Positions 1-64,000 of a DNA stretch of 64,000 nt are shown here, in pieces. The notes beneath the pieces were generated by a model. That model saw only the letters and a program-made list of their open reading frames with translations, did no database searches and was not told where the DNA came from. The stretch is from Candidatus Anderseniibacteriota bacterium (lineage in GTDB: Bacteria; Patescibacteriota; Andersenbacteria; UBA10190), in assembly GCA_016197005.1 (NCBI GenBank), contig JACPWO010000002.1, forward strand, positions 8,483-72,482. Reading direction: 5' to 3'. Both the position numbers and the translations under genes were made by a program. Each line of letters opens with the position of its first letter. Within the stretch, counting starts at the first letter, position 1.

Positions 1-33
1 GTACCCACCCATCTACAATAGTATTGTCTTGAG

Positions 34-876
34 ATGCACATAAAGCAGAAAATCTACCATGATTTGGAGCCACATTTTGTATATGACTATATCTTTTTTG
101 CTGCCTTCTTGCGGTTTATTCAGTCACAAGAAAACAGCCATAGGAAGCACAGTATGGACAAGAAAGCTAAGGCTCTTTGCTTAGTTAATCTATTTGAAAT
201 CTATCAAAAGAGCTTAGAGGATTTGGCGGCTGTTATGCTTGCTCTGTACAGATACTACAATGCTTCTTCGGATTGTGGGTACCAGAAAAGTTTTAAAGCT
301 GAACAAACGCCTCTAACCTATACCCTAATTCACTATATGCCAGGAGAGGCCAGTCTTAATAAATTAGCGAATAAGTTCACTGGCGACTCCCAAATGATCA
401 ATGGGCTGGGAATATCCAATATCGAGAAAAGTCATATCACCCTTTTGTATGGCGATATTGATCTCCAAAAAACATACAATTTCTTTATCGGTGGCATAAA
501 GGATTTAGCAGTTGACCAAGCAAAACGACTTCGAATGTTAAACAAAATTAAGCATGGTGGCGTCGTAGTTGAGAATGGCCGTCTTTTTAATTCTGATATG
601 CCCAAAGCGCCGGCAGCGGTATATGCTCAACCAGAGGCTTTTGAAGCTGACGATCATCCCCTGATCATTCACTCTTTTAAGTACACCGAGGAAGAGTTTG
701 ACCTGATGTCGGCTGGTGTGATGAGAGTAGCAGCAATGATGCGAATTTTACTCAGCGCGTATCTTTGTGTAGAGCACCGTGATTTTTTAGAAGCAAGAAA
801 AGATCTAGCAAGTCCACTCGATATCTTCGAAAAGATTGAGATGAAAAAGTTATTATCTTTATGGGAAGGTTATTAA
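34..876 (+). CDS. Hypothetical protein; first gene of a two-gene unit with the downstream HNH endonuclease.
   Basis: 280-aa ORF with no recognisable motifs. A 13-nt gap separates it from the HNH gene, suggesting one operon. Confidence 0.45.
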   Translation: MHIKQKIYHDLEPHFVYDYIFFAAFLRFIQSQENSHRKHSMDKKAKALCLVNLFEIYQKSLEDLAAVMLALYRYYNASSDCGYQKSFKAEQTPLTYTLIHYMPGEASLNKLANKFTGDSQMINGLGISNIEKSHITLLYGDIDLQKTYNFFIGGIKDLAVDQAKRLRMLNKIKHGGVVVENGRLFNSDMPKAPAAVYAQPEAFEADDHPLIIHSFKYTEEEFDLMSAGVMRVAAMMRILLSAYLCVEHRDFLEARKDLASPLDIFEKIEMKKLLSLWEGY

Positions 877-889
877 TTTTTTCCTAGTT

Positions 890-1810
890 ATGTCACCAAG
901 AAATCAAAACGAGTTTACAAAAAGAGTTGTTGATACCCTTGCAAAGCGAGCTGGGCAAAAATGTTCAAACCCTGACTGTAAAAAAACTACGAGTGGTGGG
1001 AATACCGACCCTGCCAAAGCGACCATTATAGGCGAAGCAGCGCATATCCATGGATCCAAAGAAGGATCAGCTCGTTTTGATTCAAACATGACTTCAGAGC
1101 AACGACAGGATATTCGCAATGCCATCTGGCTTTGTGGGAATTGCCACAAGAGGGTTGATAACGATCCCGTTAAATATTCGACTGAACTTTTGTTGGAATG
1201 GAAACAAAGGCATGAGGATACGGTACTAGAAGTTGAGGAAGTACATCGGGGCGTATTCGTGGCAGTAACAGGTAAGAATAACCCTGATCGTATAGTTGAA
1301 ATCGGAGAACAAGTGTTAGGATTGGCTGGTATGCAACAAAAGGTTAAGGGTTTAGTAACCGCTAGCCCATTTATTGGAATTGTAAAAAGCCCTGAGCGAC
1401 CAGGTACGCGCGTTCAAGTCGAGTTTGTTTTTACTAACAATGAAGATAATCCGCAGGCAATAAAAGGAGTCTATCTGAAGCTCAACGAAGGAACTGTTCA
1501 TTTTAAGAAGTTTTTTAAAGTCATAGAAGATGGTTCAAGAGTCCCTGATCTATCAACTCGCTTCCCAATTGTTGTGAACTCGCACGGCTCGGCGCGACTT
1601 TCGGTAGAATTTGAAAATATTGAACAAGAATTAGTGAAAAAGGGTACGGTCAGAGGAGAGGTATTTGTTGTACTTGGCGGAGATAATCTCACCAGCGGTT
1701 CCTTTGTGCTTAATGTTAACGAAGCTATGAATAATACGCTTGACTATTTTCAACAGTTCGCCATCGAAAAAAATGCACCAGTAGTCTTTGACGCTATGGT
1801 CAAGAACTAA
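890..1810 (+). CDS. HNH endonuclease domain protein with an N-terminal Cys-rich zinc knuckle and a C-terminal region of unknown function.
   Basis: HNH motif AAHIHGSK...RFD...NAIWLCGNCHKRVDND. Upstream Cys cluster CSNPDCKK. Confidence 0.6.
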   Translation: MSPRNQNEFTKRVVDTLAKRAGQKCSNPDCKKTTSGGNTDPAKATIIGEAAHIHGSKEGSARFDSNMTSEQRQDIRNAIWLCGNCHKRVDNDPVKYSTELLLEWKQRHEDTVLEVEEVHRGVFVAVTGKNNPDRIVEIGEQVLGLAGMQQKVKGLVTASPFIGIVKSPERPGTRVQVEFVFTNNEDNPQAIKGVYLKLNEGTVHFKKFFKVIEDGSRVPDLSTRFPIVVNSHGSARLSVEFENIEQELVKKGTVRGEVFVVLGGDNLTSGSFVLNVNEAMNNTLDYFQQFAIEKNAPVVFDAMVKN

Positions 1811-1822
1811 TGATGCTGAGCT

Positions 1823-2206
1823 ATGAAGCAATCCGAAATTTATATGAAGTGCCGAAGCGTGTTGAATGGGATGTATTCGAGTGAGCTTGATCCTAAACAG
1901 GGCGCTGTTCAGTTAATTGAATTGCTGTCAGAAAATGGTAGGAGGCTGAGGCGAAATGATCATCGCCTCATTCGAATTAACTTTCTTCACAGTGATAAGA
2001 GCGACTATCTAAACAATAGCAGCGTGCCGCTGGCTGTCGGTTTTGTATACATGAAGCCGGACAATACACCGACACAAGATATTTATTTGGTTCATCCAGA
2101 TGGCTTCATTGATTACTGTCGAAACGATAGAGAATTAGCGCAAAAGTACCCAGATTTAGTAGGTATGCATAAAAAGGAGTTGTCTATAGTGGGGGAGCAA
2201 GGGTAG
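1823..2206 (+). CDS. Hypothetical protein.
   Basis: 127-aa ORF directly downstream of the HNH gene on the same strand. Confidence 0.35.
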   Translation: MKQSEIYMKCRSVLNGMYSSELDPKQGAVQLIELLSENGRRLRRNDHRLIRINFLHSDKSDYLNNSSVPLAVGFVYMKPDNTPTQDIYLVHPDGFIDYCRNDRELAQKYPDLVGMHKKELSIVGEQG

Positions 2207-2300
2207 AGTGCCAGTCAGCTTTTGTTGAAGTAGTTCTCTTTGAATTTCTTCGGTAAATAGACTTATTTGTCACAATGGGTATACTCAAAACAAAATAGAT

Positions 2301-2702
2301 ATGAATACTCTTACTCTGTCTCACCGCTACCTTGCTTTATTTATCTTAGCAGGCCTAGTAAGTCTTCTGTCTCTTTGCATTCCAGCCGTCTCAGCAATGG
2401 CGATGGATGGCATGAGTGAGATGAATCCATGTGCCATGAATCAGCAAACGGCGGTATGTCCCATGACGGTGGTGGAGCATCTCAGTTTTTGGCAACAGTT
2501 ACTGACACTCCCGGCGAAAAGCCTATCTCTCGTAACCCTTCTCGCCCTGGTTGTTTTTGTTGTCGTACGCATTGGATTACAGAATCATCTGCATAATCTC
2601 CTCATCCGTTTTTCGGCATTCTCTCACGACCTCAATCCCTTCATTGTCGACCATCTCAAGTTACAGTTCTCGCAAGGTATTCTCCACCCCAAAATTTACT
2701 AA
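2301..2702 (+). CDS. Secreted or membrane protein with a Met/Cys-rich N-terminal segment; possibly metal-binding.
   Basis: Signal-peptide-like N-terminus (LALFILAGLVSLLSLCIPAVSA) followed by MAMDGMSEMNPCAMNQQTAVCPMT. Sits upstream of the copper cluster. Confidence 0.4.
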   Translation: MNTLTLSHRYLALFILAGLVSLLSLCIPAVSAMAMDGMSEMNPCAMNQQTAVCPMTVVEHLSFWQQLLTLPAKSLSLVTLLALVVFVVVRIGLQNHLHNLLIRFSAFSHDLNPFIVDHLKLQFSQGILHPKIY

Positions 2703-2780
2703 GCGGCTCTCTGGATTAATCTTGTTTGCCAGCCATGGCAAGCAAGGTGTTTATGTTTGTATTCCTATCCTTAAATCCTT

Positions 2781-4550
2781 ATGAGTCACCACAATAAAAG
2801 AAAATTAAAGTTCCAAATCCACGGCATGCACTGTGTCGCGTGTGAGGTACTCATTGAACGGCAATTCAAGAAAGTACCAGGAGTAGAGGACGTGAGCGTC
2901 AGCCATGTTACCGGCAAAGCTCAGCTCACCTCCTCAAGCCAGCCTGACCTTACTGCTCTGCAAGCGGCAGTTCAAGACCATGGGTACACTGTAAGTTCCT
3001 GGGCTGACCGCCACCGTGTCGCCCAGCAGCTGCGCCATAAAAATACCAAACGAGACTATTTGGAACTGGGCGCGGTGCTGCTCATCCTGATGGCGGCCTA
3101 CCTCATCCTCAAACAATTTGATCTCGTACCTAAGCTGGGCATTACCGACAATATGAGCTATGGCTTCATCTTTGCCATTGGCCTGGTGGCGGCTATGTCT
3201 ACCTGTCTGGCTGTTACCGGCGGCCTCCTGGTAGCTTTGGCGGCCAAGTACAACGAGATGCACCCCCATCTGACCGGAGTACAGAAGTTAAAGCCACACT
3301 TGTACTTCAACGCTGGCAGAATCGTTGGCTACACGGCCTTTGGTGCAGCTATCGGTGCGCTGGGCTCGGCACTTACCGTCTCTCCTCGGGTAAATGGCCT
3401 CATCACGATTATGGCCAGCGTGGTGATGATCATTCTTGGTTTCCAACTCTTGCACCTCTTCCCAGGGCTCAAGCGGTTCCAACCCAAGATGCCGAAGTTC
3501 CTGGCCCACAAAATCCATGACGCGACGAGTAACGCTCATCACCCGACCGCGCCGTTCTTCTTAGGCGCGGCCACGTTCTTCCTGCCCTGCGGCTTTACGC
3601 AAGCCCTCCAGTTGTATGTATTAAGTCAGGGAGATTGGAAAGTGGGTGCACTCACCATGCTTGTCTTCTCATTGGGCACGCTGCCTGGACTCATGTCACT
3701 CAGTGCGTTGTCGAGCTTTGTCAAAGGCGCCTTCCAACGATACTTTCTTAAGTTTGCGGGAGCGGTGGTTATCATGCTCGGTCTCTTCAGTATCAACAAT
3801 GGCTTTACGCTCACCGGCATTAACATCAGCTGGGCTGCCTTCTCTCGGAGCAATACTACTGCGACTACTCAAACGGCCAATGACCCCAATGTGAAGCTCG
3901 TTAACGGCAAGCAGGTCGTGGCGATGAAAGTAGCGGGCTTAAGCTACACACCCAATAAGTTTACGGTGCAACAGGGCCTTCCGGTGGAGTGGCAGATTGA
4001 CGGTACGCAAGCGCAAGGCTGTGCGCAGGTCATTACCGTGCCGAGTCTCGGCATTACGAAGTACTTAGCAACGACTGGCATTACCACTATCAGCTTTACG
4101 CCGCAGCAGACCGGCACCATCCCGTTTAGCTGCACGATGGGTATGACCACACGGGGGTCAGCCTTTACGGTGGTGGCGAATGCAGCGGGTGCTGTAGGGT
4201 CAGCAGGACAACAGCAACCAACTCAACCACAGCCAATCGAGACTACCTCAGGTTGTAATCCAGAAATCTCCAACTGTGTCCTCGCTCAAAAAGTCTCACT
4301 CGAAGTCTCAAGTGAGCGCGGTGTGTACCCCCGGTCACTTGCGGTTAAAAAAGGTATACCCGTTGACCTCACCATAGATTCCAAAGTGCCGCTTGGCGGC
4401 TGTATGTCTGTCTGGGTCATACCCAAGTACAACGTCACCCTGCCCATGAAGGTGGGGATTAATAAGGCTACCTTTACGCCTACTGAGGCAGGGACGATTG
4501 CCATGACCTGCAGTATGGGCGGAAAGATGGCGGAGTTTACTGTTAGTTAA
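2781..4550 (+). CDS. Heavy-metal-binding fusion protein: an N-terminal HMA domain, a polytopic permease (DsbD_2/TauE-like) and two C-terminal cupredoxin-like domains.
   Basis: HMA motif GMHCVAC. Multiple TM helices with conserved Cys in the TMs (MSTCLAV, FLPCGFTQ). Two repeated C-terminal modules with GC...C.MG motifs (GCAQV...FSCTMGM and GGCMSV...MTCSMGG). Confidence 0.7.
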   Translation: MSHHNKRKLKFQIHGMHCVACEVLIERQFKKVPGVEDVSVSHVTGKAQLTSSSQPDLTALQAAVQDHGYTVSSWADRHRVAQQLRHKNTKRDYLELGAVLLILMAAYLILKQFDLVPKLGITDNMSYGFIFAIGLVAAMSTCLAVTGGLLVALAAKYNEMHPHLTGVQKLKPHLYFNAGRIVGYTAFGAAIGALGSALTVSPRVNGLITIMASVVMIILGFQLLHLFPGLKRFQPKMPKFLAHKIHDATSNAHHPTAPFFLGAATFFLPCGFTQALQLYVLSQGDWKVGALTMLVFSLGTLPGLMSLSALSSFVKGAFQRYFLKFAGAVVIMLGLFSINNGFTLTGINISWAAFSRSNTTATTQTANDPNVKLVNGKQVVAMKVAGLSYTPNKFTVQQGLPVEWQIDGTQAQGCAQVITVPSLGITKYLATTGITTISFTPQQTGTIPFSCTMGMTTRGSAFTVVANAAGAVGSAGQQQPTQPQPIETTSGCNPEISNCVLAQKVSLEVSSERGVYPRSLAVKKGIPVDLTIDSKVPLGGCMSVWVIPKYNVTLPMKVGINKATFTPTEAGTIAMTCSMGGKMAEFTVS

Positions 4551-4559
4551 CCACACTCT

Positions 4560-4799
4560 ATGAAAACACTCGATATGTTAAAAATGTGTCTCAACTGGAA
4601 AGTGCTTGCTAGCATCATTGCGGTGATTGTCATCACGTATATCTTCTTCCCCAAAATTGCCGCGGCCGCTCCGTTCCTGCTGGTGTTAGTCTGTCCGCTC
4701 TCAATGGTGCTCATGATGCGCGGAATGCAGCATGGTGATAAGCACGACATGCCCAGCAAAGACACGACAAAAAACCTTACTCATAACCATGACGTATGA
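4560..4799 (+). CDS. Small membrane protein with a His-rich C-terminal tail (DUF2933-like); metal-associated.
   Basis: One TM helix, then MRGMQHGDKHDM...HNHD. Positioned between the HMA fusion gene and copZ. Confidence 0.4.
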   Translation: MKTLDMLKMCLNWKVLASIIAVIVITYIFFPKIAAAAPFLLVLVCPLSMVLMMRGMQHGDKHDMPSKDTTKNLTHNHDV

Positions 4800-5020
4800 A
4801 AACCACTCTCACGATCAAAGGCACGCATTGTGCCTCGTGTAAAGCACTGATTGAAGACGTAGCCAAGGAAAATTCCTGCGTGACTGATATTGCGGTCGAT
4901 TTCAACACCGGGAAAACACTCATTGAGCATAAAGACTGCCTTGATTGGCAGGCCCTCAAACAAGAAGTCGAAAGCCTGGGCAAATATCACGTTGAGCTAG
5001 CTGGAAAGGAGACAGTATGA
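4796..5020 (+). CDS. copZ: Copper chaperone CopZ (single HMA domain).
   Basis: GTHCASC MxCxxC-type motif in a 74-aa protein with the ferredoxin-like HMA layout. Confidence 0.8.
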   Translation: MKTTLTIKGTHCASCKALIEDVAKENSCVTDIAVDFNTGKTLIEHKDCLDWQALKQEVESLGKYHVELAGKETV

Positions 5021-5919
5021 CGAAACAATCCAAGAACTATCTTATCTGGGGGATTATCATCGTGGCTCTTATCGCCGGTTTTGTCTGGTTCAAGCAAAAA
5101 GGAAGTTCTACTTCAGCCACCATTCTCAATCCTGTCAGTGCCATCACCCATGGTCATGGCTTAGCTGTGGATGTAAGTGATTCCACTAGGCTTCACATCG
5201 CCACCCATCATGGCCTGCTTGTCTTAGTGAATGACAAAGACTTGTACCGCGTCGGCACCAGCCAAGACGACTACATGGGCTTCTCACCTCACCCCACTGA
5301 TCCCAAGATAGTATTCAGCAGCGGCCATCCCCGCACCGGCGGCAATATCGGGGTGCAGCGGTCAGATGATAGCGGATTTACGTGGAAGAGCATATCCAGA
5401 GGCGCAAATGGGCCAGTAGACTTTCATGCTATGGCAATTAGTGCGGCCAATCCCAACCTGATGTATGGCTGGTACCAAGGAGCGCTGCAGCGTAGCCAAG
5501 ATGGCGGCACTACCTGGGAGATTGCGACACGCAATATACCGCAGATCATTCAATTGGTCGCTAATCCGATAGACGAAAATGTAGTTTACGCAGCGACTCC
5601 CCAAGGACTACTGGTCAGTCGCAACAAAGGAGCGGAGTGGAGCAATGCGTCTGACGACCTACAAGGCGGCGCCGTGGTGGCGCTTGCCATCGATCCGCAA
5701 GACCCAGCTAAGATGTTCTCGTTTTCCCAGCAGTCTGGATTAGCGAAGAGTGCTGACGGTGGGACGACCTGGGAGAAAATCAACGAGACGTTCGGCGGAG
5801 AGACTGTGCTCTTTATTGCCATAAGTAAACAGCAACCAGATACCGTGTACACCCTCACCGAGAGCAACACCATCTACAAGAGCACTGATGGAGGGAATGG
5901 GTGGAATAAGATTCGTTAA
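5017..5919 (+). CDS. BNR (Asp-box) repeat protein, membrane-anchored; Ycf48/sialidase-like beta-propeller.
   Basis: N-terminal TM helix. Five S-x-D-x-G-x-T-W-type repeats: [40 protein letters not shown]. Confidence 0.6.
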
Positions 5920-5923
5920 GACT

Positions 5924-8101
5924 ATGACTACCACAACATTTACCATCGTTGGCATGCACTGCGCCTCGTGCGTAGCGCGCAACGAGCGCAGTCTCAAAAA
6001 AGTGAAGGGCGTCAAAGATGCGACGGTGAACTTCGCCAGCCACAGCGCTACCGTTGAGTACGATGAATCACTAGTTACTGATAAGACCTTATTCGAAGCC
6101 ATCATCAAGAATGGCTATAAAGTGCTCAGCGAAGAATCAGTGAAGAATCACAAGGAAGCACTCAAGCACGAATTAGCGATTGCCAAACAACGAGCATATG
6201 TGGCGTTAGCACTCTCTTTGCCCATCGCGCTACTCGCCATGTTTGGTGTTGATCTGCCGTGGGAAGTTGCTGGCTACAATGCCAGCAACTGGTTGCAAGC
6301 GGTGGTGAGCACAATTGTCATTCTCGTCCTCGGCTGGGAATTTCATGTAGGTATGTGGAAGCAAGCAAAGTTGAAGACAGCCAACATGGATACTTTAATC
6401 TCACTTGGTACCCTGGCAGCACTTGGCTACAGCCTGTGGGCAATGGCGGTTGGTGAAGAGCATCTCTACTTCGAAACCGGTGCCGTGATTGCTGCCCTTA
6501 TCCTCCTCGGCCGTTACTTTGAAGCGAGGAGTCGTGGGCAGGCCAGTGAAGCAGTTGAAAAACTCTTGCAGCTAGGAGCCAAGACAGCTCGTTTGCTCAA
6601 AGATGGGCAAGAGCAGGAAGTACCTATTGAGCAGGTAAAAGTTAATGACATTCTATTAGTAAAGCCAGGCGAGAAAATCCCGGTGGATGGAAAAGTAAGC
6701 AACGGCTCATCAAGCGTTGATGAATCCATGCTCACCGGTGAAAGTATGCCTGTCGGGAAAAAAGAAGGTGACGACGTGTTCGGGGCAACCATCAACCTCA
6801 ACGGTGCAATCCAAGTACAAGCCACGAAGGTTGGTCAAGATACGGTGCTGGCCCAGATTGTGAAGATGGTGGCGGAAGCGCAGGTCAAAAAAGCGCCTAT
6901 TCAAAAACTGGCCGACAAAATTTCTGGTGTGTTTGTCCCGATTGTTTTAGGGATTGCTCTGGTTACGGCAGTGGGGTGGTATCTCAAGACGGGTGACCTC
7001 GCTCAGAGCCTTATTCCCGCCGTAGCGGTCTTAGTCATTGCCTGCCCCTGTTCCTTAGGCCTCGCCACACCTACGGCGATTATGGTCGGTACTGGTTTAG
7101 GCGCCAAACGAGGCATCCTTATCAAGAATGGTGAAGCCTTAGAGAAAGGCAAAAAGATTGATGTGGTCGTGTTTGATAAAACCGGGACATTAACTGAAGG
7201 CAAACCGCGAGTCACCGATACTGTGCCGCTGGGTAAAGATATTTCAACCGAGCAACTCTTAACACTGAGTGCTAGTTTGGAGAAACTGTCTGAGCACCCA
7301 CTGGCGCAAGCCGTGGTGAACGCAGCCAAAGAGAAAAAACTTTCACTGCAGCCGGTGCACGGATTTGAAAGTGTGGCCGGGAAAGGCGTCAGGGGGCAGA
7401 TTGAGGGGAGCACCATTCTCATTGGCAGTCTGCGTTTGATGCGAGAATCAGGCATTGCCACTGAAGCACACCAGCAGCAGCTGCAAGAACTGGAAGAGCA
7501 AGCCAAGACCGTTGTTGCTGTCGCACACAATAATGTGGTCGTTGGCCTACTTGCGATTGCCGATGCTCTCAAAGCCGATGCAAAACAAGCCGTTGAGCAG
7601 CTGCGGCAATCGGGCATTGAGACCGTCATGATTACGGGCGATAACAGCCGCACGGCTGAGGCCATTGCTCGTCAGGTAGGTATTGAGAAGGTTTCTGCCG
7701 AGGTGCTGCCAGGTGATAAAGCAGACAAGGTTAAGGAACTACAACACGCAGGCAATAAAGTTGCCTTTGTCGGTGATGGTATTAACGATGCCCCGGCATT
7801 GGTTCAAGCTGACCTTGGCATTGCCATTGGTACGGGCACAGATATTGCTATTGAGGCCGGTAATATTGTGTTAGTTAAAGGCAGTCCATTAAAAGTAGTG
7901 GAAGCACTGAAGCTATCTCGCCTGACCTTCAAAACCATTATGCAAAACATGTTTTGGGCATTTGGCTACAACGTGGCCGCCATTCCGCTGGCTGCACTTG
8001 GTTTGCTGAATCCGATGATTGCAGCCGGAGCGATGGCCTTCTCAAGTGTTAGTGTGGTTGGTAATAGCTTACGTATTAAGCGCCAAGCCGGAAAAGTATG
8101 A
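5924..8101 (+). CDS. copA: Copper-translocating P1B-type ATPase CopA.
   Basis: HMA motif GMHCASC. Motifs CPC ([12 protein letters not shown]), DKTGTLT, MITGDN and [10 protein letters not shown]. Start placed at the internal Met (MTTTTF) just after the upstream gene's stop. Confidence 0.9.
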
Positions 8102-8134
8102 CCAGCCTTTATTTTTTATCCTCTCCCAACATCT

Positions 8135-8878
8135 ATGGATCAAAATCCGAGCAATAAGTCTTCAGTATTCGGTGTGCCCGCAGCGATTGTCATCGCCGGT
8201 GGCCTCATTGCCGCCGCTCTGTATTTTGGCAATAGCAAAGCCTCCGTTCAGCAAGTAGCCTCCGGACAACAAGCAGCAAACCCTCAAGCAGCCCAACCAG
8301 CCGCGCAACCGCCAGAACCCACCATCGGCGCTATTCGCCCTATCACTGACCAAGACCACATTCGCGGGGCGAAGAACGCTAGGGTAACTATTCTCGAATA
8401 TTCTGATCTTGAGTGTCCCTTCTGTAAAAAATATCATCCTACGGTACAACAAGCCTTAAGCGAATATCCTAACGATGTGCGTTGGGTATATCGGCACTCA
8501 CCGTTAAGTCAGCTCCATAGCCAAGCTGCTAAGGAAGCTGAAGCGACCGAATGTGCCGGTGAGCAAGGCAAGTTCTGGGAAATGACAGATAAAATCTTTG
8601 AGGTTACGCCTTCAAACAACGGCCTTAACCTGGCTGACTTACCCAAACTAGCGCAACAAGTGGGCGTAGCTAATATCCCGCAATTTCAATCCTGCTTAGA
8701 TAGTGGTAAGTACACGAAGTATGTGGCTGACGACACAGCCGATGCTCAAGTCGCTGGACTGCAAGGTACACCCTATAGCGTCATTATTGCTGCCAATGGT
8801 CAGAAGTTCCCGCTCTCTGGCGCACAACCCTACAGCGCTTTGAAGCAATTGATAGATCAGGCGTTGAAGAGTAAATAA
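8135..8878 (+). CDS. DsbA-family thiol:disulfide oxidoreductase, membrane-anchored.
   Basis: N-terminal TM helix, a Pro/Gln-rich linker, and a thioredoxin CPFC active site (LECPFCKKYH). Confidence 0.75.
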   Translation: MDQNPSNKSSVFGVPAAIVIAGGLIAAALYFGNSKASVQQVASGQQAANPQAAQPAAQPPEPTIGAIRPITDQDHIRGAKNARVTILEYSDLECPFCKKYHPTVQQALSEYPNDVRWVYRHSPLSQLHSQAAKEAEATECAGEQGKFWEMTDKIFEVTPSNNGLNLADLPKLAQQVGVANIPQFQSCLDSGKYTKYVADDTADAQVAGLQGTPYSVIIAANGQKFPLSGAQPYSALKQLIDQALKSK

Positions 8879-8883
8879 GCACT

Positions 8884-9054
8884 ATGGTTCAACCTCAGCC
8901 TCAAGGTGGTAAGGAGCAAATCTATCAGTGCAAGGAGTGCGGTTTCAAGTACCAGGAAAAAGCGTGGGCAGAAAAGTGCCAGGCGTGGTGTTCGGAGCAT
9001 AAGAGTTGCAATTTAGAGATTATTCAGCATGCGGTACAGGCAGAGGAGGTATGA
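8884..9054 (+). CDS. Small zinc-ribbon-like protein (56 aa). It is absent from the ORF track because it is shorter than 60 aa.
   Basis: CKECG...CQAWCSEH four-Cys pattern. The stop overlaps the next gene's start as ATGA. Confidence 0.3.
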   Translation: MVQPQPQGGKEQIYQCKECGFKYQEKAWAEKCQAWCSEHKSCNLEIIQHAVQAEEV

Positions 9055-9302
9055 CCGTTGGAATAACCCTTATGAAAATTATTGTTCAGATGCGCCCAGG
9101 CTCAAGCCAGGCGAAGGTAGAAAAAATTGACGAGGGGCAGTATCGCGTGTGGGTTCACTCTATTCCTGAGAAAGGAAAGGCTAATGCGGAAATGCTCAAA
9201 TTGTTGGCTGATTATTTTCAGGTAGCAAAATCTTCGGTACGCATTGTGATAGGCAAAACAGCCCGTGAGAAGTTAGTTGAGATTATTGGAGGGAGTGAGT
9301 AA
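9051..9302 (+). CDS. DUF167 (YggU/UPF0235) family protein.
   Basis: Strong GGAGG RBS 8 nt upstream of ATG 9051. Motif PEKGKANAEMLKLLADYF...VRIVIGKTAREKLV matches the DUF167 pattern. Confidence 0.55.
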   Translation: MTVGITLMKIIVQMRPGSSQAKVEKIDEGQYRVWVHSIPEKGKANAEMLKLLADYFQVAKSSVRIVIGKTAREKLVEIIGGSE

Positions 9303-9455
9303 TATCAGCTTGGAGTAGTGAGAGTTGGTATTCTTTAGTCAAAAGCTTTAGACAGTGTTGTGTACTAAGTCCGCCATCCGCCTTTGTGTGGTGGATTTGC
9401 CCAGTAGGGTGAAAGGTGCGGTGAAAAGCAACAGTGGCTTACGGGTGTACCAAGA

Positions 9456-10205
9456 GTGCTACTCCAAACAAAAACTCCCATTGGGGAGTTTTTGTATGTA
9501 GCAAGCGCGTGTTTGGGTATGTATACTTTAACTATGACAACGCGGTCTGTTTCAATAGTGCGGCACACTATCATTAGCATTTCAGTTATGCTGCTGCCTT
9601 TGGCTGTTTCAGCTCAGGGCATGATGGGTAGTACGTTGCCGGTGACAGATGATCACACTGCCCGCGAAGAAGCTGAAGGCAAGGAAGTGTGGCAAAAACT
9701 CCAAGATAAGCAACTGACCTGTACTGATCTTTCTGATGACCAATTTGCCACTATCGGCGAATACTTTATGGGGCAAATGCTCGGTGGCTCTCATGCTGCT
9801 ATGAATGCCATGATGACCCGCATGATGGGTGAACAAGGCGAAGAACAAATGCACATTGTGATGGGGAAGCGTTTAAGCGGCTGTGACCCGTCGGCTGTCT
9901 ACCCGAATAGCGGCACCGGCTTCATGCCGATGATGAACATGATGATGGGAGGTGGCTTCAATATGATGAACTGGTGGGGTTATGGGCCTGGTATGCACTA
10001 CGGCTTCTGGGGAGGCAGCCCATTCATGTTTCTCTGGTGGATACTGATAGTTGTTCTGGTGGTGTTAGTCATCAAGGGGTTACGGCATCGTGGTATGACG
10101 ATGCACCAAGGGCGCACAACAGCCTTAGACATTCTCAATGAACGTTATGCCAAAGGCGAGATCAGCAAACAGGAATTTGAGGAAAAGAAAAAGGATATTT
10201 CGTGA
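9456..10205 (+). CDS. Met-rich membrane protein with a C-terminal SHOCT domain; putative copper-binding.
   Basis: Signal-like segment LLPLAVSAQG. MxxM-rich tracts (MMTRMMGEQ, MPMMNMMMGGGFNMMNW). One TM helix. C-terminal SHOCT-like LNERYAKGEISKQEFEEKKKDI. The true start may lie downstream of 9456. Confidence 0.55.
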   Translation: MLLQTKTPIGEFLYVASACLGMYTLTMTTRSVSIVRHTIISISVMLLPLAVSAQGMMGSTLPVTDDHTAREEAEGKEVWQKLQDKQLTCTDLSDDQFATIGEYFMGQMLGGSHAAMNAMMTRMMGEQGEEQMHIVMGKRLSGCDPSAVYPNSGTGFMPMMNMMMGGGFNMMNWWGYGPGMHYGFWGGSPFMFLWWILIVVLVVLVIKGLRHRGMTMHQGRTTALDILNERYAKGEISKQEFEEKKKDIS

Positions 10206-10218
10206 GGAGGTGATAGCT

Positions 10219-10383
10219 ATGGAAGGGAAATGTTCAAAATGCGGCATGGACACAGAAGGGTTCAAGTGCGATGTATGTGGAGCTGAATCAACGACACACG
10301 ATGAGCACCATGAGCACGGCGGCGACCACTGTATGCCGAAATGCAAAGCCTGTGGGCAAGCGCAAGTGAAGTGTACGTGTTAG
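10219..10383 (+). CDS. Cys/His-rich mini-protein (54 aa), metallothionein-like.
   Basis: GGAGG RBS at 10206-10210 and ATG at 10219. Nine Cys and five His residues: CSKCG, CDVCG, HDEHHEHGGDHCMPKCKACG...CTC. Confidence 0.5.
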   Translation: MEGKCSKCGMDTEGFKCDVCGAESTTHDEHHEHGGDHCMPKCKACGQAQVKCTC

Positions 10384-10410
10384 TAACTACTAATGGAGGC
10401 AAAAGAGCCG

Positions 10411-10444
10411 CATTTTCGAAAGTGGCTCTTTTCAATTCTGGCCA
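10411..10444 (+). terminator. Rho-independent terminator after the copper cluster.
   Basis: Stem AAGAGCC and GGCTCTT with a 14-nt loop, followed by TTC. Confidence 0.45.
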
Positions 10445-10510
10445 TTTAGGCCATAAATAGTAGCAGTTTAGGTGCTGCTATGTTTAACCTTATCAGGAGA
10501 GTAAACGGGC

Positions 10511-10560
10511 CTTTTCATAAAGGGAATTTTGGTTCGAACTTTGTCCGTCCCTGAGAGCAA
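10511..10560 (+). repeat. Conserved 50-nt intergenic motif, copy 1. It contains the near-palindrome GGTTCGAAC.
   Basis: 41/50 ungapped identity with 28711-28762; the first 29 positions match at 27/29. Confidence 0.6.
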
Positions 10561-10733
10561 TCAATAAAATAAATCTGCCGCTGTGGGCGTAAGTCAGGAA
10601 TGTGAGATCGAAAAAAGTACTTGACCCCCTTATTCTCAAAGTAAAACTGCTGCACCTAGGCTGTTCTAAAGCGGCGGTTGCCAACACTTACTGCGCCGTC
10701 TATGCTGATCTGTTACTTTAAGCAAATACCCCC

Positions 10734-11705
10734 ATGACCAAAAAACTCATTATTAGCCTTGTTGTTCTGGTAGCTATTCTTGTTGCGGGCATAGGTGGGT
10801 GGCTATACGTTACTCGCAGTCCCGAATATTCACTTGTTCTGGCAGCACGGGCAGTCAAAAATCACGACTACCAAGGATTTAAACAATATGTAGACGTAGG
10901 TCAAATAGTAAGCGATCTGGTGAATGATGCGGTTGCAGAAATTCAGAAACAGGTTAACGAAGACACCGAGGGCGATCCTTGGGCGCAACTCGGTGCTAAT
11001 CTGGGCAGTGCCTTTATTGGCGCCTATACTCCGCAACTCAAGGAGCAATTCACCGATCAGATTCGGAAAGGAGTAGAGGAAGGAAATTTTGGTCGAGAAG
11101 GCACCGATGCCAGCAAGATTAGTTTTTTTGATTTTTGGACAAAGACAACTGTTGAGAAGGAAGGCAAAGTAGCCAAGATAACTACCCCAACCTTCAAACT
11201 ACAAAATGACCAACCGTTCAGTTTCAATATGCGTCAATCCAACGGTCGTTGGCAGGTGTTTTCTATTGATTTTGACGTATCCGATCTAGCGTCTAATGAT
11301 GCTCCGGCAGCAGCAGATACGACTCAACGTGTAGCCTTTGGCACAAGGACAGATATTGGTGAAGGGTGGTTTTTAACCGCAACACAACCAGAGGCCTATA
11401 CTCCCACTAACCAGTTCAGCCAGCCGCCGGAAGGCAAAAAATATGTTGCCGTCGAAATTACCTACGAAAACACGTCTACAACCAAAGACAGCTTTTCAAC
11501 TTCACGGCTGACGCTCAAAGACACCGAGGATCACGCATATACCTCTACTTTCTTTGATTCGAAAGAGCCAAGCCTATCATCGGGCGATCTTGAGCCCAGC
11601 GGAACGATAAAAGGATATGTCACCTACTCAATGCCCATCGAGCTCGATCCAAAGCAACTCGTATATTCAAGTTCTCACGCTACGGTCATTTTTGAGCAGC
11701 AGTAA
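10734..11705 (+). CDS. Membrane-anchored DUF4352-like protein.
   Basis: N-terminal TM helix. The C-terminal segment KKYVAVEITYENTST...GTIKGYVTYSMP fits the DUF4352 beta-sandwich pattern. Confidence 0.45.
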   Translation: MTKKLIISLVVLVAILVAGIGGWLYVTRSPEYSLVLAARAVKNHDYQGFKQYVDVGQIVSDLVNDAVAEIQKQVNEDTEGDPWAQLGANLGSAFIGAYTPQLKEQFTDQIRKGVEEGNFGREGTDASKISFFDFWTKTTVEKEGKVAKITTPTFKLQNDQPFSFNMRQSNGRWQVFSIDFDVSDLASNDAPAAADTTQRVAFGTRTDIGEGWFLTATQPEAYTPTNQFSQPPEGKKYVAVEITYENTSTTKDSFSTSRLTLKDTEDHAYTSTFFDSKEPSLSSGDLEPSGTIKGYVTYSMPIELDPKQLVYSSSHATVIFEQQ

Positions 11706-11896
11706 ATAGGGCCGGTGTTGATAATACAGGCTGTAATAATTGTCGCATTTGTTTCAGCATAACCTCTGGTTGCGGATTTATCTCCTCCCAGTTCATGCTT
11801 AACCAATGTTCAAAAAACGTCTTTGATGGGGAGTATCTGAATTTGATCGTAGTGGTTGTTATTGACGTTGTAGTATCAGTCGTTTACATTAATTAG

Positions 11897-12187
11897 GTGA
11901 ACGAACTTAAAAAAATTGGTGACCTACCTCAAGCGCAGCAGAAAATTCTATTTACTGTTCTGCGGATTGGTAAGCCTGCGTTTCTAACATCTGAAGTTCA
12001 TAAAAAAGTTAGTGATGAAATGGCTGGACGCTCTGTGGGCGCCGTGTTGGGGTCGCTGTACCGAAATGGTTATCTAGATAAGGTGCAGGGAGGACGAGAT
12101 AAGCGCTGGGTGTTATCAAAACAAGCAGAAGCGGCACGTGATGATATTAAGCTACAGATTTCTAATGTTAAGATTTACTGGTCCTGA
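11897..12187 (+). CDS. Small protein that looks like a winged-helix DNA-binding protein; first gene of the helicase operon.
   Basis: 96 aa with an apparent GTG start. The LPQAQQKILFTVLRIG...LYRNGYLDKV...KRWVLS layout resembles a wHTH. An 11-nt gap separates it from the helicase gene. Confidence 0.35.
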   Translation: MNELKKIGDLPQAQQKILFTVLRIGKPAFLTSEVHKKVSDEMAGRSVGAVLGSLYRNGYLDKVQGGRDKRWVLSKQAEAARDDIKLQISNVKIYWS

Positions 12188-12198
12188 TATGTACAAAT

Positions 12199-15100
12199 AT
12201 GTCGGAGAAGGAAAATAAGGCCAAAGAATCAAACTCAACAACCCCTTTCATAAAAGAGGTTGGTAAATACTTTATGGAATTTCTGGAGACAGACTTTCAT
12301 AAAAGAAGGCTGCCTCGTAGGAGTATTAAACTACATAACGATAAGGGATTACTTACTGGTCTCAATCTCAGTAAGTATCCAAGTTTTTATAAAGTTGCAT
12401 ATAAGCTTGTTAACAATGCCTTCACTGACGCCGAGTTAACAATCCAAAAGGGCGTATACAAGGCAGACATACCGGAGTCGCTGCTTGATCTCATCAAGAA
12501 GCAAATAAATAAAGTTACCAATACCGAAGTTACCGCTCTCATTAAGGAGCTTGATGATTCAATCCAACAATCGTCAGTCAAATATAAAGACGACTATTTG
12601 CAGGCATTTAATTCAGTCATGGAGAATGCTGGCTCGGTATTTGAAAAACACATCATCCTCAATTTAGTAAAGAGTATAGAAAAGCCACTTGAAAATAATA
12701 AACTCGCCGATGAGAATGCCATTTTCCAGATAGAGGATGAGCTGACGAACATCTTTACAAAGAAGGTTGAAGATGCCGTAGCCGAATCTCTCAAGATTCT
12801 CTTAAGCGGCGATAAACCAAATACAAAGAAACTTTTAAAGGATGTGCTGGATATAGAGGACATCCGTGCCAGTTTGGCCAAGTTCTTTGAAATGTTTAAG
12901 GTGTCGGATCTTTTCAATGATCTACATGAGCTTTACCAGAATTTTAAAATAGAAGATAAGCAGGAATTTTATTTCTACTTTTACGATATTAGTTACCAAA
13001 AAACTAAGTATCCCATCTTCTACATCCCATTCTCTATTGAAAGACAAAGCGATACGTTTCTAATTACCTTCGATTCGCAAATTTATATCAATAAGAAAGC
13101 ATTGGCATACATCGTTCAGGAATATAACCTTGAGCGAGGCAAAAAGGGAGCACTGCAAACAATAGCCGATAGAATTATTTACCTCGCCGATCATGAGGAT
13201 GACTTGCCGTTGGTGTTACAAGACACACTGACAGAGATTTCAAACTTCTTTGACTTAGACACAAAACCTCAAGTGGCAAAACCAGACATACAATTGAGCA
13301 AGAGCCTGTATGTTACGGCGAGCACCAATGCATATATTGCCCTTTTCGATAAGTCAGACGAGGCACTATTAAATGATTATGAGGACATTCTTAATGCCGC
13401 CGCCGACAGTGTTTTAATGAAAGGCTTTCAGGTTTTGATAAATGATTTTATACACGAAAATCCTGAGTCTGTGGCAAAGCCCATCAGGGATGATTGGGAT
13501 AGTAAGGGAGTTGATGAGCGATTGGTATATAAAAGTCCCATCCCTCTCAACAGCGAGCAACAACAGATACTTTCTGCTATTCATAATGACAGGTGCAAAT
13601 ATGTGCTCGTTGAAGGTCCTCCGGGAACGGGGAAAAGCCACACAATCACTGCAATTGTTTTTGACACGATTCTGGAGAACAAATCGGTTCTCGTGCTATC
13701 GGATAAGAAGGAAGCGCTTGATGTAGTTGAGAAAAATATTGTGAACACTCTGAATAAGGTTCGCGTTGACGAGAAATTTCAGAATCCCATTTTGCGGTTA
13801 GGAAAAACTGGTAATACCTACAGTCAACTTCTTACTCAGTCATCTATTGAAGCTATTACACAGCAGTTCAGAGCCGTCAGAAGTAAATATCCTAATCTCA
13901 ATGAGCAGATAGATGTTGCGATAGAAGCATTGAGGAATGGTGTGAAGGGTCAGACTGATGCGTATCATCATATCTCGCTTGCCGATGTTAATGAACTGTC
14001 TTCATTGAAGAAGCACTTCGATGAAGCAGGTTTTTGTATCGACGTTGATGAAGCTATAAGCAACCCCGATTCTGTAGAGGAGCTTACAAAAATACGCTCT
14101 ATCTTCTTGAAGCTTAAAAATAGGATAAAAGAAAACAGAGACGTATCGTTTAACTTTGATTACACCAAAGAGCTGGGTGATGAGAATTCCAAGAACCTTG
14201 AAGAGATTATTTCTGCGTTGGAAGATATAGCGCGACTGGCAGAGGAAAGCCCGCGCCTCTTTAGTGAAAGTAAATTATCGTCTCTTTACGATCACGTTCA
14301 GAAGAACAAAGTAAAAGTAGAGAAATTGCTTGGTTATCTTGCAAGTGTGTCTGAGCTCACGAATTTATTCACTAAAAAGAAGCAGTATTTAGACTTACTT
14401 CACGTCGACAAGAATGAGCTTGATAGTTTAGCCACTATTAAAACAGTAGCGCAGCACGCTTTGTGGCTAGAAGGCATCGTCGAAAAGGTGAAATATTTTG
14501 CGAAAGATTCTCTTAGTCGTTTGAGTTCTTTTGATAAGTCGCATAGTGATGACGTTGTTGCTCTGAAGAATTATATTGACTCAGCAAAAAAGTTGCGGAA
14601 CGGATTGCTTGGCTACTTGGGGAAGAAAAGCAAGGTCGAGCAATTGAATCAGAGCTTCCGCAAGAATTTCCCTCTTTCTAAATTCGATGACCCGCATAAA
14701 CATCTAAAAGAATTAGAGGAAATTCTAGGTATCTATGAATACGTACAAGAACTTTGCGACGATAAATATCATCCGCAGGATATTGATCTGATACACTTAG
14801 TCACTTCGATTCTAAAGGATGGTGAACTGTATTTTACATCCGATCAGCTAACTGATATTCGCAATTCGTTTGATGTTACAAACAAAGTTGATGTAATCGC
14901 TCAAGAGATTTCTAGTTCTAAGTTTTCTGTTATGACGCTTCACGACCTGAATGATATTGCGGTCATTTCTGAAATTGGAGCGCTCTATGAAGAGTTGAGC
15001 GACCTTATGACTAAGGAAAAAGAGCTAATTGAATCGAATGTTGATCTAAAGAAGATCAAGAACATCAATATGCTTTTTCAAAAAGACAATCTTAAAGAAA

Positions 15101-16977
15101 TGATTGGAGAGATCAGTGTCTGCAAAGAATACGTAGATACACTCATTGAGGTTAATGATGATGTCGTTTATTTAAAGGAATCTTCTGACAATCACAAAAA
15201 TAGTTTTGCAAAGGCGGGCATCGACAATAGCTCTTTCTCTTCGTTATACGAAAACAAATTAACTGAGATATCGGATCTTGAATTTGAAAAGCTCGTCAGA
15301 TTTATCACTCTGCATCAAGAGCTGACAGAAAAATTTGATGATATTAAGGATCTCAGCTACGGAGAGCGAATGAAGCAAGTCGAGAATATTGTAACGATGC
15401 AAATGACATATCTGATGGATGAGAGATTCGTTGACTTCACCAATGACTTTAAAGCTGACGCAAAAGCATTAAAGCAGGTAATCAAGGAAAAGAAGAAGTT
15501 TCCTAAAGATCAATTCTCAAAACTCAAGAATGCATTCCCGTGTATTTTAGCCGGTATCCGTGACTATGCAGAATATATTCCCTTGGAGCCAGAGATATTT
15601 GACCTTGTCATCATCGATGAGGCATCTCAGGTAAGTATTGCGCAAGCATTCCCAGCTCTATTGAGAGCAAAGAAGGTTGTTGTGCTTGGGGATAGCCTGC
15701 AATTTAGTAACGTGAAGTCTGCTTTGGCGCGAGGCGACATTAACAAGCAGTATTTGGGTAGTCTGCGGGAAGTTTTCTTAAAAACAGTTGCTACCGAGGA
15801 AGAGACAGACAAGGTAGCCCGCCTTGAAAAATTCAATATCAAAGTTTCAATTCTCGATTTCTTCGGCTTCATTAATAATTACCAGACTCGTTTAGTTAAG
15901 CATTTCCGTGGATACCGGGAGCTTATTTCGTATTCAAATAAGTTCTTTTACAAAAACAGCCTACAGGTTATGAAAGTTCGAGGTTTGCCGATCAGTTCGG
16001 TCATTAAATTCTCTCAAGTAGACCATGACGGTAAGGAAGAAATGACTAAAAACACAAACGTGCCTGAGATAGAGTTCATTATCTCCGAGCTTAAAGCTTT
16101 AAAGGATCAAGACAAAAAATGCACCGTCGGTATCATTACCCCTCATACAAATCAGCAACGTCTACTTTATGAGAAGATTAGTGATCTGCCTGAATCTGAT
16201 TATTTCTTCGATGCGTTGAAGCTTAAGGTGATGACCTTCGACACATGTCAGGGTGAAGAAATGGATATTATTTATTATTCCATGGTGGCTACCGAAACGG
16301 AAGATAAATTAAACTATGTGTTCATTAGTGATCTCAATAATATCGATCTAGACGATGACGAAGGAAAAATTAAGGCACAACGTCTTAACGTCGGTTTAAG
16401 CCGAGCGAAGGAATGTATGCACTTTGTACTTAGCAAGCCAATTGATCAGTACGCGGGTACTGCAAAAGAATTTCTGCAGCACTACTCAAATGCTCTGCTT
16501 GAGGCTCAAAAAGAACCTGATAGTACTAGCGTAGATAAGAATTCCGAGATGGAGCCGCTGGTTCTGGAATGGATCAAACAGACGAAGTTTTGGGATGAGA
16601 ACAAAAATAATGCTGAAATATTGCCTCAGTTTGAACTTGGTAAATATCTCAAGCAGTTGGATCAGAGCTATAATCATCCTAACTATCGAGTGGATTTCCT
16701 TCTCGTATATCGCGACGAAGAAGGAAGTGAGCATAAAATCATTATTGAATATGATGGCTTCCTAGAACATTTTGGTGATGTGATGCATGTAGTCAATGAG
16801 TCAAATTACGAAGAATACTATTCATCAGAGGATGTATATCGACAGCACGTTCTAGAAGGTTATGGTTACCGATTCATTAGGATCAATAAGTTTAATCTTG
16901 GCGAGAACCCCATCGCCACGCTTGATTCTCGAATTCAGGAAATAGTAAAAAAAAACTTTACAATCACGAAATCGTAA
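12199..16977 (+). CDS. Giant 1592-aa SF1B (Upf1/DNA2-like) helicase with a C-terminal Vsr/DUF559-like PD-(D/E)xK nuclease domain. The architecture resembles the DUF4011-helicase-REase family.
   Basis: Walker A VLVEGPPGTGKSHT. Motif Ia VLVLSDKKEALD. Motif II LVIIDEASQV plus GDSLQF. Motif V TFDTCQGEEMDII. Motif VI LNVGLSRAKE. C-terminal YRVDFLLVY...IIIEYDGFLEHF...GYRFIRINKF matches the DUF559/Vsr-like fold. Confidence 0.85.
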   Translation: MSEKENKAKESNSTTPFIKEVGKYFMEFLETDFHKRRLPRRSIKLHNDKGLLTGLNLSKYPSFYKVAYKLVNNAFTDAELTIQKGVYKADIPESLLDLIKKQINKVTNTEVTALIKELDDSIQQSSVKYKDDYLQAFNSVMENAGSVFEKHIILNLVKSIEKPLENNKLADENAIFQIEDELTNIFTKKVEDAVAESLKILLSGDKPNTKKLLKDVLDIEDIRASLAKFFEMFKVSDLFNDLHELYQNFKIEDKQEFYFYFYDISYQKTKYPIFYIPFSIERQSDTFLITFDSQIYINKKALAYIVQEYNLERGKKGALQTIADRIIYLADHEDDLPLVLQDTLTEISNFFDLDTKPQVAKPDIQLSKSLYVTASTNAYIALFDKSDEALLNDYEDILNAAADSVLMKGFQVLINDFIHENPESVAKPIRDDWDSKGVDERLVYKSPIPLNSEQQQILSAIHNDRCKYVLVEGPPGTGKSHTITAIVFDTILENKSVLVLSDKKEALDVVEKNIVNTLNKVRVDEKFQNPILRLGKTGNTYSQLLTQSSIEAITQQFRAVRSKYPNLNEQIDVAIEALRNGVKGQTDAYHHISLADVNELSSLKKHFDEAGFCIDVDEAISNPDSVEELTKIRSIFLKLKNRIKENRDVSFNFDYTKELGDENSKNLEEIISALEDIARLAEESPRLFSESKLSSLYDHVQKNKVKVEKLLGYLASVSELTNLFTKKKQYLDLLHVDKNELDSLATIKTVAQHALWLEGIVEKVKYFAKDSLSRLSSFDKSHSDDVVALKNYIDSAKKLRNGLLGYLGKKSKVEQLNQSFRKNFPLSKFDDPHKHLKELEEILGIYEYVQELCDDKYHPQDIDLIHLVTSILKDGELYFTSDQLTDIRNSFDVTNKVDVIAQEISSSKFSVMTLHDLNDIAVISEIGALYEELSDLMTKEKELIESNVDLKKIKNINMLFQKDNLKEMIGEISVCKEYVDTLIEVNDDVVYLKESSDNHKNSFAKAGIDNSSFSSLYENKLTEISDLEFEKLVRFITLHQELTEKFDDIKDLSYGERMKQVENIVTMQMTYLMDERFVDFTNDFKADAKALKQVIKEKKKFPKDQFSKLKNAFPCILAGIRDYAEYIPLEPEIFDLVIIDEASQVSIAQAFPALLRAKKVVVLGDSLQFSNVKSALARGDINKQYLGSLREVFLKTVATEEETDKVARLEKFNIKVSILDFFGFINNYQTRLVKHFRGYRELISYSNKFFYKNSLQVMKVRGLPISSVIKFSQVDHDGKEEMTKNTNVPEIEFIISELKALKDQDKKCTVGIITPHTNQQRLLYEKISDLPESDYFFDALKLKVMTFDTCQGEEMDIIYYSMVATETEDKLNYVFISDLNNIDLDDDEGKIKAQRLNVGLSRAKECMHFVLSKPIDQYAGTAKEFLQHYSNALLEAQKEPDSTSVDKNSEMEPLVLEWIKQTKFWDENKNNAEILPQFELGKYLKQLDQSYNHPNYRVDFLLVYRDEEGSEHKIIIEYDGFLEHFGDVMHVVNESNYEEYYSSEDVYRQHVLEGYGYRFIRINKFNLGENPIATLDSRIQEIVKKNFTITKS

Positions 16978-17045
16978 GTGACGTTCAAGATTTAATTCGT
17001 GATCTTCGTAGTGGTAATGCAAAAGTATGCCCCAAATGTGGTGAA

Positions 17046-17681
17046 GTGAAGCCGCTATCTGATTTTCAGGATAGATCATTGGCTACAGGGGTTGGTAGGT
17101 TTTGTCGTGAGTGCAAAGTAGGATTGAGCGCTCATTACTACATTTCACCAAGCACTGAGAGACAGCAGAGGAATATTTATAGTCTCTCAAAGGGCGATGT
17201 GAATAAGCTGCATAGTTTTTCTGATACCCCGGAAAAATATGCGAGTGGAGGCAGCAAGGCACGAGAGAAAGTTCAATACCTAGAGAGTATTAAACATAAG
17301 TTTGATGGGTTACAGGTTGCCAAATACATAGCGGCTCGTAAAAAGTATGACGAAGCACTTGTGGCAAAAGCAGAGACCGAACTGAATCAGGATGTAGATT
17401 ATAGCGCCATCTTAAATGAGGCATTTAATAATCGCAGATCAGTCAAGATTCGCTATAAAGGATCATGGCGCACTGTTGATCCCTACTCTCTTAACAATAC
17501 TTATGTGGTTGCTTACTGCCATCTCGCTCGTGATATCCGAACATTTAGAGTAGACAGAATACAAGGAGCGGATTTGTCCGATTCATTTAGCTTAAATAGC
17601 AACTTGCAGGAAATGGCACAAAGTAGATTGGCTGAAGCTCCTAGCTTTCGAGGCTATAAGCGTCGGCGGCGCAGGTATTAA
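17046..17681 (+). CDS. Zinc-ribbon plus WYL-domain protein, a putative ligand-sensing regulator. The frame is open from 16926 with no canonical start, so it may be fused to the helicase.
   Basis: WYL-like segment RRSVKIRYKGSWRTVDPYSLNNTYVVAYCHLARDIRTFRVDRI. Zn ribbon CPKCG-x17-CRECK. The ORF-track GTG start at 17046 falls between the two Cys pairs. Confidence 0.55.
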   Translation: MKPLSDFQDRSLATGVGRFCRECKVGLSAHYYISPSTERQQRNIYSLSKGDVNKLHSFSDTPEKYASGGSKAREKVQYLESIKHKFDGLQVAKYIAARKKYDEALVAKAETELNQDVDYSAILNEAFNNRRSVKIRYKGSWRTVDPYSLNNTYVVAYCHLARDIRTFRVDRIQGADLSDSFSLNSNLQEMAQSRLAEAPSFRGYKRRRRRY

Positions 17682-17696
17682 ACTTAAGATTAATAT

Positions 17697-18449
17697 ATGT
17701 CCGAATACTACAATCCAAACCGTGGGCCGAAGTGGAATTACGGGGGAGATCAATGGAAGCTATCGCGCTCTAAGATCGACTTGTTTTTAGAATGCCCTCG
17801 TTGCTTCTACATCGATAACAAGCTTGGCGTAAAGCGGGTACCCGGCTTTCCTTTTGCGTTAAATAGCGCTGTGGATCATTTGCTGAAGCTGGAGTTTGAT
17901 ATTCATCGCGCCAATGGCGAGCAGCATCCACTACAAAAAGAATATGGCGTTGATGCCCGACCAGTGCCCCATGAAGAGCTTGATGAATGGAGACGCAACT
18001 TCGGTGGGGTACGTCATCTGCATGAAGCAACGGGCATGTTAGTCACCGGTGCCATTGACGATCTATGGATCAACAGTAATGACGAATACATTGTGGTGGA
18101 CTACAAGGCGACAGCAAAGGAGGAGGCCGTAACGAAACTAGATAAAGAATGGCAGGATGGGTATAAGCGGCAGATGGAAGTGTATCAGTGGTTGCTTCGT
18201 CAAAATGGCCTCAAAGTATCGGATACCGGCTATTTTGTATACTGCACCGGAAAGTTAGACGGCAAGTCATTTGATAAACGTATCGATTTTGATGTTCATC
18301 TAATCCCTTATGAAGGCAATAGTGAGTGGGTAGAAGGAACGTTGCTCAAGATAAAGGGATGTTTAGATGGTGACGCGATTCCGAAGACCGGCAAGAGTTG
18401 CGATTACTGTGCGTATTGGAATGCACGACGGTTGATTGAGTCGACATAA
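17697..18449 (+). CDS. Cas4-like/RecB-family PD-(D/E)xK nuclease with a predicted 4Fe-4S cluster.
   Basis: N-terminal LSRSKIDLFLECPRCFY. D...IVVDYK (D/ExK). QMEVYQWL (QxxxY). Three C-terminal Cys (C...CDYC). A 15-nt gap follows the WYL gene. Confidence 0.7.
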   Translation: MSEYYNPNRGPKWNYGGDQWKLSRSKIDLFLECPRCFYIDNKLGVKRVPGFPFALNSAVDHLLKLEFDIHRANGEQHPLQKEYGVDARPVPHEELDEWRRNFGGVRHLHEATGMLVTGAIDDLWINSNDEYIVVDYKATAKEEAVTKLDKEWQDGYKRQMEVYQWLLRQNGLKVSDTGYFVYCTGKLDGKSFDKRIDFDVHLIPYEGNSEWVEGTLLKIKGCLDGDAIPKTGKSCDYCAYWNARRLIEST

Positions 18450-18584
18450 TCTTGCTATGCTCGGAAAATTAAATGCCGAAATAACTTTTCACTTTTAGGA
18501 CACGTCTAAAGATAAGGATGGATTAAGGTGGGCGTGTATTGGCAAATAATTGAGTGTTTTATTCAGCTCCTCTACCGTTACTAG

Positions 18585-19211
18585 ATGGACGAGCTTGACC
18601 TTATAGTCTGGATCTTGTGGGCGCTTCGGATATTTTTCATATACGTTGGAGCGATACTTGTGGCCGTACTCTATCTTGATCGCTCGGGAGAATTCATAAC
18701 CGATGACCGCGGACTGTTTGTTATTGCTGTGGTCGTTGCCTTTATTTTTGCATTTTGGGCATGGCTCGGAAGCGGGGATCAACCTGAAGATGAGCAACCC
18801 GAGCAACATGCTCCGACTACCACACATATACAACCCATAGAGATATCAACCACAAGCCGCCCAATCCTTGCTGACAATGATGAAGAATATAGAAAGAAGG
18901 AGCGAGGACTACAAATACAAGCAACATTCTATCTCTTATCGCAACTCGTTGCGCTTGCTGCTGTCCTTGTAACGGTACTCATAATGGGGCTGCGAGCAGA
19001 AACGATATTGGTCGGAACCTTAAGTGCGGTGTTTATTATGATGCCCTATGCCTGGTGGGAGAGCCGGCAGCTGAAGCGTTCATTTTCTCAGAGGGGGCTT
19101 CGGGCTGAGCTGCGAGTTGTAACTATTGGAAAATACCTTGTCTTAGTGTGTGTTCTTCTCTTCCTCGCATACTATGCAGCTCTCGCCTTTGAGTTAGACG
19201 TAGGATTCTAG
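18585..19211 (+). CDS. Hypothetical five-TM membrane protein.
   Basis: Five hydrophobic helices. Acidic linker DQPEDEQPEQ. Confidence 0.4.
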   Translation: MDELDLIVWILWALRIFFIYVGAILVAVLYLDRSGEFITDDRGLFVIAVVVAFIFAFWAWLGSGDQPEDEQPEQHAPTTTHIQPIEISTTSRPILADNDEEYRKKERGLQIQATFYLLSQLVALAAVLVTVLIMGLRAETILVGTLSAVFIMMPYAWWESRQLKRSFSQRGLRAELRVVTIGKYLVLVCVLLFLAYYAALAFELDVGF

Positions 19212-19244
19212 AAGTACGCTTTTTAGAATAGTTGCCCTGATCCA

Positions 19245-19616
19245 TTGGGAGTATATGCTAATAATGTGATCTCCCAATATCTCCTCAGGGTAGCCGAGCA
19301 ACAAAACGACCGCGTGATTGATTTTACCAATAATACAAGCGATTTCGTTGAAGTCGTATTTGATGTCGATGGTAAGGAAGTAAAAGGATATTGTTATCCA
19401 CCGCGACATCATAAGCCGGTGCGCAGAATGAGGACAGGAGAGCCACTTCCTCTTGGAAAGCACGGAGTTGTGACAGCGTACGTGTATCCCGGAGAGGCAG
19501 ACCTTGACGAAAGGGACTTAGACATTCCGCCGTTTCTGCGTTGGCGTCTTAAGAAAAAAGTCCGATTTCATCGAACATCACAAAGTCCTGCTGTTGTTCT
19601 TACGGCAGCATATTAA
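19245..19616 (+). CDS. Hypothetical protein.
   Basis: 123-aa ORF co-directional with its neighbours. An antisense ORF overlaps it, so strand choice is uncertain. Confidence 0.3.
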   Translation: MGVYANNVISQYLLRVAEQQNDRVIDFTNNTSDFVEVVFDVDGKEVKGYCYPPRHHKPVRRMRTGEPLPLGKHGVVTAYVYPGEADLDERDLDIPPFLRWRLKKKVRFHRTSQSPAVVLTAAY

Positions 19617-19866
19617 AAGTACAAGAAAGCGATACTGGATTTTAAATGAGTTCTTAAAGAGCAAAAATCCCAACACTTGTAGCTCTTGTCTCATTCTGCC
19701 CAATTAATGTGTCTAAACGTATTTATAATGGGAGCAAGTCTTAGTTCTAGCCAACCGATCTCTGCCCAAAGTTGGGCATCAAGATGATTACCCTCTTTAA
19801 GTTCATTGCTTTTAAATATTGAATAATAATTGCAGAAGAGAGTGATATGTGTAAGGTTGAAATGAT

Positions 19867-21705
19867 ATGTTGGCCAAGATATTTGCACAATTAGTAACGA
19901 CAGCTGTTGTGGTAGTTGCAGCGGTGATGCTGTTCTCTGGAAACTCCAGCGCCGCCCAAAATACTAGTCAGCTTGAAATATTTTTCACGGACAAAGATAA
20001 CAATCTGAAAACAGCGTCGCTGGCTGACGAAAAATGGGGCATTGACACTGTCGATAATCCTGGTGGGGCGGTCGGCACGTCACTGTCGGTCGTGTTGGAT
20101 AACCAGGGAGCTAGCCATTTAAGCTACCGAGATAGTCGACCGGGTAAAGCAGAATATCAACAATCTGATTTACGCTATGCTACCAACAGTAGTGGTACCT
20201 GGCAGGATGAGGAGGCTTTTGGAACAGATGGTCGTATTGGTGCCAATGCAATAGTAGTAGATGCGCAAGGACATGTTCACATTATTTTCAACCATTACCC
20301 GGCAAATGATCCCAGTAATGGTGAGCTGCTTTATGCCAATAATTCAACCGGCGACTGGCAAGTAGAGGAAGTTAGCCAATCAGCTTTAATTAATAGTGGC
20401 AATATTGGCATTGATGCTAGTGGTCTACTACATACTGTCTACCAACACAATCAACAGCTTGTTTACTCTAAACGCACAGGTTCTAATCAGTGGACGAGCG
20501 AAGTGATAACATCTTTTGGCAGCCGACTACCTCATGTTGCTTTTGCCCTGGATAGTGATGGGCAACCGCAGGTTGCCATTGTTCTGCAAGATGAGAATAA
20601 ACTGAAATTCGCTAAGCGCGGTGGCGATAGCTGGAGCATTGAAGATGTGACAAGTTGGACTAACGGTGGCGACCAACATGTATACTTAGGTCTAGATACT
20701 AACGATAAGGCACACCTTGCATTAACGACTGGTCCAGGTAATGGACGTGGACCTCATTATATTACGAAAAGTGGTAACCAGTGGTTAATTGAGTCAGTCG
20801 GCGCTTTCATAACAGAGCCTTCATATTTGTCTTTGGGCGTTACCACTGACGATACGGTGCATCTAACTTTTGCGACTGCGTATGATAATTCACCACAATT
20901 AGACTCTGATCGACCACTGCATTATGCCAGACGAGTTGATAACCAGTGGATAGTTGATCAAGTGCATGAAGAAGGTACCGTCTTGCGAGGACGATTTCCC
21001 GTCATGGTAACTTCAGGTGCATCCCCTGTTTTACCCGACTGTTTTGCGCGAACTCTTGGGCTGTATTGCGCTAACGACCCGTCACCAGTAACTAATCCCA
21101 ACGTTGATAACACGAGCAGTAGCAATGAAGTTAGTAGTGGTGATAATGGTGGTGGGGGCGACTCCGGCGGCGGTGGGGGCGGTGGAGGTGGTAATGGCGG
21201 TGAATCTACACCGGCGCCCGTAGCCAAGCCGCGAGTATTAGGTATACAAACTGTTAAAGTCTCAGCAGCTGATAAAGCAGCGCCGGACTTTATTCCAAAT
21301 CAGCAGGTTCCCGTCATTGTCGCTCGACTTTTTCAAGAAGTTTTTGGGCGACTAATTACTCCTGCAGAAAGTACATACTGGAAGGGTCGAGCACGTAGTG
21401 ATAAAGCTACCGAAACTAAACTTAGAGGTGCTATGGCGTGGCACCAGGCTAACGGTTCGACAGGTGCTATGGCATCAGTAGTAACTGCTGTAAACGCTCC
21501 AGCTTCTACAACGAATATTATTTCGAACAAGCAAGTACCAGCGGTTGTTGAACAAGTATTCGCCAAGGTTTTCCATTTACGCGTTAGTGCAATTCTGAGT
21601 ACATACTGGAAGGGTCGAGCACGCACAGACAAACGCACTAAGAGTCTACTTGAAGGTGCTATGCGATGGTATCAAGGTAAAGGATTGACTTCGCCTACTA
21701 GTTGA
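19867..21705 (+). CDS. Secreted repeat protein with a propeller-like N-terminal domain, a poly-Gly linker and two C-terminal DUF4214-like repeats.
   Basis: Signal peptide. A recurring hhhDxxGxxHhhh motif about every 50 aa. Linker GGGGDSGGGGGGGGGNGG. Duplicated ...STYWKGRAR.DK.T...GAM.W.Q..G modules. Confidence 0.6.
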   Translation: MLAKIFAQLVTTAVVVVAAVMLFSGNSSAAQNTSQLEIFFTDKDNNLKTASLADEKWGIDTVDNPGGAVGTSLSVVLDNQGASHLSYRDSRPGKAEYQQSDLRYATNSSGTWQDEEAFGTDGRIGANAIVVDAQGHVHIIFNHYPANDPSNGELLYANNSTGDWQVEEVSQSALINSGNIGIDASGLLHTVYQHNQQLVYSKRTGSNQWTSEVITSFGSRLPHVAFALDSDGQPQVAIVLQDENKLKFAKRGGDSWSIEDVTSWTNGGDQHVYLGLDTNDKAHLALTTGPGNGRGPHYITKSGNQWLIESVGAFITEPSYLSLGVTTDDTVHLTFATAYDNSPQLDSDRPLHYARRVDNQWIVDQVHEEGTVLRGRFPVMVTSGASPVLPDCFARTLGLYCANDPSPVTNPNVDNTSSSNEVSSGDNGGGGDSGGGGGGGGGNGGESTPAPVAKPRVLGIQTVKVSAADKAAPDFIPNQQVPVIVARLFQEVFGRLITPAESTYWKGRARSDKATETKLRGAMAWHQANGSTGAMASVVTAVNAPASTTNIISNKQVPAVVEQVFAKVFHLRVSAILSTYWKGRARTDKRTKSLLEGAMRWYQGKGLTSPTS

Positions 21706-21829
21706 TTTCCAGCGAAGCGTTGGTCAACATTGCTTTTTCTTTTACCCAAAACAGGTTCTAGTATTCTCTAGTACTGCGAGCAAAACGATAAACACTTAAC
21801 AAATTAAAGTAATTTAATAACATTAAAGT

Positions 21830-22258
21830 ATGACAACAATAAATCCGTGGATCAATTTTAATGGGAATGCCGAAGAAGCATTTACATTTTACAAATCAGT
21901 CTTTGGCGGTGAGTTTACAAAAATCATACGTTTCAAAGACCTTGCGAGCACTGAGTTCCCGGTAGCAGAAAAGGAGGAAAATAAAATTATGTATATTGCT
22001 TTGCCTATTGATGAAGGTAATGTATTGATTGCAAATGATGTCCCCGAGTTTATGGGGCAAGTAAATGAAAACGAAAACAGGAGTAAAATTGCAATAAGCA
22101 CTGAAAGTAAAGAAGAGGCGGATAGATTATTTAACGGTCTTTCTGCTGGAGGAAAAATAGAGGGCCCTATGGGGAATAGTCCTTGGGGTACGTATGCTGG
22201 TATGTTCAGAGATACATATGGTATTGAGTGGATAGTTGAATGTTCTCCTGGTAAATGA
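21830..22258 (+). CDS. VOC-family (PhnB-like) protein.
   Basis: INPWINFNGNAEEAFTFYKSVFGG matches the N-terminus of the PhnB-like glyoxalase fold. Confidence 0.55.
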   Translation: MTTINPWINFNGNAEEAFTFYKSVFGGEFTKIIRFKDLASTEFPVAEKEENKIMYIALPIDEGNVLIANDVPEFMGQVNENENRSKIAISTESKEEADRLFNGLSAGGKIEGPMGNSPWGTYAGMFRDTYGIEWIVECSPGK

Positions 22259-22380
22259 AAAAGCGGCGGGACAAGGAGAACTAACCTATAGCAAAACTAT
22301 ACAAGCTCTCAACTATCGGGTTGTTGGCTCGATCAGAATTGATAAACCCCAGGGATCGGAATCGAACTTTATTAATAACA

Positions 22381-22412
22381 AAACCGCCGGGAGGTGATCC
22401 GGCGGTTTCTCT
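22381..22412. terminator. Bidirectional rho-independent terminator between convergent genes.
   Basis: Perfect hairpin CCGCCGG-gaggtgat-CCGGCGG, flanked by AAA upstream and TTT downstream. Confidence 0.6.
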
Positions 22413-22428
22413 AGATTGGTTCGTCTTG

Positions 22429-22914
22429 TTATTTCCCGACGTGACGGAAAGGCATGCCCATACGTGGCCCAAACTTTCCATGTGGTCCCTTCATGCCTAG
22501 GTTTAGATATTGAAGAGGAATATCATTATCTTCTGCCCATCGCTTTAGTTCATCCATTTTTGTTTTCATAGCATCGCGACGTTCTTCCATTGTTTTTTCT
22601 TTTAGTGATTCTATGAATGTCTTAAGTTCAGCATGCTTAGCGGTTATCAGATCGGCTTGTGCCTGAGTGATTTTCCCATCCGTCACCGTTTGGGCAAGTC
22701 GATCTTTCATGGCTTGTTCATGCTCTGTCATTAAATCTGAGCGATGCTCATCAAAGACAGTCTGAAGGTCATCCCGGTTAAGGCTGAATCGTTCAACGAG
22801 CCGATCAATTAAGTTTGTAGTATTTGAAGCAGCGTAGGTAGGGCTGGCATGAAACACAACAAGTCCTAATACTGCAATGGCACTAGCGGCAAACAATGAT
22901 TTTTTGGCTTTCAT
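22429..22914 (-). CDS. Secreted helical protein; possibly a periplasmic stress protein of the Spy/CpxP type.
   Basis: Signal peptide (AASAIAVLGLVVFHASPTYA). A charged, coiled-coil-like body. Confidence 0.4.
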   Translation of the reverse strand: MKAKKSLFAASAIAVLGLVVFHASPTYAASNTTNLIDRLVERFSLNRDDLQTVFDEHRSDLMTEHEQAMKDRLAQTVTDGKITQAQADLITAKHAELKTFIESLKEKTMEERRDAMKTKMDELKRWAEDNDIPLQYLNLGMKGPHGKFGPRMGMPFRHVGK

Positions 22915-22997
22915 ATATTGATAGTTAATGATTATGAATTAGTGTCCTTACTATGCCAAAAACGTAATGAAGCCAGGGTGAATTTTGTATGAAGGTT

Positions 22998-24047
22998 TTA
23001 AGCTTTTATTGGGAGAGTTAAAGTAACGGTAGTGCCTTCTCCTGGCTTGCTACTGATGTTTACCGAGCCGCCATAGTTGTGGATAACTGCTTGAACAATA
23101 GATAATCCCAAGCCGCTACCACCCTTCTCGCGTGATCGACTTTGGTCAACCCTGTAGAAACGATCAAAGAGTTTTGGAATTTCTTCTTCAGCGATGCCGA
23201 TACCGGTATCGCTGACTATAATATCGACGCTAGTTTTATTGGGTCTTAGGCTAACGACAACATTTCCATTGGGTTTATTGTGATCGATACCATTCTTAAT
23301 TAGGTTGCTGATCGCCTGCAGGATATGTTCTTTGTTGGCAGTAACCATTACTGGCAACTCGTGTGTCACAGGAGAAGAGATGACCTTAATGTTGTGTTTT
23401 GTTGCGTACCCCTGGAGACGCTTGACGGTTGCCGTGACTATCTCGTTGAGGTCAATCGCTTCTTTAGATGTGGATAGCTGATTCTCACCATCAAGACGTG
23501 AGATCAAGAGTAAGTCTTTAACAATCCTACCCATGCGCTGCACTTCTTCAAGGTGGCTCTGTGCATTTTCTTTTTCTTCAGTGCTTGCCTTGGTATTATC
23601 AAGCTCATTTTCTAAGTCAGTTTGGAGGATGGCTAACGGGGTGCGCAGTTCGTGAGAAGCATCGCTTAAGAAACGGCGCTGTTGTTCGTATGCTTGTTTG
23701 ATGGGGCGAAGTGTAAGACCAGCGAGAATATAGCTTAAACCGACGGCGCCAATAAAGAGTGTGCCATTCACTAATATCATGGAGGTGATCAGTTCTTGCC
23801 GGGCTTGTGCTCGAGCTTCTTGCCCTATTTCTAAAATTTGTGGTGGTGGTGGCAAAGGTCGTCCTCGAAAAAACATGCGCGCCTCAAGCCGGTTTGAGAA
23901 AACCGAATGTGTGGTAATAGCAGAAATAACTAAGACAGCCAATAGAAGAACGGCATAAATGCCAGTCAGCCGCAGACGCGTCAGCTGAAACTTGTCGTTA
24001 CGCAACCCGGTAACCTTTTCCGCGAATTGTTTCAATTCGTTTGGCAT
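22998..24047 (-). CDS. Sensor histidine kinase.
   Basis: Two TM helices. H-box SHELRTPL. N-box NLIKNGIDH. G-boxes DTGIGI and GGSGLGLSIV. Confidence 0.85.
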   Translation of the reverse strand: MPNELKQFAEKVTGLRNDKFQLTRLRLTGIYAVLLLAVLVISAITTHSVFSNRLEARMFFRGRPLPPPPQILEIGQEARAQARQELITSMILVNGTLFIGAVGLSYILAGLTLRPIKQAYEQQRRFLSDASHELRTPLAILQTDLENELDNTKASTEEKENAQSHLEEVQRMGRIVKDLLLISRLDGENQLSTSKEAIDLNEIVTATVKRLQGYATKHNIKVISSPVTHELPVMVTANKEHILQAISNLIKNGIDHNKPNGNVVVSLRPNKTSVDIIVSDTGIGIAEEEIPKLFDRFYRVDQSRSREKGGSGLGLSIVQAVIHNYGGSVNISSKPGEGTTVTLTLPIKA

Positions 24048-24660
24048 AGTCTTTTGGTAGTTTTTTACGCAGGTTCTTTAAATGGACGTCGACCACGTTA
24101 CTTAATGAGTCATAGAAATTATCCCATACGTGGTCGAGTATATCTTCGCGGGTGATAACCTTGTCGCGGTTACGCAAGAGGTATTCTAATAAAGAATACT
24201 CGCGGGTCGTCAAAGAAATCTCTGTATCGTTAATTGTTAAACGTTGAGCCTGTGTATCAAGCTTTAAATCATCGAGAGTGAGCGTGTCCGAGACCATTCC
24301 GTTGGGGCGGCGCAGTAGGCTGCGAATACGAGCAGTTAATTCCTCGAAAGAAAAAGGCTTAATTAAATAATCATCAGCCCCTTCATCTAATCCCGTAACT
24401 TTATCTTCTACTGCATCCTTAGCGGTAAGGAAGAGTATCGGCGTTGTGATACCGTCTTTGCGTAAATTGCGGCAGACGGTCAGGCCGTCTCGTCGAGGCA
24501 TCATGATATCGAGCAGGATCAGATCATACGGGTTCTTGCGAGCCAAATTTTCCCCAGCTTGTCCCTCAAAGGTGAAATCAACCGCGTAACCGCGGGTCTT
24601 AAGACCCTTGACAATTCCTTTATTTAGTTTAGGTTCGTCTTCAACGACTAAGATACGCAT
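23998..24660 (-). CDS. OmpR-family response regulator.
   Basis: MRILVVEDE. Phospho-acceptor in DLILLDIMMP. C-terminal winged helix ending RGKGYRV. Confidence 0.85.
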   Translation of the reverse strand: MRILVVEDEPKLNKGIVKGLKTRGYAVDFTFEGQAGENLARKNPYDLILLDIMMPRRDGLTVCRNLRKDGITTPILFLTAKDAVEDKVTGLDEGADDYLIKPFSFEELTARIRSLLRRPNGMVSDTLTLDDLKLDTQAQRLTINDTEISLTTREYSLLEYLLRNRDKVITREDILDHVWDNFYDSLSNVVDVHLKNLRKKLPKDYAKRIETIRGKGYRVA

Positions 24661-24711
24661 AGTTTTAGTAGTACCAATATGATGATGAAGAACCAATGAA
24701 GATACCAGAAT

Positions 24712-24742
24712 GTAGAGGCCGCTGATAGTAAGCGGCCTCTAC
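24712..24742 (-). terminator. Strong hairpin downstream of the 24747-25217 gene.
   Basis: 12-bp perfect stem GTAGAGGCCGCT / AGCGGCCTCTAC with a 7-nt loop. Confidence 0.45.
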
Positions 24743-24746
24743 AGAG

Positions 24747-25217
24747 TTATTGTTGATTCGGTAAAGCTTGGTTCCCACTTTGCCCGCCCGGTCGATTCCC
24801 GAAGGGAATATTCATACCTTCTGGAACGATTTGAATTGAGGTAGCCGTCGTGCTGCCATCAGGGTTTTGTTGTCCCGTGACAATCACCTGCGTGCCGGAG
24901 GTGACATCGCTGGCTGAACCACTGGTCATCTTCTGGTAGGCGGTGCTGCTATTTACCAGAACAATATGAGAGCTGTTATCAGGTGTTTGCACGGTGATTC
25001 TGCCATCCGTTACCGACTGAACTGCACCGGTAACTCTACCTCCACCAGACATCTGTCCATTAGCGCCTGGCATGCCGCGGAAGTTACCCATCATGCCGGG
25101 ACGTGGTCCTGGTTGTGCCCCGCTCAGTTTCGTGCCGCCGAAATATCCAGCTGCACCACCTACGATGAGACAGGCGATCGCAGTAGTCGCAATCGTTGCT
25201 TTAGTTGTCATATTCAA
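24747..25217 (-). CDS. Secreted Gly-rich protein of unknown function.
   Basis: Signal peptide followed by Gly/Pro-rich and Thr/Ser-rich segments. Confidence 0.4.
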   Translation of the reverse strand: MNMTTKATIATTAIACLIVGGAAGYFGGTKLSGAQPGPRPGMMGNFRGMPGANGQMSGGGRVTGAVQSVTDGRITVQTPDNSSHIVLVNSSTAYQKMTSGSASDVTSGTQVIVTGQQNPDGSTTATSIQIVPEGMNIPFGNRPGGQSGNQALPNQQ

Positions 25218-25237
25218 ACACCTCCTTCCGCAATGAG

Positions 25238-26470
25238 TTACTCATAATGCAATGCCACTATTGGCTGCAGTTGTGCTGCCCGACGAGCAGGGTAGTAGCC
25301 AAAAATAATGCCGATGGCAGTAGAAACAGTGAAGGCCAGGAGTGGGCCATAGAGCGAATAGGAAGCAGTGAGATTGAGTAATCGGCTGGCTAAGAAGGAG
25401 ATGCCAAAACCAAGCAGGATGCCAAAAATACCGCCGACGATGGTGAGTACCGCCGACTCGAGCAGAAATTGCAGCAAAATATCTTTTTTCTTTGCCCCAA
25501 TTGCTTTGCGAATACCAATCTCTCGTGTGCGCTCGGTAATGGTGACAAGCATGATATTCATAATGCCAATGCCACCGACGAGCAGTGATATGGCGGCAAT
25601 GCCAGAGAGTAGGTTAGTGAAGGTGCTGGTAGTTTCCGTGACAGCGTTTAAGAGATCGGCTTGGGAGCGAATAGTAAAGTCGGCTTCAGTCGGATTAGTA
25701 AGATGGTGCCGGCGTAATAAGAACATACCTACCTCATCCATCGTCTGATTCATCGTTTCTGCGCTCACCGCAGCTACTGAAATGCTGCTCACGTACCCAG
25801 TGCCAGCGAGTAATTTCTGAGCCGTAGTAACTGGCACGAATATACCGTCGTCGGAGCTGCCAAATCCCCCGCCGCCTTTAGCGACCGTGACGCCGATAAC
25901 TTTAAACGGAATGCGATTGATTTGAATAGTCTGGCCAACGGCTGTGCCGCCAGTGCCAAATAAATCTTCAACGACATTGGGTCCGAGCACGGCTACTTTT
26001 TCTATACCCACAATATTTCTATCGGAGAGAAAAGTGCCCGACGCCATCGTGATATTCGAGGTAATACGATAGTCTGGCAGTGCACCTGTCACTCGGGCAT
26101 TGGTATTGTTTCGTCCTTGAGTGGCTTGGTAATTCCGTGATACCTCGGCACTCACCGCCTCAACAGTTGTCAGTGACGCATTGTCAGCAATTGCCTGGGC
26201 ATCCTCAAGCGTCAGCGTGTTGGCTGACCCTGCTGCACCTTGCACACCTCCACCCTGGTTTGTTGCGCTCGAGGAGATCGTAAGAAGGTTTGAGCCGATT
26301 GAAGATATGCGCTCGGTGACTTGTGCCTGGGTTCCTTGGCCAAGTGCAATTAATCCCACCACCGCGGCAATACCAATGACTATACCGAGAATAGCTAAAC
26401 CTGTGCGTAGTTTATTACCAAGTAACGCATCAAGGGCAGTACTCATTGTTTCTTTAAAATCCATGGGCAT
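25238..26470 (-). CDS. MacB-type ABC transporter permease (FtsX domain with a periplasmic domain).
   Basis: N-terminal TM helix, a large periplasmic domain, and a C-terminal FtsX-like four-TM bundle (ILLQFLLESAVLTIVGGIFGILLGF). Confidence 0.8.
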   Translation of the reverse strand: MPMDFKETMSTALDALLGNKLRTGLAILGIVIGIAAVVGLIALGQGTQAQVTERISSIGSNLLTISSSATNQGGGVQGAAGSANTLTLEDAQAIADNASLTTVEAVSAEVSRNYQATQGRNNTNARVTGALPDYRITSNITMASGTFLSDRNIVGIEKVAVLGPNVVEDLFGTGGTAVGQTIQINRIPFKVIGVTVAKGGGGFGSSDDGIFVPVTTAQKLLAGTGYVSSISVAAVSAETMNQTMDEVGMFLLRRHHLTNPTEADFTIRSQADLLNAVTETTSTFTNLLSGIAAISLLVGGIGIMNIMLVTITERTREIGIRKAIGAKKKDILLQFLLESAVLTIVGGIFGILLGFGISFLASRLLNLTASYSLYGPLLAFTVSTAIGIIFGYYPARRAAQLQPIVALHYE

Positions 26471-27161
26471 GAGGCGATGTAGGAATAGGGTGCTCGTGCG
26501 GTTGCTGATGTTTGTCTTCACTGACGAGGCCATCGCGTAGGGTAATGACCCGTTTGGCGTGGGCGGCGATATCATGTTCGTGCGTCACCATGATGATGGT
26601 GTGGCCTTGGGCGTTCAGCTTTTGAAAAAAGTGCATAATTTCGTCTCCGGTTTTGGTATCTAAATTACCGGTAGGCTCATCCGCTAGAAGAATACTAGGA
26701 TTGGTTACCAGTGCCCTGGCGATGGCCACCCGCTGTTTTTGCCCACCAGAAATTTCATTCGGAAGCTTGTTAAGATGATCAGCGAGACCAACACGACTCA
26801 GTACTTTCTTCGCTTTTTCTTCTCGTGTCGTATCGTTCGCGTAGGCCAGTGGCAGGGCGACATTTTTGAGTAAGCTCATGCGAGCGAGTAAGTTAAACGC
26901 CTGAAAGACAAAACCAATTTTGCGGTTCCGAATGTCAGACAAGCGATCATCATCTAAGTCCTGGACCGCTTCACTATCAAGTTCATATGTGCCCGTAGTT
27001 GGAATATCCAGTGCGCCTATGATATGCATAAGTGTTGATTTCCCAGAGCCTGAAGGGCCCATGATGGCGACGAACTCACCTTTTTGAATAGAAAGACTTA
27101 TACCCTTTAGAGCACGAGTGCCATCAGGAAAGGTTTTGGTGATGTTCTTAATTTCGATCAT
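26454..27161 (-). CDS. ABC transporter ATP-binding protein (MacB/LolD type).
   Basis: Walker [10 protein letters not shown]. Signature [15 protein letters not shown]. Walker [12 protein letters not shown]. Confidence 0.85.
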
Positions 27162-27167
27162 CGTTCT

Positions 27168-28574
27168 TTACCTAAAGATTGCGCCACCACCTGGTCCACC
27201 ACCGTTGCCTTGCTGTGTTTGTGCGCTAAAGGCACCACTCGTTGTTCCTGTTCCTTGGCTGGTAATTATTTGATCACCTTCCTGTAAGCCATCAATAATT
27301 TCTGTATGCGTATCATTGTTTGCACCGATTGTTACGGTGATGGTGGTAGCAGCACCGTCTCGCATAATCTGAACAGAATCTTGGTCATTCTGGGTGCTCA
27401 CTGCCGCACTTGGTACCAAGAGCACATCATTTTTCTGTTCAGTAATAATGCTGGCGCTCGCAGTCATGCCTGGACGAATACTTTCATCGATCATATCGAG
27501 CCCTATCTCTACGTTGTACGTCGTAACGCCGGAAGTAGTGGTACCTAATCGATCAATGCCCACCACGCTTCCGGTAAGAGTCTTATCTGGTAAGGCATCA
27601 AACGTTAGCGTTGCCGGTTGGCCGATCTCTACACTCGCAATATCTATTTCATTAATAGCGACCTGTGCCCGTAGACTCATTAGATCAATGATGGAAAAGA
27701 GAGACGTTGATGATCCGCTGCTCCCAGTGTCGCTACTGCTTGCTGCATTACTACTGCCGACAGTACTGCCTTCCACCAACGACAGATTCATAATCGTACC
27801 GCCAACAGGCGCAGTTAGTGTTTGGCTTGTGAGTGCCTGATAGCTTAAGCGACTGGCAGTTAGGCTCGCCGCAGACGCATTGTATGACTGCTGCGCACTC
27901 TTAGTTTTGAGCGCTGCCGACTCGGTATCTCTCTTTGATTGTTGGAGCGCCACATCAGCTGTTTTCAAATTTTCTTGGCCTTGTAATGTAGCTGTCTGCA
28001 GATCAATTTTGGCACTTTGTGTACCGCGTTCAGCTGAGACTGTTTTTAGCGCAGTATCAGCTGCTTCCTGAGTTATGGCTGCACCGATGACGCCTTTATC
28101 GGCATCAATCACTGGCTGGTTAACGGCAATTTTCGCTTGGTCGTAGGCCAGTTGGCTGGCGGCTAAGGTAGTCTTTTCAATGTTTTCATTTTTCTGAGTA
28201 TCTTGCAGTCGTTGTTGCGCATCAGTTACTGCTCCTTGTGCAGATAAAAGCGAGGCATATGCTTTCGCAATATCTTCAGCTGTTGCCAGCGACTTAATTT
28301 TGAGTAGTGCTTGGTCAGCCCTAACTACGTCACCGTCTTTGACGAGCAGCTGCTCAACACGTCCCTGACCACTCACGCTGACATCAGCCTGAATCTTTGC
28401 CAGCACAGAACCCGTACCAGTAACGGATTGGACCAGCGTACCTTTTGTAACTGTTTCCGTTGTTGGGGTAGTAGAGGTTTCAGTTGTATTTGAGCTGTAC
28501 CACCACCAGCCGCCAGCGACGACTGCGATTACGACTGCACTAATAAGCCACGGGTTACGGTATGGGATTTTCAT
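27168..28574 (-). CDS. HlyD/MacA-family periplasmic adaptor subunit.
   Basis: N-terminal TM anchor. A long coiled-coil hairpin region. C-terminal beta-barrel/lipoyl segments. Confidence 0.75.
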   Translation of the reverse strand: MKIPYRNPWLISAVVIAVVAGGWWWYSSNTTETSTTPTTETVTKGTLVQSVTGTGSVLAKIQADVSVSGQGRVEQLLVKDGDVVRADQALLKIKSLATAEDIAKAYASLLSAQGAVTDAQQRLQDTQKNENIEKTTLAASQLAYDQAKIAVNQPVIDADKGVIGAAITQEAADTALKTVSAERGTQSAKIDLQTATLQGQENLKTADVALQQSKRDTESAALKTKSAQQSYNASAASLTASRLSYQALTSQTLTAPVGGTIMNLSLVEGSTVGSSNAASSSDTGSSGSSTSLFSIIDLMSLRAQVAINEIDIASVEIGQPATLTFDALPDKTLTGSVVGIDRLGTTTSGVTTYNVEIGLDMIDESIRPGMTASASIITEQKNDVLLVPSAAVSTQNDQDSVQIMRDGAATTITVTIGANNDTHTEIIDGLQEGDQIITSQGTGTTSGAFSAQTQQGNGGGPGGGAIFR

Positions 28575-28710
28575 ATGTCATCACTGTAGAAAACCCTTTA
28601 TGAAGGGAAGATGAAGGACGGGCCGACGCTTGTTTGCTAATTGTGGGTAGTTACTCCGGGGCTACTAGCTACCAGTCTAAGCTGAGAGGCTTTTGGGCTT
28701 GGATATTGGT

Positions 28711-28762
28711 CTTGTCATAAACGGAATTTTGGTTCGAACCTTCTCTATTCCTCGGAGCAAAA
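28711..28762 (+). repeat. Conserved intergenic motif, copy 2, with the perfect palindrome GGTTCGAACC.
   Basis: 41/50 identity with 10511-10560 in the same orientation. Confidence 0.6.
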
Positions 28763-28802
28763 TATTTCTGGTGTTCGTATATGGTGGTGGTAAGTTTAAT
28801 AC

Positions 28803-29507
28803 ATGCAAAATTTACCAACAGCCGAAATATACGAAAAGGAGTTTAGGTATTTCCCTTGGGGGATTTTAGTAAAGCAAATTGAAGATATTGTGTTAACCAA
28901 GGCCCCATCAGATGGAACAGTTCTCGACTTGATGTGTGGCACTGGTTATTCCTTGGCAGAGCTTCACAAAAAGCGCATAGATCTTGTTTTGACGGGTGTA
29001 GATCTAGAACCAGAGTTTATTCAATATGCTAAAGCTCATTACCGTGGTATTGATTTTGTGGTGGCTGATGCTTTTGAATGGCAACCTCCTGGTAAGTATA
29101 ATGTTGTCCTCTGTATGGCTGGTGTGCACCATCTTCAATACGAGAAACAGGAGCCATTCATCAAAAAGATTTCTAAACTCATCACAGATGACGGTCTGGC
29201 CATAGTGGCTGACCCCTATATTGATGATTATAAGGACGAGGGAGAGCGAAAAATTGCAAGCGCTAAATTGGGATATGAGTATCTTATTGCAACTATTCAA
29301 AATGACGCTCCAGAAGAGATTGTGGAAGCAGCTATTGGAATATCACGGAACGATGTTTTGGGAATTGAATATAAGAGCTCACTTAAGAGAATGAAGCTCG
29401 TGTTTGAGAAGTACTTTGCTACAGCCGATCTACATAAGACATGGCCAAATCATGATTCGGAATATGGTGATTACTACTTTGTTTTACGAAATCCCACGAT
29501 TACATAA
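28803..29507 (+). CDS. Class I SAM-dependent methyltransferase.
   Basis: Motif I VLDLMCGTGYS. Acidic loop after beta-2 (GVDLEPE). Confidence 0.7.
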   Translation: MQNLPTAEIYEKEFRYFPWGILVKQIEDIVLTKAPSDGTVLDLMCGTGYSLAELHKKRIDLVLTGVDLEPEFIQYAKAHYRGIDFVVADAFEWQPPGKYNVVLCMAGVHHLQYEKQEPFIKKISKLITDDGLAIVADPYIDDYKDEGERKIASAKLGYEYLIATIQNDAPEEIVEAAIGISRNDVLGIEYKSSLKRMKLVFEKYFATADLHKTWPNHDSEYGDYYFVLRNPTIT

Positions 29508-29598
29508 ACTCTGTGTTTAGGAAGGAGCAGGTTCTTACTTTCTCTACCGTGGCGAGCAATCTTGACCCCTATTCCGCTCTGATCCACTCTAGGAGATA

Positions 29599-30720
29599 AT
29601 GAGTAAAACACGAAAAATTTTCTTTGTTATGGCAGGTGGTGGTCACGAAACCGATCAACATTACCATGACACTATTAAAAACCGTCGGTCTCTAGACGAA
29701 ATCGAGAAGTTCATTAACCCCGAGGAAACAGAGCAATTAAGGAACTACGCCCATGGCCGATCTTATGCCGCGTGGGGTGCCGTACCAGGAACGAATAATA
29801 TCCGGAATTGGGAAGTTATGGAGCCAGGTGATTACGTGATGGTGTATCGAAAGGGAAAAATTATTCTTGCGGCTGAGATAGCATTAAAAGTTCGTAATGA
29901 GAACTTAGCTCACCATTTCTGGCAAAAAGATGAGAATGGCAAAACCTGGGAATATATGTATTTCATGACGAATGACGTCGCCCTTAACGTCTCAATGTCC
30001 AGGTTGAATAAATACCTTGGCTATGAGGAAAATTATCATCCTCAAGGGTTTATGGCCATGAAGCAAGACAGAGTAGATCGACTACTATCTGTATATGGTG
30101 ATCTCGTATCCTTGCTCGAGAAACTAGAAAAGGGTGAAGAACTTGAAGAGATAGAGTTTGAAAGGAAAAAGATCGTGAGCGAAATTATTGAAGAAAAAAC
30201 TGCAAAAGCACCAACTGAGCACACAGAAATGCAGTGGCGGCTCATTCGTCTAGGTATCATGTCTAGTTTTGATGTGTGGGTGCCGGCTGGTGACCAAGCA
30301 AGAGAATTCGACGGGCATAAATTCCGCGATCACGTTATGAAGGAGTTTCAGGAAACTATCGATGTACCGACGTATATAAAGAATATTGATACGGTCTGGA
30401 AACTGGGACATTCAATTAAGTCGGCCTTTGAAATAGAACACTCAACAAGCATTTATTCAGGGATCTTACGCTTGTCTGACTTGCGTACGTTGACTCCGAA
30501 TTCCACATATCCACTTTTTATAGTTGCCAGTCGTGAGCGAAAAAGTAAGGTCTTTGAACAACTACGAAGACCTACGTTTGCCAGTAGCTATTTGTCTCTT
30601 GATCAAGCAGTCAAATACCTCTCATACGATGCGGTGAGAAAACTGGATAATGAACACAAAGAAAAACAAACTCAATTCGATATCGATTGGTTAACCAAAG
30701 AAGCGGAGTCAGTGGTTTAG
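29599..30720 (+). CDS. Protein with a PUA/EVE-like N-terminal domain and a C-terminal domain that may be a PD-(D/E)xK-like nuclease.
   Basis: WGAVPGTNNIRNWEVMEPGDYVMVYRKGKIILAAEIA parallels the EVE consensus (W.GV.N...RN...M.PGD.V.FYHS...IVGVAEV). C-terminal FDVWV...IDTVW...AFEIEH hints at a nuclease fold. Confidence 0.45.
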   Translation: MSKTRKIFFVMAGGGHETDQHYHDTIKNRRSLDEIEKFINPEETEQLRNYAHGRSYAAWGAVPGTNNIRNWEVMEPGDYVMVYRKGKIILAAEIALKVRNENLAHHFWQKDENGKTWEYMYFMTNDVALNVSMSRLNKYLGYEENYHPQGFMAMKQDRVDRLLSVYGDLVSLLEKLEKGEELEEIEFERKKIVSEIIEEKTAKAPTEHTEMQWRLIRLGIMSSFDVWVPAGDQAREFDGHKFRDHVMKEFQETIDVPTYIKNIDTVWKLGHSIKSAFEIEHSTSIYSGILRLSDLRTLTPNSTYPLFIVASRERKSKVFEQLRRPTFASSYLSLDQAVKYLSYDAVRKLDNEHKEKQTQFDIDWLTKEAESVV

Positions 30721-30788
30721 ATCGAGAAAGTAGCTCTTTCTTTGTAGTTGTAAACATGCATTGATTAATGATGGAGTAAAGTAAGAAT

Positions 30789-31508
30789 ATGACTCGGCAA
30801 CCAGACATGAATCGATACCGTCGTCTTGTATATCAGGATTACCGCGCCGGAACCAAACAAATTCTGAGAGATAGCCAAGAAGAAAAATGGCCGTATTGGG
30901 TAGGGGTCTTAGGGAAGAAATTTATTGTATATAGAAACGTATTTTCACCCAAGTATTTTAACGACACGGAGTTTTTTGCACGTGAGTTACCGATAATGCC
31001 TGGGGAAAATGTGCTGGAAATAGGTTGTGGTACTGGCGTGATTGCTATTTTTGCCAAGCACAAAGGAGCTAATAAAGTTGTTGCTGCGGATATAAACCTC
31101 GCTGCTGTCAAAAATACAAAAGAGAATGTCCGGTTACATAAAATGGAAGATGAGATCAATGTTCGTGCAGGTGATGTATATGAGGCGATTGGAGAGAACG
31201 AAAAATTTGATGTTATATTTTGGAACATTCCATTTGGATTTACTGAGAATAAAAAAATCTCAAACCTGGAAAAATCTATTAACGATCCAGGGTATAAAGC
31301 AGTGGAACGGTTTATCAAAGAGGGAAAAAATTACTTAAAGAATGGTGGTCGGCTGCTAATTGGTTTTAGTACCACCCTCGGAAAGTTCGAGCTCATACAA
31401 AAGTTTGTGGCGGAGGCAAATATGTCACTTCGACTTTTAGAAGAAACAGAACCTACGGAACTTCATCCCGTGAAATTCGAAATCTTTGAAGTGACCCCGA
31501 AACAGTAA
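30789..31508 (+). CDS. SAM-dependent methyltransferase of the small-domain family, with an N-I-P-F (NPPY-like) motif.
   Basis: Motif I LEIGCGTGVIA. Motif IV DVIFWNIPFG, typical of N6-adenine, N5-glutamine or m2G methyltransferases. Confidence 0.65.
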   Translation: MTRQPDMNRYRRLVYQDYRAGTKQILRDSQEEKWPYWVGVLGKKFIVYRNVFSPKYFNDTEFFARELPIMPGENVLEIGCGTGVIAIFAKHKGANKVVAADINLAAVKNTKENVRLHKMEDEINVRAGDVYEAIGENEKFDVIFWNIPFGFTENKKISNLEKSINDPGYKAVERFIKEGKNYLKNGGRLLIGFSTTLGKFELIQKFVAEANMSLRLLEETEPTELHPVKFEIFEVTPKQ

Positions 31509-31595
31509 CAGTGATTTATTGTAGGTAATAAATCATGCTACTTGGAATATCCAGAAACTTGACTTCCTAGAGAGAAGGAGAAAAATAAGCTCAAT

Positions 31596-32294
31596 ATGGC
31601 AAACAAGAATGAATTCGAACTCTTCAGCGTTTTCACCGGTCTTTTTGTGGCTAGCCTGATTATTTCAAATGTTACAGCGCCAAAAATCGTAGACTTTGGT
31701 TGGTTGCAGATATCTGGTGCAACTATCATTTTCCCCCTCAGCTTTATTTTCGGAGACATTTTAACCGAAGTGTATGGATATGCGCGTAGTCGAAGGGTAA
31801 TCTGGACTGGTTTTGCTGCCGTTATTTTACTAGCTGTCAGTACCTGGATTATTAAAGTTTTGCCGCCTGCTGCACTTTGGCAGGATCAGGCAGCGTTCGA
31901 AGTAATCTTTGGACTTACTCCCCGTATCGCCCTGGCGAGCATTACGGCTTATTGGGCAGGGGAATTTTGTAACAGCTTTGTGGTAAGTAAAATGAAATAT
32001 CTAGTAAAGGGTAAGCGCGGGGGTAGCCAAGCCTGGCGGTTTATAGCCTCCACTATTGTTGGAGAGGGAGTGGACTCTATTGTATTTATGACAGTTGCGT
32101 TCGTTGGTGTATTGCCATCAGCGGCTATTATTCAAACAATAATTGGCATCTACATCTTCAAAGTTGCGTATGAGATTATTGCCACTCCATTTAGTACTCG
32201 TTTTGCAAATTGGGTGAAGAAAGTAGAAGGAATTGATCAGATAGACTATCCAGAGAGGATAAACTATAACCCTTTTTCTGTTTTTAGTAAGTAA
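31596..32294 (+). CDS. yhhQ: Queuosine precursor transporter (VUT/YhhQ family, DUF165).
   Basis: ISNVTAPKIV...FPLSFIFGDILTEVYGYARSRRVIWTGF matches the hallmark YhhQ motifs. Six TM helices. Confidence 0.8.
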   Translation: MANKNEFELFSVFTGLFVASLIISNVTAPKIVDFGWLQISGATIIFPLSFIFGDILTEVYGYARSRRVIWTGFAAVILLAVSTWIIKVLPPAALWQDQAAFEVIFGLTPRIALASITAYWAGEFCNSFVVSKMKYLVKGKRGGSQAWRFIASTIVGEGVDSIVFMTVAFVGVLPSAAIIQTIIGIYIFKVAYEIIATPFSTRFANWVKKVEGIDQIDYPERINYNPFSVFSK

Positions 32295-32502
32295 ATAGGT
32301 TTTCATATAAGCTCGTCTTTTAACAGCAGACTTATGTTGAATGCTTCTTTAATCTTCCAGAATCAATAAACTAAATCGTCATCGTCCTAAGTCTGGAATA
32401 TAGGTATACCCCTTTTGCCTCTGGAAAATAGTTCTAACGTTGTTCACGATACGGAGCAAAATTTGAGATTGCGTACGCGATAGCGACTTGTAAGATATAC
32501 CT

Positions 32503-32817
32503 ATGGCCAACAAAAAAATCTCCACGGGGACCGTGCATACACTGCCAGCGGATTTACGAAAGGCTTTGACGTCTGACCCGAAGGCGCGTACAGCCTGGGA
32601 GGATATTACGCCGCTCGCCCGCAACGAATGGATCTGCTGGACTATTTCCGTCAAAAATCCAGAGACGAGAAAAAATCATGTAGAGCGGACGATCACGGAG
32701 CTTAGAGAAGGAATGCGCCGGCCTTGTTGTTGGTATGGCTGTATTCACCGGACAGATAAATCGATAAGTCCCTCGGTACAAAGTGTAGTGCTCCGCAAAC
32801 TACGCAAGTCAAAATAA
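32503..32817 (+). CDS. YdeI/OmpD-associated family protein (DUF1905-type).
   Basis: TLPADLRKALTSDPKARTAWEDITPLARNEWICWT matches the YdeI pattern. Confidence 0.55.
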   Translation: MANKKISTGTVHTLPADLRKALTSDPKARTAWEDITPLARNEWICWTISVKNPETRKNHVERTITELREGMRRPCCWYGCIHRTDKSISPSVQSVVLRKLRKSK

Positions 32818-32945
32818 TATAAGAAACCGTTATAGGGTGGTAGTCGAAAAGCTAAATTCTTGTAGCTGATTTTTAATATTTGATCAAGCCACAGGTCTAA
32901 ACACATTTAACAAAGGTAGCCAATGACTTTTGCTATACTAAGGAC

Positions 32946-33386
32946 ATGACGATCAAGAGATTAGACCACGTTAGTGTCGTCGTCGACGACCTTACACCCG
33001 CTATCGCTTTTTTCACCGTGCTCGGTATGACGATCGAGGGCAAGGCATCGGTCGATGGTTCGTGGGCGGACCAAGTTAACGGCCTCAAAGGTGTCCAAGC
33101 CGACATCGTTATGATGCGAACCCCCGATGGACACGGACGGCTTGAGCTAACAAAGTTTCGCAATCCAAAGCTGATCGAGATCGAACCGGCGATTGCACCG
33201 CCAAACACGATGGGTCTTCGGAGTGTCATGTTTACAGTCGAAAGCGTCGATGACACAGTCGCTCGCCTGCGCGAGAGCGGCGCCGAACTCATCGGCGAAG
33301 TGGTTCAGTATGAGGACACGTACAGACTTTGTTATATGCGAGGCCCGGCGGGCATAATCGTCGCGCTGGCCGAAGAGCTTACCTAA
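32946..33386 (+). CDS. VOC/glyoxalase-family protein.
   Basis: LDHVSVVVDDL...AIAFF with a beta-alpha-beta-beta-beta layout. Confidence 0.6.
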   Translation: MTIKRLDHVSVVVDDLTPAIAFFTVLGMTIEGKASVDGSWADQVNGLKGVQADIVMMRTPDGHGRLELTKFRNPKLIEIEPAIAPPNTMGLRSVMFTVESVDDTVARLRESGAELIGEVVQYEDTYRLCYMRGPAGIIVALAEELT

Positions 33387-33447
33387 TCGACCGGCTGCGT
33401 ATTACGGACACCATGACTCCTTTATATCAAGACTCTAAACGAAATAC

Positions 33448-33903
33448 ATGAGAAGCATAAAAAATAAAGCGCTGGCAGCACTAGAACCTCTAATCGGAGA
33501 ATGGGAATACACCATGTACAACTCCTGGTTTTTGGAGAGCCTGGACACTAAGGTGAAGGGATTTACAGCTATCGAGCGACTGCAGGATTCTTTTATAGTT
33601 ATCCGCAGTAGCGATGCCGATAAAAAGCCGAGTGATATCTGGGTTATTGGCTTCAGCGATCCGCAAAAGAAGTATCAGATGTTTTATTACGACGAGCGTG
33701 GTGTAGCCCGTATTTTCAACATGACATTTGATGGTAAAAGATTATTTTTCTGGAGAGAGGACGAAGATTTTTACCAGCGGATGACCATTGATATTGAGTC
33801 CGATGGGTTACATTCTGTTGCTGAGGCATCAGAAGATAAAGGGAAAACATGGAGAAAAGATTTAGAAATGGCGCATAGGAAACTCACATATGAAAAACCT
33901 TAA
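33448..33903 (+). CDS. Hypothetical protein.
   Basis: 151-aa ORF. Confidence 0.4.
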   Translation: MRSIKNKALAALEPLIGEWEYTMYNSWFLESLDTKVKGFTAIERLQDSFIVIRSSDADKKPSDIWVIGFSDPQKKYQMFYYDERGVARIFNMTFDGKRLFFWREDEDFYQRMTIDIESDGLHSVAEASEDKGKTWRKDLEMAHRKLTYEKP

Positions 33904-34324
33904 ATTTTCAATTGAAATACAAGCTTCTAAAGAGATGGTGTGGAATACCCTTTGGGAAGACAAAACGTTTCGTGACTGGGCGAACATCATCGATGAAGGA
34001 ACATACATGGTTGGAAGTATGAAAGAAGGAGCCGAAGTGCAGTTTATTTCCTCTGTAAACGGCTATGGCGTAACCAGTTTCGTTGAGAAATGTATTCCCT
34101 ATGAGTTTGCGCTCCTTAAGCACAAGGCAGATACACAAGAGAGCGGCCAGCAAGAGCGGGCAAACGAATGGACCGGCGGGCAAGAACGCTATTCACTTAC
34201 AGAGGGTGATGGTACTACTACGTTGACGGTTGAGCTCGACACACCACCTGAACAAGTGGAAACATTTGAGGAAAGATTACCAAAAGCTTTGAGGCGAATT
34301 AAGGAATTGGCAGAGAGTAAGTAA
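33890..34324 (+). CDS. SRPBCC (AHSA1-like) domain protein.
   Basis: IEIQASKEMVWNTLWEDKTFRDW is the typical N-terminus of SRPBCC/AHSA1. Confidence 0.55.
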   Translation: MKNLKFSIEIQASKEMVWNTLWEDKTFRDWANIIDEGTYMVGSMKEGAEVQFISSVNGYGVTSFVEKCIPYEFALLKHKADTQESGQQERANEWTGGQERYSLTEGDGTTTLTVELDTPPEQVETFEERLPKALRRIKELAESK

Positions 34325-34392
34325 GGGATTGCCTAGAAAACCAGTCTGTGCTTCACTAACTTCCGTCGCTTTCGTCATGGGGATGATCGCGA

Positions 34393-35115
34393 ATGTTCCT
34401 TTCATTAGGAAAGGCTGACATCATGAACGATGCTCGGTTAACGTTCGAAGATTCGCATGGTTTCCTTAAGGACTTATTTGAAAGGCTTGCGAGCTATCGA
34501 GGGCCGCTATGGCACGAAGCATTCAAGCGCTTTCTTGTGGCGACAAATCCCGAGTTTTATATGCTCGAGATTGGTCAGCTGGGAACTGCCCAGCTTTTGC
34601 TTGAGAGGTTCCATCAAGCAGGATTCAGTATTTCGCCACACGATGGGGTATTGTATGAAGCATTACGAAACAGCAAACCTGAATCGATCTATATGCTGCA
34701 AGAATGTTTTCGTATGTTGCCAGTTCGAGCAATGGGTCCGCCAACTGCTTATGCTGTCCGCGGGTTCGGGCATACAAATGGATGTGTGGCAACTAGCTGG
34801 GAAGCTGCGTGCAGACTCCTGCTGGAAGTCGAGGAAAAGCCTAAACAAGGATTTCATTCTCCAAGACGGCTACTCAATTTTGCCCCGACACCAGTGGTGT
34901 GGACTTTTGTGGGAGGTGACCATAAAAGTCGTGCGAGCTTAGCGACTATTTCTGAGCAGTCAGAGCCAATGTTGGTGGCGCTTGTGTCTGCCGATTCAGG
35001 CCTTAAGTTCAAAGGTATTGTAGAAGCAGAATATATGTACCGATGCCTGGATCGCGACTCCAATCAAATCCTACCGAGTGATGTATTTCTTTTCTCGATC
35101 AATACCAAGAACTAG
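34393..35115 (+). CDS. Hypothetical protein.
   Basis: 240-aa ORF. Confidence 0.4.
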   Translation: MFLSLGKADIMNDARLTFEDSHGFLKDLFERLASYRGPLWHEAFKRFLVATNPEFYMLEIGQLGTAQLLLERFHQAGFSISPHDGVLYEALRNSKPESIYMLQECFRMLPVRAMGPPTAYAVRGFGHTNGCVATSWEAACRLLLEVEEKPKQGFHSPRRLLNFAPTPVVWTFVGGDHKSRASLATISEQSEPMLVALVSADSGLKFKGIVEAEYMYRCLDRDSNQILPSDVFLFSINTKN

Positions 35116-35184
35116 TATTTCAGAAAAGAGATCCTCGAGCCTCTCGTGACACTGTCACTTGGGGCTCATTTTCTTGTTGATGAC

Positions 35185-35583
35185 TCAGTTGTTTGCAGTG
35201 ACGAAGTGTAATGCAAAAAGATGTCCTTGATAGCTGATGGGTACGATTATAACGGTAGTATCAATCATCTCACCAGTTTGTTTCTTCCAGGTAATAGGAG
35301 TTGTTGAAGCCGCTTTCAACTCCATGGCTTTCTGAAACGCATCAATGAGAGCTTCTTGGCTATTTTTATTCACGAATACTTGAGGAAAAGGTTCGGTCAC
35401 TTCTGCCCACGCTTCTGTCGAAGCATAGCCTAATAAATCAGCAAACTTTTGGTTGCATATCTTATGGGCATCGTCGAGATACAAATATATAGCCTGATTA
35501 GACTCTTCAAAGATTTCTTTGAGTTGGTCAGATAATCCTTGTAGTAACTCGTTATGATGTTCGTGATCCGTCATGGTACTCAC
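35185..35583 (-). CDS. Small protein that looks like a PAS domain.
   Basis: 132 aa. EESNQAIYLYLDD...KFADLLGY resembles a PAS fold. Confidence 0.35.
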   Translation of the reverse strand: MSTMTDHEHHNELLQGLSDQLKEIFEESNQAIYLYLDDAHKICNQKFADLLGYASTEAWAEVTEPFPQVFVNKNSQEALIDAFQKAMELKAASTTPITWKKQTGEMIDTTVIIVPISYQGHLFALHFVTANN

Positions 35584-35613
35584 ACTATATCACATTTGAG
35601 CGGGATGTGCATT

Positions 35614-36063
35614 TTAATTTAATCGCCAGATAGCAAAATTTAGGACAGTTGCGAACATTACCCACGCAGCATACGGCACCAGCAAGAATGCCGCAGTGCG
35701 ATCAGTTTTATAGAACTGAAGTATAAGAGTTACGATCATGGTTAGTAGAATCACGATATCCAGAAGACCAAGGAGCGGACTATGGAGGCCGAAGAAGAGG
35801 AATGACCACAAAACATTCACGATCAGGTGAATACTAAACAACGCTGTCGATCCATTCCGTGACCAGATGCGATAAAAGGCAATCCCCATGAGGATATAGA
35901 GACCAGTCCACACGGGGGCAAACAACCAATTAGGTGGACTAAATGATGGTTTCATTAACGTCACATACCAGGTTGGAATTTCTGGCGCAGTAAACAGCGA
36001 ACCGATCAGTCCTGCTGCCAAGGGCAGAGCGAGCGCGATGCCACATTTCAGTAATCGGTTCAT
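35614..36063 (-). CDS. tspO: TspO/MBR tryptophan-rich sensory protein.
   Basis: PSFSPPNWLFAPVWTGLYILMGIAFYRIW. Five TM helices. Confidence 0.8.
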   Translation of the reverse strand: MNRLLKCGIALALPLAAGLIGSLFTAPEIPTWYVTLMKPSFSPPNWLFAPVWTGLYILMGIAFYRIWSRNGSTALFSIHLIVNVLWSFLFFGLHSPLLGLLDIVILLTMIVTLILQFYKTDRTAAFLLVPYAAWVMFATVLNFAIWRLN

Positions 36064-36067
36064 GGAG

Positions 36068-36490
36068 TTATCGAAGCGTCATTAAAATAGCGCCGGTAGT
36101 GATGAGGGCCGCTCCCACTCCTGTTTTCCAGGTAAGGTGATCAGACAAAAAGAGCACCGCAAAGATAAGCACGAAGACGACACTTAAGCGATCCAGCGCC
36201 GCTACCGCTGGAGCGGGCCCGGTACGCAGGGCAACAAAGTAGGCCAGCCAGGAAAGAGCGCCGGCAATACCAGACAGAGCAATAAAGAGCAGTGCCTTGG
36301 TATCAATGGTTGCTAGCAATTTCCCTTTTCCAAGGAGAAGGGCGGTTACGACAAGAAAGCCAGCCATAATCACTGACCGCACCGTCGTAGCCAGAGTAGG
36401 ATCAATACTTTGGATACCAACTTTCCCTACGATAGCTACCAGAGCCGCAAAGACGGCTGACAGAAGTGCAAAAATAATCCAACTGATCAT
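36068..36490 (-). CDS. EamA-like (DMT superfamily) four-TM transporter.
   Basis: Four TM helices with an EamA-like pattern; 140 aa. Confidence 0.55.
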   Translation of the reverse strand: MISWIIFALLSAVFAALVAIVGKVGIQSIDPTLATTVRSVIMAGFLVVTALLLGKGKLLATIDTKALLFIALSGIAGALSWLAYFVALRTGPAPAVAALDRLSVVFVLIFAVLFLSDHLTWKTGVGAALITTGAILMTLR

Positions 36491-36537
36491 CTATCCAGTA
36501 TAGTCCTGGTTCGGTGATATACTAATGACTAGTACGC

Positions 36538-36936
36538 ATGAAAGGATTTATTGAAAATATTGAGCAACTGACAATAGCTAACGAATACTTTCGTCAGGTA
36601 CTCTACACAGCTACACATACACAGCTCACTGTGATGCACCTGCAGCCGAAAGAAAGCATTGGCGAAGAAGTGCATGACGTTGATCAATTTTTACGCATTG
36701 AGGAAGGTACCGGTCGAGCAGTTCTCGATGGCCATGAAAGCAAGCTAACCGATGGTAGTGTTGTGATTGTCCCGGCTGGAGTAAACCACAACATCATCAA
36801 TGACTCAGATACTGAGCCATTGAAGCTTTATACTCTCTACTGTCCACCTCATCATCGCGATGGTGTTATTCATACCACCAAAGAGGAAGCGGTACATGAC
36901 TCCGAGCACTTTGACGGAAAAACTACAGAATTCTAA
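36538..36936 (+). CDS. Cupin-domain protein.
   Basis: Motif HDVDQFLRIEEGTG...VIVPAGVNHNI (cupin_2). Confidence 0.6.
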   Translation: MKGFIENIEQLTIANEYFRQVLYTATHTQLTVMHLQPKESIGEEVHDVDQFLRIEEGTGRAVLDGHESKLTDGSVVIVPAGVNHNIINDSDTEPLKLYTLYCPPHHRDGVIHTTKEEAVHDSEHFDGKTTEF

Positions 36937-36941
36937 CTACT

Positions 36942-37193
36942 ATGACTGACGAAAAAACAACTCAAGAAGAATTTAAAATTTCAGCTGACAAGGTTGTCGA
37001 AAAAATCAAAATGCTGCTCAAGGAAGGAAATGTCCGGCGAATTACCATCAAAAACGAAGAAGGAGTTGTCTTAATTGTCATCCCACTAACGATTGCCATT
37101 ATTGGTACGGTGCTTGCCCCTATTTTGGCAGCGGTCGGTGCTTTAGCGGCTCTTCTTACGAACTGCACGATTGTTGTTGAGCGAAGAGTATGA
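36942..37193 (+). CDS. DUF4342-family protein.
   Basis: Soluble N-terminus plus a Gly/Ala-rich C-terminal hydrophobic segment (VIPLTIAIIGTVLAPILAAVGALAALL). Confidence 0.45.
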   Translation: MTDEKTTQEEFKISADKVVEKIKMLLKEGNVRRITIKNEEGVVLIVIPLTIAIIGTVLAPILAAVGALAALLTNCTIVVERRV

Positions 37194-37414
37194 CACTCGA
37201 AACACTTACTACCATAAGTCCATGGGTACTGATCGTTCTCGTAGTTTGGTCATTTATCTGGAAAGGCATGGCATTGTGGTGCGCAGCGCGACGTAATCAA
37301 AAAGGATGGTTCATTGCTCTTTTGCTTATAAATACCGTCGGTCTGCTGGATATTTTGTACATCTACGTTATTTGTCGAAAAAGCACTGTCAAAAATTCTT
37401 CTCAGGATTTGTAA
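37190..37414 (+). CDS. Small two-TM membrane protein (PLDc_N/DUF-like).
   Basis: WVLIVLVVWSFIWKGMALWCAARRNQKGWFIALLLINTVGLLDILY. Confidence 0.4.
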   Translation: MTLETLTTISPWVLIVLVVWSFIWKGMALWCAARRNQKGWFIALLLINTVGLLDILYIYVICRKSTVKNSSQDL

Positions 37415-37453
37415 GTTCAATTTCATTGGCTTGAACTATTCCACTCATAGTAT

Positions 37454-38017
37454 ATGTCTCGTCGCAGCAGTCGCCAGTATTCACATTTGTACCAAAACTT
37501 CGGTATTGTTGCGCTCAGTATTCTTATTGCCGTTCTTATTTCTAAGTCAGCAACCTTAGAAATATTCTTGGTTAATATTGGTGAGCAGCGCCTGATTGGT
37601 AGTTTCTTTACCGGCATACTTTTTACTTCTGTCTTCACAGCTGCTCCGGCCGCAGTTCTATTAGGTGAGTTAGCGCAAACCAACTCTGTCTGGTTAGTGG
37701 CACTCACAGGTGCTATCGGTGCTTTGATTGGCGATTTCGTGATATTTCGTTTTGTCCGCGACCGTCTATCCGAGGATATGCTGTTTTTGCTCAATCATCG
37801 AAAGCGTCGATTTAAGAAAATTCTTAAGCTGCCAACTGCCCGCTGGGTGCTTGCAATTGTGGGCTTCTTGGTTGTTGCCTCACCATTGCCGGATGAGCTT
37901 GGTGTAACATTGCTTGGCTTTGCGAAAACACGGCACAAAATATTCTTTTTCATATCATTTCTGGCCAACTTTCTGGGTATTCTGGCTGTTGGGTGGGCAG
38001 CACAAAGCGTGATTTAA
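37454..38017 (+). CDS. Hypothetical membrane protein.
   Basis: Four to five TM helices. Confidence 0.4.
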   Translation: MSRRSSRQYSHLYQNFGIVALSILIAVLISKSATLEIFLVNIGEQRLIGSFFTGILFTSVFTAAPAAVLLGELAQTNSVWLVALTGAIGALIGDFVIFRFVRDRLSEDMLFLLNHRKRRFKKILKLPTARWVLAIVGFLVVASPLPDELGVTLLGFAKTRHKIFFFISFLANFLGILAVGWAAQSVI

Positions 38018-38178
38018 ATGCCTACTATTTATTCCACGGGCTCAGGTTGGTTGATTCTCAGCGGGTACGTAATCGGTTGATCTTCCCGTTTTTGTATCGC
38101 AGGCCTCATTGCTGGAAAGGCAGTTTGAAGCTTTCTGGTGTTTCTAGATATGGATGCTAGGCTTAAAAATAACTATCT

Positions 38179-38601
38179 ATGGCTGAATTAAAAACGAAGC
38201 GTACTAATCAAAGCGCCAAGGATTTTTTGAATACCATTGAACCTGAAGAAAAGAAGAAAGACGGCTTAGCTCTTCTTGCTCTGTTTCAAAAAGTTACTGG
38301 TGAGAAAGCTGTCATGTGGGGATCAAGTATTGTTGGGTTTGGTATGTATCACTACAAGTCAGAGAGGAGTTCACAAGAAGGAGACTGGCCGTTAGTTGGG
38401 TTCTCACCGCGGAAACAAAATCTCACGCTCTACATAATGCATGGCAATAAACAGAGTGATTCACTGTTTAAAAAACTAGGCAAACATAAGACGAGTCTCG
38501 GGTGTTTGTATATCAAGAAACTGGCTGGTGTCGATCAAGCAGCTCTGGAATCACTGATTAAAAAATCTTTTCAGTACATGAAAAAGACGACAAAGAAGTA
38601 G
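38179..38601 (+). CDS. DUF1801 (YdhG-like) domain protein.
   Basis: SAKDFLNTIEPEEKKKDGLALLALFQKVTGEKAVMWGSSIVGFG. Confidence 0.6.
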   Translation: MAELKTKRTNQSAKDFLNTIEPEEKKKDGLALLALFQKVTGEKAVMWGSSIVGFGMYHYKSERSSQEGDWPLVGFSPRKQNLTLYIMHGNKQSDSLFKKLGKHKTSLGCLYIKKLAGVDQAALESLIKKSFQYMKKTTKK

Positions 38602-38751
38602 TCAACTTCTTTTGTTGCAAATTCTAAATATTCCGAAGCGTCTTTATAGTAGTCGTGAGGCGAGAATAAAAAGTTTGTTTTTTGTTCTCTCTTGAAATAC
38701 ATTTATTGCGGTAGCAAGTACCTTCACAACTCCAACTGAGAGGACGAAGAC

Positions 38752-39474
38752 ATGTCAAATCAGAATGAAGTGACGGCGCAATCAAATTTCTCCGACTTGA
38801 ATCGGAACTCGTACCCCGGCCGGGGTATTGTGGTAGGACTTGATCAGGCTGCAAACGTGATCCAGGTGTACTGGATCATGGGTCGCAGCCCCGACAGCAG
38901 GAATCGTGTTTTCAAGTCTGATGAAACCGGCCGGCTCTATACCGAAGCGGTCGATGCGACGAAGGTGAAAGATCCTGCTCTGATTATCTACAACGCAATG
39001 CGCGACCAAGGTCAGTACCACATTGTGAGCAACGGGAACCAAACAGATACAGTGGCTGAGTTTGAGATTCCATTTGATCTCAGCACGGCCTTGAGAAATC
39101 GTGTGTATGAACCGGATCCAAGCTTTACTCCGCGCATTACAGCTGTCAGTTCAAGTCGAAGAAGTTCGGTGAAGATGTCCATACTGCGGAAATCAGTATT
39201 TGATGACAGCTGTGATCGCCTGACGTATGAGCTCACGCCCTCTCCTGGGTTCGGATACTGTATTACCACCTACGCCGGTGATGGTAATCCACTACCTTCG
39301 TTCTGCGGCGATCCTCTGATTATGCCGCTTCGTGGCGGGTCGCGGGATATCCTGGATACGTACTGGCAGGCACTGAACGAAGAAAATCGGGTGTCACTGG
39401 CAGTAAAACTCGTTGATCGGGAGAATGATTCTTCGCATATCTACATCATCAACAAGTACACGCAGATCGGGTGA
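38752..39474 (+). CDS. Archaeal-type IMP cyclohydrolase PurO-like protein.
   Basis: YPGRGIVVG...GRSPDSRNRV...NGNQTD..AEF...PRITAV...YCITTYAGDG parallels PurO motifs (YIGRFLVVG, SRSFPNR, NGSHTD, PRIAVV, YYISTY). Confidence 0.45.
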   Translation: MSNQNEVTAQSNFSDLNRNSYPGRGIVVGLDQAANVIQVYWIMGRSPDSRNRVFKSDETGRLYTEAVDATKVKDPALIIYNAMRDQGQYHIVSNGNQTDTVAEFEIPFDLSTALRNRVYEPDPSFTPRITAVSSSRRSSVKMSILRKSVFDDSCDRLTYELTPSPGFGYCITTYAGDGNPLPSFCGDPLIMPLRGGSRDILDTYWQALNEENRVSLAVKLVDRENDSSHIYIINKYTQIG

Positions 39475-39563
39475 GTCGCATCCCGTCCGAACGAATGTTG
39501 TTGGGCCGCTTGGTATCATCCAGCGGCCTTTTCTTTTTTAACTAAAACCGTAAGGTAGGGGAT

Positions 39564-40160
39564 ATGAGAAAAATTATCGTTCTTACGTTCTTGTCTCTCG
39601 ACGGTGTCATGCAGGCACCCGGGGGACCAGAGGAGGATACCTCTGGTGGGTTCAAATACGGCGGGTGGACTGTCCCATACATGGACGAATTTTCTAGTAA
39701 GGTTATGGAAGAACAAATGAGTCGGCCATTTGATCTTCTCCTGGGTAAAAAGACGTATGAAATATTCGCCGCCTACTGGCCCCATCATGAGGAGAGTTGG
39801 CCCGGTATCAATAGTGTGAAAAAGTATGTGGTCTCGGACGAAGCAATAGGGCTTCCTTGGGAAAATTCTGTGCTCATCCAGCACGATGTAGTCGAAGAAA
39901 TTAAAAAGCTGAAAAGAGAAAACGGGAAAGAGGTGCACGTGTATGGCAGTGGTAATCTTGTTCAGACGCTTCTCAAACATGACCTCGTTGACGAGTTGTG
40001 GCTAAAAATATTTCCTATCACGCTCGGCACGGGCAAACGGCTATTTGCTGAAGGCACCATTCCCGCTGCCTTTACATTGTCCAAAAGCGAAACATCGCCG
40101 AAGGGAGTTATTTTTGCTAATTATCAGCGTGCCGGCAGTGTTGAAACTGGATCGTTTTAA
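39564..40160 (+). CDS. Dihydrofolate reductase-family protein (RibD C-terminal domain).
   Basis: MRKIIVLTFLSLDGVMQAPGGPEED...GGW...LLGKKTYEIF...HVYGSGNLVQTLL...DELWLKIFPITLGTGKRLF. Confidence 0.75.
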   Translation: MRKIIVLTFLSLDGVMQAPGGPEEDTSGGFKYGGWTVPYMDEFSSKVMEEQMSRPFDLLLGKKTYEIFAAYWPHHEESWPGINSVKKYVVSDEAIGLPWENSVLIQHDVVEEIKKLKRENGKEVHVYGSGNLVQTLLKHDLVDELWLKIFPITLGTGKRLFAEGTIPAAFTLSKSETSPKGVIFANYQRAGSVETGSF

Positions 40161-40233
40161 TGTGAGTTTGTAAGACTAGGCTGGCGAGAAAATATTGCTG
40201 ATCCAGCAAAAACGAATGGTACGTTCTCGCTCA

Positions 40234-41691
40234 CTACCATTCGACATTCTGTAGTAACCTCAAGCCTCGTACACGAGATATGTTTGCCGACTGCCAGTGC
40301 GCGCTGTTCCTCTCAAGTGTATCTTTTTCCGCTTGAAGCAATCCTCGTAAAACCTCTTTATCTTCACCTTCCACTTGTGTATATAGTTCAATTTTTGAGG
40401 GCAGCGCATCTGCCGAGAGCTCTCGTATATACGAAACATCAACCTTTCCGGTGCGATTATACTGCTGCATATTAGACCTACTAATAAACGCGTCAGGGTT
40501 TACAAGGTTTACGGCTATCAAGAAAGCTGCGACCGATAGGAGTGCACCAAACGCGAAAAACTCCTCTTGTTTTCGTCTAATGAATTTAACAGCGAGCAGG
40601 ACAAACAATACCAGCAGTAACATAATGAATCCGGCAACATAAAAACGCAGAATAGTCATGCCGTATGCATCAATATATAAAGACAGTCGCTTGAAGGCAG
40701 AAACAATGATGACGGCGACTTCACCAATGAGAGTAAGAGAGGGTATGAGAAACTGGCTGTCTCTTGTTGATTCGCTGCCTGAATACTTCTCGGAAGCCAG
40801 CAGCACGAGAAGTGACAGCACGGCTACTGCTAGCAATTCCCAGAAACCCCGGCGGGCATACTCCGCATATGTAAATCCGGCGTTAATAATATTTGCCTCT
40901 CCACCAAACAAGTACGTAATTTGGAAGCCAATGAATAGTAAAAACAGAGCTGAAATAAGCCCCAAAAAAACGAGTACCTCTGTTTCTCGACCATCCTTCT
41001 TCGTTTTTAATTGCGTGCGGACTGTTGGCTGAGCTGCTGCAGTGAAAAATATATACGAAAGAAAACATAAGGCTGCCACAAAGGCAACAGCTAATAATAC
41101 TGTGTACTGGATTGTACGCTCTGAAATTTGTATATCGATAAAACCGTTCACGAACTGGGAAAAGGCCAAATCTGCTTGGGAAAAGAGCAGTCCAAATATT
41201 GCCAGGGCTGGCACGGCCATCAGTGCACCTTTAACAATACGTAACCACATGTCGCGATGTTTTACCTGACTGCGGGCTTGACCAACTAAAGACACAACGG
41301 ACAACGCTTTCCCTAACATTCGAAACGGTACCAGAGCTACCAGGGTAAAATAGTCCATGAACTTCAGTAAGAACGATGGCGTGCCAACGAGTTGCTGGGC
41401 CAGTAACATGAGAAGGCCAAATGTCGCGCACACATTTAAAAGGGTAAGAAGCGGATTTGCTCGTACGGCTGGCATGAGGGCGAAGAAGGCAATGAGTGCA
41501 ACCAACCACCAACTTTTTTGAAAGGATACCTGCTGACGGAGTCCAAATAAGCATACGGTTCCCACAAGAGCACCTACGAACAGTAATACCGAAATTCCAA
41601 TCAGCTTGTCGAAGAACAAGTAATTGAAACCAATAGCAAGTCCCAAGCTGATGAGAATGAGGTGTAATGCCTTGAGAAACTTCTGATCCAT
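40234..41691 (-). CDS. Polytopic membrane protein of unknown function, with about 12 TM helices.
   Basis: 485 aa with many hydrophobic helices. Sits downstream of an XRE regulator and a DUF2975 gene. Confidence 0.5.
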   Translation of the reverse strand: MDQKFLKALHLILISLGLAIGFNYLFFDKLIGISVLLFVGALVGTVCLFGLRQQVSFQKSWWLVALIAFFALMPAVRANPLLTLLNVCATFGLLMLLAQQLVGTPSFLLKFMDYFTLVALVPFRMLGKALSVVSLVGQARSQVKHRDMWLRIVKGALMAVPALAIFGLLFSQADLAFSQFVNGFIDIQISERTIQYTVLLAVAFVAALCFLSYIFFTAAAQPTVRTQLKTKKDGRETEVLVFLGLISALFLLFIGFQITYLFGGEANIINAGFTYAEYARRGFWELLAVAVLSLLVLLASEKYSGSESTRDSQFLIPSLTLIGEVAVIIVSAFKRLSLYIDAYGMTILRFYVAGFIMLLLVLFVLLAVKFIRRKQEEFFAFGALLSVAAFLIAVNLVNPDAFISRSNMQQYNRTGKVDVSYIRELSADALPSKIELYTQVEGEDKEVLRGLLQAEKDTLERNSAHWQSANISRVRGLRLLQNVEW

Positions 41692-41699
41692 ACTGGTGG

Positions 41700-41903
41700 T
41701 TAATCTTTATATTCGAGAATGTCTCCTGGCTGACATTCCAAGGCTTTACAGATTGCTTCGAGTGTTGACAGTCGAACTGCTCGTGCCTTTCCATTTTTTA
41801 ATATCGAAAGGTTGGCCATTGTTATTCCAACTTTCTCTGTGAGTTCGGTGACACTCATTTTCCGCTTTGCCAGCATTACATCAATATTAATTATAATCGC
41901 CAT
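41700..41903 (-). CDS. XRE-family HTH transcriptional regulator (YozG/HTH_26 type).
   Basis: MSVTELTEKVGITMANLSILKNGKARAVRLSTLEAICKALECQPGDIL. Confidence 0.75.
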   Translation of the reverse strand: MAIIINIDVMLAKRKMSVTELTEKVGITMANLSILKNGKARAVRLSTLEAICKALECQPGDILEYKD

Positions 41904-41912
41904 AGGAGTGTC

Positions 41913-42377
41913 TTAGACCGTTAAATCGTTTTCGGATTTTATCTCGATAACGTTTTGCAGTAGCGCTTGAAGAACTGCCGCGAAGATGGCAATCACAAAT
42001 GAAGCAAAAATAATGACTAATCCGATTGCGACGGCACCTGGAGCATCGTCTCTATCCGCTGCGTAAATTATGAGTGGCATACCTGCTACATACAAAGCAC
42101 TGATTATCAGTGCGCAATATTTTATATTCTTTAGTGCCTTTACAGATAAAGGTGAAAAAGCTTTATTTTTGTCGATGTATTTTAATAGATTCAGAGCCTG
42201 ATACAGGGCAACAAAAAACGGTATCGCCGGTAGATACATGCCTAATAGAATGGGGCGATAGTATCCCGTCTTATCGGAGCTAATCCCGGCAGGTAATACA
42301 AAAATACACAATGCCAGGACTCCTATTCCGATAGCAAAAATTACTCCCCTTAAAAACATTGTTGACCCTCGTTTCAT
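41913..42377 (-). CDS. DUF2975-family membrane protein.
   Basis: Four TM helices. Pairing of DUF2975 with an adjacent HTH_26 regulator is a known arrangement. Confidence 0.45.
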   Translation of the reverse strand: MKRGSTMFLRGVIFAIGIGVLALCIFVLPAGISSDKTGYYRPILLGMYLPAIPFFVALYQALNLLKYIDKNKAFSPLSVKALKNIKYCALIISALYVAGMPLIIYAADRDDAPGAVAIGLVIIFASFVIAIFAAVLQALLQNVIEIKSENDLTV

Positions 42378-42791
42378 AAGCAGTAGTTTAGTTAGTTATT
42401 TATAAGTACATGGTAATTTATGGTTTATCGTTTGTCAATATATTTTTATCGATAAACGAATCTATCCTGTTGTTAGCTTTTTGGGTAGAAACCCTATGGG
42501 TTGTTTCTAGTATAGAATAATGAGATGAAGAATGATCGTATTAAAATCGAAAACCACACCTTCAGCGGAGCTATCTGGGGGATCGGTTGGCTGTTTACCA
42601 TTGGCTTTCTCCACCTCTCCTTTTGGAACGGTGTACTTGCCATCATGATTTGGCCATATCTGCTAGGGTTACATTTCGCGGGTTGAGCTTGGTTAGCACA
42701 GTTTCGTCTACATTGACTTACTACGATGCAGGCGTAGTATGGCTGGAAGGTTAAAATTGCGTGTTCTCTTGAAAGTGAAAGCGAGGAAAAC

Positions 42792-43310
42792 ATGCGAATT
42801 CTACGCAGAATCGGACTTGCTTTGCAGAGGTGGCAAGCGATCTTCTATGTTTATTTTGGACGCAGGTACATATGCGGATGCGGTCATACTGCCAAGTGGA
42901 AAACCGTTCTGACCATCCATGGCCATAGTGGTGTGTACGCTCCGCAGAGTAAGAAACCTGATTGGTGTCCTGAGTGTTGGGCAAAGGCAGCGATCAAATG
43001 TGCTTGGTGCGGAAACACAATACTACCTGGTGATGCGATCACGCTCTACATCCCAACGAAGGAAGATTTTCAAATCCCTGAGCACGCAGTGGTGTACAAA
43101 CGTGAACCCCAGGTGCAGCTTGTTGGCTGTTTAGGTTGGGATTGTGCTATGAGTGGAGCGGATCGAGCTGGTTTCTGGGTCATGCCAGGTAAAGTGCAGC
43201 GTGTGATGTCCCCGATGGAGAAGCTCATGGCAAACGGTGGTTTAGAAGTAGTTGTTGAAAATGATCTCACTGACCCCGCACAAGCAATTCCGATTCCTGA
43301 TGAGATATAA
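42792..43310 (+). CDS. Cys-rich hypothetical protein.
   Basis: CGCGH, CPEC and CAWCG clusters. Confidence 0.35.
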   Translation: MRILRRIGLALQRWQAIFYVYFGRRYICGCGHTAKWKTVLTIHGHSGVYAPQSKKPDWCPECWAKAAIKCAWCGNTILPGDAITLYIPTKEDFQIPEHAVVYKREPQVQLVGCLGWDCAMSGADRAGFWVMPGKVQRVMSPMEKLMANGGLEVVVENDLTDPAQAIPIPDEI

Positions 43311-43453
43311 GGGTAATTCAGTGCTAGCGACAAACCCTGATTGGCTATAGGCCTATCGGGGATTTTTTTAGGTTTCAAATAAGTGTAAAGTCTACCCGTA
43401 GAGTTAAATATTTTACGGTGGCAGACTTGCTGGGATTAGGTAATAATTGGTAA

Positions 43454-44248
43454 ATGATTAAAGTTCATAATCTGACAAAGAAATTTGGTAAACTTGTTGC
43501 CGTAAACGACATTTCTTTCAACGTAAACAAAGGCGAGATATTTGCCTTCTTGGGCCCTAATGGTGCTGGTAAGTCCACCACTATTAAAATACTGACGACC
43601 TTACTCCATCCCACCAGCGGTACCGTCACTTTAGATGGTCATGATGCAGTCCATCATCCTGACGAAGTGCGCCGCTCATTTGGTATTGTATTTCAGGATC
43701 CAAGTGTCGACGATGAACTAACTGCCTGGGAAAATATGGAATTTCATGGCGTGTTATATGGTATGCCAACAAAAGTGCGAAGAGAGCGGATTGATCAACT
43801 GCTGACATTTGTTGAATTGTCGGATCGTAAGGATAGTTTAGTTAAAGAATTTTCTGGAGGGATGAAGCGGAGGCTGGAAATTGCTCGAGGATTGCTTCAT
43901 CATCCAAAAGTAATTTTCCTTGATGAGCCAACACTTGGTCTTGATCCGCAAACGAGAAACCACATGTGGAGTTACCTAAAAAATCTTAACCAGCAAGAAG
44001 GAACAACCGTTTTCTTTACAACTCACTACATGGAAGAAGCTGATCGAGTAGCAGACAAAGTGGCTGTAATTGATCACGGTAAAATTGTCGCTCAAGGGAC
44101 AACGGATGAAATAAAGCAGCAAGCCGGGGTGGATAATTTGGAAGAGGCTTTTATTAAACTTACCGGCCACGCCATTCGGACAGAAGAAGTGGGGGCGGTA
44201 GACCGTCTGCGGGCGCAAAGCCAAATGTGGCGAGGGAGGAGAAAATAA
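43454..44248 (+). CDS. ABC transporter ATP-binding protein (DrrA-like).
   Basis: GPNGAGKST, LSGGMKRRLEIARGL, IFLDEPTLGLD. Confidence 0.85.
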   Translation: MIKVHNLTKKFGKLVAVNDISFNVNKGEIFAFLGPNGAGKSTTIKILTTLLHPTSGTVTLDGHDAVHHPDEVRRSFGIVFQDPSVDDELTAWENMEFHGVLYGMPTKVRRERIDQLLTFVELSDRKDSLVKEFSGGMKRRLEIARGLLHHPKVIFLDEPTLGLDPQTRNHMWSYLKNLNQQEGTTVFFTTHYMEEADRVADKVAVIDHGKIVAQGTTDEIKQQAGVDNLEEAFIKLTGHAIRTEEVGAVDRLRAQSQMWRGRRK

Positions 44249-44250
44249 CT

Positions 44251-45003
44251 ATGAGACTCGAAGTACTCTATATTTTGTGGTTGCGTCAGTTGAAGCGATA
44301 TATTCGCTCACGGGCACGCATTATCGGCTCTCTCGGCCAGCCAATCCTTTTCCTCGTTGCTCTTGGTTTCGGCTTTGGCCCTATTTTTGAGCAGGCTGGT
44401 GGTGGTAACTACATCCAGTTTTTAGCGCCCGGCGTAATTGCAATGAGCATTCTTTTTACAGCAATGTTTTCCGGTATTGAGGTTATCTGGGATAGGCAGT
44501 TTGGGTTCTTAAAAGAAACATTAGTGGCCCCCGTTTCACGTTTAGATATCATGATTGGCCGTACGCTGGGCGGAGCGACTGTTTCTGTCATTCAAGGAAT
44601 TATTGTCTTAGGTATTACGTTGATAGTTGGATTTCGACCAACTCATCTTCTACTGCTGCCAGTAAGCTTAGGTTTTATGATCTTAATTGGTGTCTTTTTT
44701 ACGGCGCTCGGTACGGCTATTGCCTCTAAGTTACAAGACATGCAGGGGTTCCAACTTATTATGAACTTTTTGATTATGCCAACCTTCTTCTTATCTGGCG
44801 CACTCTTTCCACTCGAAGGGTTACCGGGAGCACTGTCTATTATTACAAAGCTCAATCCACTGGCATACGGAGTTGATGGGCTGCGGGGTACTCTTATTAA
44901 TCAATCACATCTAGGGATATCTACTGATTTTATTGTGATGGGTGTTCTTACGGCTATCGTTCTGTGGATTGGTACTTATCTTTTCTCAAAAATTGAGGCG
45001 TAA
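44251..45003 (+). CDS. ABC-2 type transporter permease.
   Basis: Six TM helices. Start set at MRLEVLY, after a GGGAGGAG RBS and the ATPase stop. Confidence 0.7.
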   Translation: MRLEVLYILWLRQLKRYIRSRARIIGSLGQPILFLVALGFGFGPIFEQAGGGNYIQFLAPGVIAMSILFTAMFSGIEVIWDRQFGFLKETLVAPVSRLDIMIGRTLGGATVSVIQGIIVLGITLIVGFRPTHLLLLPVSLGFMILIGVFFTALGTAIASKLQDMQGFQLIMNFLIMPTFFLSGALFPLEGLPGALSIITKLNPLAYGVDGLRGTLINQSHLGISTDFIVMGVLTAIVLWIGTYLFSKIEA

Positions 45004-45064
45004 GAATAGGTCGTACTAGTAAAAAAATTCCTCCTACTTTAATGAATGGGAGTATAGTTAAGCA

Positions 45065-46102
45065 ATGAAATTTTATCTGCGATATATCACTGCCCTCGTA
45101 TTTCTTCTGGCAGCTGCTTACTACATTCCTTCAGTCGCTACGGCCCACGAAGTGTATGTGCTTGACCATAATGAGATTAGTGAAGGTCTGTCTGCTCCTC
45201 GTTCGGATTTTGTCCAAACGGTACAAAACCATCTCTCGCAGTTCATTATCTCAGGTTTAGTAGCTGTTCTTCTCGTACTGGGCGTGTATGGTATCTCTCA
45301 TATCACATTTATCGAAAAAACATTTGATCCATTTTTATATAGAATGAAACGCTTTGCCCCTCACATAACCCAAGGCACGCTTGGGTTGGCACTTGTGAGT
45401 GGTGGGTTTTTCCAAGCTGCCTTTGGCCCTGAACTCCCACTGTCGGATATCTTTGGCTCAGCTGCTGGGGTGTTTCAGTACATCTATATCATTCTTGGTG
45501 CTTGTATTTTATTTGGCATATATCCGCGTATTGCTAGTACGGTGACATTCTTTCTGTTGCTTCCTCTGATAGTTGTCTACAAAACATACATATTGAATTA
45601 CGGCACCTATTTCGGAGAAGCATTAGCGCTCGCATTGTTTGGTGGCGGGTATGCTCTGGTGAAAGCAAAAACACCGGCTTTTGAAAAAAATATTGAGCGC
45701 CATGTACATAAATATAAGTTTTTGTTACTTCGAATTGCCTTCGGTACCTCTCTTCTGTATGCCTCGGCGTATGCAAAATATATTCACGGTGGTTTAGCGA
45801 TCCTGACCGTTACAAGATACCACCTTACTCAGTACATTCCCTTTGACGCTGACTTCGTGGTGCTCGGTGCGTTCATTACGGAGCTGCTCATTGGCCTCTT
45901 CTTTCTCATTGGATTTGAGATACGATTTACTTCACTCCTTTTCTTATTCTTTCTTACGCTGTCCATTTTGTTCTTCGGCGAGGCGGTCTGGCCACATATT
46001 ATTCTCATCGGAACATCACTCGCAATGTTCACTCATGGCTATGACCGATATACAGTAGTGGCGAAAATTTCTCAGCGCAAAGACCTTGAACCAGTATTAT
46101 AG
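45065..46102 (+). CDS. Hypothetical polytopic membrane protein.
   Basis: 345 aa with about 8 TM helices. Confidence 0.45.
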   Translation: MKFYLRYITALVFLLAAAYYIPSVATAHEVYVLDHNEISEGLSAPRSDFVQTVQNHLSQFIISGLVAVLLVLGVYGISHITFIEKTFDPFLYRMKRFAPHITQGTLGLALVSGGFFQAAFGPELPLSDIFGSAAGVFQYIYIILGACILFGIYPRIASTVTFFLLLPLIVVYKTYILNYGTYFGEALALALFGGGYALVKAKTPAFEKNIERHVHKYKFLLLRIAFGTSLLYASAYAKYIHGGLAILTVTRYHLTQYIPFDADFVVLGAFITELLIGLFFLIGFEIRFTSLLFLFFLTLSILFFGEAVWPHIILIGTSLAMFTHGYDRYTVVAKISQRKDLEPVL

Positions 46103-46410
46103 GGAGTGGTGGCGATAATATACTAGGCAGCTCGACGAAAATATCCAGCTATCTTTTGTCCGCCCTTACGGATGTATGCACCAATCCAAATTTGCTTGCG
46201 ACTGCCGGTTTTGGGGCGCCGAGTAGTATCGCTGCCTGAGAATTTATGACTGTGTGATCGCTTTGCTCGTTTGTGCCAGACGCCAGCGTGAGCGATAGAT
46301 ACTAATAAGTACTTGACTGGGGTGTGGGGCGTGGGAAGAGGAAGAATATTTCCGAGAGTTACTAGGTTTCATTACCGGTAATCATACTTCACAATCTGTT
46401 GAAACTCCCC

Positions 46411-46629
46411 TTAAAGTCCGAGTTGGCCGGTGAGTGAAGTGACGTACGTGTTAAGGAAGAAGGGGATCGCAAATACGAGGCCAATAAGAGGAAGTACAAA
46501 AGCGATAATGGATAGAATGAGAGTCCACAAGAATAGCTTGCGAGTTTTTTCAGTGCTGACATATATTTTTTCGAGCATCTCTTGAGTATTCTGTGCTGGT
46601 GCTACGTTGGGGTTGTTAGTATCAGTCAT
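46411..46629 (-). CDS. Small two-TM membrane protein.
   Basis: 72 aa. LFLWTLILSIIAFVLPLIGLVFAIPFFL. Confidence 0.3.
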   Translation of the reverse strand: MTDTNNPNVAPAQNTQEMLEKIYVSTEKTRKLFLWTLILSIIAFVLPLIGLVFAIPFFLNTYVTSLTGQLGL

Positions 46630-46708
46630 CAGTAATTAGTGTACATCATTCGGAAAAAATATCCTGAAAGGGGTAGCGACCCCCTCCTATTATTGGTAGG
46701 GTAAAAGT

Positions 46709-47137
46709 ATGCACCAAGAGTTAGTGGCAAAGGCATCCATTGTCATTCAAGCTCCTCTATCTGAAGTATGGAATGCTCTTATAACCCCGGAGAAGATAAA
46801 ACAGTATATGTTCGGTACCAATGTTGTTTCCGACTGGAAAGAAGGGAGTTCAATTGTATGGAAAGGCGAATGGGAAGGGAAATCGTACGAAGATAAAGGA
46901 AAAGTCTTGAAAATAGAACCAAAGAGATTGCTCCAATATAGCCACATAAGTCCGATTGCGGGGGAGAAGGATTCACCGGAAAATTATCATACAGTAACCA
47001 TTGAGCTTTCTGGCGACGAAGCAGAAACAACTATTTCTCTTTCTCAAGATAACAATAAAACCGAAGAGGCTCGTGAGCATTCCGAAAAGAACTGGCATGG
47101 GATGCTTAAGGGAATGAAGAAGTTACTCGAGAAATAA
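46709..47137 (+). CDS. SRPBCC (AHSA1-like) domain protein.
   Basis: ASIVIQAPLSEVWNALITPEKIKQYMFG. Confidence 0.6.
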   Translation: MHQELVAKASIVIQAPLSEVWNALITPEKIKQYMFGTNVVSDWKEGSSIVWKGEWEGKSYEDKGKVLKIEPKRLLQYSHISPIAGEKDSPENYHTVTIELSGDEAETTISLSQDNNKTEEAREHSEKNWHGMLKGMKKLLEK

Positions 47138-47160
47138 TTTTTAATTATTAACTAAACCAT

Positions 47161-47574
47161 ATGAAAATGAATCCTGTAGTCCATTTTGAAATGCCATACG
47201 CCGATGGTCAGCGCATGGCAGATTTTTATACCGAAGCATTTGGTTGGAAGGCACAAATGCTCGGGCCTGAAATGGGCAGTTATGTCGTCGTTGAAACTTC
47301 AGAAACGGATGAGAAAACAAAATTCCCTAAGGAGCCGGGAAGAATCAATGGTGGTTTTTTCAAGAAGACGAAAGAAACCACTCAATACCCATCGGTGGTA
47401 ATTGGAGTGGAAGACATTAGAAAAGCAATGAAAAAAGTTGAAGAAGCGGGTGGCAAAGTACTCGGCGGCCAAAAGCCTGGAGAACCTGACGATATTCCGG
47501 GTATTGGGTTATATGTGTCGTTTATAGATACTGAAGGTAATAAGATCGGCATGTTACAGCCGACAGGAATGTAA
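47161..47574 (+). CDS. VOC/glyoxalase-family protein.
   Basis: VVHFEMPYADGQRMADFYTEAFGW...GLYVSFIDTEGNKIGMLQP. Confidence 0.65.
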   Translation: MKMNPVVHFEMPYADGQRMADFYTEAFGWKAQMLGPEMGSYVVVETSETDEKTKFPKEPGRINGGFFKKTKETTQYPSVVIGVEDIRKAMKKVEEAGGKVLGGQKPGEPDDIPGIGLYVSFIDTEGNKIGMLQPTGM

Positions 47575-47634
47575 GTTAACCTGTTTTGCATAAGGCGAAA
47601 TAAAAAAACCGACTCGAGAACTTCGAATCGGCCG

Positions 47635-48132
47635 CTAGTATGTCTGATCTCCGAGAAGAACATGCACAAAGTCATTGCAGGGGTTAGGATCTTGGCATTT
47701 TACAAATCCATTTCCTTGCCAGAATGATTCGTTCTCGCCGCTGACTTGCGTGGCACGCATTTCGCCTAGGCCATTATCTGTTGCCCATGCAAGGAGTGTT
47801 TGTATTGCCTGACTGCCAAAGCCCTTACCACACTGACTTTTTGGCAATGTTGTCATATTGGTGATGACTACGTCCGAATCCGTCTGATGATCCTTTAGAA
47901 GGAAAATAACAGTTACAATAGCGCCTTCAAAGGCGAACTGGATGGAGTAAGAAAGCTCTGCTATTACAGAGCTTTCTTCAGGTTCAACAGTTGCGCCATA
48001 TTCTGTAAGGCGTTGGGCAAGTGCATTCATTTCTAACCTCACTGTCTTAATGTATTCAGCCCACCTTCTAATATCTTTAGCCATGGAACGTATTCCTTTT
48101 GGAAAGAGCTGCTTGTCGACTTGACCCACCAT
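47635..48132 (-). CDS. GNAT-family N-acetyltransferase.
   Basis: TLPKSQCGKGFGSQAIQTLLAWA (acetyl-CoA-binding motif A). Start trimmed to an internal Met; the upstream part of the track ORF is antisense to the ABC-F gene. Confidence 0.65.
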   Translation of the reverse strand: MVGQVDKQLFPKGIRSMAKDIRRWAEYIKTVRLEMNALAQRLTEYGATVEPEESSVIAELSYSIQFAFEGAIVTVIFLLKDHQTDSDVVITNMTTLPKSQCGKGFGSQAIQTLLAWATDNGLGEMRATQVSGENESFWQGNGFVKCQDPNPCNDFVHVLLGDQTY

Positions 48133-48232
48133 ATTGAGAGGTTTGAAGACTCTAGTCAATTCTACTAAGGCAAGCCCTCTATCTACTCCTTGACCAACGA
48201 TGATCTTAAATGGTCTATTGGTTGTTACGTCT

Positions 48233-49705
48233 ATGGCTACGGATACCGTCATTTTAAGATTTTCCGATGTCAGCTTCGAATACGACCATCTTCGAGTACT
48301 GCTCGATGGTGTCAGTTTTTCTGTGCGCACCGGCAGCCGAATTACGCTCATGGGACAAAATGGCGCTGGCAAAAGCTCTCTCTTTAAACTCATTACGGGC
48401 GAACTTTCTCCCACCGAAGGCCGAATTTCTCGTACGCCCCCCGATGCTACTATCGCCATCTCTCGGCAAGTAATGCCGCAAGAAATGCTTGATGTATCAC
48501 TGCGCGAATACTTTGCCACAGCCTTTCCTGAAAAAGTATATGCCCTCGATAAGCTCATAGCTGAAGTACTTGATATTGTGCATCTCGATGTACCGCTAGA
48601 TAGAAAGATCAAAGAGTGTTCTGGTGGCCAGCAAGCTCGACTGCTGCTCGCGTATGCCCTCATTCAAAAGCCTGACATTTTATTACTGGATGAGCCGACA
48701 AATAACCTGGATCAATATGGGATTGATCACCTCACCACGTTTCTCATGATGTATGAGAAAACGTGTTTAGTTATTTCTCACGACGCGGATTTCTTGAACG
48801 CTTTCTCTGATGGAGTGTTGTATTTGGATGCAGCCACTCAGAAGATAGAGCAATATACGGGCAACTACGATGTTGTCGTTGAAGAAATTAAGAAACGACG
48901 AGAACGTGAAAACTATTTAAACGCTCGTATGCAGACACAGATTAAAGAAAAGCGTGCGCAGGCCGAAGTATTTGCCCACAAAGGTGGCAAGATGCGAGGC
49001 GTTGCCAAGCGGATGCGAGAGGCAGCCGAGGCGGCGGAAGAAAGTATTGTCAACGTGCGAACAGAGGATAAAACAATCCGTCCTTTCACGCTGCCAGCTC
49101 AAGAGTTTGAGGCCGCATTTCCTGGTGCTGTTGTTCGATTTACGAAAATATCTGCTTTGCAGAACAATGAAGTTGTCGAACGACCGTTTGATCTCACATT
49201 ACGGAAAAGCACCCATGCGTTAATCGCTGGACCCAACGGAATCGGTAAAAGTACTCTTTTGGAAAAACTGGCGACAGGATCTTCAGAAGGCGCAGTTATT
49301 CCCTCAGAGGTGGTAGTCGGGTATTACAAGCAAGATTTTAGTAATCTCAATCTCGACCGCACCGCCTTTGATACCTTGCTGGAAGTTATGAAAGTTAAGG
49401 AGGAGCATGCGTTGCGGTCGACTGCTGCAGGATTTCTTTTTGATGGTAAATTGTTGGCCAGTCCTATTCGGGCGCTTTCAGAGGGACAGAAGGGACTACT
49501 GTCTTTTTGCCGACTAGTCCTTCTAAAACCCGGTTTACTTCTATTAGATGAGCCAACTAATCATATCAACTTCAGACACTTACCGATTATTGCTAGGGCA
49601 TTAGATGAGTACCCCGGTGCAATGATTATGGTCTCTCATATTCCTTCCTTTGTGGAACAGATTCGAATTGATGAAGTTATTGATCTGGAGAAAATTAGGA
49701 AGTAA
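48233..49705 (+). CDS. ABC-F family ATPase with two tandem ABC domains and no TM domain.
   Basis: NBD1 GQNGAGKSS / SGGQQARLLLA / LLLDEPTNNLD. NBD2 GPNGIGKST / LSEGQKGLL / LLLDEPTNHI. Confidence 0.85.
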   Translation: MATDTVILRFSDVSFEYDHLRVLLDGVSFSVRTGSRITLMGQNGAGKSSLFKLITGELSPTEGRISRTPPDATIAISRQVMPQEMLDVSLREYFATAFPEKVYALDKLIAEVLDIVHLDVPLDRKIKECSGGQQARLLLAYALIQKPDILLLDEPTNNLDQYGIDHLTTFLMMYEKTCLVISHDADFLNAFSDGVLYLDAATQKIEQYTGNYDVVVEEIKKRRERENYLNARMQTQIKEKRAQAEVFAHKGGKMRGVAKRMREAAEAAEESIVNVRTEDKTIRPFTLPAQEFEAAFPGAVVRFTKISALQNNEVVERPFDLTLRKSTHALIAGPNGIGKSTLLEKLATGSSEGAVIPSEVVVGYYKQDFSNLNLDRTAFDTLLEVMKVKEEHALRSTAAGFLFDGKLLASPIRALSEGQKGLLSFCRLVLLKPGLLLLDEPTNHINFRHLPIIARALDEYPGAMIMVSHIPSFVEQIRIDEVIDLEKIRK

Positions 49706-49821
49706 CTTCGCAGAAGAACTGTTTTTATTTAAAAGACGTGAGTGTGTAAAAACAGTAGCGAAAGCCAGGGTTGTTTGTTACCCTTTTTAGTAGATAATCT
49801 ACTCTGAATTAGCACATACTT

Positions 49822-50307
49822 ATGCAAAAAATAACCCCACATTTGTGGTTCGATAACCAAGCGGAAGAGGCAGCGACTTTTTACACTTCTATCTTCAAGA
49901 ACTCCAAAATTGGTGAGACTTCTCGCTATGGAGAAGAAGGTAAAGAAGTTCATGGGCAGAAGCCTGGAACGGTCATGACCATTTCATTTGAAATTGAAGG
50001 ACAAAAATTTCTTGCTCTAAACGGTGGCCCTGTATTCAAGTTTACCGAGGCCATTTCATTTATGGTGAGCTGTGATACTCAAGAGGAAATTGATTATTAC
50101 TGGGGAAAGCTCTCAGCTGTCCCAGAGTCGGAACAATGTGGCTGGCTTAAAGACAAGTTTGGTCTTTCTTGGCAAATTACTCCTAAGGTTTTGGGCGACC
50201 TATTGAGTGATAAAGATAAAGCAAAAGCTGGTCGGGTTATGAATGCCATGCTAAAAATGAAAAAGATTGATATTGAAGGTTTAAAAAAAGCGTACGATGG
50301 GAAGTGA
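49822..50307 (+). CDS. VOC-family PhnB-like protein.
   Basis: ITPHLWFDNQAEEAATFYTSIF...GQKFLALNGGP. Confidence 0.65.
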   Translation: MQKITPHLWFDNQAEEAATFYTSIFKNSKIGETSRYGEEGKEVHGQKPGTVMTISFEIEGQKFLALNGGPVFKFTEAISFMVSCDTQEEIDYYWGKLSAVPESEQCGWLKDKFGLSWQITPKVLGDLLSDKDKAKAGRVMNAMLKMKKIDIEGLKKAYDGK

Positions 50308-50421
50308 ATAGCATCGGAAGGTAAAAGAGAAGACAAAACTTGACAAAATGACATTTAGTGTCTATAGCTAAATTTAGGCTTTTAATCTGTTCATTCCATA
50401 ACTCTCTAAGGAGCATTCCCA

Positions 50422-50850
50422 ATGACCCAAGTGGATTGGATCCTGAGTCTGGGGGTGGTGGGCGTGGTTGTAGGTTTTATGGTACTTTGGTCGAAGCGGT
50501 CTAAAAACCTCAAGTGTGATTGCTACGGAAGATCGTACAAGGATCGTGGAGATCGTATTACTCACCCCCGCTACAAAGCACCACTACTTCAAGGCAACCT
50601 GGAGTATCGGCAGGTGGATATTGTATTCTCCTGTGGCGCTGACGTGATCAGTGCGCGTCGCCTTTTACTTAGTCGCGATGCAAATGATGAGCGGTGGTTG
50701 TTAGAACCACGATATATGCAGTTTCCAGTGCAGTTGGAGTTGGAGATGGATCCTAATCAGGAAGCATCTGCAATTATCGCTTCTCGCTTGGCCGATGGCT
50801 GGGAAAAAGTAAGCGAGGTACGGGACATCGTAAGTTCCGGAATCGCTTGA
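50422..50850 (+). CDS. Hypothetical protein.
   Basis: 142-aa ORF followed by an intrinsic terminator. Confidence 0.4.
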   Translation: MTQVDWILSLGVVGVVVGFMVLWSKRSKNLKCDCYGRSYKDRGDRITHPRYKAPLLQGNLEYRQVDIVFSCGADVISARRLLLSRDANDERWLLEPRYMQFPVQLELEMDPNQEASAIIASRLADGWEKVSEVRDIVSSGIA

Positions 50851-50875
50851 GCTCGAAACATTCGAGCTTTTTTTG
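50850..50875 (+). terminator. Rho-independent terminator.
   Basis: AGCTCGAA-aca-TTCGAGCT followed by T7. Confidence 0.6.
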
Positions 50876-50925
50876 TTGCATAGTATTACTTGTGCCGAAG
50901 TCGAGAAATAATCAATACTACCTAT

Positions 50926-51528
50926 ATGAAACAACAAGTTTTCGTAATCCACGGCGGAACCTCATTTGATACACATGAAGACTACATATCGTTCCTCAAA
51001 ACACGTGAGCTTACGTTGGAAAGATTGACGCAGGGCGAAGATTGGAAAGCTTCACTCTCTGATGAACTTGGCGAGAGTTTCGAAGTATTAGTACCGAAGA
51101 TGCCAAATGGGACAAACGTACGGTATCTGGAGTGGCAGATCTGGTTTGAGCGATGTATCCCTTTTATCCAGGATAACGCTATTTTAATCGGACAGTCACT
51201 AGGTGGAATTTTTCTGGCCAAGTATTTATCGGAGAACTCGTTTCCAAAGAGCATTCGAGCAACTCTTCTGGTTGGAGCACCCTTTGATGACACCTCTACG
51301 GTCGAATCATTGACTGATTTTGTTCTCCCCTCATCTTTAGAAAAGTTTGCAACCCAAAGTGAGGCGATCTATTTAATTCACAGTAAAGACGATCCAGTTG
51401 TTCCTGTTGAGCAAACAGAAAAGTACATGCAGGCGCTCCCGAAGGCACAGAAAGTGATATTTGATGATAGGGGGCATTTTAATCAGAAAAAATTTCCCGA
51501 AGTAGTCTCGCTAATTCAATCCCTCTAA
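50926..51528 (+). CDS. Alpha/beta serine hydrolase of the RBBP9/YdeN family.
   Basis: VFVIHGG. Nucleophile elbow GQSLGG. Length about 200 aa. Confidence 0.65.
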   Translation: MKQQVFVIHGGTSFDTHEDYISFLKTRELTLERLTQGEDWKASLSDELGESFEVLVPKMPNGTNVRYLEWQIWFERCIPFIQDNAILIGQSLGGIFLAKYLSENSFPKSIRATLLVGAPFDDTSTVESLTDFVLPSSLEKFATQSEAIYLIHSKDDPVVPVEQTEKYMQALPKAQKVIFDDRGHFNQKKFPEVVSLIQSL

Positions 51529-51555
51529 ATTTTCAGGAAAACTCTCGTAGGTAAC

Positions 51556-51587
51556 AAAAAAGCGACCCAATAGCAGGGTCGCTTTTT
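51556..51587. terminator. Bidirectional rho-independent terminator.
   Basis: AAAAAGCGACCC-aatagca-GGGTCGCTTTTT. Confidence 0.6.
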
Positions 51588-51602
51588 CTAAGTCAGTTCT
51601 CC

Positions 51603-51851
51603 TTACGAAAGATGTTTAGAGACGAGTTTCGTCATTTCAAACATGTTCACGACTGCTTTGCCGCCAAATACCTTCTTGAGGTTTTCATCAGCATTGATAT
51701 TTCGCTTGTTAGCTGGATCCTGAAGATTATTCTTCTTGATGTACTCCCAAAGCTTCTTAACGACTTCTGACCGAGGCATTGGCCCCGCTCCTACTACTAC
51801 TGCCAAGTCTGGACTCACCGTCATTGGCTTCATAAACGCTGCATTTGCCAT
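51603..51851 (-). CDS. SWIB/MDM2-domain protein.
   Basis: PDLAVVVGAGPMPRSEVVKKLWEYIKKNNLQDPANKRNINADENLKKVFG matches the SWIB consensus. Confidence 0.65.
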   Translation of the reverse strand: MANAAFMKPMTVSPDLAVVVGAGPMPRSEVVKKLWEYIKKNNLQDPANKRNINADENLKKVFGGKAVVNMFEMTKLVSKHLS

Positions 51852-52133
51852 ATTATGTGTTTCATTATAAATAAAGTCCCTCTGCACGTATTCTAACACT
51901 TCCTAGGCAGAAATATGCAAATAACTAGCTTCTGTGAAAAGCGTACGGAAACAGGACAATCACTATCTCTTCTTATTCACGAGTGCATACTGGTCTTTTT
52001 GCTGTTATTCACCAGAATTACGAATTCTTGACGCGACAGGATACTTAGGTTATAAACATCTTCTCTAAGAAAGAGCGTGTAAACACGGGGTGTTTACACG
52101 AACATCGTGTTCTTTTGCTTTGGAGATGAGCAC

Positions 52134-52694
52134 ATGAGGAAGACATGGGTCGCGGTAATGATGTTGACTGTTTCGGTTCTGGTGCATGGGGAAGACCCGA
52201 GCAACCAGTCTCCGCTTAATTTCTCCTCAGATCTTGAAATGCTCCGGGAAGAGCTGGCGTTGATTCGCAAAGTCAACGCAAAAGTTCAGGGTGCAGAGAG
52301 GAATGTTTGCGTAAATCGTCCTTGCCATCTTGCGGAGTGGAGTCGAGCAAGAAGACTTCTGCTGCAAGCGGCGACGCTACCTCAACCTCTCCAGGTTGAT
52401 TGCAGAGTGGTCGCAATGCAGGTGAGTGCGCAGAAGGTGTCTGATCAGACGAGGAGTCAGAAGACTAATGCGACCGAGGAATACAGGCGTACGCTCCTGT
52501 GGACTATCGTGGACACCGATGGCAAGTCGGAAAGCAAAGGGCTGGAAGACTTGTTTCAAATGACGGAAGCAGATCAGCTTACCTATATGGAAGGGGTATA
52601 CGGCCTGACGCCAAGTGGCACTGACAGTGAGCGTCTGGCGCGCATCGCCTGGAAGCAGATTGAAGGGTTGGGCGTCCGGGTCGATTATGAATGA
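52134..52694 (+). CDS. Secreted hypothetical protein.
   Basis: Signal peptide MRKTWVAVMMLTVSVLVHG. Confidence 0.4.
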   Translation: MRKTWVAVMMLTVSVLVHGEDPSNQSPLNFSSDLEMLREELALIRKVNAKVQGAERNVCVNRPCHLAEWSRARRLLLQAATLPQPLQVDCRVVAMQVSAQKVSDQTRSQKTNATEEYRRTLLWTIVDTDGKSESKGLEDLFQMTEADQLTYMEGVYGLTPSGTDSERLARIAWKQIEGLGVRVDYE

Positions 52695-52786
52695 AGACGT
52701 TTTTATAGGGAGTGGTGGCCACTGGAATTTCCGGTGGCCTTTTTCTTTACTTGCAAATTGGACAGAAAAACGGTGTACTAGCCCGT

Positions 52787-53668
52787 ATGGAATACGCTGT
52801 TACTACGTTTTATAAATTCACTCAACTGCCTAAGCAGGAGCTTCTCAGTGTTAAAGAAAAATTGGTGAGCAAGGCTCGAGACTTAAGTATTATAGGCCTT
52901 GTGTTAGTAGCAGAAGAAGGTATCAATGCCACTATTGCTGGTAGTCCTGAAAGCATTTCTGTATACAAAGTATTTCTTGAAAGTCACTTCGGAGAACTGA
53001 AATACAAAAATAGCGTTAGTCACATTAAGCCTTTTAAACGCTTTAAGGTAAAAATTAAGCCGGAGATCGTACAGCTAAAACGAACGGATATTCGCCCACG
53101 TGGGAGCGAAGTTCATGTACCCCCAGAAGAATGGGATGCATTGATGGCACAGGAAGATGTACTTCTTATCGATGTACGCAATCAGTACGAAACGAAGCTT
53201 GGTACGTTCAAAGGTGCGATTGATCCAAAGACGAAACATTTTAGTCAGTTTCCGGAATGGCTAGAAAAATCTGGCATCGCGAAAGAAAAGAAAATTGGTA
53301 TTTATTGTACGGGGGAAATCCGCTGCGAAAAGGCAGCAGTCGCGATGAAAGAGCAAGGGTATGAAAATGTGTATTCTCTTGAGGGGGGTATTTTGAATTA
53401 CTTAGAGAAGCGACCGCATAAGAACTTTGAAGGTGAGTGTTTTGTGTTTGATCACCGAACGGCAGTGGGGCAAGATTTACGTCCCTCTACTCGGTATACG
53501 TTTTGCGTCAGTTGTGGGAATGGTGGGGATATTGAAAAGAACTGCATTCAATGTGGTGCGAGCTATCACACTTGTGACGAATGTGGAGGAACATCTCCAA
53601 TTTCTGTTTGCTCAAAAAATTGTCGGTACCAATATAACTACACCAAGAAACAGCAAGAAAACGTTTAG
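52787..53668 (+). CDS. trhO: Rhodanese-domain tRNA uridine(34) hydroxylase TrhO (YceA/UPF0176).
   Basis: Rhodanese active-site loop YCTGEIRCEK. C-terminal Cys cluster CVSCG...CIQCG...CDECG. Confidence 0.75.
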   Translation: MEYAVTTFYKFTQLPKQELLSVKEKLVSKARDLSIIGLVLVAEEGINATIAGSPESISVYKVFLESHFGELKYKNSVSHIKPFKRFKVKIKPEIVQLKRTDIRPRGSEVHVPPEEWDALMAQEDVLLIDVRNQYETKLGTFKGAIDPKTKHFSQFPEWLEKSGIAKEKKIGIYCTGEIRCEKAAVAMKEQGYENVYSLEGGILNYLEKRPHKNFEGECFVFDHRTAVGQDLRPSTRYTFCVSCGNGGDIEKNCIQCGASYHTCDECGGTSPISVCSKNCRYQYNYTKKQQENV

Positions 53669-53731
53669 GAGCCTGTTGAGGAAAGACCTTTCGTTCGTTA
53701 TCTTATTTAGTAATTAACACTAATATTCTTT

Positions 53732-54212
53732 ATGACTAAAACTCTTGTAGTTGGTGTCGCGGTAGCAGTTGTAGCGGCAGCTGGTGGGTATTATGTTGGG
53801 GTATGATCAAGGGTCGGAAAGAGCAGTTATGTTAGACGGAAAAAATGCGTCTGAAGGGGCTCGAGATAATGTAGCAACCAATCCAAAATTAGATGCAACT
53901 GAGCAAATGCTCGTTGGGGTGTGGGGTAACGATGATGACATTAATTTCTCACGAGAGTTTAAGGCTGATGGCACTGTCGTAGATTCATATATTGGAGATA
54001 ATGGCCCGACTTCTACCACTGGTACCTGGACTGTATTTGATGCCACTAGCACTGAGCCCGTTACGTTTCAACTTAATAACTTTGATAGCTACGTTAAAAT
54101 GATGATGGATGGTGACGCACTGTATTTTCGAGTTTCTAAGATTTCTACCGACCAACTCGAGCTCATTTACATGGAGCGAGGCGGAGCATTGCGATTCTCA
54201 AAAGTTCAGTAA
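53732..54212 (+). pseudogene. Signal-anchored protein split by a +1 frame change at a GGGG run. Either a frameshifted gene or a homopolymer sequencing error.
   Basis: ORF A is MTKTLVVGVAVAVVAAAGGYYVGV-stop (53732-53806). ORF B, in the +1 frame from 53784, continues as ...YDQGSERAV... Removing one G at 53797-53800 joins them. Confidence 0.35.
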
Positions 54213-54290
54213 GCAGGCAGAAAATATAGACAACCGCCGTAAACTCGCTATCATAGGCAAGATCTTCAGATAATTTTTGTATTTACATAC

Positions 54291-55262
54291 ATGGACCAGT
54301 CAAATTCAACAATAAAGGTACGAGGACTTACCAAATCTTTTAAGGATTTGAAAGTGCTTACGGGTATTGAGCTTGAAGTAAAGCGAGGAACTGTGCTCGC
54401 GCTGCTTGGACCAAATGGTGCGGGTAAAACTACGACTATTCGCATACTCAGCACGCTGCTTCGCCCTGATGGCGGCGACGCTTTTATTGATGGCCATAGC
54501 GTTGTAAAGGAACCAGATAAGGTGCGCGCCAGTATTGGGCTCACTGGTCAATATGCAGCGGTTGATGAGTATTTAACCGGACGAGAGAATTTGGAGATGA
54601 TGGGCCGGCTGTACCACTTAAGCAGGGCAGATGCGAAAATTCGCGGAGAGGAACTCCTTGAACAGTTCGACCTAGAGAAAGCGGCTACGCGAACGGTAAA
54701 GACCTACTCCGGTGGTATGCGCCGCCGTCTTGATTTAGCTGCTAGTTTAATTGCTACTCCGCCAGTCCTATTCCTTGATGAACCGACAACTGGCCTTGAT
54801 CCGCGAAGTCGTCTGGCAATGTGGGGAATAATTGAACAGTTGGTAGAAGCAGATGTAACAATTTTACTTACTACACAGCAACTTGAAGAAGCTGATATGT
54901 TGGCTGATCGTATTGCCGTACTTGATCATGGTCGAATTATTGTCGAAGGAACGTCGGATGAACTTAAGGCCAAAGTTGGTAAAGAACGTCTGGAGCTCAC
55001 TATTCGAAAAGATAATTATGAAAAAGCAATTCAGCTTTTAGGCGGGGAAGTAGTGCAGAAAGATCCTCAGCGCCACCTCGTAAGTATTGCCACGAGTGGT
55101 ACGGTGCATGAAATAAAACGAGTACTAGAAAAAATGGAAGCAGCTACCATTGAAGTTGAATCAATGTCGGTACATAAACCCACTCTCGATGACGTATTCT
55201 TGCAATTCACTGGTCACGGGGCAGAAGCTAATCAAAATACAGAAGAACTAACAAACGCCTAA
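54291..55262 (+). CDS. ABC transporter ATP-binding protein (DrrA-like).
   Basis: GPNGAGKTT, YSGGMRRRLDLAASL, LFLDEPTTGLD. Confidence 0.85.
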   Translation: MDQSNSTIKVRGLTKSFKDLKVLTGIELEVKRGTVLALLGPNGAGKTTTIRILSTLLRPDGGDAFIDGHSVVKEPDKVRASIGLTGQYAAVDEYLTGRENLEMMGRLYHLSRADAKIRGEELLEQFDLEKAATRTVKTYSGGMRRRLDLAASLIATPPVLFLDEPTTGLDPRSRLAMWGIIEQLVEADVTILLTTQQLEEADMLADRIAVLDHGRIIVEGTSDELKAKVGKERLELTIRKDNYEKAIQLLGGEVVQKDPQRHLVSIATSGTVHEIKRVLEKMEAATIEVESMSVHKPTLDDVFLQFTGHGAEANQNTEELTNA

Positions 55263-56080
55263 TGAAAATTCTTACTTACAAAACGCGGCAAGTGAAAGCA
55301 CAGGAACACTCATCGTTCTACTGGCTAATAAATGATTTGTCGGTATTCATTGAGCGTAGCTTAAAGCATATCTTTAAAAATAAGGATCAGCTCTTAGGAC
55401 TTACTGTTCAGCCAATAATGTTTATGATGTTGTTCCGCTATGTATTTGGCGGGGCTATTAATACTGGAGGAACGACTTATGTGAACTTCCTTGTCGCTGG
55501 TATCTTAATTCAGAGTGTTGCTTTTGGTGCTCTTACAACTTCTTTAAGCGTTGCTACTGATTTACAACGTGGAATTATTGAACGTTTTAAGTCACTGCCA
55601 ACGGTAAGTTGGGGAGTGCTTATGGGGCACGTAAGTGCTGACTTGGTCCGAAATATTTTGCAGTCAGTCATTATGATTGGTGTGGGAATGCTAGTTGGTT
55701 TTCGTCCGACTGCTTCGGTTACTGACTGGTTTGCTATTGCTGGGCTTATTCTTTTGTTCACATTTGCTATTTCATGGGTGGCAGCGATTATGGGACTTGT
55801 AGCGAAAACAATTGAAGCAGTGCAGTGGCTTGGTTTTTTTATTATTTTTCCATTTACGTTTGCGAGTGCCGCTTTTGCACCAACAGATAGTATGCCTTAT
55901 GCTTTACGGCTTTTTGCTGAGAATCAGCCAGTAACGCACATTATTGAAGCGGTGCGAGCTCTTATGATTGGCACACCTGTGGGTAATCACATTGTTCTGT
56001 CCATTATTTGGTTTACGGGTATTACTATTATTGCCATTCCCATTGCTTCATATTTATTCAGGCAATACAGCGGAAGATAA
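55262..56080 (+). CDS. ABC-2 type transporter permease.
   Basis: Six TM helices. Translationally coupled to the ATPase (TAATG overlap). Confidence 0.7.
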   Translation: MKILTYKTRQVKAQEHSSFYWLINDLSVFIERSLKHIFKNKDQLLGLTVQPIMFMMLFRYVFGGAINTGGTTYVNFLVAGILIQSVAFGALTTSLSVATDLQRGIIERFKSLPTVSWGVLMGHVSADLVRNILQSVIMIGVGMLVGFRPTASVTDWFAIAGLILLFTFAISWVAAIMGLVAKTIEAVQWLGFFIIFPFTFASAAFAPTDSMPYALRLFAENQPVTHIIEAVRALMIGTPVGNHIVLSIIWFTGITIIAIPIASYLFRQYSGR

Positions 56081-56176
56081 GTCATGTGTAGACAAGAATC
56101 GGCGTAGTTTTCTATTGTGGAGAATTGATACTGAAACCGTTGACATTTCCTAGGTGCGAGAGAATATAAAAGCAAG

Positions 56177-56743
56177 ATGAAAAGAAGCAATCCACTGAAG
56201 AAAATTTTGATTGCAGGGTTTATCGTAGTAATAACTTCAGTTCCCCAAATATCCCAAGCACATCGTTCTGGTTGTCATAATTTGCACACCTGTCCTTCGG
56301 ATTCAAATAGCTACGCGTGCGGTGATCTTGGTTACCCCTGTGATGGGTCAACAAGTATTGAGAATATTGCGCTGTCGGCTATTAATGTTCCTCTGCTTGT
56401 AGAAAAAACATTTATGGATATCTTTGGTCGGAAACTGACTGAACCTGAAAGTACGTATTGGAAAAAGAGATTTCGAGCAGATAAAGAAAGCGTTCATCAA
56501 GTACGTCGAGCAATGCTATGGCATAAGGGGAATGGCTCTTTCGGACCGCCAGCCTCTACTTCCAAAAAGAATTCTTTTGGGCAACTAGTAAAAAATATTA
56601 ATGTCATCTTTCGCTCGGTCTACAATCGAGAGCCAACTGTCTCAGAGAATCAGTACTGGATTTCACGAGTTTCAGATAAACCATCTGAGCGAGCTTTAAC
56701 GGATGCTATGGGTTTTCATAAAGCGCGCAGTATTCAGCACTAA
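56177..56743 (+). CDS. Secreted protein with two DUF4214-like repeats.
   Basis: Signal peptide. Cys-rich segment. IFGRKLTEPESTYWKKRFRADK...AMLWHKGNGS and VYNREPTVSENQYWISRVSDKPSERALTDAMGFH modules. Confidence 0.55.
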   Translation: MKRSNPLKKILIAGFIVVITSVPQISQAHRSGCHNLHTCPSDSNSYACGDLGYPCDGSTSIENIALSAINVPLLVEKTFMDIFGRKLTEPESTYWKKRFRADKESVHQVRRAMLWHKGNGSFGPPASTSKKNSFGQLVKNINVIFRSVYNREPTVSENQYWISRVSDKPSERALTDAMGFHKARSIQH

Positions 56744-56817
56744 TTCAATTACCAATGAAAAACACCCCGGAGGGTGTTCGCGTTGAAAAAAGAAGGAACC
56801 TAAAATTGAGTGCAACT

Positions 56818-57057
56818 CTAGGCGTCTTTTGTTTCCTCACGGTTTTCTCGCGCCTGAGCTAGTCGAGAGGGAACAAAAGCAGGAAATGGTTCGAGGTAAC
56901 CCACCTCTTTCATCTGAGCCATTACATCATCATTGCAACCCCAGCAGTAGACACTAAGCTTTCGAGCCGGGTTTTTACATAAGGGGTTCTTACATTTTCT
57001 TTTGGAGTGTCTTGCCGATTTGCGACCGTTCATAGTGCAGGTTCCTTCTGCAGACAA
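56818..57057 (-). CDS. Small basic Cys-rich protein.
   Basis: 79 aa with CKNPLCKNP...CWGC. Confidence 0.3.
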   Translation of the reverse strand: MSAEGTCTMNGRKSARHSKRKCKNPLCKNPARKLSVYCWGCNDDVMAQMKEVGYLEPFPAFVPSRLAQARENREETKDA

Positions 57058-57170
57058 GAAATTGAAAGTGCCAAATCTACAAAATGTATAACCCTGACAA
57101 GCGTGTGCGTCAACTTAAAAACCTCCTTTAGTAAACGTCCTAGCTATATATCTCGTGTCCGTTATGCTTA

Positions 57171-57800
57171 ATGTTTATGCATGTTAATGAAAAATACAGC
57201 CAGCTAGCTAGTGAAGAAGCAATCAGTCAAACAAAAGCTGCTCTGGAGCAGAACGGCATTTCGGTTGTCATAACTGAAAATAAAACCGAGGCGAAGAATA
57301 AAGTTTTTGAACTGATTCCCAAGAAAGCTAGCGTCATGAATATGACCTCTATGACGCTTGAAGAAGCTGGCATCGCTCAGGAAATTTTAGAGTCAGGTCG
57401 CTATGATTCAATACGAAATCGACTTACTACAATGGATAATGTCACTCAAATTCGAGAAAAGCGGCAACTCGGAGCGGCGCCAGACTGGGTCATAGGAAGC
57501 GTGCATGCGGTAACGCAGGATGGAAAAGTGCTTATTGGTTCAAATACAGGTAGCCAGTTACCGGCATATGCCTATGGGGCTCAGCATGTCGTATGGGTAA
57601 TCGGCACGCAGAAAATTGTAAAAGACCTTGATGATGGTATGAAGCGACTCTATGAGTATTCATTGCCACTCGAGCATGAACGATCAAAGAAAGCATATGG
57701 TGGACCAGGCAGTCATCTCAGCAAAATCCTTATTATCAATAAAGAAATACAGGCAGGCAGAATTACGGCCATTTTCGTCAAAGAAAAGCTCGGTTTTTAG
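57171..57800 (+). CDS. LUD-domain (LutC/DUF162-like) protein.
   Basis: ISVVITENKTEAKNKVFELIP...VIGSVHAVTQDGKVLIGSNTGS...VVWVIGTQKIV. Confidence 0.55.
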   Translation: MFMHVNEKYSQLASEEAISQTKAALEQNGISVVITENKTEAKNKVFELIPKKASVMNMTSMTLEEAGIAQEILESGRYDSIRNRLTTMDNVTQIREKRQLGAAPDWVIGSVHAVTQDGKVLIGSNTGSQLPAYAYGAQHVVWVIGTQKIVKDLDDGMKRLYEYSLPLEHERSKKAYGGPGSHLSKILIINKEIQAGRITAIFVKEKLGF

Positions 57801-57906
57801 CATCAGGATGTGGAGAAGGGCAATTGCTCTATACCCGCTTCTTTGGTATGAAGAGAGGTTCGGATTAGAGTGGGTAATCGGAACATTTTTATTCTCTTAG
57901 TTCCAG

Positions 57907-59418
57907 ATGAAGTACACTATCGCTGTTCCTGAGTATGCTCCGCCCGAAGAAGGTACCAACGCACCTTTTTCTGACATACCCCTTCGTTACTCCTCCCACC
58001 GCCTTTTTTCTAAATGGCAATTACTCGCTCTTGGTGTGATAGGTGTCGCAATTGCTATTAGTCTCGTGAGCGCCTTCACCCTTACGCTTAAAGTTGGTAT
58101 TTCTCTTTTATCGCTAGTGTATTTGCTTGATCTTCTCTTTGGCTTTTTCCTCATTTACCGTGCTTTACGGAAGGATCCAGAATTACATATCTCCGCTGAG
58201 CAAATGACTCGCCTGAAAAATAAAAAACTCCCCCTCTACACTATTTTGTGCCCGCTCTTTGGGGAAGCGAAAGTGGTACCGCAGTTTATAAAGGCTATTC
58301 AGGATCTTGATTATCCAAAGGAAAAGCTTCAAGTTATTCTTCTTCTGGAAGAAGAAGACGATGAAACAATTGCCGCTGTAAAAAATAGTTCACTGCCGCG
58401 TCACTTTGAAGTCATTGTTGTTCCGAGCGGACAGCCACAAACAAAACCCAGAGCTTGTAATGTGGGGTTGCTACAAGCTCGAGGTAAGTACGTTGTTATT
58501 TACGATGCGGAGGACATCCCTGATCCTGACCAACTCAAGAAAGCTGTAGTCGCATTCAGCCATCTGCCAAAAGAAGTGATATGTATTCAGGCGAAATTAG
58601 ATTTCTATAATCGCAGCCATAATCTCATTACCCGCCTTTTTACGGCGGAGTATGCGTTGCTCTTTAATTTAACGCTCCTGGGATTGCAATCTATTAATGG
58701 CCCAATTCCGCTCGGAGGTACTTCCAACCATTTCCGGACCTTTGCCCTGCGTCGAATTGGTGGCTGGGATCCTTTTAATGTGACAGAAGATTGTGATCTG
58801 GGAATTCGTTTGTTTACACAGGGGTATCGCACAGCGATTATCGACTCAACCACTCTTGAAGAAGCCAATAGCCAACTCCTTAATTGGATTCGACAACGGT
58901 CACGTTGGATTAAGGGGTATTTTCAAACACTCATTGTTCACACACGCACTCCGCAGCATTTCTTTCGTTCTTTCCGAACGATTCCACACTTAGCAACTTT
59001 TTTGCTAGTAGTTGGTGGTAAAACCATCGCAGTTGTTGTAAATCCTTTTCTGTGGGCACTTACCCTCGTATATTTTCTTGGACCAGAAGAATTTCAGTTA
59101 TTTGTAAAGTCTTTGTACTTAGCTCCGATCTTTTATATTGCCGCCGCTACTTGGATAGCGGGAAATATACTCAATGTACTGTATTACCTCTTGGGAGTAC
59201 TTCAGCGCGGGTACCCTGAACTGGTAAAGTTTTTTCCATTAGTTCCTTTGTATTGGCTCATGATGAGCGTTGCCGCTAGTAAAGCTTTTTACCAACTCCT
59301 GGTGAAACCACATTTCTGGGAAAAAACTATTCACGGATTTCATTTGGAAGATCAGACAAAAGTTCGGTGGCGTTTTTTGCCGGAACGAAGATATGAAAAA
59401 GAAGCTAATTCACTCTAA
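57907..59418 (+). CDS. Membrane-bound processive family-2 glycosyltransferase (cellulose/chitin-synthase-like).
   Basis: DAED (DxD) motif. TED motif. QRSRW (QxxRW) motif. N- and C-terminal TM helices. Confidence 0.8.
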   Translation: MKYTIAVPEYAPPEEGTNAPFSDIPLRYSSHRLFSKWQLLALGVIGVAIAISLVSAFTLTLKVGISLLSLVYLLDLLFGFFLIYRALRKDPELHISAEQMTRLKNKKLPLYTILCPLFGEAKVVPQFIKAIQDLDYPKEKLQVILLLEEEDDETIAAVKNSSLPRHFEVIVVPSGQPQTKPRACNVGLLQARGKYVVIYDAEDIPDPDQLKKAVVAFSHLPKEVICIQAKLDFYNRSHNLITRLFTAEYALLFNLTLLGLQSINGPIPLGGTSNHFRTFALRRIGGWDPFNVTEDCDLGIRLFTQGYRTAIIDSTTLEEANSQLLNWIRQRSRWIKGYFQTLIVHTRTPQHFFRSFRTIPHLATFLLVVGGKTIAVVVNPFLWALTLVYFLGPEEFQLFVKSLYLAPIFYIAAATWIAGNILNVLYYLLGVLQRGYPELVKFFPLVPLYWLMMSVAASKAFYQLLVKPHFWEKTIHGFHLEDQTKVRWRFLPERRYEKEANSL

Positions 59419-61009
59419 GGATTGGGGAGTTTACCTGGTTGCCAGCATTGCTGTAGTGGCAGTACTAGTAGCTGACGGGTGGTCATATAACCACAATCTT
59501 ATTGTTGGGTATGGCGATTCCGCTTCTCATCTTGTAATCAGCCGTCGCGTTATTGACAATCTAACACCAGGGCTCGGTCAGTTGGGGAGCTCCTGGCTGC
59601 CGGCTCTGCACGTTCTCATGTTGCCCTTTATATGGAATGATTTTTTGTGGCATACCGGTTTAGCAGGAACAATCGTCAGTAACCTGGCCTATATTGGGGC
59701 TGCTATCTATGGCTATCGCTTGGTGCGAATGTTCATTGACTCGAAGAGCTGGGCGCTTGCTGTTGTCATATCTCTTTTTGCTAACCCAAATCTTTTGTAC
59801 ATGTCGACTACCGCCATGAATGAAGCACTATATGTTTTCTCTGTTCTCGGATCAACAGTTCATTTGCTTAAATGGTCTCGTAAGCCTAAGCAATATCTCC
59901 ATCTTTTAATAGCAGCTTTACTTGCATTCTTAACGGCGTTCAATCGCTACGAAGGATGGTTTCTTGTTATCGGGCAAGCAGTAGTCGTGTATGCAGTTGG
60001 TTGGAAACAACTGGGGAAGCGCTACGGTTTTGCAGGAGCAATCGTATTTGCCTATATTGCGTGGCTAGCACCAGTGCTTTGGCTAGGTTGGAATCTCCTT
60101 ATTTTTAGTGATCCACTGGAATTTTTACACAATGAATATACCTCTCGTGCTCAACAATCAGAACTAGAGGCACTGGGGCAACTACCGACGAAAGGAAACA
60201 TCCTGGTGGCCGCTCAGTATTATTACGCTGCTATGACAAATGTGCTCGGCCGGATATCTACTATATCGTTGCTCATGTTGGTTGTGCTCAGTCCACTTCT
60301 TGTGGTGTTGCTAAGGCGTCGTTTCCAAAAAGAAGATTCTTATAGCGACTTACTTATTGGATATGCGCTGCTGATACCAGGAATATTTCTTGTCTACACA
60401 TTATTCTCCGGTGTGACGGCACTCCATCTGCCTGATCTTGTGCCGTTTCGAATGTACAACATCCGGTACGCTCTATTCGTTTTCCCAGCCTTAGTTTTTT
60501 TCGCTGCTTACGGCATTCACCTGGCATATAAAATATGGAGGCCACTCGCTGTAGTCTGTACCCTGATTATTATCCTTGGCATGACTCTTACCTGGACTAT
60601 TCCGGCATTAGTGCTAGAAGAAGGCAAGGAAAATGCTCGTAGTAGAACACAAAGCATCCTCGCTGCTGCGGCGCTTCGCAGTCAATACGATGGGGGAAAG
60701 ATTCTCCTCGATAGCCGAGCTCCGTTACTAGAAGCAGCTGGAGTAGGAGCGGGTAATACTATCATGTGGCAATCTCAATTACCGCTGAAATCCTTTATCC
60801 ATGAAGGTACCCAAGAAATATGGGAACGTGCTTTGGCAAACCCGGCTTCTGAGGCGCACTGGATGATTCTGCGAAACTCGCCAGGAGTAATTGAAAGCAA
60901 CGATACCGTAGCAGCTAAAGTTTTAGATAGTGAACAGATTCTATCGCAGTACGATCTGGCATATAAGGATGGTGCGTTAGAAATATATCGCCTAAAGAAA
61001 AGCTACTAG
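59393..61009 (+). CDS. Polytopic GT-C-like membrane protein (ArnT/PMT-family-like glycosyltransferase).
   Basis: About 12 TM helices with the first extracytoplasmic loop containing YGDSASHL. Its start overlaps the GT2 gene's 3' end. Confidence 0.5.
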   Translation: MKKKLIHSKDWGVYLVASIAVVAVLVADGWSYNHNLIVGYGDSASHLVISRRVIDNLTPGLGQLGSSWLPALHVLMLPFIWNDFLWHTGLAGTIVSNLAYIGAAIYGYRLVRMFIDSKSWALAVVISLFANPNLLYMSTTAMNEALYVFSVLGSTVHLLKWSRKPKQYLHLLIAALLAFLTAFNRYEGWFLVIGQAVVVYAVGWKQLGKRYGFAGAIVFAYIAWLAPVLWLGWNLLIFSDPLEFLHNEYTSRAQQSELEALGQLPTKGNILVAAQYYYAAMTNVLGRISTISLLMLVVLSPLLVVLLRRRFQKEDSYSDLLIGYALLIPGIFLVYTLFSGVTALHLPDLVPFRMYNIRYALFVFPALVFFAAYGIHLAYKIWRPLAVVCTLIIILGMTLTWTIPALVLEEGKENARSRTQSILAAAALRSQYDGGKILLDSRAPLLEAAGVGAGNTIMWQSQLPLKSFIHEGTQEIWERALANPASEAHWMILRNSPGVIESNDTVAAKVLDSEQILSQYDLAYKDGALEIYRLKKSY

Positions 61010-61103
61010 GCGATTATTGATTATAGTTATGGGTGGAAAAAGCGTTAATACAAAACGACAGAGGGGTTGCCTCTGCCGTCTTTGCTCTACTGAGCCTTAA
61101 GCC

Positions 61104-62345
61104 CTATTCGCAAATTCCATTTGGTAGATCAGTATTACAGTCGTTATCGTCCCAGATATTGGCTGTTCCGGCAGTACCGGCGCCAAGTGAATTGTCATGA
61201 GCATCATGCTCACCGCTGTTGCGGACGAAGTTCTTAAGTATAGTGTTACCACTGGTCACTGCACCTAAGAGAATTCCGTCTTTGGTAACATTGCGAATCT
61301 CGTTTCGAGACAGGTTAGCTTCACCTGTTCCGACTGAATCGTCTCGGACATCGATTCCGTCGTTACCGAGAGTGCGCAAGATGTTCCTTTCGATTAAGAC
61401 ATCTGTACTCGGAATACTGACGAGGTTAGCAAGAATGATACCCGTCCATGATCGGTCCCGAATTTCATTACGAGAAATTGTTACGTTGTGATCATCGCCG
61501 GCGAGGAAGATTGCTCCGCCATCGACATTTGGATCATTGATACCCCGAGCAATGTTTCGGCTAATATCGGCATTATTCGTGTGGTAGAGATTTACCATGT
61601 TTACGTCTCGAATTGATTCATTTCGTTCGTACGTAATATTGCTGTTGTTTGGTTGAGCGGGAGCACCTTTCGTTAGGGTAAAGGCTGAGTTGCCGTGAAG
61701 ATTGGATTTGTTTCGTTCAATCATCGCGTTCTTTAAGCCTTGATCAGAGTAGATAGCATTACCATTGGCAGCTCCTGTCTGGTTGTTGTTATCAAAGAAG
61801 TTACGACCTACTGTGGTTTTGTTAGTTCCGGAGCCATGTAGGTAGAGACCGAAGACGTTGTTACGAATAATATTATTTTCAATCTTGTAGCCGGAGAAGG
61901 TTGGGCCAGTCTGTACGCCTGGGCCACTAGCATTATTTTGAATGATGAAGCCGTCGAGCGTAACATCATTTGCTTGGAGATTGAAACTGCCGTTTACTAC
62001 CGACTCTTTGGCAATAGCAACATTTCGAGTAGTTGCGTCCCTGCTTTCTTGGGCGCCTTCAATAGTTAGCTTTTTTGATACTGAAACATTCTCGGTGTAA
62101 GTGCCGGGTGCTACGGTTACTTTTTGACCAGTGCTCGCATGATCTACTGCGGCCTGGATGGTATTACATTTATTGGCATTACTGCCACAGCCACCACCAT
62201 CTGGATTGGGGTCTGAGTCATCAACTTGTACGGTACTGCCACTATGATTCGCGCTGGCGGCCAGTGGCATCAGGGCAACGGCACACATGAGTGCGGCTGC
62301 TAAAATAATCGCCGTTCGCGATGGTAACGTTTGAATATTCGTCAT
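61104..62345 (-). CDS. Secreted right-handed parallel beta-helix (PbH1) repeat protein; a possible glycan lyase/hydrolase.
   Basis: Signal peptide. Repeated (I/V)xRN(E/N)I / NNIIRNNV / ISRNEIRD beta-helix rungs. Confidence 0.65.
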   Translation of the reverse strand: MTNIQTLPSRTAIILAAALMCAVALMPLAASANHSGSTVQVDDSDPNPDGGGCGSNANKCNTIQAAVDHASTGQKVTVAPGTYTENVSVSKKLTIEGAQESRDATTRNVAIAKESVVNGSFNLQANDVTLDGFIIQNNASGPGVQTGPTFSGYKIENNIIRNNVFGLYLHGSGTNKTTVGRNFFDNNNQTGAANGNAIYSDQGLKNAMIERNKSNLHGNSAFTLTKGAPAQPNNSNITYERNESIRDVNMVNLYHTNNADISRNIARGINDPNVDGGAIFLAGDDHNVTISRNEIRDRSWTGIILANLVSIPSTDVLIERNILRTLGNDGIDVRDDSVGTGEANLSRNEIRNVTKDGILLGAVTSGNTILKNFVRNSGEHDAHDNSLGAGTAGTANIWDDNDCNTDLPNGICE

Positions 62346-62549
62346 GAAGTTAGATGTTATGGATAAATAATATGATCTTCCAACTATACGGAGCTTCACT
62401 GGCATTGCTATGGAAGTTTTCCCCGGACTCTTTTCTTAGGGGGCATCAAGGCATAATCTGCGGACGGAGATTACAAATTTTTGCTCTTGACTGTCTAGGA
62501 TGAGATATAATCATATAACTATAGCCTCTAATTTCTAAAAAACTACCAT

Positions 62550-63062
62550 ATGAATAAAAATGTCATTATCGGAATTATCGTCGTTCTTGTTCTCATCGTG
62601 GCCGTATGGGCCTTTGCGAATAGAGGAGACGAAGTAGATACAGATAGTGAATCTGGCACCGAGCAAATGACAACCGAAGAATACGACATGGATATGATGG
62701 GCGATGCTTCTTTAGAAGGAGACATTATTGAAACCACTCCAATTGAAAGTCCCGTCACTTCACCAACAGGTGTAACTCAAGGAACATTGAAAGAATTTGC
62801 TGTATCAGCAGTAAACTTTAAATTCACTCCCGCTGAAATGCAGGTAACCCAAGGAGATACGGTGCGTATTGTTCTCACAAATAATGGCAGCATGCCGCAT
62901 GATTGGAGACTTGATGAGTTTAGTGCCGCGACCAAGGTCATACAGCCCGGGCAGTCTGATACAGTTGAATTTGTAGCTGGTGAAGCCGGAACATTTGAAT
63001 ATTACTGCTCAGTTGGTCAGCATCGTCAACTTGGTATGGTGGGTAAGCTCATTGTTGAATAG
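62550..63062 (+). CDS. Membrane-anchored cupredoxin (type-1 copper site).
   Basis: N-terminal TM helix, an acidic linker, and cupredoxin ligands PHDW ... YYCSVGQHRQLGM (H, C, H, M). Confidence 0.65.
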   Translation: MNKNVIIGIIVVLVLIVAVWAFANRGDEVDTDSESGTEQMTTEEYDMDMMGDASLEGDIIETTPIESPVTSPTGVTQGTLKEFAVSAVNFKFTPAEMQVTQGDTVRIVLTNNGSMPHDWRLDEFSAATKVIQPGQSDTVEFVAGEAGTFEYYCSVGQHRQLGMVGKLIVE

Positions 63063-63096
63063 GTACCGCTGCCCTAGGAGGAGCGGGGTAGACTAA

Positions 63097-64000
63097 TGTC
63101 TATGAATATTGTTGCCCGGCTCCTAAACAAGCTAACAATGTATCGACTGATGCTCTATTGTATGGGCATCTTGGTAGGTGCAGCCATAATCCTGAGCATC
63201 CTAGACATACTTCCATATAGTCCGAGCGCTATTAGCTTACAAACAGTCGCTTTTGTTTTGGTGTGTTGGGGGATAAATGAGATTATCGCGCGAGTATTAA
63301 AAATTCAACCGAACGGAGAGTCATCGGTTATTACGGCGCTAATTCTTACCAGTATTGTCGGTCCGCTTTCTCTGCCGGAGCAATGGCCTATATTGATAAT
63401 AACGGCCGGAGCGGCGATTACATCCAAGTATGTTTTTGCTTGGCGTCGTAGTCATATCTTTAACCCCACTGCATTTGGGGTTCTCGCCTCGGCACTGGCT
63501 TTGGGGTATCCGGCTAGCTGGTGGATAGGTAGTCAACCACTTGTTCCCGTGATACTCGCAGGTGGAGTGCTCGTTCTTTGGAAAATTAGGCGCTGGCATC
63601 TCATCGGTAGTTTTTTGCTTACATATCTAGGTCTTCTCGTCATTGACGGCTTTTTTGTTCAGAGTCGTAGCTTATCTGAGATGATGTTCCTTATCCAGAG
63701 CCTTCTTACCTCGGCCGCTCTTCTCTTTTTCGTGTTCGTGATGTTGGTTGAACCATTAACTGCTCCGCAAACACGCTCGCGGCGGATCGCCTTCGGAGTT
63801 GTGGTCGGTGGCGTTCTTTTTTTACTGCAGCGAACATTGGTTCACATTCCTTACTCTCTTGAACTCGCACTTCTCATTGGAAACATTTTTGCTCGGATTG
63901 TAAACCCGGATTTTCGACAAGTATTCCGTCTCCAACGCAAGGAACTTTTTTCGTCTTCAATTGAAAACTTTTGGTTTCAACCGACTCGTCCGTTCGCGTT
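63097..64000 (+). CDS. RnfD/NqrB-like polytopic membrane protein; partial, running off the window end.
   Basis: LPEQWPILIITAGAAITSKYVF...HIFNPTAFGVL parallels RnfD (PWW..V..IAKQLYGG...NPFNPAMIGYV). No stop codon within the window. Confidence 0.5.

Follow-up and report, generated by a model that had tools for sequence, protein, structure and literature searches.

Positions 2301-10444 of the window, a 64,000-nucleotide stretch of a Candidatus Andersenbacteria (CPR) genome, are confirmed as a genuine copper (Cu(I)/Ag(I)-type) homeostasis or detoxification cluster, and the second gene of this cluster encodes a 589-residue protein, here called protein B, in which an HMA domain, a DsbD_2 membrane domain and two CupA-like cupredoxins are fused. 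Our preferred reading, held tentatively and at somewhat less than an even chance, is that protein B is a three-station cysteine relay that works alongside CopA and carries Cu(I) through the membrane, probably outward. The proposal draws on the domain identities of the protein, the conservation of its ligand residues, its synteny with copZ and copA, and the link between its membrane and HMA domains through fusion and fission.

All genes of the cluster lie on the + strand, and the conserved cassette comprises positions 2301-8878 only, in the order gene A, protein B, DUF2933, CopZ, BNR, CopA and DsbA-like. Positions 2667-8868 are collinear with contig L023 at a nucleotide identity of 72.6%. Among the 24 fusion-carrying loci used for comparison (L001-L024), copZ and/or copA lies 3' of the fusion in nearly all, with the CopZ gene found there in most. 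The cassette occurs together with CsoR and a multicopper oxidase in close relatives; no copper regulator is encoded within the window. The copZ and copA genes reported in the first-pass annotation are borne out by Pfam and NCBIfam scores well above the cut-offs and by the Cu(I)-type motifs of CopA. CopA (5924-8101) is an ATPase with one N-terminal HMA domain that scores 613.6 against TIGR01511 (cut-off 397); its translation contains the motifs CPC, DKTGT, YN and MAFSS, and thus carries the P1B-1 Cu(I) signature (CPC, YN, MxxSS). This signature and the TIGR01511 score are the basis for assigning copper specificity to the island. Its start is most likely at 5924 rather than at 5888, where the reading frame opens, since the former matches the 725-residue homologue in L023. 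The CopZ-like chaperone (4796-5020), a 74-residue HMA protein with a CxxC motif (Pfam HMA, 35.4 bits), is encoded by a gene that overlaps each of its neighbors by 4 nt.

The remaining members of the cassette are small or membrane-anchored proteins. Gene A (2301-2702) encodes a 133-residue Cys/Met protein with two transmembrane helices, an external motif C-x8-C-P-M...EH..W and the C-terminus FSQGILHPKIY. Its product shows 100% identity to HYR90_01415 from a Candidatus Andersenbacteria MAG and has no matching family in Pfam or NCBIfam; it is a conserved upstream partner of the fusion, with homologues directly upstream of it in 13 of the 24 loci (tblastn). A terminator- or attenuator-like hairpin with a 13-bp stem and a T-rich tract (2719-2748; -19.5 kcal/mol, z = -2.7) separates genes A and B, and most related loci have a hairpin and T-tract of unrelated sequence at the same site. 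Gene C (4560-4799) encodes a 79-residue DUF2933 membrane protein with CPLSM...MQHG motifs (31.4 bits against Pfam PF11666, cut-off 21), which is 59% identical to its homologue in L023. The BNR/Asp-box protein previously placed between copZ and copA is indeed there (5017-5919), as a membrane-anchored propeller of the F510_1955 family (188.6 bits against the equivalog NCBIfam NF045728, cut-off 175), and it has the same position in L023 and L013. Gene G (8135-8878) encodes a membrane-anchored DsbA-like protein of the thioredoxin fold with a CPFC motif, which matches Thioredoxin_4 and DSBA in Pfam; its relatives in the PDB include DsbA/PDI proteins and ScsC.

Although the first-pass annotation described such partners as unusual and non-canonical, most of them are accessory genes that recur in metal islands. 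In Alteromonas, DUF2933 adjoins a cupredoxin gene and copA (PMC8478169); the F510_1955 BNR family is found elsewhere in plasmid metal-resistance islands, beside SCO/DsbA/CcdA or RND efflux genes; and about half of the related loci have a DsbA-like gene close to the fusion. The merR-copA-cupredoxin-DUF2933-ICMT clusters of Alteromonas and other Gammaproteobacteria (PMC8478169), together with the F510_1955 plasmid islands, resemble our cluster in that cupredoxin, DUF2933, BNR and DsbA-like families recur beside copper ATPases. They differ in that their cupredoxin is a small protein of its own, with no attached DsbD_2 membrane domain, and in the presence of a MerR-type regulator in the cluster.

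The four genes that follow the cassette, up to a terminator near 10440, are loosely attached to it. Gene H (8884-9054) begins 5 nt past gene G and encodes a 56-residue Cys-rich product (CxxC...C...C...C) with no family match; its single homologue, in L017, immediately precedes a P-type ATPase. This gene, the DUF2933 gene and gene A had no entry in the first-pass annotation. Gene I (9072-9302), spaced tightly with the operon, encodes a DUF167 (YggU-like) protein and is missing from all related loci and from the collinear stretch of L023. Gene J (9534-10205) encodes a Met-rich (10.4% Met) membrane protein with a C-terminal SHOCT domain (Pfam). Its reading frame opens at 9456; however, its start is probably near 9534, as its homologues have 210-230 residues. 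These homologues number 1923, mostly from CPR bacteria, and in the two contexts read they adjoin a DsrE-like gene and not copper genes. Gene K (10219-10383), with a GAGGAGG ribosome-binding site, encodes a mini-protein of 54 residues with nine Cys and five His. The presence of a mini-protein gene is confirmed, while the 81-residue reading frame is not upheld. Its counterpart in L024, an uncalled ORF with 49% identity, lies within another copper island, beside a divergently transcribed ArsR/SmtB-type regulator. Genes J and K are probably a separate transcription unit, closed by an intrinsic-terminator-like element (10401-10440) with an 11-bp stem, a 10-nt loop and a T-rich 3' arm and tail. The hairpin reported at 10411-10444 is thus present, but it maps to 10401-10432 (-17.9 kcal/mol, z = -2.4), with a short T-rich tail after it; its 10-nt loop explains why a consensus scan missed it. 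Domain scores agree with the earlier identification of the DsbA-like, DUF167 and SHOCT genes. In contrast, the inclusion of DUF167 and SHOCT in the copper cluster is not upheld, as these two, like the Cys/His mini-protein, are local additions outside the conserved cassette.

Protein B (2781-4550) was delineated by domain scores, alignments and an AlphaFold model. The HMA domain (residues 10-71, with C18/C21; 51.8 bits) is followed by a linker helix, TM0 (residues 93-113), and by a six-helix DsbD_2 core (residues 126-344; 121.2 bits) with C142 in TM1 and C270 in TM4. The first CupA-like cupredoxin (about residues 366-466; Cupredoxin_1, 47.5 bits) carries C414, C451, M453 and M455, and a linker with C492-x6-C499 leads to the second (about residues 497-589), which carries C541, C577 and M579. 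Cupredoxin 2 is under the detection level of Pfam, and was recognized as a paralogue of cupredoxin 1 (BLASTP E 4e-12) that forms a beta-sandwich in the AlphaFold model; the fusion of an HMA domain, a Cys-containing permease and two cupredoxins is therefore as first described. The candidate families DsbD_2 and Cupredoxin_1 were recovered with the scores above; TauE, the third, was rejected for the membrane domain, with no Pfam match in the window protein or in any of 16 membrane domains scanned, of which all 16 match DsbD_2 and six match DsbD_TM.

Comparison with 92 diverse relatives, which share 29-58% identity with the window protein, shows that C18, C21, C142, C270 and C414 are invariant and that C451, M453 and M455 are retained in at least 90%. 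The protein has seven hydrophobic helices, and in these relatives the loops TM1-2, TM3-4 and TM5-6 contain a mean of 2.1-5.3 Lys+Arg, against 0.2-0.4 in the alternate loops. These positive-inside counts indicate an N-in, C-out topology, which would place the HMA domain in the cytoplasm and the cupredoxins outside. Metal sites of the fusion are thus very probably exposed on either face of the membrane, as the first-pass annotation had proposed, and it is also right that the protein is distinct from CopB and CopD, to which it is unrelated.

The family of protein B is large. It contains 1083 clusters at E<=1e-30 and ranges over CPR bacteria, DPANN archaea, Actinobacteria, Deinococcus and Chloroflexi; with more than 2800 homologues of the same architecture, the fusion is not rare. 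Synteny of the fusion with copZ/copA is kept across CPR bacteria, DPANN archaea and Actinobacteria. About 20 of 150 cluster representatives consist of HMA and DsbD_2 with no external domain. In all four plasmids examined from cultured organisms (Streptomyces, Deinococcus, Tsukamurella and Chlorohelix) the homologue has six helices and lacks the HMA domain, and a gene for a 72-85-residue HMA protein with no signal peptide lies directly 3' of it. The HMA domain is thus fused to the homologue or encoded by the next gene in every case examined, a pattern which argues for metal hand-over at the cytoplasmic face. The extra helix TM0 of the CPR form permits the fusion of a cytoplasmic HMA partner.

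The cupredoxins of protein B are homologous to CupA and to the metal-binding domain of CopA from S. pneumoniae (phmmer E about 1e-5), and Foldseek gives TM-scores of 0.78 and 0.85 and an rmsd of 1.5-1.7 Å against the CupA fold (comparison structures for CupA and the cupredoxin-type N-terminal domain of CopA: PDB 4F2E, 2MRY, 4F2F). C74, C111, M113 and M115, the binuclear Cu(I) ligands of CupA, correspond to C414, C451, M453 and M455 of cupredoxin 1. The GC...C.MG pattern noted earlier is present, but its identity with this characterized ligand pattern had gone unrecognized. The CupA gene, like that of protein B, belongs to a copA operon. However, CupA is a single cytoplasmic domain with one N-terminal membrane anchor, which gives Cu(I) to the cupredoxin-type domain of CopA, whereas the cupredoxins of protein B are C-terminal to a seven-helix protein, predicted to face outward, and duplicated, with no equivalent of M115 in domain 2. 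Protein B also occurs with a classical HMA-type CopZ/CopA pair, and its family is widespread, while CupA has been described as confined to a few streptococci. An HMA-DsbD_2 core is likewise found in COG2836 proteins, which a computational prediction places in the CsoR copper regulon of gut Firmicutes (PMC4938975), an independent hint in favor of a copper relay; their short form matches the roughly 20 of 150 representatives noted above. Those proteins bear DUF2318 or no external domain, in contrast to the CupA-like cupredoxins of protein B.

In the relay that we favor, the cytoplasmic HMA domain (C18/C21) would accept Cu(I) from CopZ and hand it to a site at C142/C270 in the DsbD/CcdA-homologous six-helix domain, from where it would reach one or both of the tethered cupredoxins on the extracytoplasmic side and bind at their Cys2/Met2 sites. 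These may retain Cu(I) outside, so that re-entry is limited, or may instead serve as donors, for instance to the multicopper oxidases of sister islands. Transport would run outward, parallel to CopA, and would probably be coupled to protons; no energy-coupling element is identifiable.

It is possible, though rather unlikely, that the DsbD_2 domain functions in the manner of CcdA, DsbD or ScsB and that copper itself does not cross the membrane through protein B. Electrons would then pass from a cytoplasmic thioredoxin through C142/C270 to the cysteines of the CupA-like domains, and perhaps to the DsbA-like protein, and once reduced, the external domains could act on Cu(II) as reductants or take up the Cu(I) that CopA releases. 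Several observations favor this reading, and some of them also count against a copper relay. In Pfam, the membrane domain matches no family other than DsbD_2 and DsbD_TM, and its sole detectable relatives beyond DsbD_2 are the DsbD/CcdA electron transporters. The six-helix core has an essential-looking cysteine in each of TM1 and TM4, and in an alignment with a Streptomyces CcdA, C142 and C270 fall on its catalytic cysteines (SPC and TPC), a match that suits electron transfer and metal binding equally. The confident AlphaFold model (pLDDT 87.5, pTM 0.80) has helices broken at both of these cysteines, as in CcdA. DsbD and ScsB join a membrane domain to tethered external beta-sandwich domains with cysteine pairs, an architecture that protein B resembles. 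The DsbA-like gene, found in the cassette itself and in the neighborhood of half of the homologues, with its relative ScsC and its copper context, recalls the ScsB-ScsC copper-tolerance pair; BNR protein, DsbA, CcdA and SCO are combined in other metal islands; and the C74/C111 pair of CupA, whose cysteines reduce Cu(II) in vitro, requires a reductant. However, electron transfer leaves without a role the HMA domain that accompanies the protein in every case examined; we know of no thiol-disulfide relay that uses this metal-binding module, and of no DsbD/CcdA system with a cytoplasmic HMA partner. The representatives that lack an external domain have nothing there to be reduced, and the Streptomyces homologue adjoins two canonical ccdA genes, which suggests that it has a different job. 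Furthermore, the proline of the CcdA 'PC' motif is missing from TM1. Set beside the CcdA, DsbD and ScsB transporters, protein B also differs in that its membrane domain is DsbD_2 and not DsbD_TM, and in that its external domain has a copper chaperone fold rather than a thioredoxin-like or DsbD-alpha fold.

A relay running inward, in the manner of MerP-MerT-NmerA or CopC-CopD, is more doubtful still. The external domains would bind incoming copper, either as Cu(I) or as Cu(II) that they then reduce, and the HMA domain and CopZ would receive it by way of C142/C270; this would supply cuproenzymes such as multicopper oxidases, or would remove copper from the cell surface and direct it to CopA or a sensor. 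Such a thiolate bucket brigade, from an external soft-metal site through membrane cysteines to a cytoplasmic HMA domain, mirrors the established uptake logic of MerP, MerT and NmerA. Some homologues adjoin mer genes: in Deinococcus, merB and merR lie within 5 kb, and in Tsukamurella the homologue and its HMA gene are directly upstream of merA and resemble a Mer uptake pair, which speaks against an outward relay. Downhill uptake into a strongly buffering cytoplasm would need no energy-coupling element, and sister islands do encode multicopper oxidases. On the other hand, copper would be cycled futilely if uptake took place beside a Cu(I) exporter and, as is probable, under the control of a CsoR-type regulator that copper derepresses. 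Protein B has no sequence relation to MerT, MerC or MerH, and its HMA domain is fused to the transporter, in a copper export operon, where that of the Mer system is fused to the enzyme. Among the metal transporters known to us, those with a cytoplasmic HMA domain fused to their own N-terminus are exporters (P1B ATPases). Few cuproenzymes are known from CPR and DPANN cells.

That protein B is a sulfite/organosulfonate exporter, as its NCBI and JGI name ('sulfite exporter TauE/SafE family protein') has it, or a sensor or scaffold clustered with copper genes incidentally, is highly improbable against the missing Pfam TauE match in the window protein and the 16 membrane domains scanned, two flanking domain types that are dedicated copper/soft-metal binders with conserved ligands, and copZ/copA synteny held from CPR bacteria to DPANN archaea and Actinobacteria.

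Protein B, on whose family we found no experimental study in the literature searched, is the distinctive part of this copper cassette, and that family is a very abundant one.

Searches with Pfam and NCBIfam HMMs assigned most of the eleven plus-strand genes, here labelled A to K, that lie within positions 2301-10444 of the window. The first-pass annotation had recognized a copper island in this region, and the searches bear it out with small corrections to its coordinates; the island also contains genes A, C and H, which had not been described there. Gene A (2301-2702) encodes 133 aa with two hydrophobic helices and no family match. Gene B (2781-4550) encodes a 589-aa fusion of an HMA domain (51.8 bits), a DsbD_2 membrane domain (121.2 bits against a cut-off of 24.9) and cupredoxin domains (Cupredoxin_1, 47.5 bits against 27); TauE, the third family proposed for this protein in the first-pass annotation, gave no match. 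These are followed by gene C (4560-4799), a DUF2933 protein (Pfam score 31.4, cut-off 21); gene D (4796-5020), a CopZ-like HMA protein; gene E (5017-5919), a BNR propeller of the NCBIfam F510_1955 family (188.6 bits, cut-off 175); gene F, which encodes CopA (ORF 5888-8101, likely start 5924); gene G (8135-8878), DsbA-like with a CPFC motif; gene H (8884-9054), a Cys-rich protein of 56 aa (CKECG...C..WC....C) with no family match; and gene I (9072-9302), a DUF167 protein (Pfam 67.5, cut-off 30.9). Genes B to I are separated by at most 33 nt or overlap by 4 nt, and are therefore probably co-transcribed. After a gap of 231 nt comes gene J (ORF 9456-10205, likely start near 9534), a SHOCT protein with 10.4% Met (Pfam 37.9, cut-off 27), and then gene K (10219-10383), which is preceded by a GAGGAGG site and encodes 54 aa including nine Cys and five His. 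The J-K pair ends in a hairpin (10401-10432; -17.9 kcal/mol, z = -2.4) that has a T-rich tail.

The translation of gene F contains the motifs ACPCSLG, DKTGT, FGYNV and AMAFSS, corresponding to the CPC / YN / MxxSS signature of the P1B-1 Cu(I)/Ag(I) ATPases, and combines them with the N-terminal HMA domain and the HMM scores of that group (613.6 against a cut-off of 397 for TIGR01511 and 665.6 against 346 for TIGR01525). Because CopA has this signature and passes TIGR01511, the metal of the island is Cu(I) or Ag(I). Gene D scores 35.4 against the Pfam HMA cut-off of 24.8 and contains GTHCASC, which fits a CopZ-type HMA chaperone; it lies below the cut-offs of the specific CopZ equivalogs of NCBIfam and is therefore assigned to no subfamily. 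A tblastn search with the CsoR proteins of two other copper-island contigs (L023 and L024) found no csoR gene in the window, and no convincing operator was seen upstream of A or B.

The cupredoxin domains of protein B resemble those of two Streptococcus pneumoniae proteins. PDB sequence searches matched them to the Cu(I) chaperone CupA (4F2E, 2MRY) and to the cupredoxin-type metal-binding domain of CopA (4F2F), with E values of about 1e-5. For an AlphaFold model of protein B (pLDDT 87.5, pTM 0.80), the top Foldseek matches were 4F2E (TM-score 0.78, rmsd 1.7 Å) and 4F2F (TM-score 0.85, rmsd 1.5 Å). In CupA, C74, C111, M113 and M115 (C...CxMxM) are the ligands of a binuclear Cu(I) site, and these align with C414, C451, M453 and M455 of domain 1; judged by this alignment, the GC...C.MG pattern that had been picked out in the cupredoxins is a known copper site. 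Domain 2 is paralogous to domain 1 (BLASTP E 4e-12) and keeps C541, C577 and M579, with Gly at the M115 position. When 92 diverse relatives, 29-58% identical to the window protein, were aligned, C18, C21, C142, C270 and C414 were invariant, and the CupA-type ligands C414, C451, M453 and M455 were kept in 92, 91, 90 and 83 of them, respectively. While CupA has a single N-terminal anchor and a soluble cytoplasmic domain that acts on CopA, the cupredoxin domains of protein B lie C-terminal to seven transmembrane helices and are predicted to be outside the cell.

The membrane domain of protein B shows two hallmarks of DsbD and CcdA, a core of six helices and a conserved cysteine in each of TM1 and TM4. 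Sixteen membrane domains were scanned, and all matched DsbD_2, with six also matching DsbD_TM (best E 1.7e-9). None of the sixteen matched TauE (PF01925) or any other LysE-clan family at E <= 1, nor did the whole of protein B match TauE at E <= 0.01; a TauE/SafE identity for this domain was rejected on these grounds. An hhalign comparison with a single Streptomyces CcdA aligned C142 and C270 with the catalytic SPC/TPC cysteines, albeit weakly (E 6e-4, probability 28%). DsbD and CcdA transporters carry a Pro-Cys motif in both TM1 and TM4; here the TM4 motif is LPCG, with the Pro present in 91 of the 92 relatives, and TM1 carries S-(T/S)-C without Pro; R180, N177, T273, Q274 and Q277 are also highly conserved within the membrane. 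Profile searches detected no solved structure for this domain. Averaged over the family, Lys+Arg residues number 3.4, 5.3 and 2.1 in the loops that follow TM1, TM3 and TM5, against 0.4, 0.35 and 0.16 in the alternate loops. We therefore infer an N-in, C-out topology for the seven hydrophobic helices, which would make the HMA domain cytoplasmic and have the CupA-like domains face outward. An external location of the latter agrees with the Thr/Gln/Ser-rich linkers and with the C-x6-C pair that precedes domain 2.

Protein B is no rare specimen, since the family it belongs to is large. A database clustered at 90% contains more than 2800 homologues that share its architecture, and 50%-identity representatives give 1083 clusters at E <= 1e-30. 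The commonest form has about 450 aa and one cupredoxin domain; the two-cupredoxin form occurs mainly in CPR and DPANN organisms. According to the genome records, the CPR hosts include Uhrbacteria, Saccharibacteria, Kerfeldbacteria, Gottesmanbacteria, Peregrinibacteria and Paceibacteria, and DPANN archaea also carry the family, including on a closed Woesearchaeota chromosome. Cultured organisms carry homologues on plasmids (Streptomyces, Deinococcus, Tsukamurella, Mycolicibacterium, Chlorohelix, Paenibacillus and Acetoanaerobium). Our literature search turned up neither an experimental nor a descriptive paper on this architecture; one computational paper lists HMA-DsbD_2 proteins (COG2836) as predicted CsoR targets (PMC4938975). 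Throughout the family (proteins P0012, P0046, P0086, P0094 and P0161 and the plasmid matches H2-H9) the database name is 'sulfite exporter TauE/SafE family protein', probably a systematic misannotation arising from apparent annotation carry-over. Known modules make up the family in an unstudied combination and a new topology: a CupA-type site, predicted to be extracytoplasmic, is attached to a DsbD-type core with a cytoplasmic HMA partner.

The relationship between the HMA and membrane domains is illuminated by four plasmid loci of cultured organisms. In all four the homologue of B has six transmembrane helices, no HMA domain and an intact CxMxM motif, and the next gene encodes an HMA protein of 72-85 aa without a signal peptide. 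In the CPR form this HMA partner is fused on through the extra helix TM0. Such fusion and fission argues for a physical hand-over in which the HMA domain meets the membrane domain at its cytoplasmic side. On a Tsukamurella tyrosinosolvens plasmid (L035, 3836-6717), the DsbD_2-cupredoxin gene and the small HMA gene immediately precede merA, at the position of a mer transport pair, and a Deinococcus plasmid (L026) has merB and merR within 5 kb of its homologue; some members of the family may handle Hg(II). The merA adjacency raised MerH as a possible characterized relative; this was ruled out, as MerH belongs to the unrelated MerC family, and hhalign of pMM23 MerH against the membrane profile of B gave a probability of 0.6%. 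Likewise, NCBIfam Mer matches on protein B are confined to its HMA domain, with no homology to the transporters MerT, MerC or MerH.

Comparison of gene order defines the extent of the cassette. In the related contig L023 the order is CsoR, multicopper oxidase, a second P-type ATPase, A, B, DUF2933, CopZ, BNR, CopA and DsbA-like, and its fusion protein is 79% identical to protein B. The window is collinear with L023 over positions 2667-8868 (72.6% nucleotide identity) with no similarity beyond, and because collinearity ends at 8868 we consider genes A to G to be the conserved cassette. Among 24 loci carrying fusion homologues the recurrent core is A, B, copZ and copA; about half have a DsbA-like gene near the fusion, two have the BNR gene, and none contains the DUF167 or SHOCT genes. 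Defence- or mobile-looking genes flank the copper cluster (890-1810, 12199-16977, 17046-17681 and 17697-18449), encoding an HNH-like protein, a WYL-domain protein, a PD-(D/E)XK nuclease and a 1592-aa SF1 helicase (AAA_11/AAA_12) whose C-terminal part gave a weak restriction-endonuclease-like match.

Two DPANN archaeal loci, one on the closed chromosome of Candidatus Woesearchaeota (CP066683.1, 8201-14554) and one in a Micrarchaeota MAG, have the arrangement DsbA-like, fusion, copZ, copA. Their CopA proteins are 67-71% identical and their fusion proteins 51-54% identical to those of the bacterial window, an indication that CPR bacteria and DPANN archaea have exchanged the cassette. GC content was not taken to prove a recent horizontal transfer. 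At 50.8% GC the cassette stands above the rest of the window (43.9%), but cassettes exceed their flanks by 2-5 GC points in nine of ten other hosts, a 31% GC archaeon included, and therefore much of the shift is probably compositional. Cassette GC is also shifted toward that of each host, as in the 33.5% GC cassette within a 31% GC genome.

Several neighbours of the copper genes had been described as unusual partners; they are better described as recurrent accessory genes. DUF2933 has been reported adjoining a cupredoxin gene and copA in Alteromonas (PMC8478169), and the F510_1955 'glycosylhydrolase' BNR family of gene E, which covers positions 3-246 of the 246 in the equivalog model NF045728, is named but uncharacterised and recurs in plasmid metal islands. 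A second protein with a weak BNR-repeat match, of 612 aa, lies 10 kb downstream of the island (19867-21705; BNR_4 26.8 bits, just below the cut-off). Gene A encodes a conserved but unnamed protein, with C-x8-CPM...EH..W as its external motif and FSQGILHPKIY at its C-terminus. Its identity to a hypothetical protein from a Candidatus Andersenbacteria MAG is 100%, which makes the host a CPR bacterium. A word-indexed search retrieved four homologues, and the family becomes visible only through tblastn on the loci. At the corresponding position on Streptomyces mirabilis plasmid pI (L025, 5310-5720), directly upstream of the B homologue, is a gene for a secreted Met/Cys-rich protein of 136 aa (MDAMPM...SCPMDDMVMDC); its similarity to gene A, judged by eye, is limited to the CPM motif, and by analogy it may be an external copper-binding partner. 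Between A and B the window contains a stable hairpin (2719-2748) and, after it, a T-rich tract. Because the start codon of B is just about 32 nt away from this hairpin, expression of B may depend on read-through, in which case the hairpin would act as an attenuator or control stoichiometry. Terminator-like hairpins with T-rich tracts, of unrelated sequence, occur at the same junction in most loci (L002, L004, L009, L010, L013, L020 and L024).

The small genes at the end of the island were assessed by the context of their homologues. The only homologue detected for gene H lies in a Gottesmanbacteria MAG (L017, 8888-9028), immediately before a P-type ATPase gene, with which it has a slight overlap. 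Homologues of the SHOCT protein are common in CPR bacteria (1923 matches); in the contexts of two of these proteins, on six near-identical contigs (L029-L034), a 108-aa DsrE-like gene always follows and there are no copper genes, so that synteny gives no support for assigning the SHOCT protein to the copper system. In the window, the mini-protein gene K takes the place of the DsrE-like gene. The term 'metallothionein-like', applied to K in the first-pass annotation, is descriptive only: K matched no metallothionein model of the SmtA/BmtA type and no Pfam family better than E = 0.02. A homologue with 49% identity is encoded by an uncalled ORF within another copper island (L024, 7352-7516, plus strand), divergent from an HTH_5/ArsR-type (ArsR/SmtB-type) gene (6880-7170, minus strand). 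This arrangement is the smtB-smtA layout of the cyanobacterial metallothionein, an analogy that suggests that K and its homologue form a new family of small metal-binding proteins.

We propose that protein B is a Cu(I) relay, in which the metal would pass from the CxxC of the HMA domain to C142/C270 in the membrane and on to the external Cys2Met2 site of the CupA type. This reading is favoured because three bis-thiolate stations align across the membrane, the outer two being dedicated Cu(I) binders, and we consider it reasonably probable that B translocates metal through C142/C270 in one direction or the other. As to direction, we lean toward export: the HMA domain on the cytoplasmic side forms the N-terminus of the transporter itself, an arrangement shared with P1B ATPases; the gene lies within a copZ-copA unit; and sister islands have CsoR, of which HMA-DsbD_2 proteins have elsewhere been predicted to be targets. 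The driving force could be proton antiport by way of cysteine protonation, which is plausible chemically but purely conjectural. More tentatively, and with some doubt, B and about 1000 related clusters may represent an unrecognised class of ATP-independent transporters for Cu(I) or soft metals, in which the DsbD/CcdA core has been converted from carrying electrons to carrying metal by a bis-thiolate bucket brigade, with the cassette having been exchanged between CPR bacteria and DPANN archaea.

The main alternative, which we regard as rather unlikely, is that B is a CcdA-like conduit supplying reductant to the external CupA-like cysteines. It is consistent with the ancestry of the membrane domain, with BNR-DsbA-CcdA-SCO modules in other metal islands, and with the CupA cysteines having no identified reductant; however, it leaves the HMA domain unexplained, and canonical ccdA genes adjoin the Streptomyces homologue. 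The neighbouring DsbA-like gene also speaks for it, through co-occurrence only, as does an analogy with the Scs system. That system pairs ScsC with the DsbD-like ScsB, whereas B is a DsbD_2 protein and not ScsB; protein G belongs to the broad DsbA/ScsC/BdbD group and matches DsbA/PDI entries (E 1e-17 to 2e-13) better than ScsC structures (E 4e-7 to 2.5e-6). A relay running inward, as in Mer systems, has the merA gene adjoining the Tsukamurella pair in its favour, set against the HMA placement and copZ-copA context that lean toward export, and seems improbable.

If the Cu(I) relay is correct, the ultra-small CPR bacteria and DPANN archaea and many Actinobacteria, Deinococcus and Chloroflexi would use a second, ATP-independent route of copper resistance beside CopA, based on a domain for which electron transfer has been the only known role. 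If B is instead a reductant conduit, its family would still constitute a DsbD-like system of a new kind, devoted to serving a copper chaperone outside the cell. Thousands of 'sulfite exporter TauE/SafE' entries are probably misnamed. Under either reading, the copper site of CupA, which has been described as peculiar to streptococci, would prove to be a module that is widespread and, for the most part, extracytoplasmic, and the re-reduction of CupA-type cysteines becomes testable in protein B, where a CcdA-like domain is covalently attached.

Follow-up and report, generated by a model that had tools for sequence, protein, structure and literature searches.

This locus raises the question of why a conserved sequence of about 50 nt occurs twice, 18.2 kb apart, between the genes of a Candidatus Anderseniibacteriota bacterium. 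The window is the whole stretch of DNA that was analysed (64,000 nucleotides of contig JACPWO010000002.1). An earlier note on its sequence had described the repeat and proposed three roles for it: shared operator of a dimeric regulator, small RNA or leader sequence, or island boundary. The repeat itself is confirmed: 10508-10560 and 28708-28760 agree at 43 of 53 ungapped positions on the same strand, the 41/50 identity first given is reproduced for 10511-10560 against 28711-28760, and the start-to-start spacing is 18,200 nt. The 24-nt core CATAAASGGAATTTTGGTTCGAAC has two occurrences in the window with up to three mismatches allowed, and none in 100 shuffles. The sequence GGTTCGAACC is, as claimed, a perfect 10-bp palindrome in copy 2 (28731-28740), and copy 1 has GGTTCGAACT at that position. 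The neighbors are also those described, with copy 1 between the copper cluster and a DUF4352 gene and copy 2 between HlyD/ABC/MacB efflux genes and a methyltransferase gene. Five copies were found in all, and 17 nt are invariant across four of them. Copy 1 extends past its noted length to 81 nt (10481-10561). This unit is 97.5% identical to metagenome contig L001:7131-7211 and has both boundaries in common with it in unrelated contexts; neither flank is related, and the homology breaks at 10561.

The answer lies on the minus strand, where one frame, and only one, is open through all five copies. It encodes the tail (W/L)LxGTEKVRTKIPFMKRPVYSPD. Codons with a single difference are synonymous in 32 cases and non-synonymous in 37 when read in this frame, against 7 and 62 for the antisense triplets. 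In L001:5421-5717(-) the motif forms the C-terminus of a 98-aa ORF, the N-terminal part of which matches the C-terminal domain of rec2, an intact large serine recombinase (LSR; tblastn, 2e-14). A profile search of 1.84 billion proteins returned LSRs and C-terminal LSR fragments only. Homologous tails are contiguous with intact LSRs in rec2 of locus L005 and in P0016; rec2 has the Pfam domains Resolvase and Recombinase, and rec1 of the same locus also has a weak match to Zn_ribbon_recom. Judged from these sequences, the motif is the leftover of the last ~27-30 codons, on the minus strand, of LSR genes of Patescibacteria. Both copies are intergenic relative to intact genes, as first described, but both are themselves fragments of minus-strand genes. 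The window copies contain the LSR tail alone.

The window holds at least six such orphan tails and one tail-end relic at 10.4-33 kb, all seven on the minus strand. The features, with the evidence for each, are as follows.

1-10470, no strand assigned: right-hand ~10.5 kb of element E1, with unknown genes and the copper-resistance cluster.
10480-10461, minus strand: terminator-like hairpin after the copy 1 stop (sequence).
10471-10560, minus strand: copy 1 (c1), orphan native LSR tail LLSGTDKVRTKIPFMKRPVYSPDKVKHSST; stop at 10468-10470; tail HMM E=7e-14.
10531-10539, no strand assigned: copy 1 box GGTTCGAAC, corresponding to minus-strand codons V-R-T; proposed zinc-ribbon domain (ZD) motif of an attP-type half-site.
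10555-10562, no strand assigned: copy 1 junction, where LSR-tail homology stops; coding strand ...ttg·CTC..., the dot marking the junction (junction table).
10569-10601, minus strand: relic of a second LSR tail, of which the final 10 codons (IPDLRPQRQI) remain; separated from copy 1 by 8 nt.
11729-11833, minus strand: orphan tail r2, immediately following the DUF4352 gene; CGA changed to an in-frame TGA stop.
28680-28760, minus strand: copy 2 (c2), orphan native tail LLRGIEKVRTKIPFMTRPISKPKSLSA; stop at 28677-28679; tail HMM E=2e-9.
28731-28740, no strand assigned: GGTTCGAACC box in copy 2 (box alignment).
29503-29559, minus strand: weak orphan tail t5 (LLATVEKVRTCSF...), immediately following the methyltransferase gene; tail HMM E=0.13.
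32382-32459, minus strand: orphan tail t4 (LLRIVNNVRTIFQRQKGYTYIPDLGR), P0011 type; tail HMM E=1e-8.
32887-32922, minus strand: weak orphan tail t6 (WLPLLNVFRPVA), resembling the P0017 and P0018 tails; tail HMM E=0.41, weak alone.

Tail r2 has 85% nucleotide identity to the last 35 codons of intact rec2 (L005:11047-11151); the homology ends at the W·L codon, and L006:1136-1255 is the same orphan. Tail t5, weak alone, is further indicated by nhmmer (29530-29559), a ttg·CTC junction, and GTAAGAAC at +19. In the relic beside copy 1 the stop TAG is mutated to TAT, and the relic and its junction (TTTATTGAT·TGCTC) match L008:1320-1365, the end of the P0011 ORF. On its host side, copy 1 is flanked by the terminal part of a further LSR gene, as is the case in L008, an arrangement for which the model below does not account.

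The point at which the tails begin is fixed. Full-length P0014, P0016, P0020, and P0025 run to ...VAAIKSTW followed by L, and past this point the ORF of full-length relatives is completed either by a native tail or by antisense sequence of a tRNA 3′ end. The antisense-tRNA continuation occurs in 13 of the 19 LSR loci from genomes, where the ORF crosses into an opposite-strand tRNA gene and TGG corresponds to CCA; VRT-type tails are found on LSRs with no adjoining tRNA. The tRNAs at LSR loci are of the Asn, Asp, Gln, Leu, Pro, Trp, and Val types, plus an intron-containing tRNA. The tRNA 3′ end falls within the Trp/Leu codon directly preceding the antisense-tRNA-encoded tail at 10 of the 13 tRNA-overlapping loci, and in the more distant L018, L019, and L032 it falls in a Leu or Asn codon, a register off by a few codons. 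About 16 orphan tails have one common start codon (Trp/Leu): c1, c2, r2, t4, t5, and t6 in the window, two in L001/L002, one each in L006, L008, L017, and L020, and four in L023. The L020 orphan shares its strand with an LSR that is fused to tRNA-Asn, at a distance of 11.5 kb. As at a serine-integrase att junction, homology ends at one position in independent insertions, and the shared start codon points to a recombination junction inside the LSR ORF. We infer a crossover at the Trp/Leu codon; this position rests on homology breakpoints only, because neither an excised circle nor an empty attB was observed, and the sequences fetched contained no circular junction.

A second regularity lies within the tail. 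The sequence TT(C/A)GAAC is found at +20 to +26 after the junction in 21/21 aligned class-R tails, with exact GAAC at +23 to +26 in 20 of them (the exception, t6, reads GACC). Within the box the synonymous sites are frozen (T21 in 19/21, A24 in 21/21), and the wobble site that follows is variable. The residues Arg and Thr are conserved at the amino acid level too, so a protein-level constraint may explain some of the conservation of the box. The GTTCGAAC box is probably the binding motif of the recombinase ZD, and it appears to mimic the T-loop box of the tRNA target. It starts at +19 in 21/21 class-R tails and at +14 in the tRNA antisense, placing it 5 bp farther from the junction than the T-loop box of tRNA targets. 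In Listeria A118/LI integrase the ZD motif likewise shifts by 5 bp between attP (positions 16-24) and attB (11-19) (PMC3783163). At the level of sequence, then, the outer ZD motif is 5 bp farther out in the attP-type than in the attB-type half-site, although the box would lie ~3 bp farther out than in the LI integrase sites if crossover is exactly at the codon boundary.

The earlier note had stated that the segment contains no integrase. This is true inside the window, where tblastn with 17 LSR queries found no recombinase body, but an intact recombinase lies 6.8-8.5 kb upstream of window position 1. Contig L034 extends the window leftwards (L034:9112-18438 equals window 1-9327 at 100%) and has, in order, an intron-containing tRNA, an intact LSR fused to the tRNA, an excisionase-like gene, a primase/helicase gene, and the copper cluster. 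The left ~8.5 kb of E1, with the LSR, is thus outside the window. This LSR (L034:590-2338, Pfam Resolvase and Recombinase) has 582 aa, ends ...KSTW·LPGSDSNRQPTGYM before its stop, and abuts the group-I-intron tRNA; LSR and tRNA are on one side of the copper cluster and copy 1 is on the other. The GC content of E1 (window 1-10470) is 48-51%, and that of the rest is 39-45%. Copy 1 can be paired with an LSR of the same element, the one on L034; no partner LSR was found for copy 2. We infer that copy 1 is the far-end junction closing the ~19-kb E1, i.e., E1's own tail. However, the closest relatives of the E1 LSR C-terminal domain (P0009/P0010) have a different native tail, 37% identical to copy 1, so copy 1 could be an older orphan into which the cargo end of E1 was placed.

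We consider it likely that the repeat consists of orphaned LSR gene tails left at the far end of integrated elements, with attP inside the ORF and a tRNA attB. The attP would lie within the recombinase ORF at the conserved Trp-Leu codon pair ~30 codons before the stop, as a candidate ~50-bp site centred on ...AAATCGACTTGG·CTCTCAGGG..., and its partner would be a tRNA 3′ end. Integration at the 3′ end of the tRNA gene (attB) would fuse the ORF body to the antisense of the tRNA, hence the match of TGG to CCA. The native tail, as the P-arm half-site, would be carried to the far end of the element and stay there as an orphan beside host DNA. For E1 the predicted layout is the intron-containing tRNA, then the LSR, excisionase-like, primase/helicase, and unknown genes and the copper-resistance cluster, then copy 1 as the proposed P-arm of the distal junction. 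Different insertions, most of them decayed and all stacked on the downstream side of this tRNA, would have left copy 2 and four or more further tails as scars. Simple tandem accretion would predict recombinase bodies after the junctions in the window, yet none is present; additional deletions or a different insertion pathway would be needed.

An alternative reading is that the orphan tails are live secondary landing sites, with cassette-like capture by a recombinase acting in trans and integron-like accretion. The short units of plus-strand gene(s) followed by a minus-strand tail fit this, as DUF4352 with r2 (1.27 kb), the methyltransferase gene with t5 (0.8 kb), and the four tails 0.6-1.4 kb apart in L023, as do the lack of recombinase bodies between units and the box conservation at synonymous sites even in orphans. 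We nevertheless think it unlikely: an orphan would combine a P-type with a B-type half-site, and without a directionality factor such hybrids are not recombined by known serine integrases (PMC3783163); several orphans are decayed (the stop in r2, and weak t5 and t6), and a circular cassette was not seen. Quite unlikely, too, is ordinary pseudogene debris, with recombinase genes cut by random deletion unrelated to a recombination site. Varied truncation points do occur (the 98-aa L001 ORF, the 133-aa P0011, and the 70-aa P0012), along with the in-frame stop in r2, but ~16 orphans have one breakpoint to the codon, the codon where ORF and tRNA meet in 10/13 tRNA-overlapping loci (with the other three a few codons off), and copy 1 and L001:7131-7211 have the same two unit ends in unrelated contexts.

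The boundary reading of the earlier note was right as to kind, since the copies are recombinase-gene tails at integration junctions, but not as to the two ends of one 18-kb island. That copies 1 and 2 are attL and attR of a single 18.2-kb island with the helicase-WYL-Cas4 genes is very unlikely, even if they are same-strand direct repeats and the defence, two-component, and efflux genes that they enclose are mixed in composition. The identity of the two copies is only 81%, another orphan (11729-11833) is found within the interval and a further three are found past copy 2, neither copy adjoins a recombinase body, and the segments vary independently, as in L006; copy 1 is also explained as the end of the element to its left, the LSR/tRNA junction of which is ~19 kb away.

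Least probable of all is a functional plus-strand element (a small RNA or leader, or an operator centred on the palindrome): strong nucleotide conservation, the 8-10-bp palindrome, and the position of 3/5 copies upstream of a plus-strand gene are set against conservation that the coding frame and att-site box account for, a dyad that ends at GTTCGAAC, and L001, where one copy has no downstream plus-strand gene and another is inside an ORF.

Several specific candidates were rejected. For a structured RNA or riboswitch, no known family and no stable conserved fold was found: Rfam gave no match in the window at the gathering threshold (E-value mode was applied to fetched loci only), and seven folds had z-scores of -1.19 to +1.00 with structures that differ between copies. 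The operator suggestion fails in that the dyad is only 8-10 bp, the genes flanking the copies are unrelated, and the motif is not consistently upstream of genes on either strand. A displaced tRNA 3′ fragment was rejected as well, and a match to a tRNA fragment, which the earlier note had named as counting against its motif, is narrowly avoided: the box is like that of a T-loop, but the sequence as a whole does not line up with a tRNA. ARAGORN found no tRNA, the distance from the box GG to the CCA-equivalent end is 30 nt and not the 25 of a tRNA, and the flanks of TTCGAAC cannot form a T-stem. A MITE or REP element was rejected on the lack of terminal inverted repeats, the presence of only two close copies in the window, and a unit that is a gene fragment in a fixed frame.

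The orphan-tail model has parallels in known systems. SSV-type (fusellovirus) archaeal integrases have attP within the int gene, and integration splits the gene. As here, the gene is partitioned on tRNA integration, and fragments border the elements and persist as relics. The SSV-type enzymes, however, are archaeal virus tyrosine recombinases whose gene is inactivated by the split; here antisense-tRNA codons would replace only the last ~30 codons, which probably leaves the enzyme intact. The usual view of serine integrases is that their targets are protein-coding genes and that attP is located outside int. The attL/attR scars and tandem arrays of tRNA-targeting islands are similar in that same-strand repeats delimit acquired segments downstream of a tRNA, with the newest element (intact integrase) beside the tRNA and older decayed units farther off; they differ in that the repeat here codes for the C-terminal tail of the recombinase itself and is not a tRNA 3′ fragment that was displaced, and the enzyme is a serine, not a tyrosine, recombinase. 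Integron attC/cassette arrays share short gene units in one orientation, each ending in a related site-like sequence, but the present arrays lack both an IntI tyrosine recombinase and a folded single-strand attC structure, unit sizes are heterogeneous, and capture is putative. The Listeria A118/LI integrase sites also have a 7-9-bp box in the outer half-site and a 5-bp displacement (Rutherford et al. 2013, PMC3783163); here, by contrast, attP would lie within the integrase ORF and the proposed attB is the acceptor/T-arm end of many tRNA genes. We found no prior description of a tRNA-targeting LSR family with attP in its own ORF in the full-text literature, coverage of which is incomplete, and novelty is provisional.

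Beyond this locus, we see about an even chance of a Patescibacteria-wide LSR family with attP in its own ORF and, as attB, the universal tRNA T-loop box together with the acceptor end, in which each integration would swap the last ~30 residues for antisense-tRNA-encoded ones and deposit an orphan half-site; orphans would pile up and may stay usable as landing sites. If true, this would be the serine-recombinase counterpart of the SSV-type split integrase, and a natural case in which many tRNA genes are addressed by a single integrase scaffold. Within the window, the orphan-tail model turns what looked like a regulatory or RNA motif into a map of horizontal acquisition, with the copper-resistance cluster, DUF4352, the helicase-WYL-Cas4 defence block, and the efflux/two-component block as separate mobile-element cargos behind one tRNA gene. 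The mobile elements of Patescibacteria are poorly described. Such a family would give a sequence signature (orphan W·L tails) to delimit islands in fragmented MAGs and a natural setting in which to test the 5-bp zinc-ribbon-shift model of attP/attB discrimination, and it would supply candidate integrases with predictable tRNA-based targets.

The repeat is real. Positions 10508-10560 (copy 1) and 28708-28760 (copy 2) are identical at 43 of 53 positions, ungapped, on the same strand and at a spacing of exactly 18,200 nt. We reproduced the 41/50 identity that an earlier note had given over its own intervals, and the palindrome it saw in copy 2 (GGTTCGAACC) is perfect. The gene neighbourhoods match its description (copy 1 between the copper cluster and a DUF4352 gene, copy 2 between an efflux operon and a methyltransferase gene). 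With up to 3 mismatches allowed, a 24-nt core is present at two places in the window and in none of 100 shuffles. Scanning with the pattern AAANGGAATTTTGGTTCGAAC gave 0 matches in 185,579 reference genomes and 2 real matches in metagenome contigs (contigs L001 and L002). The search for additional copies, which the note had proposed, was positive, with three beyond the window, two in L001 and one in L002. L001:7131-7211 has 97.5% identity to window 10481-10561, with unrelated flanks on both sides; L002:994-1074 is more distant; and L001:5437-5517, a divergent fifth copy, was found with a profile built from the others. Two matches of a 17-mer in viral contigs lie inside phage coding sequence and are due to chance.

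Six-frame translation shows one minus-strand frame open through all five copies, which reads (W/L)L-x-G-T-E-K-V-R-T-K-I-P-F-M-K-R-P-V-Y-S-P-D. Within the 24-nt core only one base varies, at the wobble position of a proline codon, and codons with a single difference are 32 synonymous and 37 non-synonymous in this frame, versus 7 and 62 when the antisense triplets are read. A small plus-strand ORF (MFNLIRRVNGPFHKGNFGSNFVRP) was rejected, as changes there are nearly all non-synonymous. The divergent L001 copy forms the C-terminal end of a 98-aa ORF, the remainder of which matches residues 491-581 of rec2, an intact 602-aa large serine recombinase (LSR) at L005:11041-12849. A profile search of all 1.84 billion representative proteins returned 17 matches, all LSRs or LSR C-terminal fragments; a word-index protein search with the tail profile returned four short fragments only, and LSR relatives in viral contigs are distant matches only (23-25% identity). 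Beyond a common ...VAAIKSTW-L..., full-length LSRs have one of two tail types: class R, W-L-x5-(V/F/Y)-R-T... (rec2, the profile-search proteins P0016, P0011, P0017, P0018, P0021 and P0023, and the window copies), and class T, W-L-P-G-S-D-S-N-R-Q-P.... We conclude that the motif is the orphaned tail of an LSR gene and most likely marks the junction of an integration. P0016 (L011:140-1885; also L012-L014) is called as 524 aa without the catalytic N-terminus; its open frame has 582 codons, and the gene call probably starts too late. A gene with an NYN domain begins 4 nt after its stop.

With a six-frame tail profile we found, all on the minus strand of the window, six orphan tails (tails without a recombinase body) and a single tail-end relic.

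Orphan tails and relic in the window
10471-10560, minus: copy 1, strong
10569-10601, minus: tail-end relic (IPDLRPQRQI), matches a junction in locus L008
11729-11833, minus: orphan tail r2, strong; 85% nucleotide identity to the rec2 tail, homology ends at the Trp-Leu codon boundary
28680-28760, minus: copy 2, strong
29503-29559, minus: orphan tail t5, weak
32382-32459, minus: orphan tail t4, strong
32887-32922, minus: orphan tail t6, weak

The origin of the tails was examined in 19 LSR loci fetched from reference genomes of Andersenbacteria, Paceibacteria, Saccharibacteria, Parcubacteria and others. The class T tail is what a tRNA 3' end encodes when it is read in antisense. The LSR ORF enters an oppositely oriented tRNA gene (Asn, Asp, Gln, Leu, Pro, Trp or Val) at 13 of these 19 loci, and tRNA-encoded tails include PGSDSNRQPTGYM. 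The tRNA 3' end lies inside the Trp (TGG = CCA) or Leu (TTG) codon directly before the antisense-tRNA tail in 10 of these 13; in L018, L019 and L032 it is in a Leu or Asn codon, with the register off by a few codons. Two loci without an ARAGORN tRNA, L027 and L029, have tRNA-antisense-like tails (LLRG followed by a stop, and MLRDQDSNLEPTPYT), and the tail of L015 is the same as in the intron-containing tRNA cases described below. The only three loci that lack both a tRNA call and such a tail (L017, L025 and L026) have class R tails.

Every orphan class R tail starts at the same codon of the Trp-Leu pair: copies 1 and 2, r2, t4, t5 and t6 in the window, and those in L001, L002, L006, L008, L017, L020 and, four in a row, L023. 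Fragments cut at other points (98, 133 and 70 aa) also occur, so ordinary decay is at work too; it cannot account for the common breakpoint. Judged from these sequences, the Trp-Leu codon pair is probably the recombination junction. In this model the circle (attP) junction would read ...GCGATAAAATCGACTTGG joined to CTCTCAGGGACGGACAAAGTTCGAACC, and the empty host site (attB), on the plus strand, ...GGTTCGAATCCGACCCCGGGAG joined to CAATCAATAAAATAAATCTGCC. L020 carries an orphan and, 11.5 kb away on the same strand, an LSR fused to tRNA-Asn; this layout would be expected if a circular element ordered body, junction, tail, cargo had recombined with a tRNA end.

The predicted order after integration is tRNA, LSR body, cargo, native tail and host, and a proposed element, E1, fits it. 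Window 1-9327 recurs at 100% identity in L034, a public-run contig that reaches 9,111 nt further left.

Order of features in and beside the proposed E1, left to right
L034:357-629: tRNA gene split by a group I intron (Rfam RF00028, 77 bits)
L034:590-2338, opposite strand to the tRNA: intact 582-aa LSR, ending ...ATVAAIKSTW, then LPGSDSNRQPTGYM and a stop
L034:2335-2556: excisionase-like HTH protein (73 aa), then primase/helicase
then: unknown genes, the copper cluster of the window, and copy 1

E1 is about 19.0 kb (L034:634 to window 10560), and copy 1 would close it. The tRNA 3' exon, read in antisense, encodes the LSR tail, and ARAGORN finds a cloverleaf only after in-silico removal of the intron. 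The copper cluster (window 2001-10000; DsbD_2/cupredoxin, HMA, P-type ATPase, DsbA) has a GC content of 48-51% versus 39-45% elsewhere, consistent with recent acquisition as E1 cargo. The native tail differs in the nearest relative of the E1 recombinase C-terminal domain; either tails were swapped between elements, or copy 1 is older than E1. Group-I-intron tRNA genes (RF00028), missed by ARAGORN, occur in three Andersenbacteria contigs (L034:357-629, L005:~80-400 and L001:~3330-3650), and splicing in silico gives no definite isotype. LSR elements or orphan tails follow the gene in L005 and L001 as well, which makes it a recurrent hotspot. The L005/L001 sequence beside rec1, the other LSR of L005, was considered as a tmRNA 3' end and is the group I intron plus the tRNA 3' exon. 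L005 has two matches to the LOOT RNA (Rfam RF03000) at 4809-4935 and 15507-15631 (79 and 82 bits; gathering score 46), each situated between divergent genes of an element with an LSR and AAA_25; this suggests that this orphan RNA family belongs to Patescibacteria mobile elements.

The earlier note had also suggested that the copies are boundary repeats bracketing one island. They are boundary repeats, but not such a pair, since the orphan tail r2 lies within the 18.2 kb. This interval holds at least two units, DUF4352 with r2, then a 96-aa gene through the efflux operon with copy 2, as supported by L006, which shares DUF4352, r2 and a Cas4-like nuclease gene with the window and has methyltransferase/ResIII in place of the helicase/WYL module. 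What lies between the r2 junction and the common Cas4-like PD-(D/E)XK gene (79% nucleotide identity) is defence-like and variable: besides a 96-aa gene in each, the window (11834-17696) carries a 1592-aa SF1 helicase with a WYL protein, and L006 (1256-7090) an N6_N4 methyltransferase with a ResIII helicase. DUF4352 orthologues elsewhere adjoin SIR2_2 (L007) and a KAP NTPase (L005). On its host side, copy 1 is flanked by the final ten codons of another LSR gene, of the P0011 type, together with the spacer TTTATTGAT; the junction of TTTATTGAT with TGCTC recurs at L008:1320-1365 beside a different orphan tail, giving two independent orphan-tail junctions. Searching the window with 17 LSR queries found no recombinase body. 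As none follows any window junction, simple tandem accretion does not suffice as an explanation. A cassette-like use of orphan sites is a less probable reading.

Elsewhere in the window, 51603-51899 (minus) encodes a 98-aa protein with a strong match to the SWIB/MDM2 domain (E=1.4e-32), to our knowledge uncommon in bacteria. A 92-nt direct repeat (21370-21461 and 21598-21689, 73% identity) lies inside a 612-aa ORF (19867-21705) with a weak BNR_4 match. Look-up of the ORF at 34-876 returned no record.

The palindrome lies in a conserved box, (G/T)TT(C/A)GAAC, that begins 19 nt after the junction in 21/21 aligned class R tails, with exact GAAC in 20 (t6 has GACC). Wobble positions in the box are near-frozen (T21 in 19/21, A24 in 21/21) and the next one, just outside, varies freely, so the box appears to be under DNA-level constraint on top of the coding constraint. 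The equivalent T-loop box in tRNA antisense, (A/G)(T/C)TCGAACC, begins at +14. The zinc-ribbon motif of serine integrases lies 5 bp further out in attP (16-24) than in attB (11-19) (Rutherford et al., PMC3783163). Because the outward shift is the same here, we read the palindrome as a putative zinc-ribbon motif of a P-type half-site that mimics the T-loop box of the target. Compared with Listeria (LI) integrase sites, the box is displaced outward by about 3 bp in absolute position.

The remaining proposal of the note, an operator, leader or small RNA, is unsupported because the adjoining genes are mutually unrelated, placement upstream of genes is inconsistent on either strand, Rfam (gathering threshold) and ARAGORN give no RNA family or tRNA in the window, and folds of each copy on either strand differ in structure and are no more stable than shuffles (z-scores -1.19 to +1.00). 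A candidate helix of 4 bp that seemed to covary (ACGG/CCGU, AUAG/CUGU) is out of register in the fifth copy. Hexamers of sigma-70, ECF and sigma-54 readings, made by eye, are inconsistent between copies, and a promoter scan gave a single weak sigma-70-like site, in copy 1 only. The motif is absent upstream of the DUF4352 orthologues in L005 and L007; for L006, the upstream sequence covered was 150 nt.

A full-text literature search of incomplete coverage returned no account of serine recombinases of this kind from Patescibacteria. SSV-type archaeal viruses have split integrase genes, which encode tyrosine recombinases; these are the nearest analogy. In function, the copies are most likely attachment scars of integrative elements, of the familiar kind that stacks at a tRNA gene. 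Here, however, the enzyme is a serine recombinase, and the repeat, which is not collinear with tRNA, consists of the coding tail of the enzyme itself, not of a displaced tRNA fragment. The attachment site apparently lies inside the ORF, and the end of the gene would be swapped upon integration.

What the first reader, a model, noticed from the sequence alone, without database searches (positions are those of the whole stretch)
11897..18449. Candidate novel defense operon: small wHTH protein, giant SF1B helicase with Vsr-like nuclease, Zn-ribbon/WYL sensor and Cas4-like Fe-S nuclease
Four co-directional genes sit 11 nt, -52 nt (overlapping frames) and 15 nt apart. The central 1592-aa protein has all Upf1/DNA2-like SF1B helicase motifs (GPPGTGKS, DEASQ, GDxxQ, QGxE, LNVGLSRAK) and a C-terminal DUF559/Vsr-like PD-(D/E)xK domain (IIIEYDGFLEHF...GYRFIRI). 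It is followed by a WYL-domain protein (SWRTVDPYSL...AYCHLARDIRTFRVDRI) and a Cas4-like nuclease (IVVDYK, QxxxY, three Cys plus an N-terminal Cys). WYL domains are established ligand-sensing regulators of defense systems such as BREX, CBASS and type VI CRISPR. A helicase combined with a nuclease is the core of many anti-phage systems, including Nhi, Hachiman, Mokosh, AddAB-like and Gabija. I cannot match this combination, an SF1B helicase with a Vsr-like REase plus a separate Cas4-like nuclease plus WYL, to a named system, so it may be an undescribed system or a new variant of the DUF4011-helicase family.
Basis: partly seen in the sequence, partly recalled or inferred. Interest (0 to 1): 0.9.

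Follow-up and report, generated by a model that had tools for sequence, protein, structure and literature searches.

The report
Frameshift-extended helicase-nuclease cassette in CPR bacteria
A giant helicase-nuclease of a tiny uncultured bacterium appears to be made in two forms, because a conserved run of nine A's lets some products slip into another reading frame and gain a DNA-sensing WYL tail; the cassette looks like an undescribed anti-invader system, but its function is untested.

Summary
The four ORFs, their spacing and their domains are real. The window comes from a Candidatus Andersenbacteria (CPR) genome. The "WYL gene" is not an independent gene. It has no start codon before its conserved Zn-ribbon. 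It lies in the -1 frame of the helicase and begins at an A9 run (16947-16955), the only A/T run of 8 or more in 64 kb. In 21 distinct related loci the run is A9-A11. Eighteen keep the same -1 arrangement and three are natural in-frame fusions with the predicted junction (IVKKK-LYNH). Codon-position variability switches frame exactly at the run, and dN/dS of the extension is about 0.1. The helicase is therefore probably made as a 1592-aa form and a roughly 1827-aa form carrying a Zn-ribbon and a WYL domain. The route would be transcriptional slippage and/or -1 ribosomal frameshifting. A small HTH gene upstream (10 of 19 loci examined) and a Cas4-family nuclease downstream (16 of 21 loci examined) recur but are not orthologous. 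The window's Cas4-like gene belongs to a very abundant CPR family that also ends PLD-SNF2/methylase cassettes. No named defence family is matched at its cut-off. A defence role is plausible but unproven.

The parts
11897..12187 (+). Small 96-aa ORF, a probable winged-helix regulator, ending 11 nt before the helicase start.
   Evidence: ORF. The only hit is weak: Penicillinase_R (BlaI-type wHTH), E=0.011. The same position holds HTH_17/MerR-type or XRE-type small genes in 9 other loci, with gaps of -8 to +8 nt. It has no ortholog next to other helicases.
12199..16977 (+). Helicase-nuclease, 0-frame product of 1592 aa (short isoform). It comprises a conserved N-terminal domain (aa 1-450), an SF1B helicase core with a large insertion (aa ~446-1412) and a Vsr/DUF559-like nuclease (aa ~1440-1580).
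   Evidence: Pfam AAA_11/AAA_12. PDB best matches are IGHMBP2 and Upf1. PADLOC hits are PDC-S37 3.5e-38, MkoA/MkoC and Hhe. NCBIfam ProA scores 140 bits against a cut-off of 1500, and Hhe 78.5 against 2000. MTES_1575/DUF559 hits are sub-threshold in 13/13 and 11/13 members. The AF2 model of the N-domain is poor, pLDDT 57.
16947..16955 (+). A9 slippery run (GT-AAAAAAAAA-C): the proposed site of transcriptional slippage and/or -1 ribosomal frameshifting (A_AAA_AAA / A_AAA_AAC in the helicase frame).
   Evidence: It is the only A/T homopolymer of 8 or more in the 64-kb window. Runs of A9 (17), A10 (5) or A11 (1) sit at the same place in 23 loci, 21 of them distinct. Every Lys codon in the run is AAA, although usage in these genes is 62% AAA. 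That gives P of about 6e-14 if loci are treated as independent.
16956..17681 (+). -1-frame C-terminal extension of 241 codons plus stop. It contains a helix, a CxxC...CxxC Zn-ribbon (nt ~17019-17120), a helical linker, a WYL beta-barrel (nt ~17436-17585) and a basic tail. The predicted long isoform is about 1827 aa.
   Evidence: No canonical start precedes the conserved residues. Codon-position entropy switches to the -1 frame directly after the run. dN/dS is about 0.1. In-frame fusions occur in P0032, L015, L018 and L021. In the sister family the homologous Zn-ribbon is in frame. AF2 pLDDT is 79.6, and Foldseek matches the WYL domains of PafBC, CapW, BrxR and DriD.
17697..18449 (+). Cas4-like PD-(D/E)xK nuclease of 250 aa, starting 15 nt after the extension's stop.
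   Evidence: PDDEXK_1 2.6e-14 and Cas_Cas4 0.0026. PADLOC Cas4 3.3e-10. TIGR00372 scores 28.7 bits against a cut-off of 65. Invariant residues include C33, C36, C222, C235, C238 and the DYK motif. At least 8000 homologs exist, and the top 120 are 76-88% identical. Its genomic contexts vary.

Best explanation
The locus is a horizontally mobile cassette of CPR (Patescibacteria) bacteria. It has three parts: a small HTH regulator, a 1592-aa SF1B (Upf1-like) helicase fused to a Vsr/DUF559-like endonuclease, and a Cas4-family nuclease.

The 'WYL gene' is the -1-frame C-terminal extension of the helicase. It would be reached in one of two ways at the conserved A9-11 run. Either RNA polymerase adds one A, or the ribosome slips -1 at A_AAA_AAA. 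Either event reads IVKK-K-LYNHEIV... instead of IVKK-NFTITKS-stop. It appends a Zn-ribbon, a helical linker and a WYL domain. One gene would therefore give a short form (1592 aa, the default) and a long form (about 1827 aa).

Shown here by computation: the run, the frame relation, purifying selection on the extension, the absence of a start codon, and the natural in-frame fusions.

Inferred:
- The WYL and Zn-ribbon bind single-stranded DNA, as WYL domains do in DriD, CapW, PafBC and PIF1. They would recruit or activate the helicase-nuclease on unwound or damaged foreign DNA.
- The Vsr-like domain cuts DNA and the Cas4-family nuclease processes the ends.
- The slippage frequency sets the ratio of sensor-bearing to sensor-less subunits.
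- The biological role is most likely defence against phages or other mobile DNA.
For: Recoding:
- Eighteen of 21 distinct loci have the extension in the -1 frame, and three are in-frame fusions with the predicted junction.
- The -1 frame is closed by stops just upstream of the run. The first canonical start lies 18-612 nt downstream at variable positions and has no Shine-Dalgarno sequence.
- Mean entropy by codon position is 0.5/0.1/1.22 in the helicase frame upstream of the run. It is 0.6/0.47/1.25 in the -1 frame between the run and the helicase stop.
- dN/dS is about 0.1.
- Ninety-two annotated homologs have arbitrary N-terminal truncations, 143-285 aa long, and none covers the full ORF.
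- The run is identical in three independent assemblies.
- The run is the only long homopolymer in the window.
- The residues directly after the run model as a helix packed before the Zn-ribbon.
- Published work puts the threshold for transcriptional slippage at about 9 A's and describes the Thermus dnaX A9 precedent (PMC1088944, PMC3711429).

Defence or mobile context:
- The family is sporadic, with only 6 of 185,579 species genomes holding it.
- Helicases are 63-81% identical across CPR classes, yet flanks are unrelated.
- GC content dips to 0.39-0.41 over the cassette.
- Large serine recombinases appear in 9 or more loci. Neighbours include terminase, methylases, GmrSD, T5orf172, KAP NTPase and Mrr.
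- The slot upstream of the same Cas4-like gene family holds HTH + PLD-SNF2 helicase + Eco57I-type methylase cassettes in L039, L041, L046 and L048.
- The best HMM relatives are defence helicases: PDC-S37, ProA, Mokosh and Hhe.
- The WYL fold matches ssDNA-binding WYL domains.
Against: - There are no RNA or protein data, so recoding is inferred from comparative sequence only.
- No covariation supports a downstream frameshift-stimulating hairpin.
- All matches to defence families are far below their cut-offs and rest mainly on the generic SF1B core.
- The window itself has no recombinase and no obvious defence neighbours. It has heavy-metal, two-component and ABC-transporter genes instead.
- In several loci the downstream genes are DNA-repair genes, namely xseA/xseB and a UvrD-nuclease.
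- The Cas4-like gene is far more abundant than the helicase and also occurs alone among housekeeping genes.
- The function of the N-terminal 450 aa is unknown.
Confidence: 0.58

Rival explanations
1. Accessory DNA-repair or recombination module. An SF1B 5'-3' helicase plus a Cas4/RecB-type nuclease would act as a split Dna2/AddAB/RecBCD-like end-resection machine for the host chromosome. The WYL/Zn-ribbon tail would bind ssDNA at damage sites.
For: Downstream partners include the quasi-essential-type DUF2779 (Cas4 + DEDD exonuclease), a UvrD-helicase-PDDEXK_1 protein, and xseA/xseB in L015, L017, L021 and L033 (PMC13621843). WYL domains of PafBC and DriD sense ssDNA in damage responses (PMC11804915). 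The WYL domain of PIF1, another SF1B helicase, is an accessory ssDNA-binding module (bioRxiv 10.1101/163188).
Against: The family is rare and patchy, lacks conserved synteny, and sits next to recombinases, terminases and methylases. The same slot is occupied by restriction-modification-like cassettes in other genomes. A Vsr-like endonuclease fused to the helicase is typical of defence helicase-nucleases rather than resection enzymes (established knowledge of Hhe-type proteins).
Confidence: 0.2
2. Replication or recombination module of an integrative, satellite-like mobile element. The element would comprise a large serine recombinase, terminase large and small subunits, methylases, an HTH_17 excisionase-like gene, the helicase and a Cas4-like exonuclease. 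The helicase would serve the element, not the host.
For: The block recombinase-terL-terS-methylase(s), with divergently oriented HTH-helicase-nuclease genes, recurs in L003, L006, L007, L033 and L038. L037 carries only the recombinase next to the helicase. The terL assignment is strong, phrog_38 at 3e-83. The Cas4-like family occurs on 7 IMG/VR contigs.
Against: The helicase plus extension occurs without that block in the window, L013, L015, L017 and L035. Neither the helicase nor the extension is found in IMG/VR or in 50,697 phage records. No element boundaries could be defined, and the repeats found look like paralogous gene starts.
Confidence: 0.13
3. DNA-level phase variation (contingency locus). 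The A-run would change length during replication and switch populations between helicase-only and helicase-WYL genotypes, with no programmed RNA-level or ribosome-level event.
For: A9-11 tracts are hypermutable. Both out-of-frame and in-frame genotypes exist, even among close relatives: L012 versus L015/L018 has dS of about 0.6. Poly-A phase variation is known (PMC3711429).
Against: Run-length differences (A9, A10, A11) are base substitutions that keep the -1 relation, not indels. Eighteen of 21 consensus sequences are out of frame, yet the extension is under strong purifying selection. The in-frame variants arose through GTT-A9, not through a simple change in run length. Three assemblies of the window population agree on A9. 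Within-population heterogeneity could not be examined.
Confidence: 0.12
4. The WYL ORF is a separate protein. It would be translated from an internal or non-canonical start, or by termination-reinitiation at the helicase stop, and the A-run would be incidental.
For: Gene callers annotate separate WYL proteins of 143-285 aa. The GTG at 17046 gives a 211-aa ORF.
Against: Called starts are inconsistent and fall on conserved Leu/Val codons inside the Zn-ribbon region, without a Shine-Dalgarno sequence. The codons between the run and the helicase stop already evolve in the -1 frame. Relatives encode the same segment in frame with the helicase. The constraint on the A-run is at nucleotide level.
Confidence: 0.06
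5. Assembly error or pseudogene: a homopolymer miscall or a decaying gene split in two.
For: Homopolymers are error-prone. In L006 the helicase is broken into three ORFs.
Against: Twenty-one distinct loci from many studies and assemblers share the arrangement. The extension is intact and has dN/dS of about 0.1.
Confidence: 0.02

Closest known systems
Hhe (DUF4011 helicase-Vsr endonuclease single-gene anti-phage protein; NCBIfam NF042953, PADLOC PDLC02194)
   Same: A very large single polypeptide with an N-terminal domain, an AAA_11/AAA_12 SF1B helicase and a C-terminal Vsr/DUF559-type nuclease. Hits are 8.2e-19 (PADLOC) and 2.1e-22 (NCBIfam).
   Different: It scores 78.5 bits against a cut-off of 2000. 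No DUF4011 domain is detected. Hhe has no Zn-ribbon/WYL extension and no recoding (from memory for Hhe).
ProA (NCBIfam NF058533 'anti-phage protein ProA') and PADLOC candidate PDC-S37
   Same: These are the best-scoring HMM relatives. ProA scores 4.7e-41 over aa 446-1408, and PDC-S37 scores 3.5e-38 over aa 596-1412, including part of the helicase insertion.
   Different: It scores 140 bits against a ProA cut-off of 1500. The N-terminal domain, the nuclease and the extension are not covered. I found no paper describing ProA in the library.
The ~1525-aa 'topoisomerase C4 zinc-finger' helicase family of CPR, DPANN and other uncultured lineages (e.g. P0083, P0114; uncharacterised)
   Same: It is homologous over the full length: about 50% identity in the N-domain, about 60% in the helicase core and Vsr-like domain, and the same linker and first Zn-ribbon. 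Neighbours are the same kind: HTH_17, PDDEXK_1 or DUF2779, and serine recombinase.
   Different: Its C-terminus is in frame, ends in Zn_ribbon_Top1 fingers instead of WYL, and has no A-run.
dnaX of Thermus thermophilus (A9) and Chlorobi (A10): two isoforms by transcriptional slippage. dnaX of E. coli: -1 ribosomal frameshift at A_AAA_AAG
   Same: A conserved A9-10 run late in a long gene gives two products that differ at the C-terminus. Some orthologs have the long form in the 0 frame and others have it in a shifted frame (PMC1088944, PMC3711429).
   Different: Here the default product is the short form in most genomes, the gene is a helicase-nuclease, and no experimental evidence exists.
WYL-containing PIF1 helicase of Thermotoga elfii, and the WYL regulators BrxR, CapW, PafBC and DriD
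   Same: A WYL beta-barrel is attached to, or controls, nucleic-acid enzymes and defence systems. These WYL domains bind ssDNA (bioRxiv 10.1101/163188; PMC11804915). PIF1 is also an SF1B helicase.
   Different: There is no HTH and no recognised WCX domain in the extension. It is C-terminal, preceded by a Zn-ribbon, and attached by recoding.
Dna2 / AddAB / RecBCD end-processing enzymes
   Same: They combine an SF1B helicase with a Cas4/RecB-type iron-sulfur PD-(D/E)xK nuclease. In three loci the partner is a UvrD-type helicase-nuclease.
   Different: Here the nuclease is a separate and interchangeable gene. The helicase carries its own Vsr-like nuclease. The distribution is sporadic and associated with mobile elements.

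Membership tests
Hhe | Score at or above the NCBIfam NF042953 cut-off (2000 bits) | tested here: not met
   78.5 bits, with only aa 1111-1410 matched.
Hhe | N-terminal DUF4011 domain | tested here: not met
   No DUF4011 hit at E<=0.01 in Pfam.
Hhe | SF1B AAA_11/AAA_12 helicase plus a C-terminal Vsr/DUF559-type nuclease | tested here: inconclusive
   The helicase core is clearly present. The nuclease is supported only by consistent sub-threshold hits to MTES_1575 (13/13) and DUF559 (11/13).
ProA (NF058533) | Score at or above the cut-off (1500 bits) | tested here: not met
   140.3 bits.
PDC-S37 (PADLOC candidate) | Full-length match to the PDLC05009 profile | tested here: inconclusive
   E=3.5e-38, 129 bits, covering aa 596-1412 against profile positions 399-1196 of 1550. 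No curated cut-off is available.
Mokosh (MkoA+MkoB, or MkoC) | Helicase together with a PLD-family nuclease | tested here: not met
   Only the helicase region matches MkoA/MkoC. No PLD domain is found in the four ORFs.
WYL transcription regulators (BrxR/CapW/PafBC type) | N-terminal (w)HTH DNA-binding domain fused to WYL | tested here: not met
   Pfam finds only WYL. The AF2 model shows helix, Zn-ribbon, helical linker and WYL, with no HTH.
WYL transcription regulators (BrxR/CapW/PafBC type) | WYL domain fold | tested here: met
   PF13280 at 2.6e-13. The PDB profile search hits PafBC. Foldseek hits PafBC, CapW, BrxR and DriD.
CRISPR-associated Cas4 | TIGR00372 at or above the cut-off, and a cas1/cas2/CRISPR context | tested here: not met
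   28.7 bits against a cut-off of 65. There is no CRISPR-like repeat array in the window, and no cas genes among the called neighbours.
Cas4-family PD-(D/E)xK nucleases (broad sense) | PD-(D/E)xK core (D...DYK, QxxxY) with conserved cysteines at the N- and C-termini | tested here: met
   PDDEXK_1 at 2.6e-14. Invariant residues are D135-Y136-K137, Q159/Y163, and C33, C36, C222, C235, C238.
Programmed transcriptional slippage (Thermus dnaX type) | Homopolymer of about 9 or more A/T, conserved at nucleotide level across orthologs | tested here: met
   A9-A11 in 23 of 23 loci. All Lys codons in the run are AAA, against 62% usage in these genes.
Programmed transcriptional slippage (Thermus dnaX type) | Downstream ORF lacks its own start, is under purifying selection, and is in frame in some orthologs | tested here: met
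Programmed transcriptional slippage (Thermus dnaX type) | mRNA population with variable run length | not testable with these tools
   No transcript data are available.
-1 programmed ribosomal frameshifting (E. coli dnaX / IS type) | X_XXY_YYZ slippery heptamer in the 0 frame | tested here: met
   gtA_AAA_AAA_AAC in the helicase frame.
-1 programmed ribosomal frameshifting (E. coli dnaX / IS type) | Conserved stimulatory RNA structure 5-9 nt downstream, and/or an upstream SD-like element | tested here: inconclusive
   An 8-bp hairpin (CACGAA/UUCGUG region) can form in most sequences. Covariation is no better than shuffles, and RNAalifold does not predict it. A GGAG motif upstream is present in only about half of the loci. 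There is no Rfam match.

The most novel reading that the evidence does not exclude
The A-run is a programmed isoform switch, analogous to dnaX tau/gamma, inside a prokaryotic immune effector. It would fix the ratio of sensor-bearing (Zn-ribbon/WYL, ssDNA-binding) to sensor-less helicase-nuclease subunits in one complex. This would be the first recoding-controlled defence system. It would also be one cargo of a CPR-wide cassette site. That site is led by a small HTH gene and closed by a highly conserved 249-aa Cas4-like nuclease that serves several unrelated helicase/methylase systems.
Probability: 0.3. Interest if true: 0.82.

Novelty: new variant of a known kind. Interest (0 to 1): 0.62.

Why it matters
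If the recoding is real, it adds a conserved cellular case of programmed slippage outside IS elements, phages, dnaX and prfB. It would occur in the little-studied CPR bacteria. It would also show a new way to attach a ligand-sensing WYL domain to an effector, as an optional tail made from the same gene.

There is a practical consequence. About 90 database entries annotated as short 'WYL domain-containing proteins' would be mis-called fragments of a helicase isoform.

The cassette architecture may help to find defence islands in CPR genomes, where known systems are scarce. That architecture is HTH, then a variable helicase-nuclease or methylase, then a Cas4-family nuclease, often beside a serine recombinase.

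The hypothesis is directly testable with reporters, metatranscriptomes and one diagnostic peptide.

Tried and rejected
- Near-identical DNA in plasmids: none found.
- Helicase in phage records: only two weak partial hits.
- The extension in IMG/VR viral contigs: none found.
- Orthologs of the window's wHTH, Cas4-like and flanking ORFs beside other helicases: none, apart from a distant nuclease-domain hit in L015/L021.
- Serine recombinase, DUF2779 and several other partner genes from related loci (the terminase was not queried): no match in the window.
- Downstream frameshift hairpin: RNAalifold does not predict it, and covariation equals the shuffles.
- Rfam: nothing in 10-20 kb.
- Promoter and terminator scans: no more sites than in shuffled sequence.
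- Direct repeats as element boundaries in L033, L037 and L038: the one exact 22-nt pair, in L037, looks like paralogous gene starts.
- AF2 model of the N-terminal 450 aa: too poor (pLDDT 57) for a fold search.
- PDB profile search with the Vsr-like domain: no significant hit.
- Literature on ProA, on PDC-S37/Hhe mechanism and on recoding in CPR: nothing relevant found.
It was replaced by A5.
- tRNA genes as integration targets: none in the window.

Full report
**1. Observation**

The + strand carries ORFs at 11897-12187 (96 aa), 12199-16977 (1592 aa) and 17697-18449 (250 aa). A fourth frame is open from 16926 to 17681. The gaps of 11 nt and 15 nt are as stated.

- Pfam finds the SF1B helicase core (AAA_11 at 9.6e-16, AAA_12 at 5.1e-18), a WYL domain (2.6e-13) and a PD-(D/E)xK Cas4-like nuclease (PDDEXK_1 at 2.6e-14).
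- The closest solved helicases are IGHMBP2 and Upf1.
- The Vsr/DUF559-like C-terminal domain is supported only below threshold. The support is consistent, though: 13 of 13 family members hit MTES_1575 and 11 of 13 hit DUF559.
- The 96-aa ORF has only a weak BlaI-type winged-helix hit, E=0.011.

The window is identical to a 492-kb contig of a Candidatus Andersenbacteria MAG, which belongs to the CPR (Patescibacteria).

**2. The 'WYL gene' is a recoded tail of the helicase**

Position 16926 is only the first codon after a stop. The first ATG/GTG/TTG in that frame is the GTG at 17046, which lies after the first CxxC of a conserved Zn-ribbon. The frame is -1 relative to the helicase.

Conserved residues begin at an A9 run at 16947-16955. 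In the helicase frame the sequence reads GTA AAA AAA AAC, giving V-K-K-N. In the -1 frame it reads AGT AAA AAA AAA CTT, giving S-K-K-K-L.

I collected 23 related loci, 21 of them distinct, from genome and metagenome collections. They show the following:
- Every locus has an A9 (17 loci), A10 (5) or A11 (1) run at this point.
- Eighteen distinct loci have the extension in the -1 frame. Stops close that frame a few codons upstream of the run. The helicase frame ends 1-8 variable codons after the run.
- Three loci (L015 = L021, and L018), together with protein P0032 (1821 aa), are natural in-frame fusions. They read ...IVKKKLYNHDVV..., which is exactly the product predicted for a -1 shift in the window.
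- In the -1 loci the first canonical start lies 18-612 nt after the run, at varying positions. It is usually a Leu or Val codon of a conserved motif, with no Shine-Dalgarno sequence.
- Gene callers have produced 92 'WYL proteins' of 143-285 aa. None covers the whole 241-codon frame.

Codon-position variability gives the sharpest test:

| Region | Frame used for codon positions | Mean entropy at positions 1 / 2 / 3 |
|---|---|---|
| Upstream of the run | helicase frame | 0.5 / 0.1 / 1.22 |
| Run to helicase stop | -1 frame | 0.6 / 0.47 / 1.25 |
| Further downstream | -1 frame | 0.48 / 0.41 / 1.32 |

The frame under selection therefore changes at the run, not at the helicase stop.

Further evidence points the same way:
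- dN/dS of the extension is about 0.1, including between pairs that are both in the -1 arrangement.
- The run is the only A/T homopolymer of 8 or more in the 64-kb window. In 276 kb of related loci there is only one other run of 9 or more.
- All Lys codons within the run are AAA in all 21 distinct loci, although AAA makes up 62% of Lys codons in these genes. This gives P of about 6e-14 if loci are treated as independent.
- The junction is identical in three independent assemblies of the window's population.
- An AF2 model of the extension (pLDDT 79.6) shows a helix formed by the residues directly after the run. This is followed by a Zn-ribbon, a disordered linker, a helical bundle, a WYL barrel, a helix and a basic tail.

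**3. Which slippage mechanism**

Two mechanisms would give the same ~1827-aa protein:
- RNA polymerase could insert one A on the run. Runs of about 9 A's are the recognised threshold. Thermus dnaX (A9) and Chlorobi dnaX (A10) are precedents (PMC1088944, PMC3711429).
- The ribosome could slip -1 on A_AAA_AAA.

I lean towards transcriptional slippage. The run is never shorter than 9, although a heptamer would suffice for the ribosome. The in-frame variants also keep A9, which would then yield the short form.

A hairpin 7-8 nt downstream can form in most sequences. However, its covariation is no better than in shuffles and RNAalifold does not predict it. An upstream GGAG motif occurs in about half of the loci. 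This step remains unresolved.

DNA-level phase variation is a real rival, with arguments against it as the main mechanism. The differences between A9, A10 and A11 are substitutions that preserve the -1 relation. Eighteen of 21 consensus sequences are out of frame while the tail stays under selection.

**4. The family**

The helicase has about 45 full-length relatives of 50-81% identity in several CPR classes. It is found in only 6 of 185,579 species-representative genomes.

A larger sister family of about 1525 aa is homologous over the whole length. It occurs in CPR, DPANN and other uncultured lineages. In that family the linker and first Zn-ribbon continue in frame. There is no A-run, and the protein ends in topoisomerase-type zinc fingers instead of WYL.

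The ancestral state is therefore a single polypeptide. The WYL clade acquired the A-run at the linker.

**5. Neighbours**

The window's own wHTH and Cas4-like genes have no orthologs beside other helicases, but their roles recur.

*Upstream.* A small HTH gene sits -8 to +11 nt before the helicase in 10 of 19 loci. It is HTH_17/MerR-type in five, XRE-type in four, and the window's own type in one.

*Downstream.* A co-directional Cas4-family nuclease gene follows within a few nucleotides in 16 of 21 loci. The types are:
- DUF2779, which is Cas4 plus a DEDD exonuclease (PMC13621843, PMC3985635);
- Cas4 plus RNase_H_2;
- a UvrD-helicase-PDDEXK_1 protein;
- the plain 250-aa type of the window.

Sister-family loci show the same pattern.

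*Wider context.*
- Large serine recombinases lie nearby in at least nine loci. They often come with terminase large and small subunits (phrog_38 at 3e-83) and N6/N4 methylases.
- Other neighbours include GmrSD, T5orf172, KAP NTPase, Mrr and AAA_15/21.
- In four loci xseA (plus xseB in one) follows the nuclease.

*The window's Cas4-like protein.* It belongs to a very abundant and conserved CPR family, with at least 8000 homologs. The top 120 are 76-88% identical. Its contexts vary:
- In L039, L041, L046 and L048 the slot upstream of this gene holds a PLD-SNF2 helicase plus an Eco57I-type methylase. In L041 that cassette is preceded by an XRE HTH gene and a serine recombinase.
- In L044 it follows a methylase, a ResIII helicase and a Bro-N gene.
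- In L042 it stands alone among housekeeping genes.
- The family is also present on 7 IMG/VR contigs.

The helicase is therefore one of several alternative cargos in a cassette site that ends with a Cas4-family nuclease.

**6. Function**

Three things are shown by computation: the architecture, the recoding signature, and the mobile, patchy distribution.

The rest is inferred. The cassette is most likely a defence or anti-mobile-element system, for these reasons:
- Its nearest HMM relatives are defence helicases: PDC-S37, ProA, Mokosh and Hhe.
- It shares a slot with restriction-modification-like cassettes.
- It carries two nucleases and a regulator.
- Its WYL domain matches ssDNA-binding WYL domains of CapW, BrxR, DriD and PafBC.

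I propose the following mechanism. The long isoform uses its Zn-ribbon and WYL domain to bind single-stranded DNA and to recruit or activate the helicase-nuclease. Slippage frequency sets the isoform ratio.

The rivals are a DNA-repair end-resection module, suggested by the xseAB, UvrD-nuclease and DUF2779 neighbours, and a replication or recombination module of a serine-recombinase/terminase element. Neither is excluded.

The window itself has heavy-metal, two-component and ABC-transporter neighbours and no recombinase. It does show a GC dip to 0.39-0.41 over the cassette.

**7. Comparison with known systems, and verdict**

No named family is met at its cut-off:
- Hhe scores 78.5 bits against 2000, and no DUF4011 domain is detected.
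- ProA scores 140 bits against 1500.
- The Mokosh models match only the helicase region, and no PLD domain is present.
- Cas4 TIGR00372 scores 28.7 bits against 65.
- There is no CRISPR array in the window.

The locus works most like an Hhe-type helicase-Vsr nuclease. Its expression most resembles the dnaX-type two-isoform arrangement. I found no description of this recoding or of this family in the literature searched.

I class it as a new variant of a known kind. The most interesting feature, the frameshift-attached WYL tail, was hidden in the '-52 nt overlap'.

Noticed in passing
window 17697-18449; L039, L041-L051: The 249-aa Cas4-like protein family is extremely abundant and conserved in CPR bacteria: at least 8000 homologs, with the top 120 at 76-88% identity across classes. 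It repeatedly sits as the last gene behind different helicase/methylase cassettes (PLD-SNF2 + Eco57I-type methylase). It also occurs alone and on 7 IMG/VR contigs. It may be an anchor gene of a cassette hotspot, or a shared accessory nuclease.
   Followed up: partly
L003 12540-15474; L033 1534-7750; L038 3292-8857; L007 34-2025: A recurrent block lies divergently next to the helicase in both subfamilies. It comprises a large serine recombinase, terminase large subunit (phrog_38 at 3e-83), terminase small subunit, one or two N6/N4 methylases and an unknown ~280-aa gene, with no capsid genes seen. It may be a satellite-like integrative element of CPR bacteria.
   Followed up: partly
window 2781-8878: A heavy-metal (copper-type) cluster lies upstream. 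It contains an HMA-DsbD_2-cupredoxin protein, small HMA proteins, a P-type ATPase with an HMA domain (5888/5924-8101) and a DsbA-like thioredoxin. GC content is higher here (0.48-0.51) than in the rest of the window.
   Followed up: no
window 12001-18000: GC content falls to 0.39-0.41 across the helicase cassette, against 0.44-0.51 in the flanks. This is consistent with horizontal acquisition.
   Followed up: no
L006 9851-14746: In the Candidatus Kaiserbacteria locus the helicase is split into three ORFs (706, 362 and 576 aa). The -1-frame WYL extension remains intact. This could be a pseudogene, further frameshifts, or assembly errors.
   Followed up: no
L037 853-874 and 14032-14053: An exact 22-nt direct repeat (AAGATAAAATAAATCTATGAAA) brackets the recombinase-to-helicase region of about 13.2 kb. 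It also overlaps the starts of small paralogous ORFs, so it is probably not an att site.
   Followed up: partly
L001 15545-16744; L005 15534-17048: In two loci the gene after the extension is a DUF2130 protein instead of a Cas4-family nuclease. From memory, DUF2130 may itself be a PD-(D/E)xK-type domain. This was not verified here.
   Followed up: no
L003 (CAZINS010000005.1): One helicase locus comes from a MAG labelled 'uncultured Gammaproteobacteria', although the gene is 76% identical to CPR versions. This suggests either mis-binning or transfer outside CPR.
   Followed up: no
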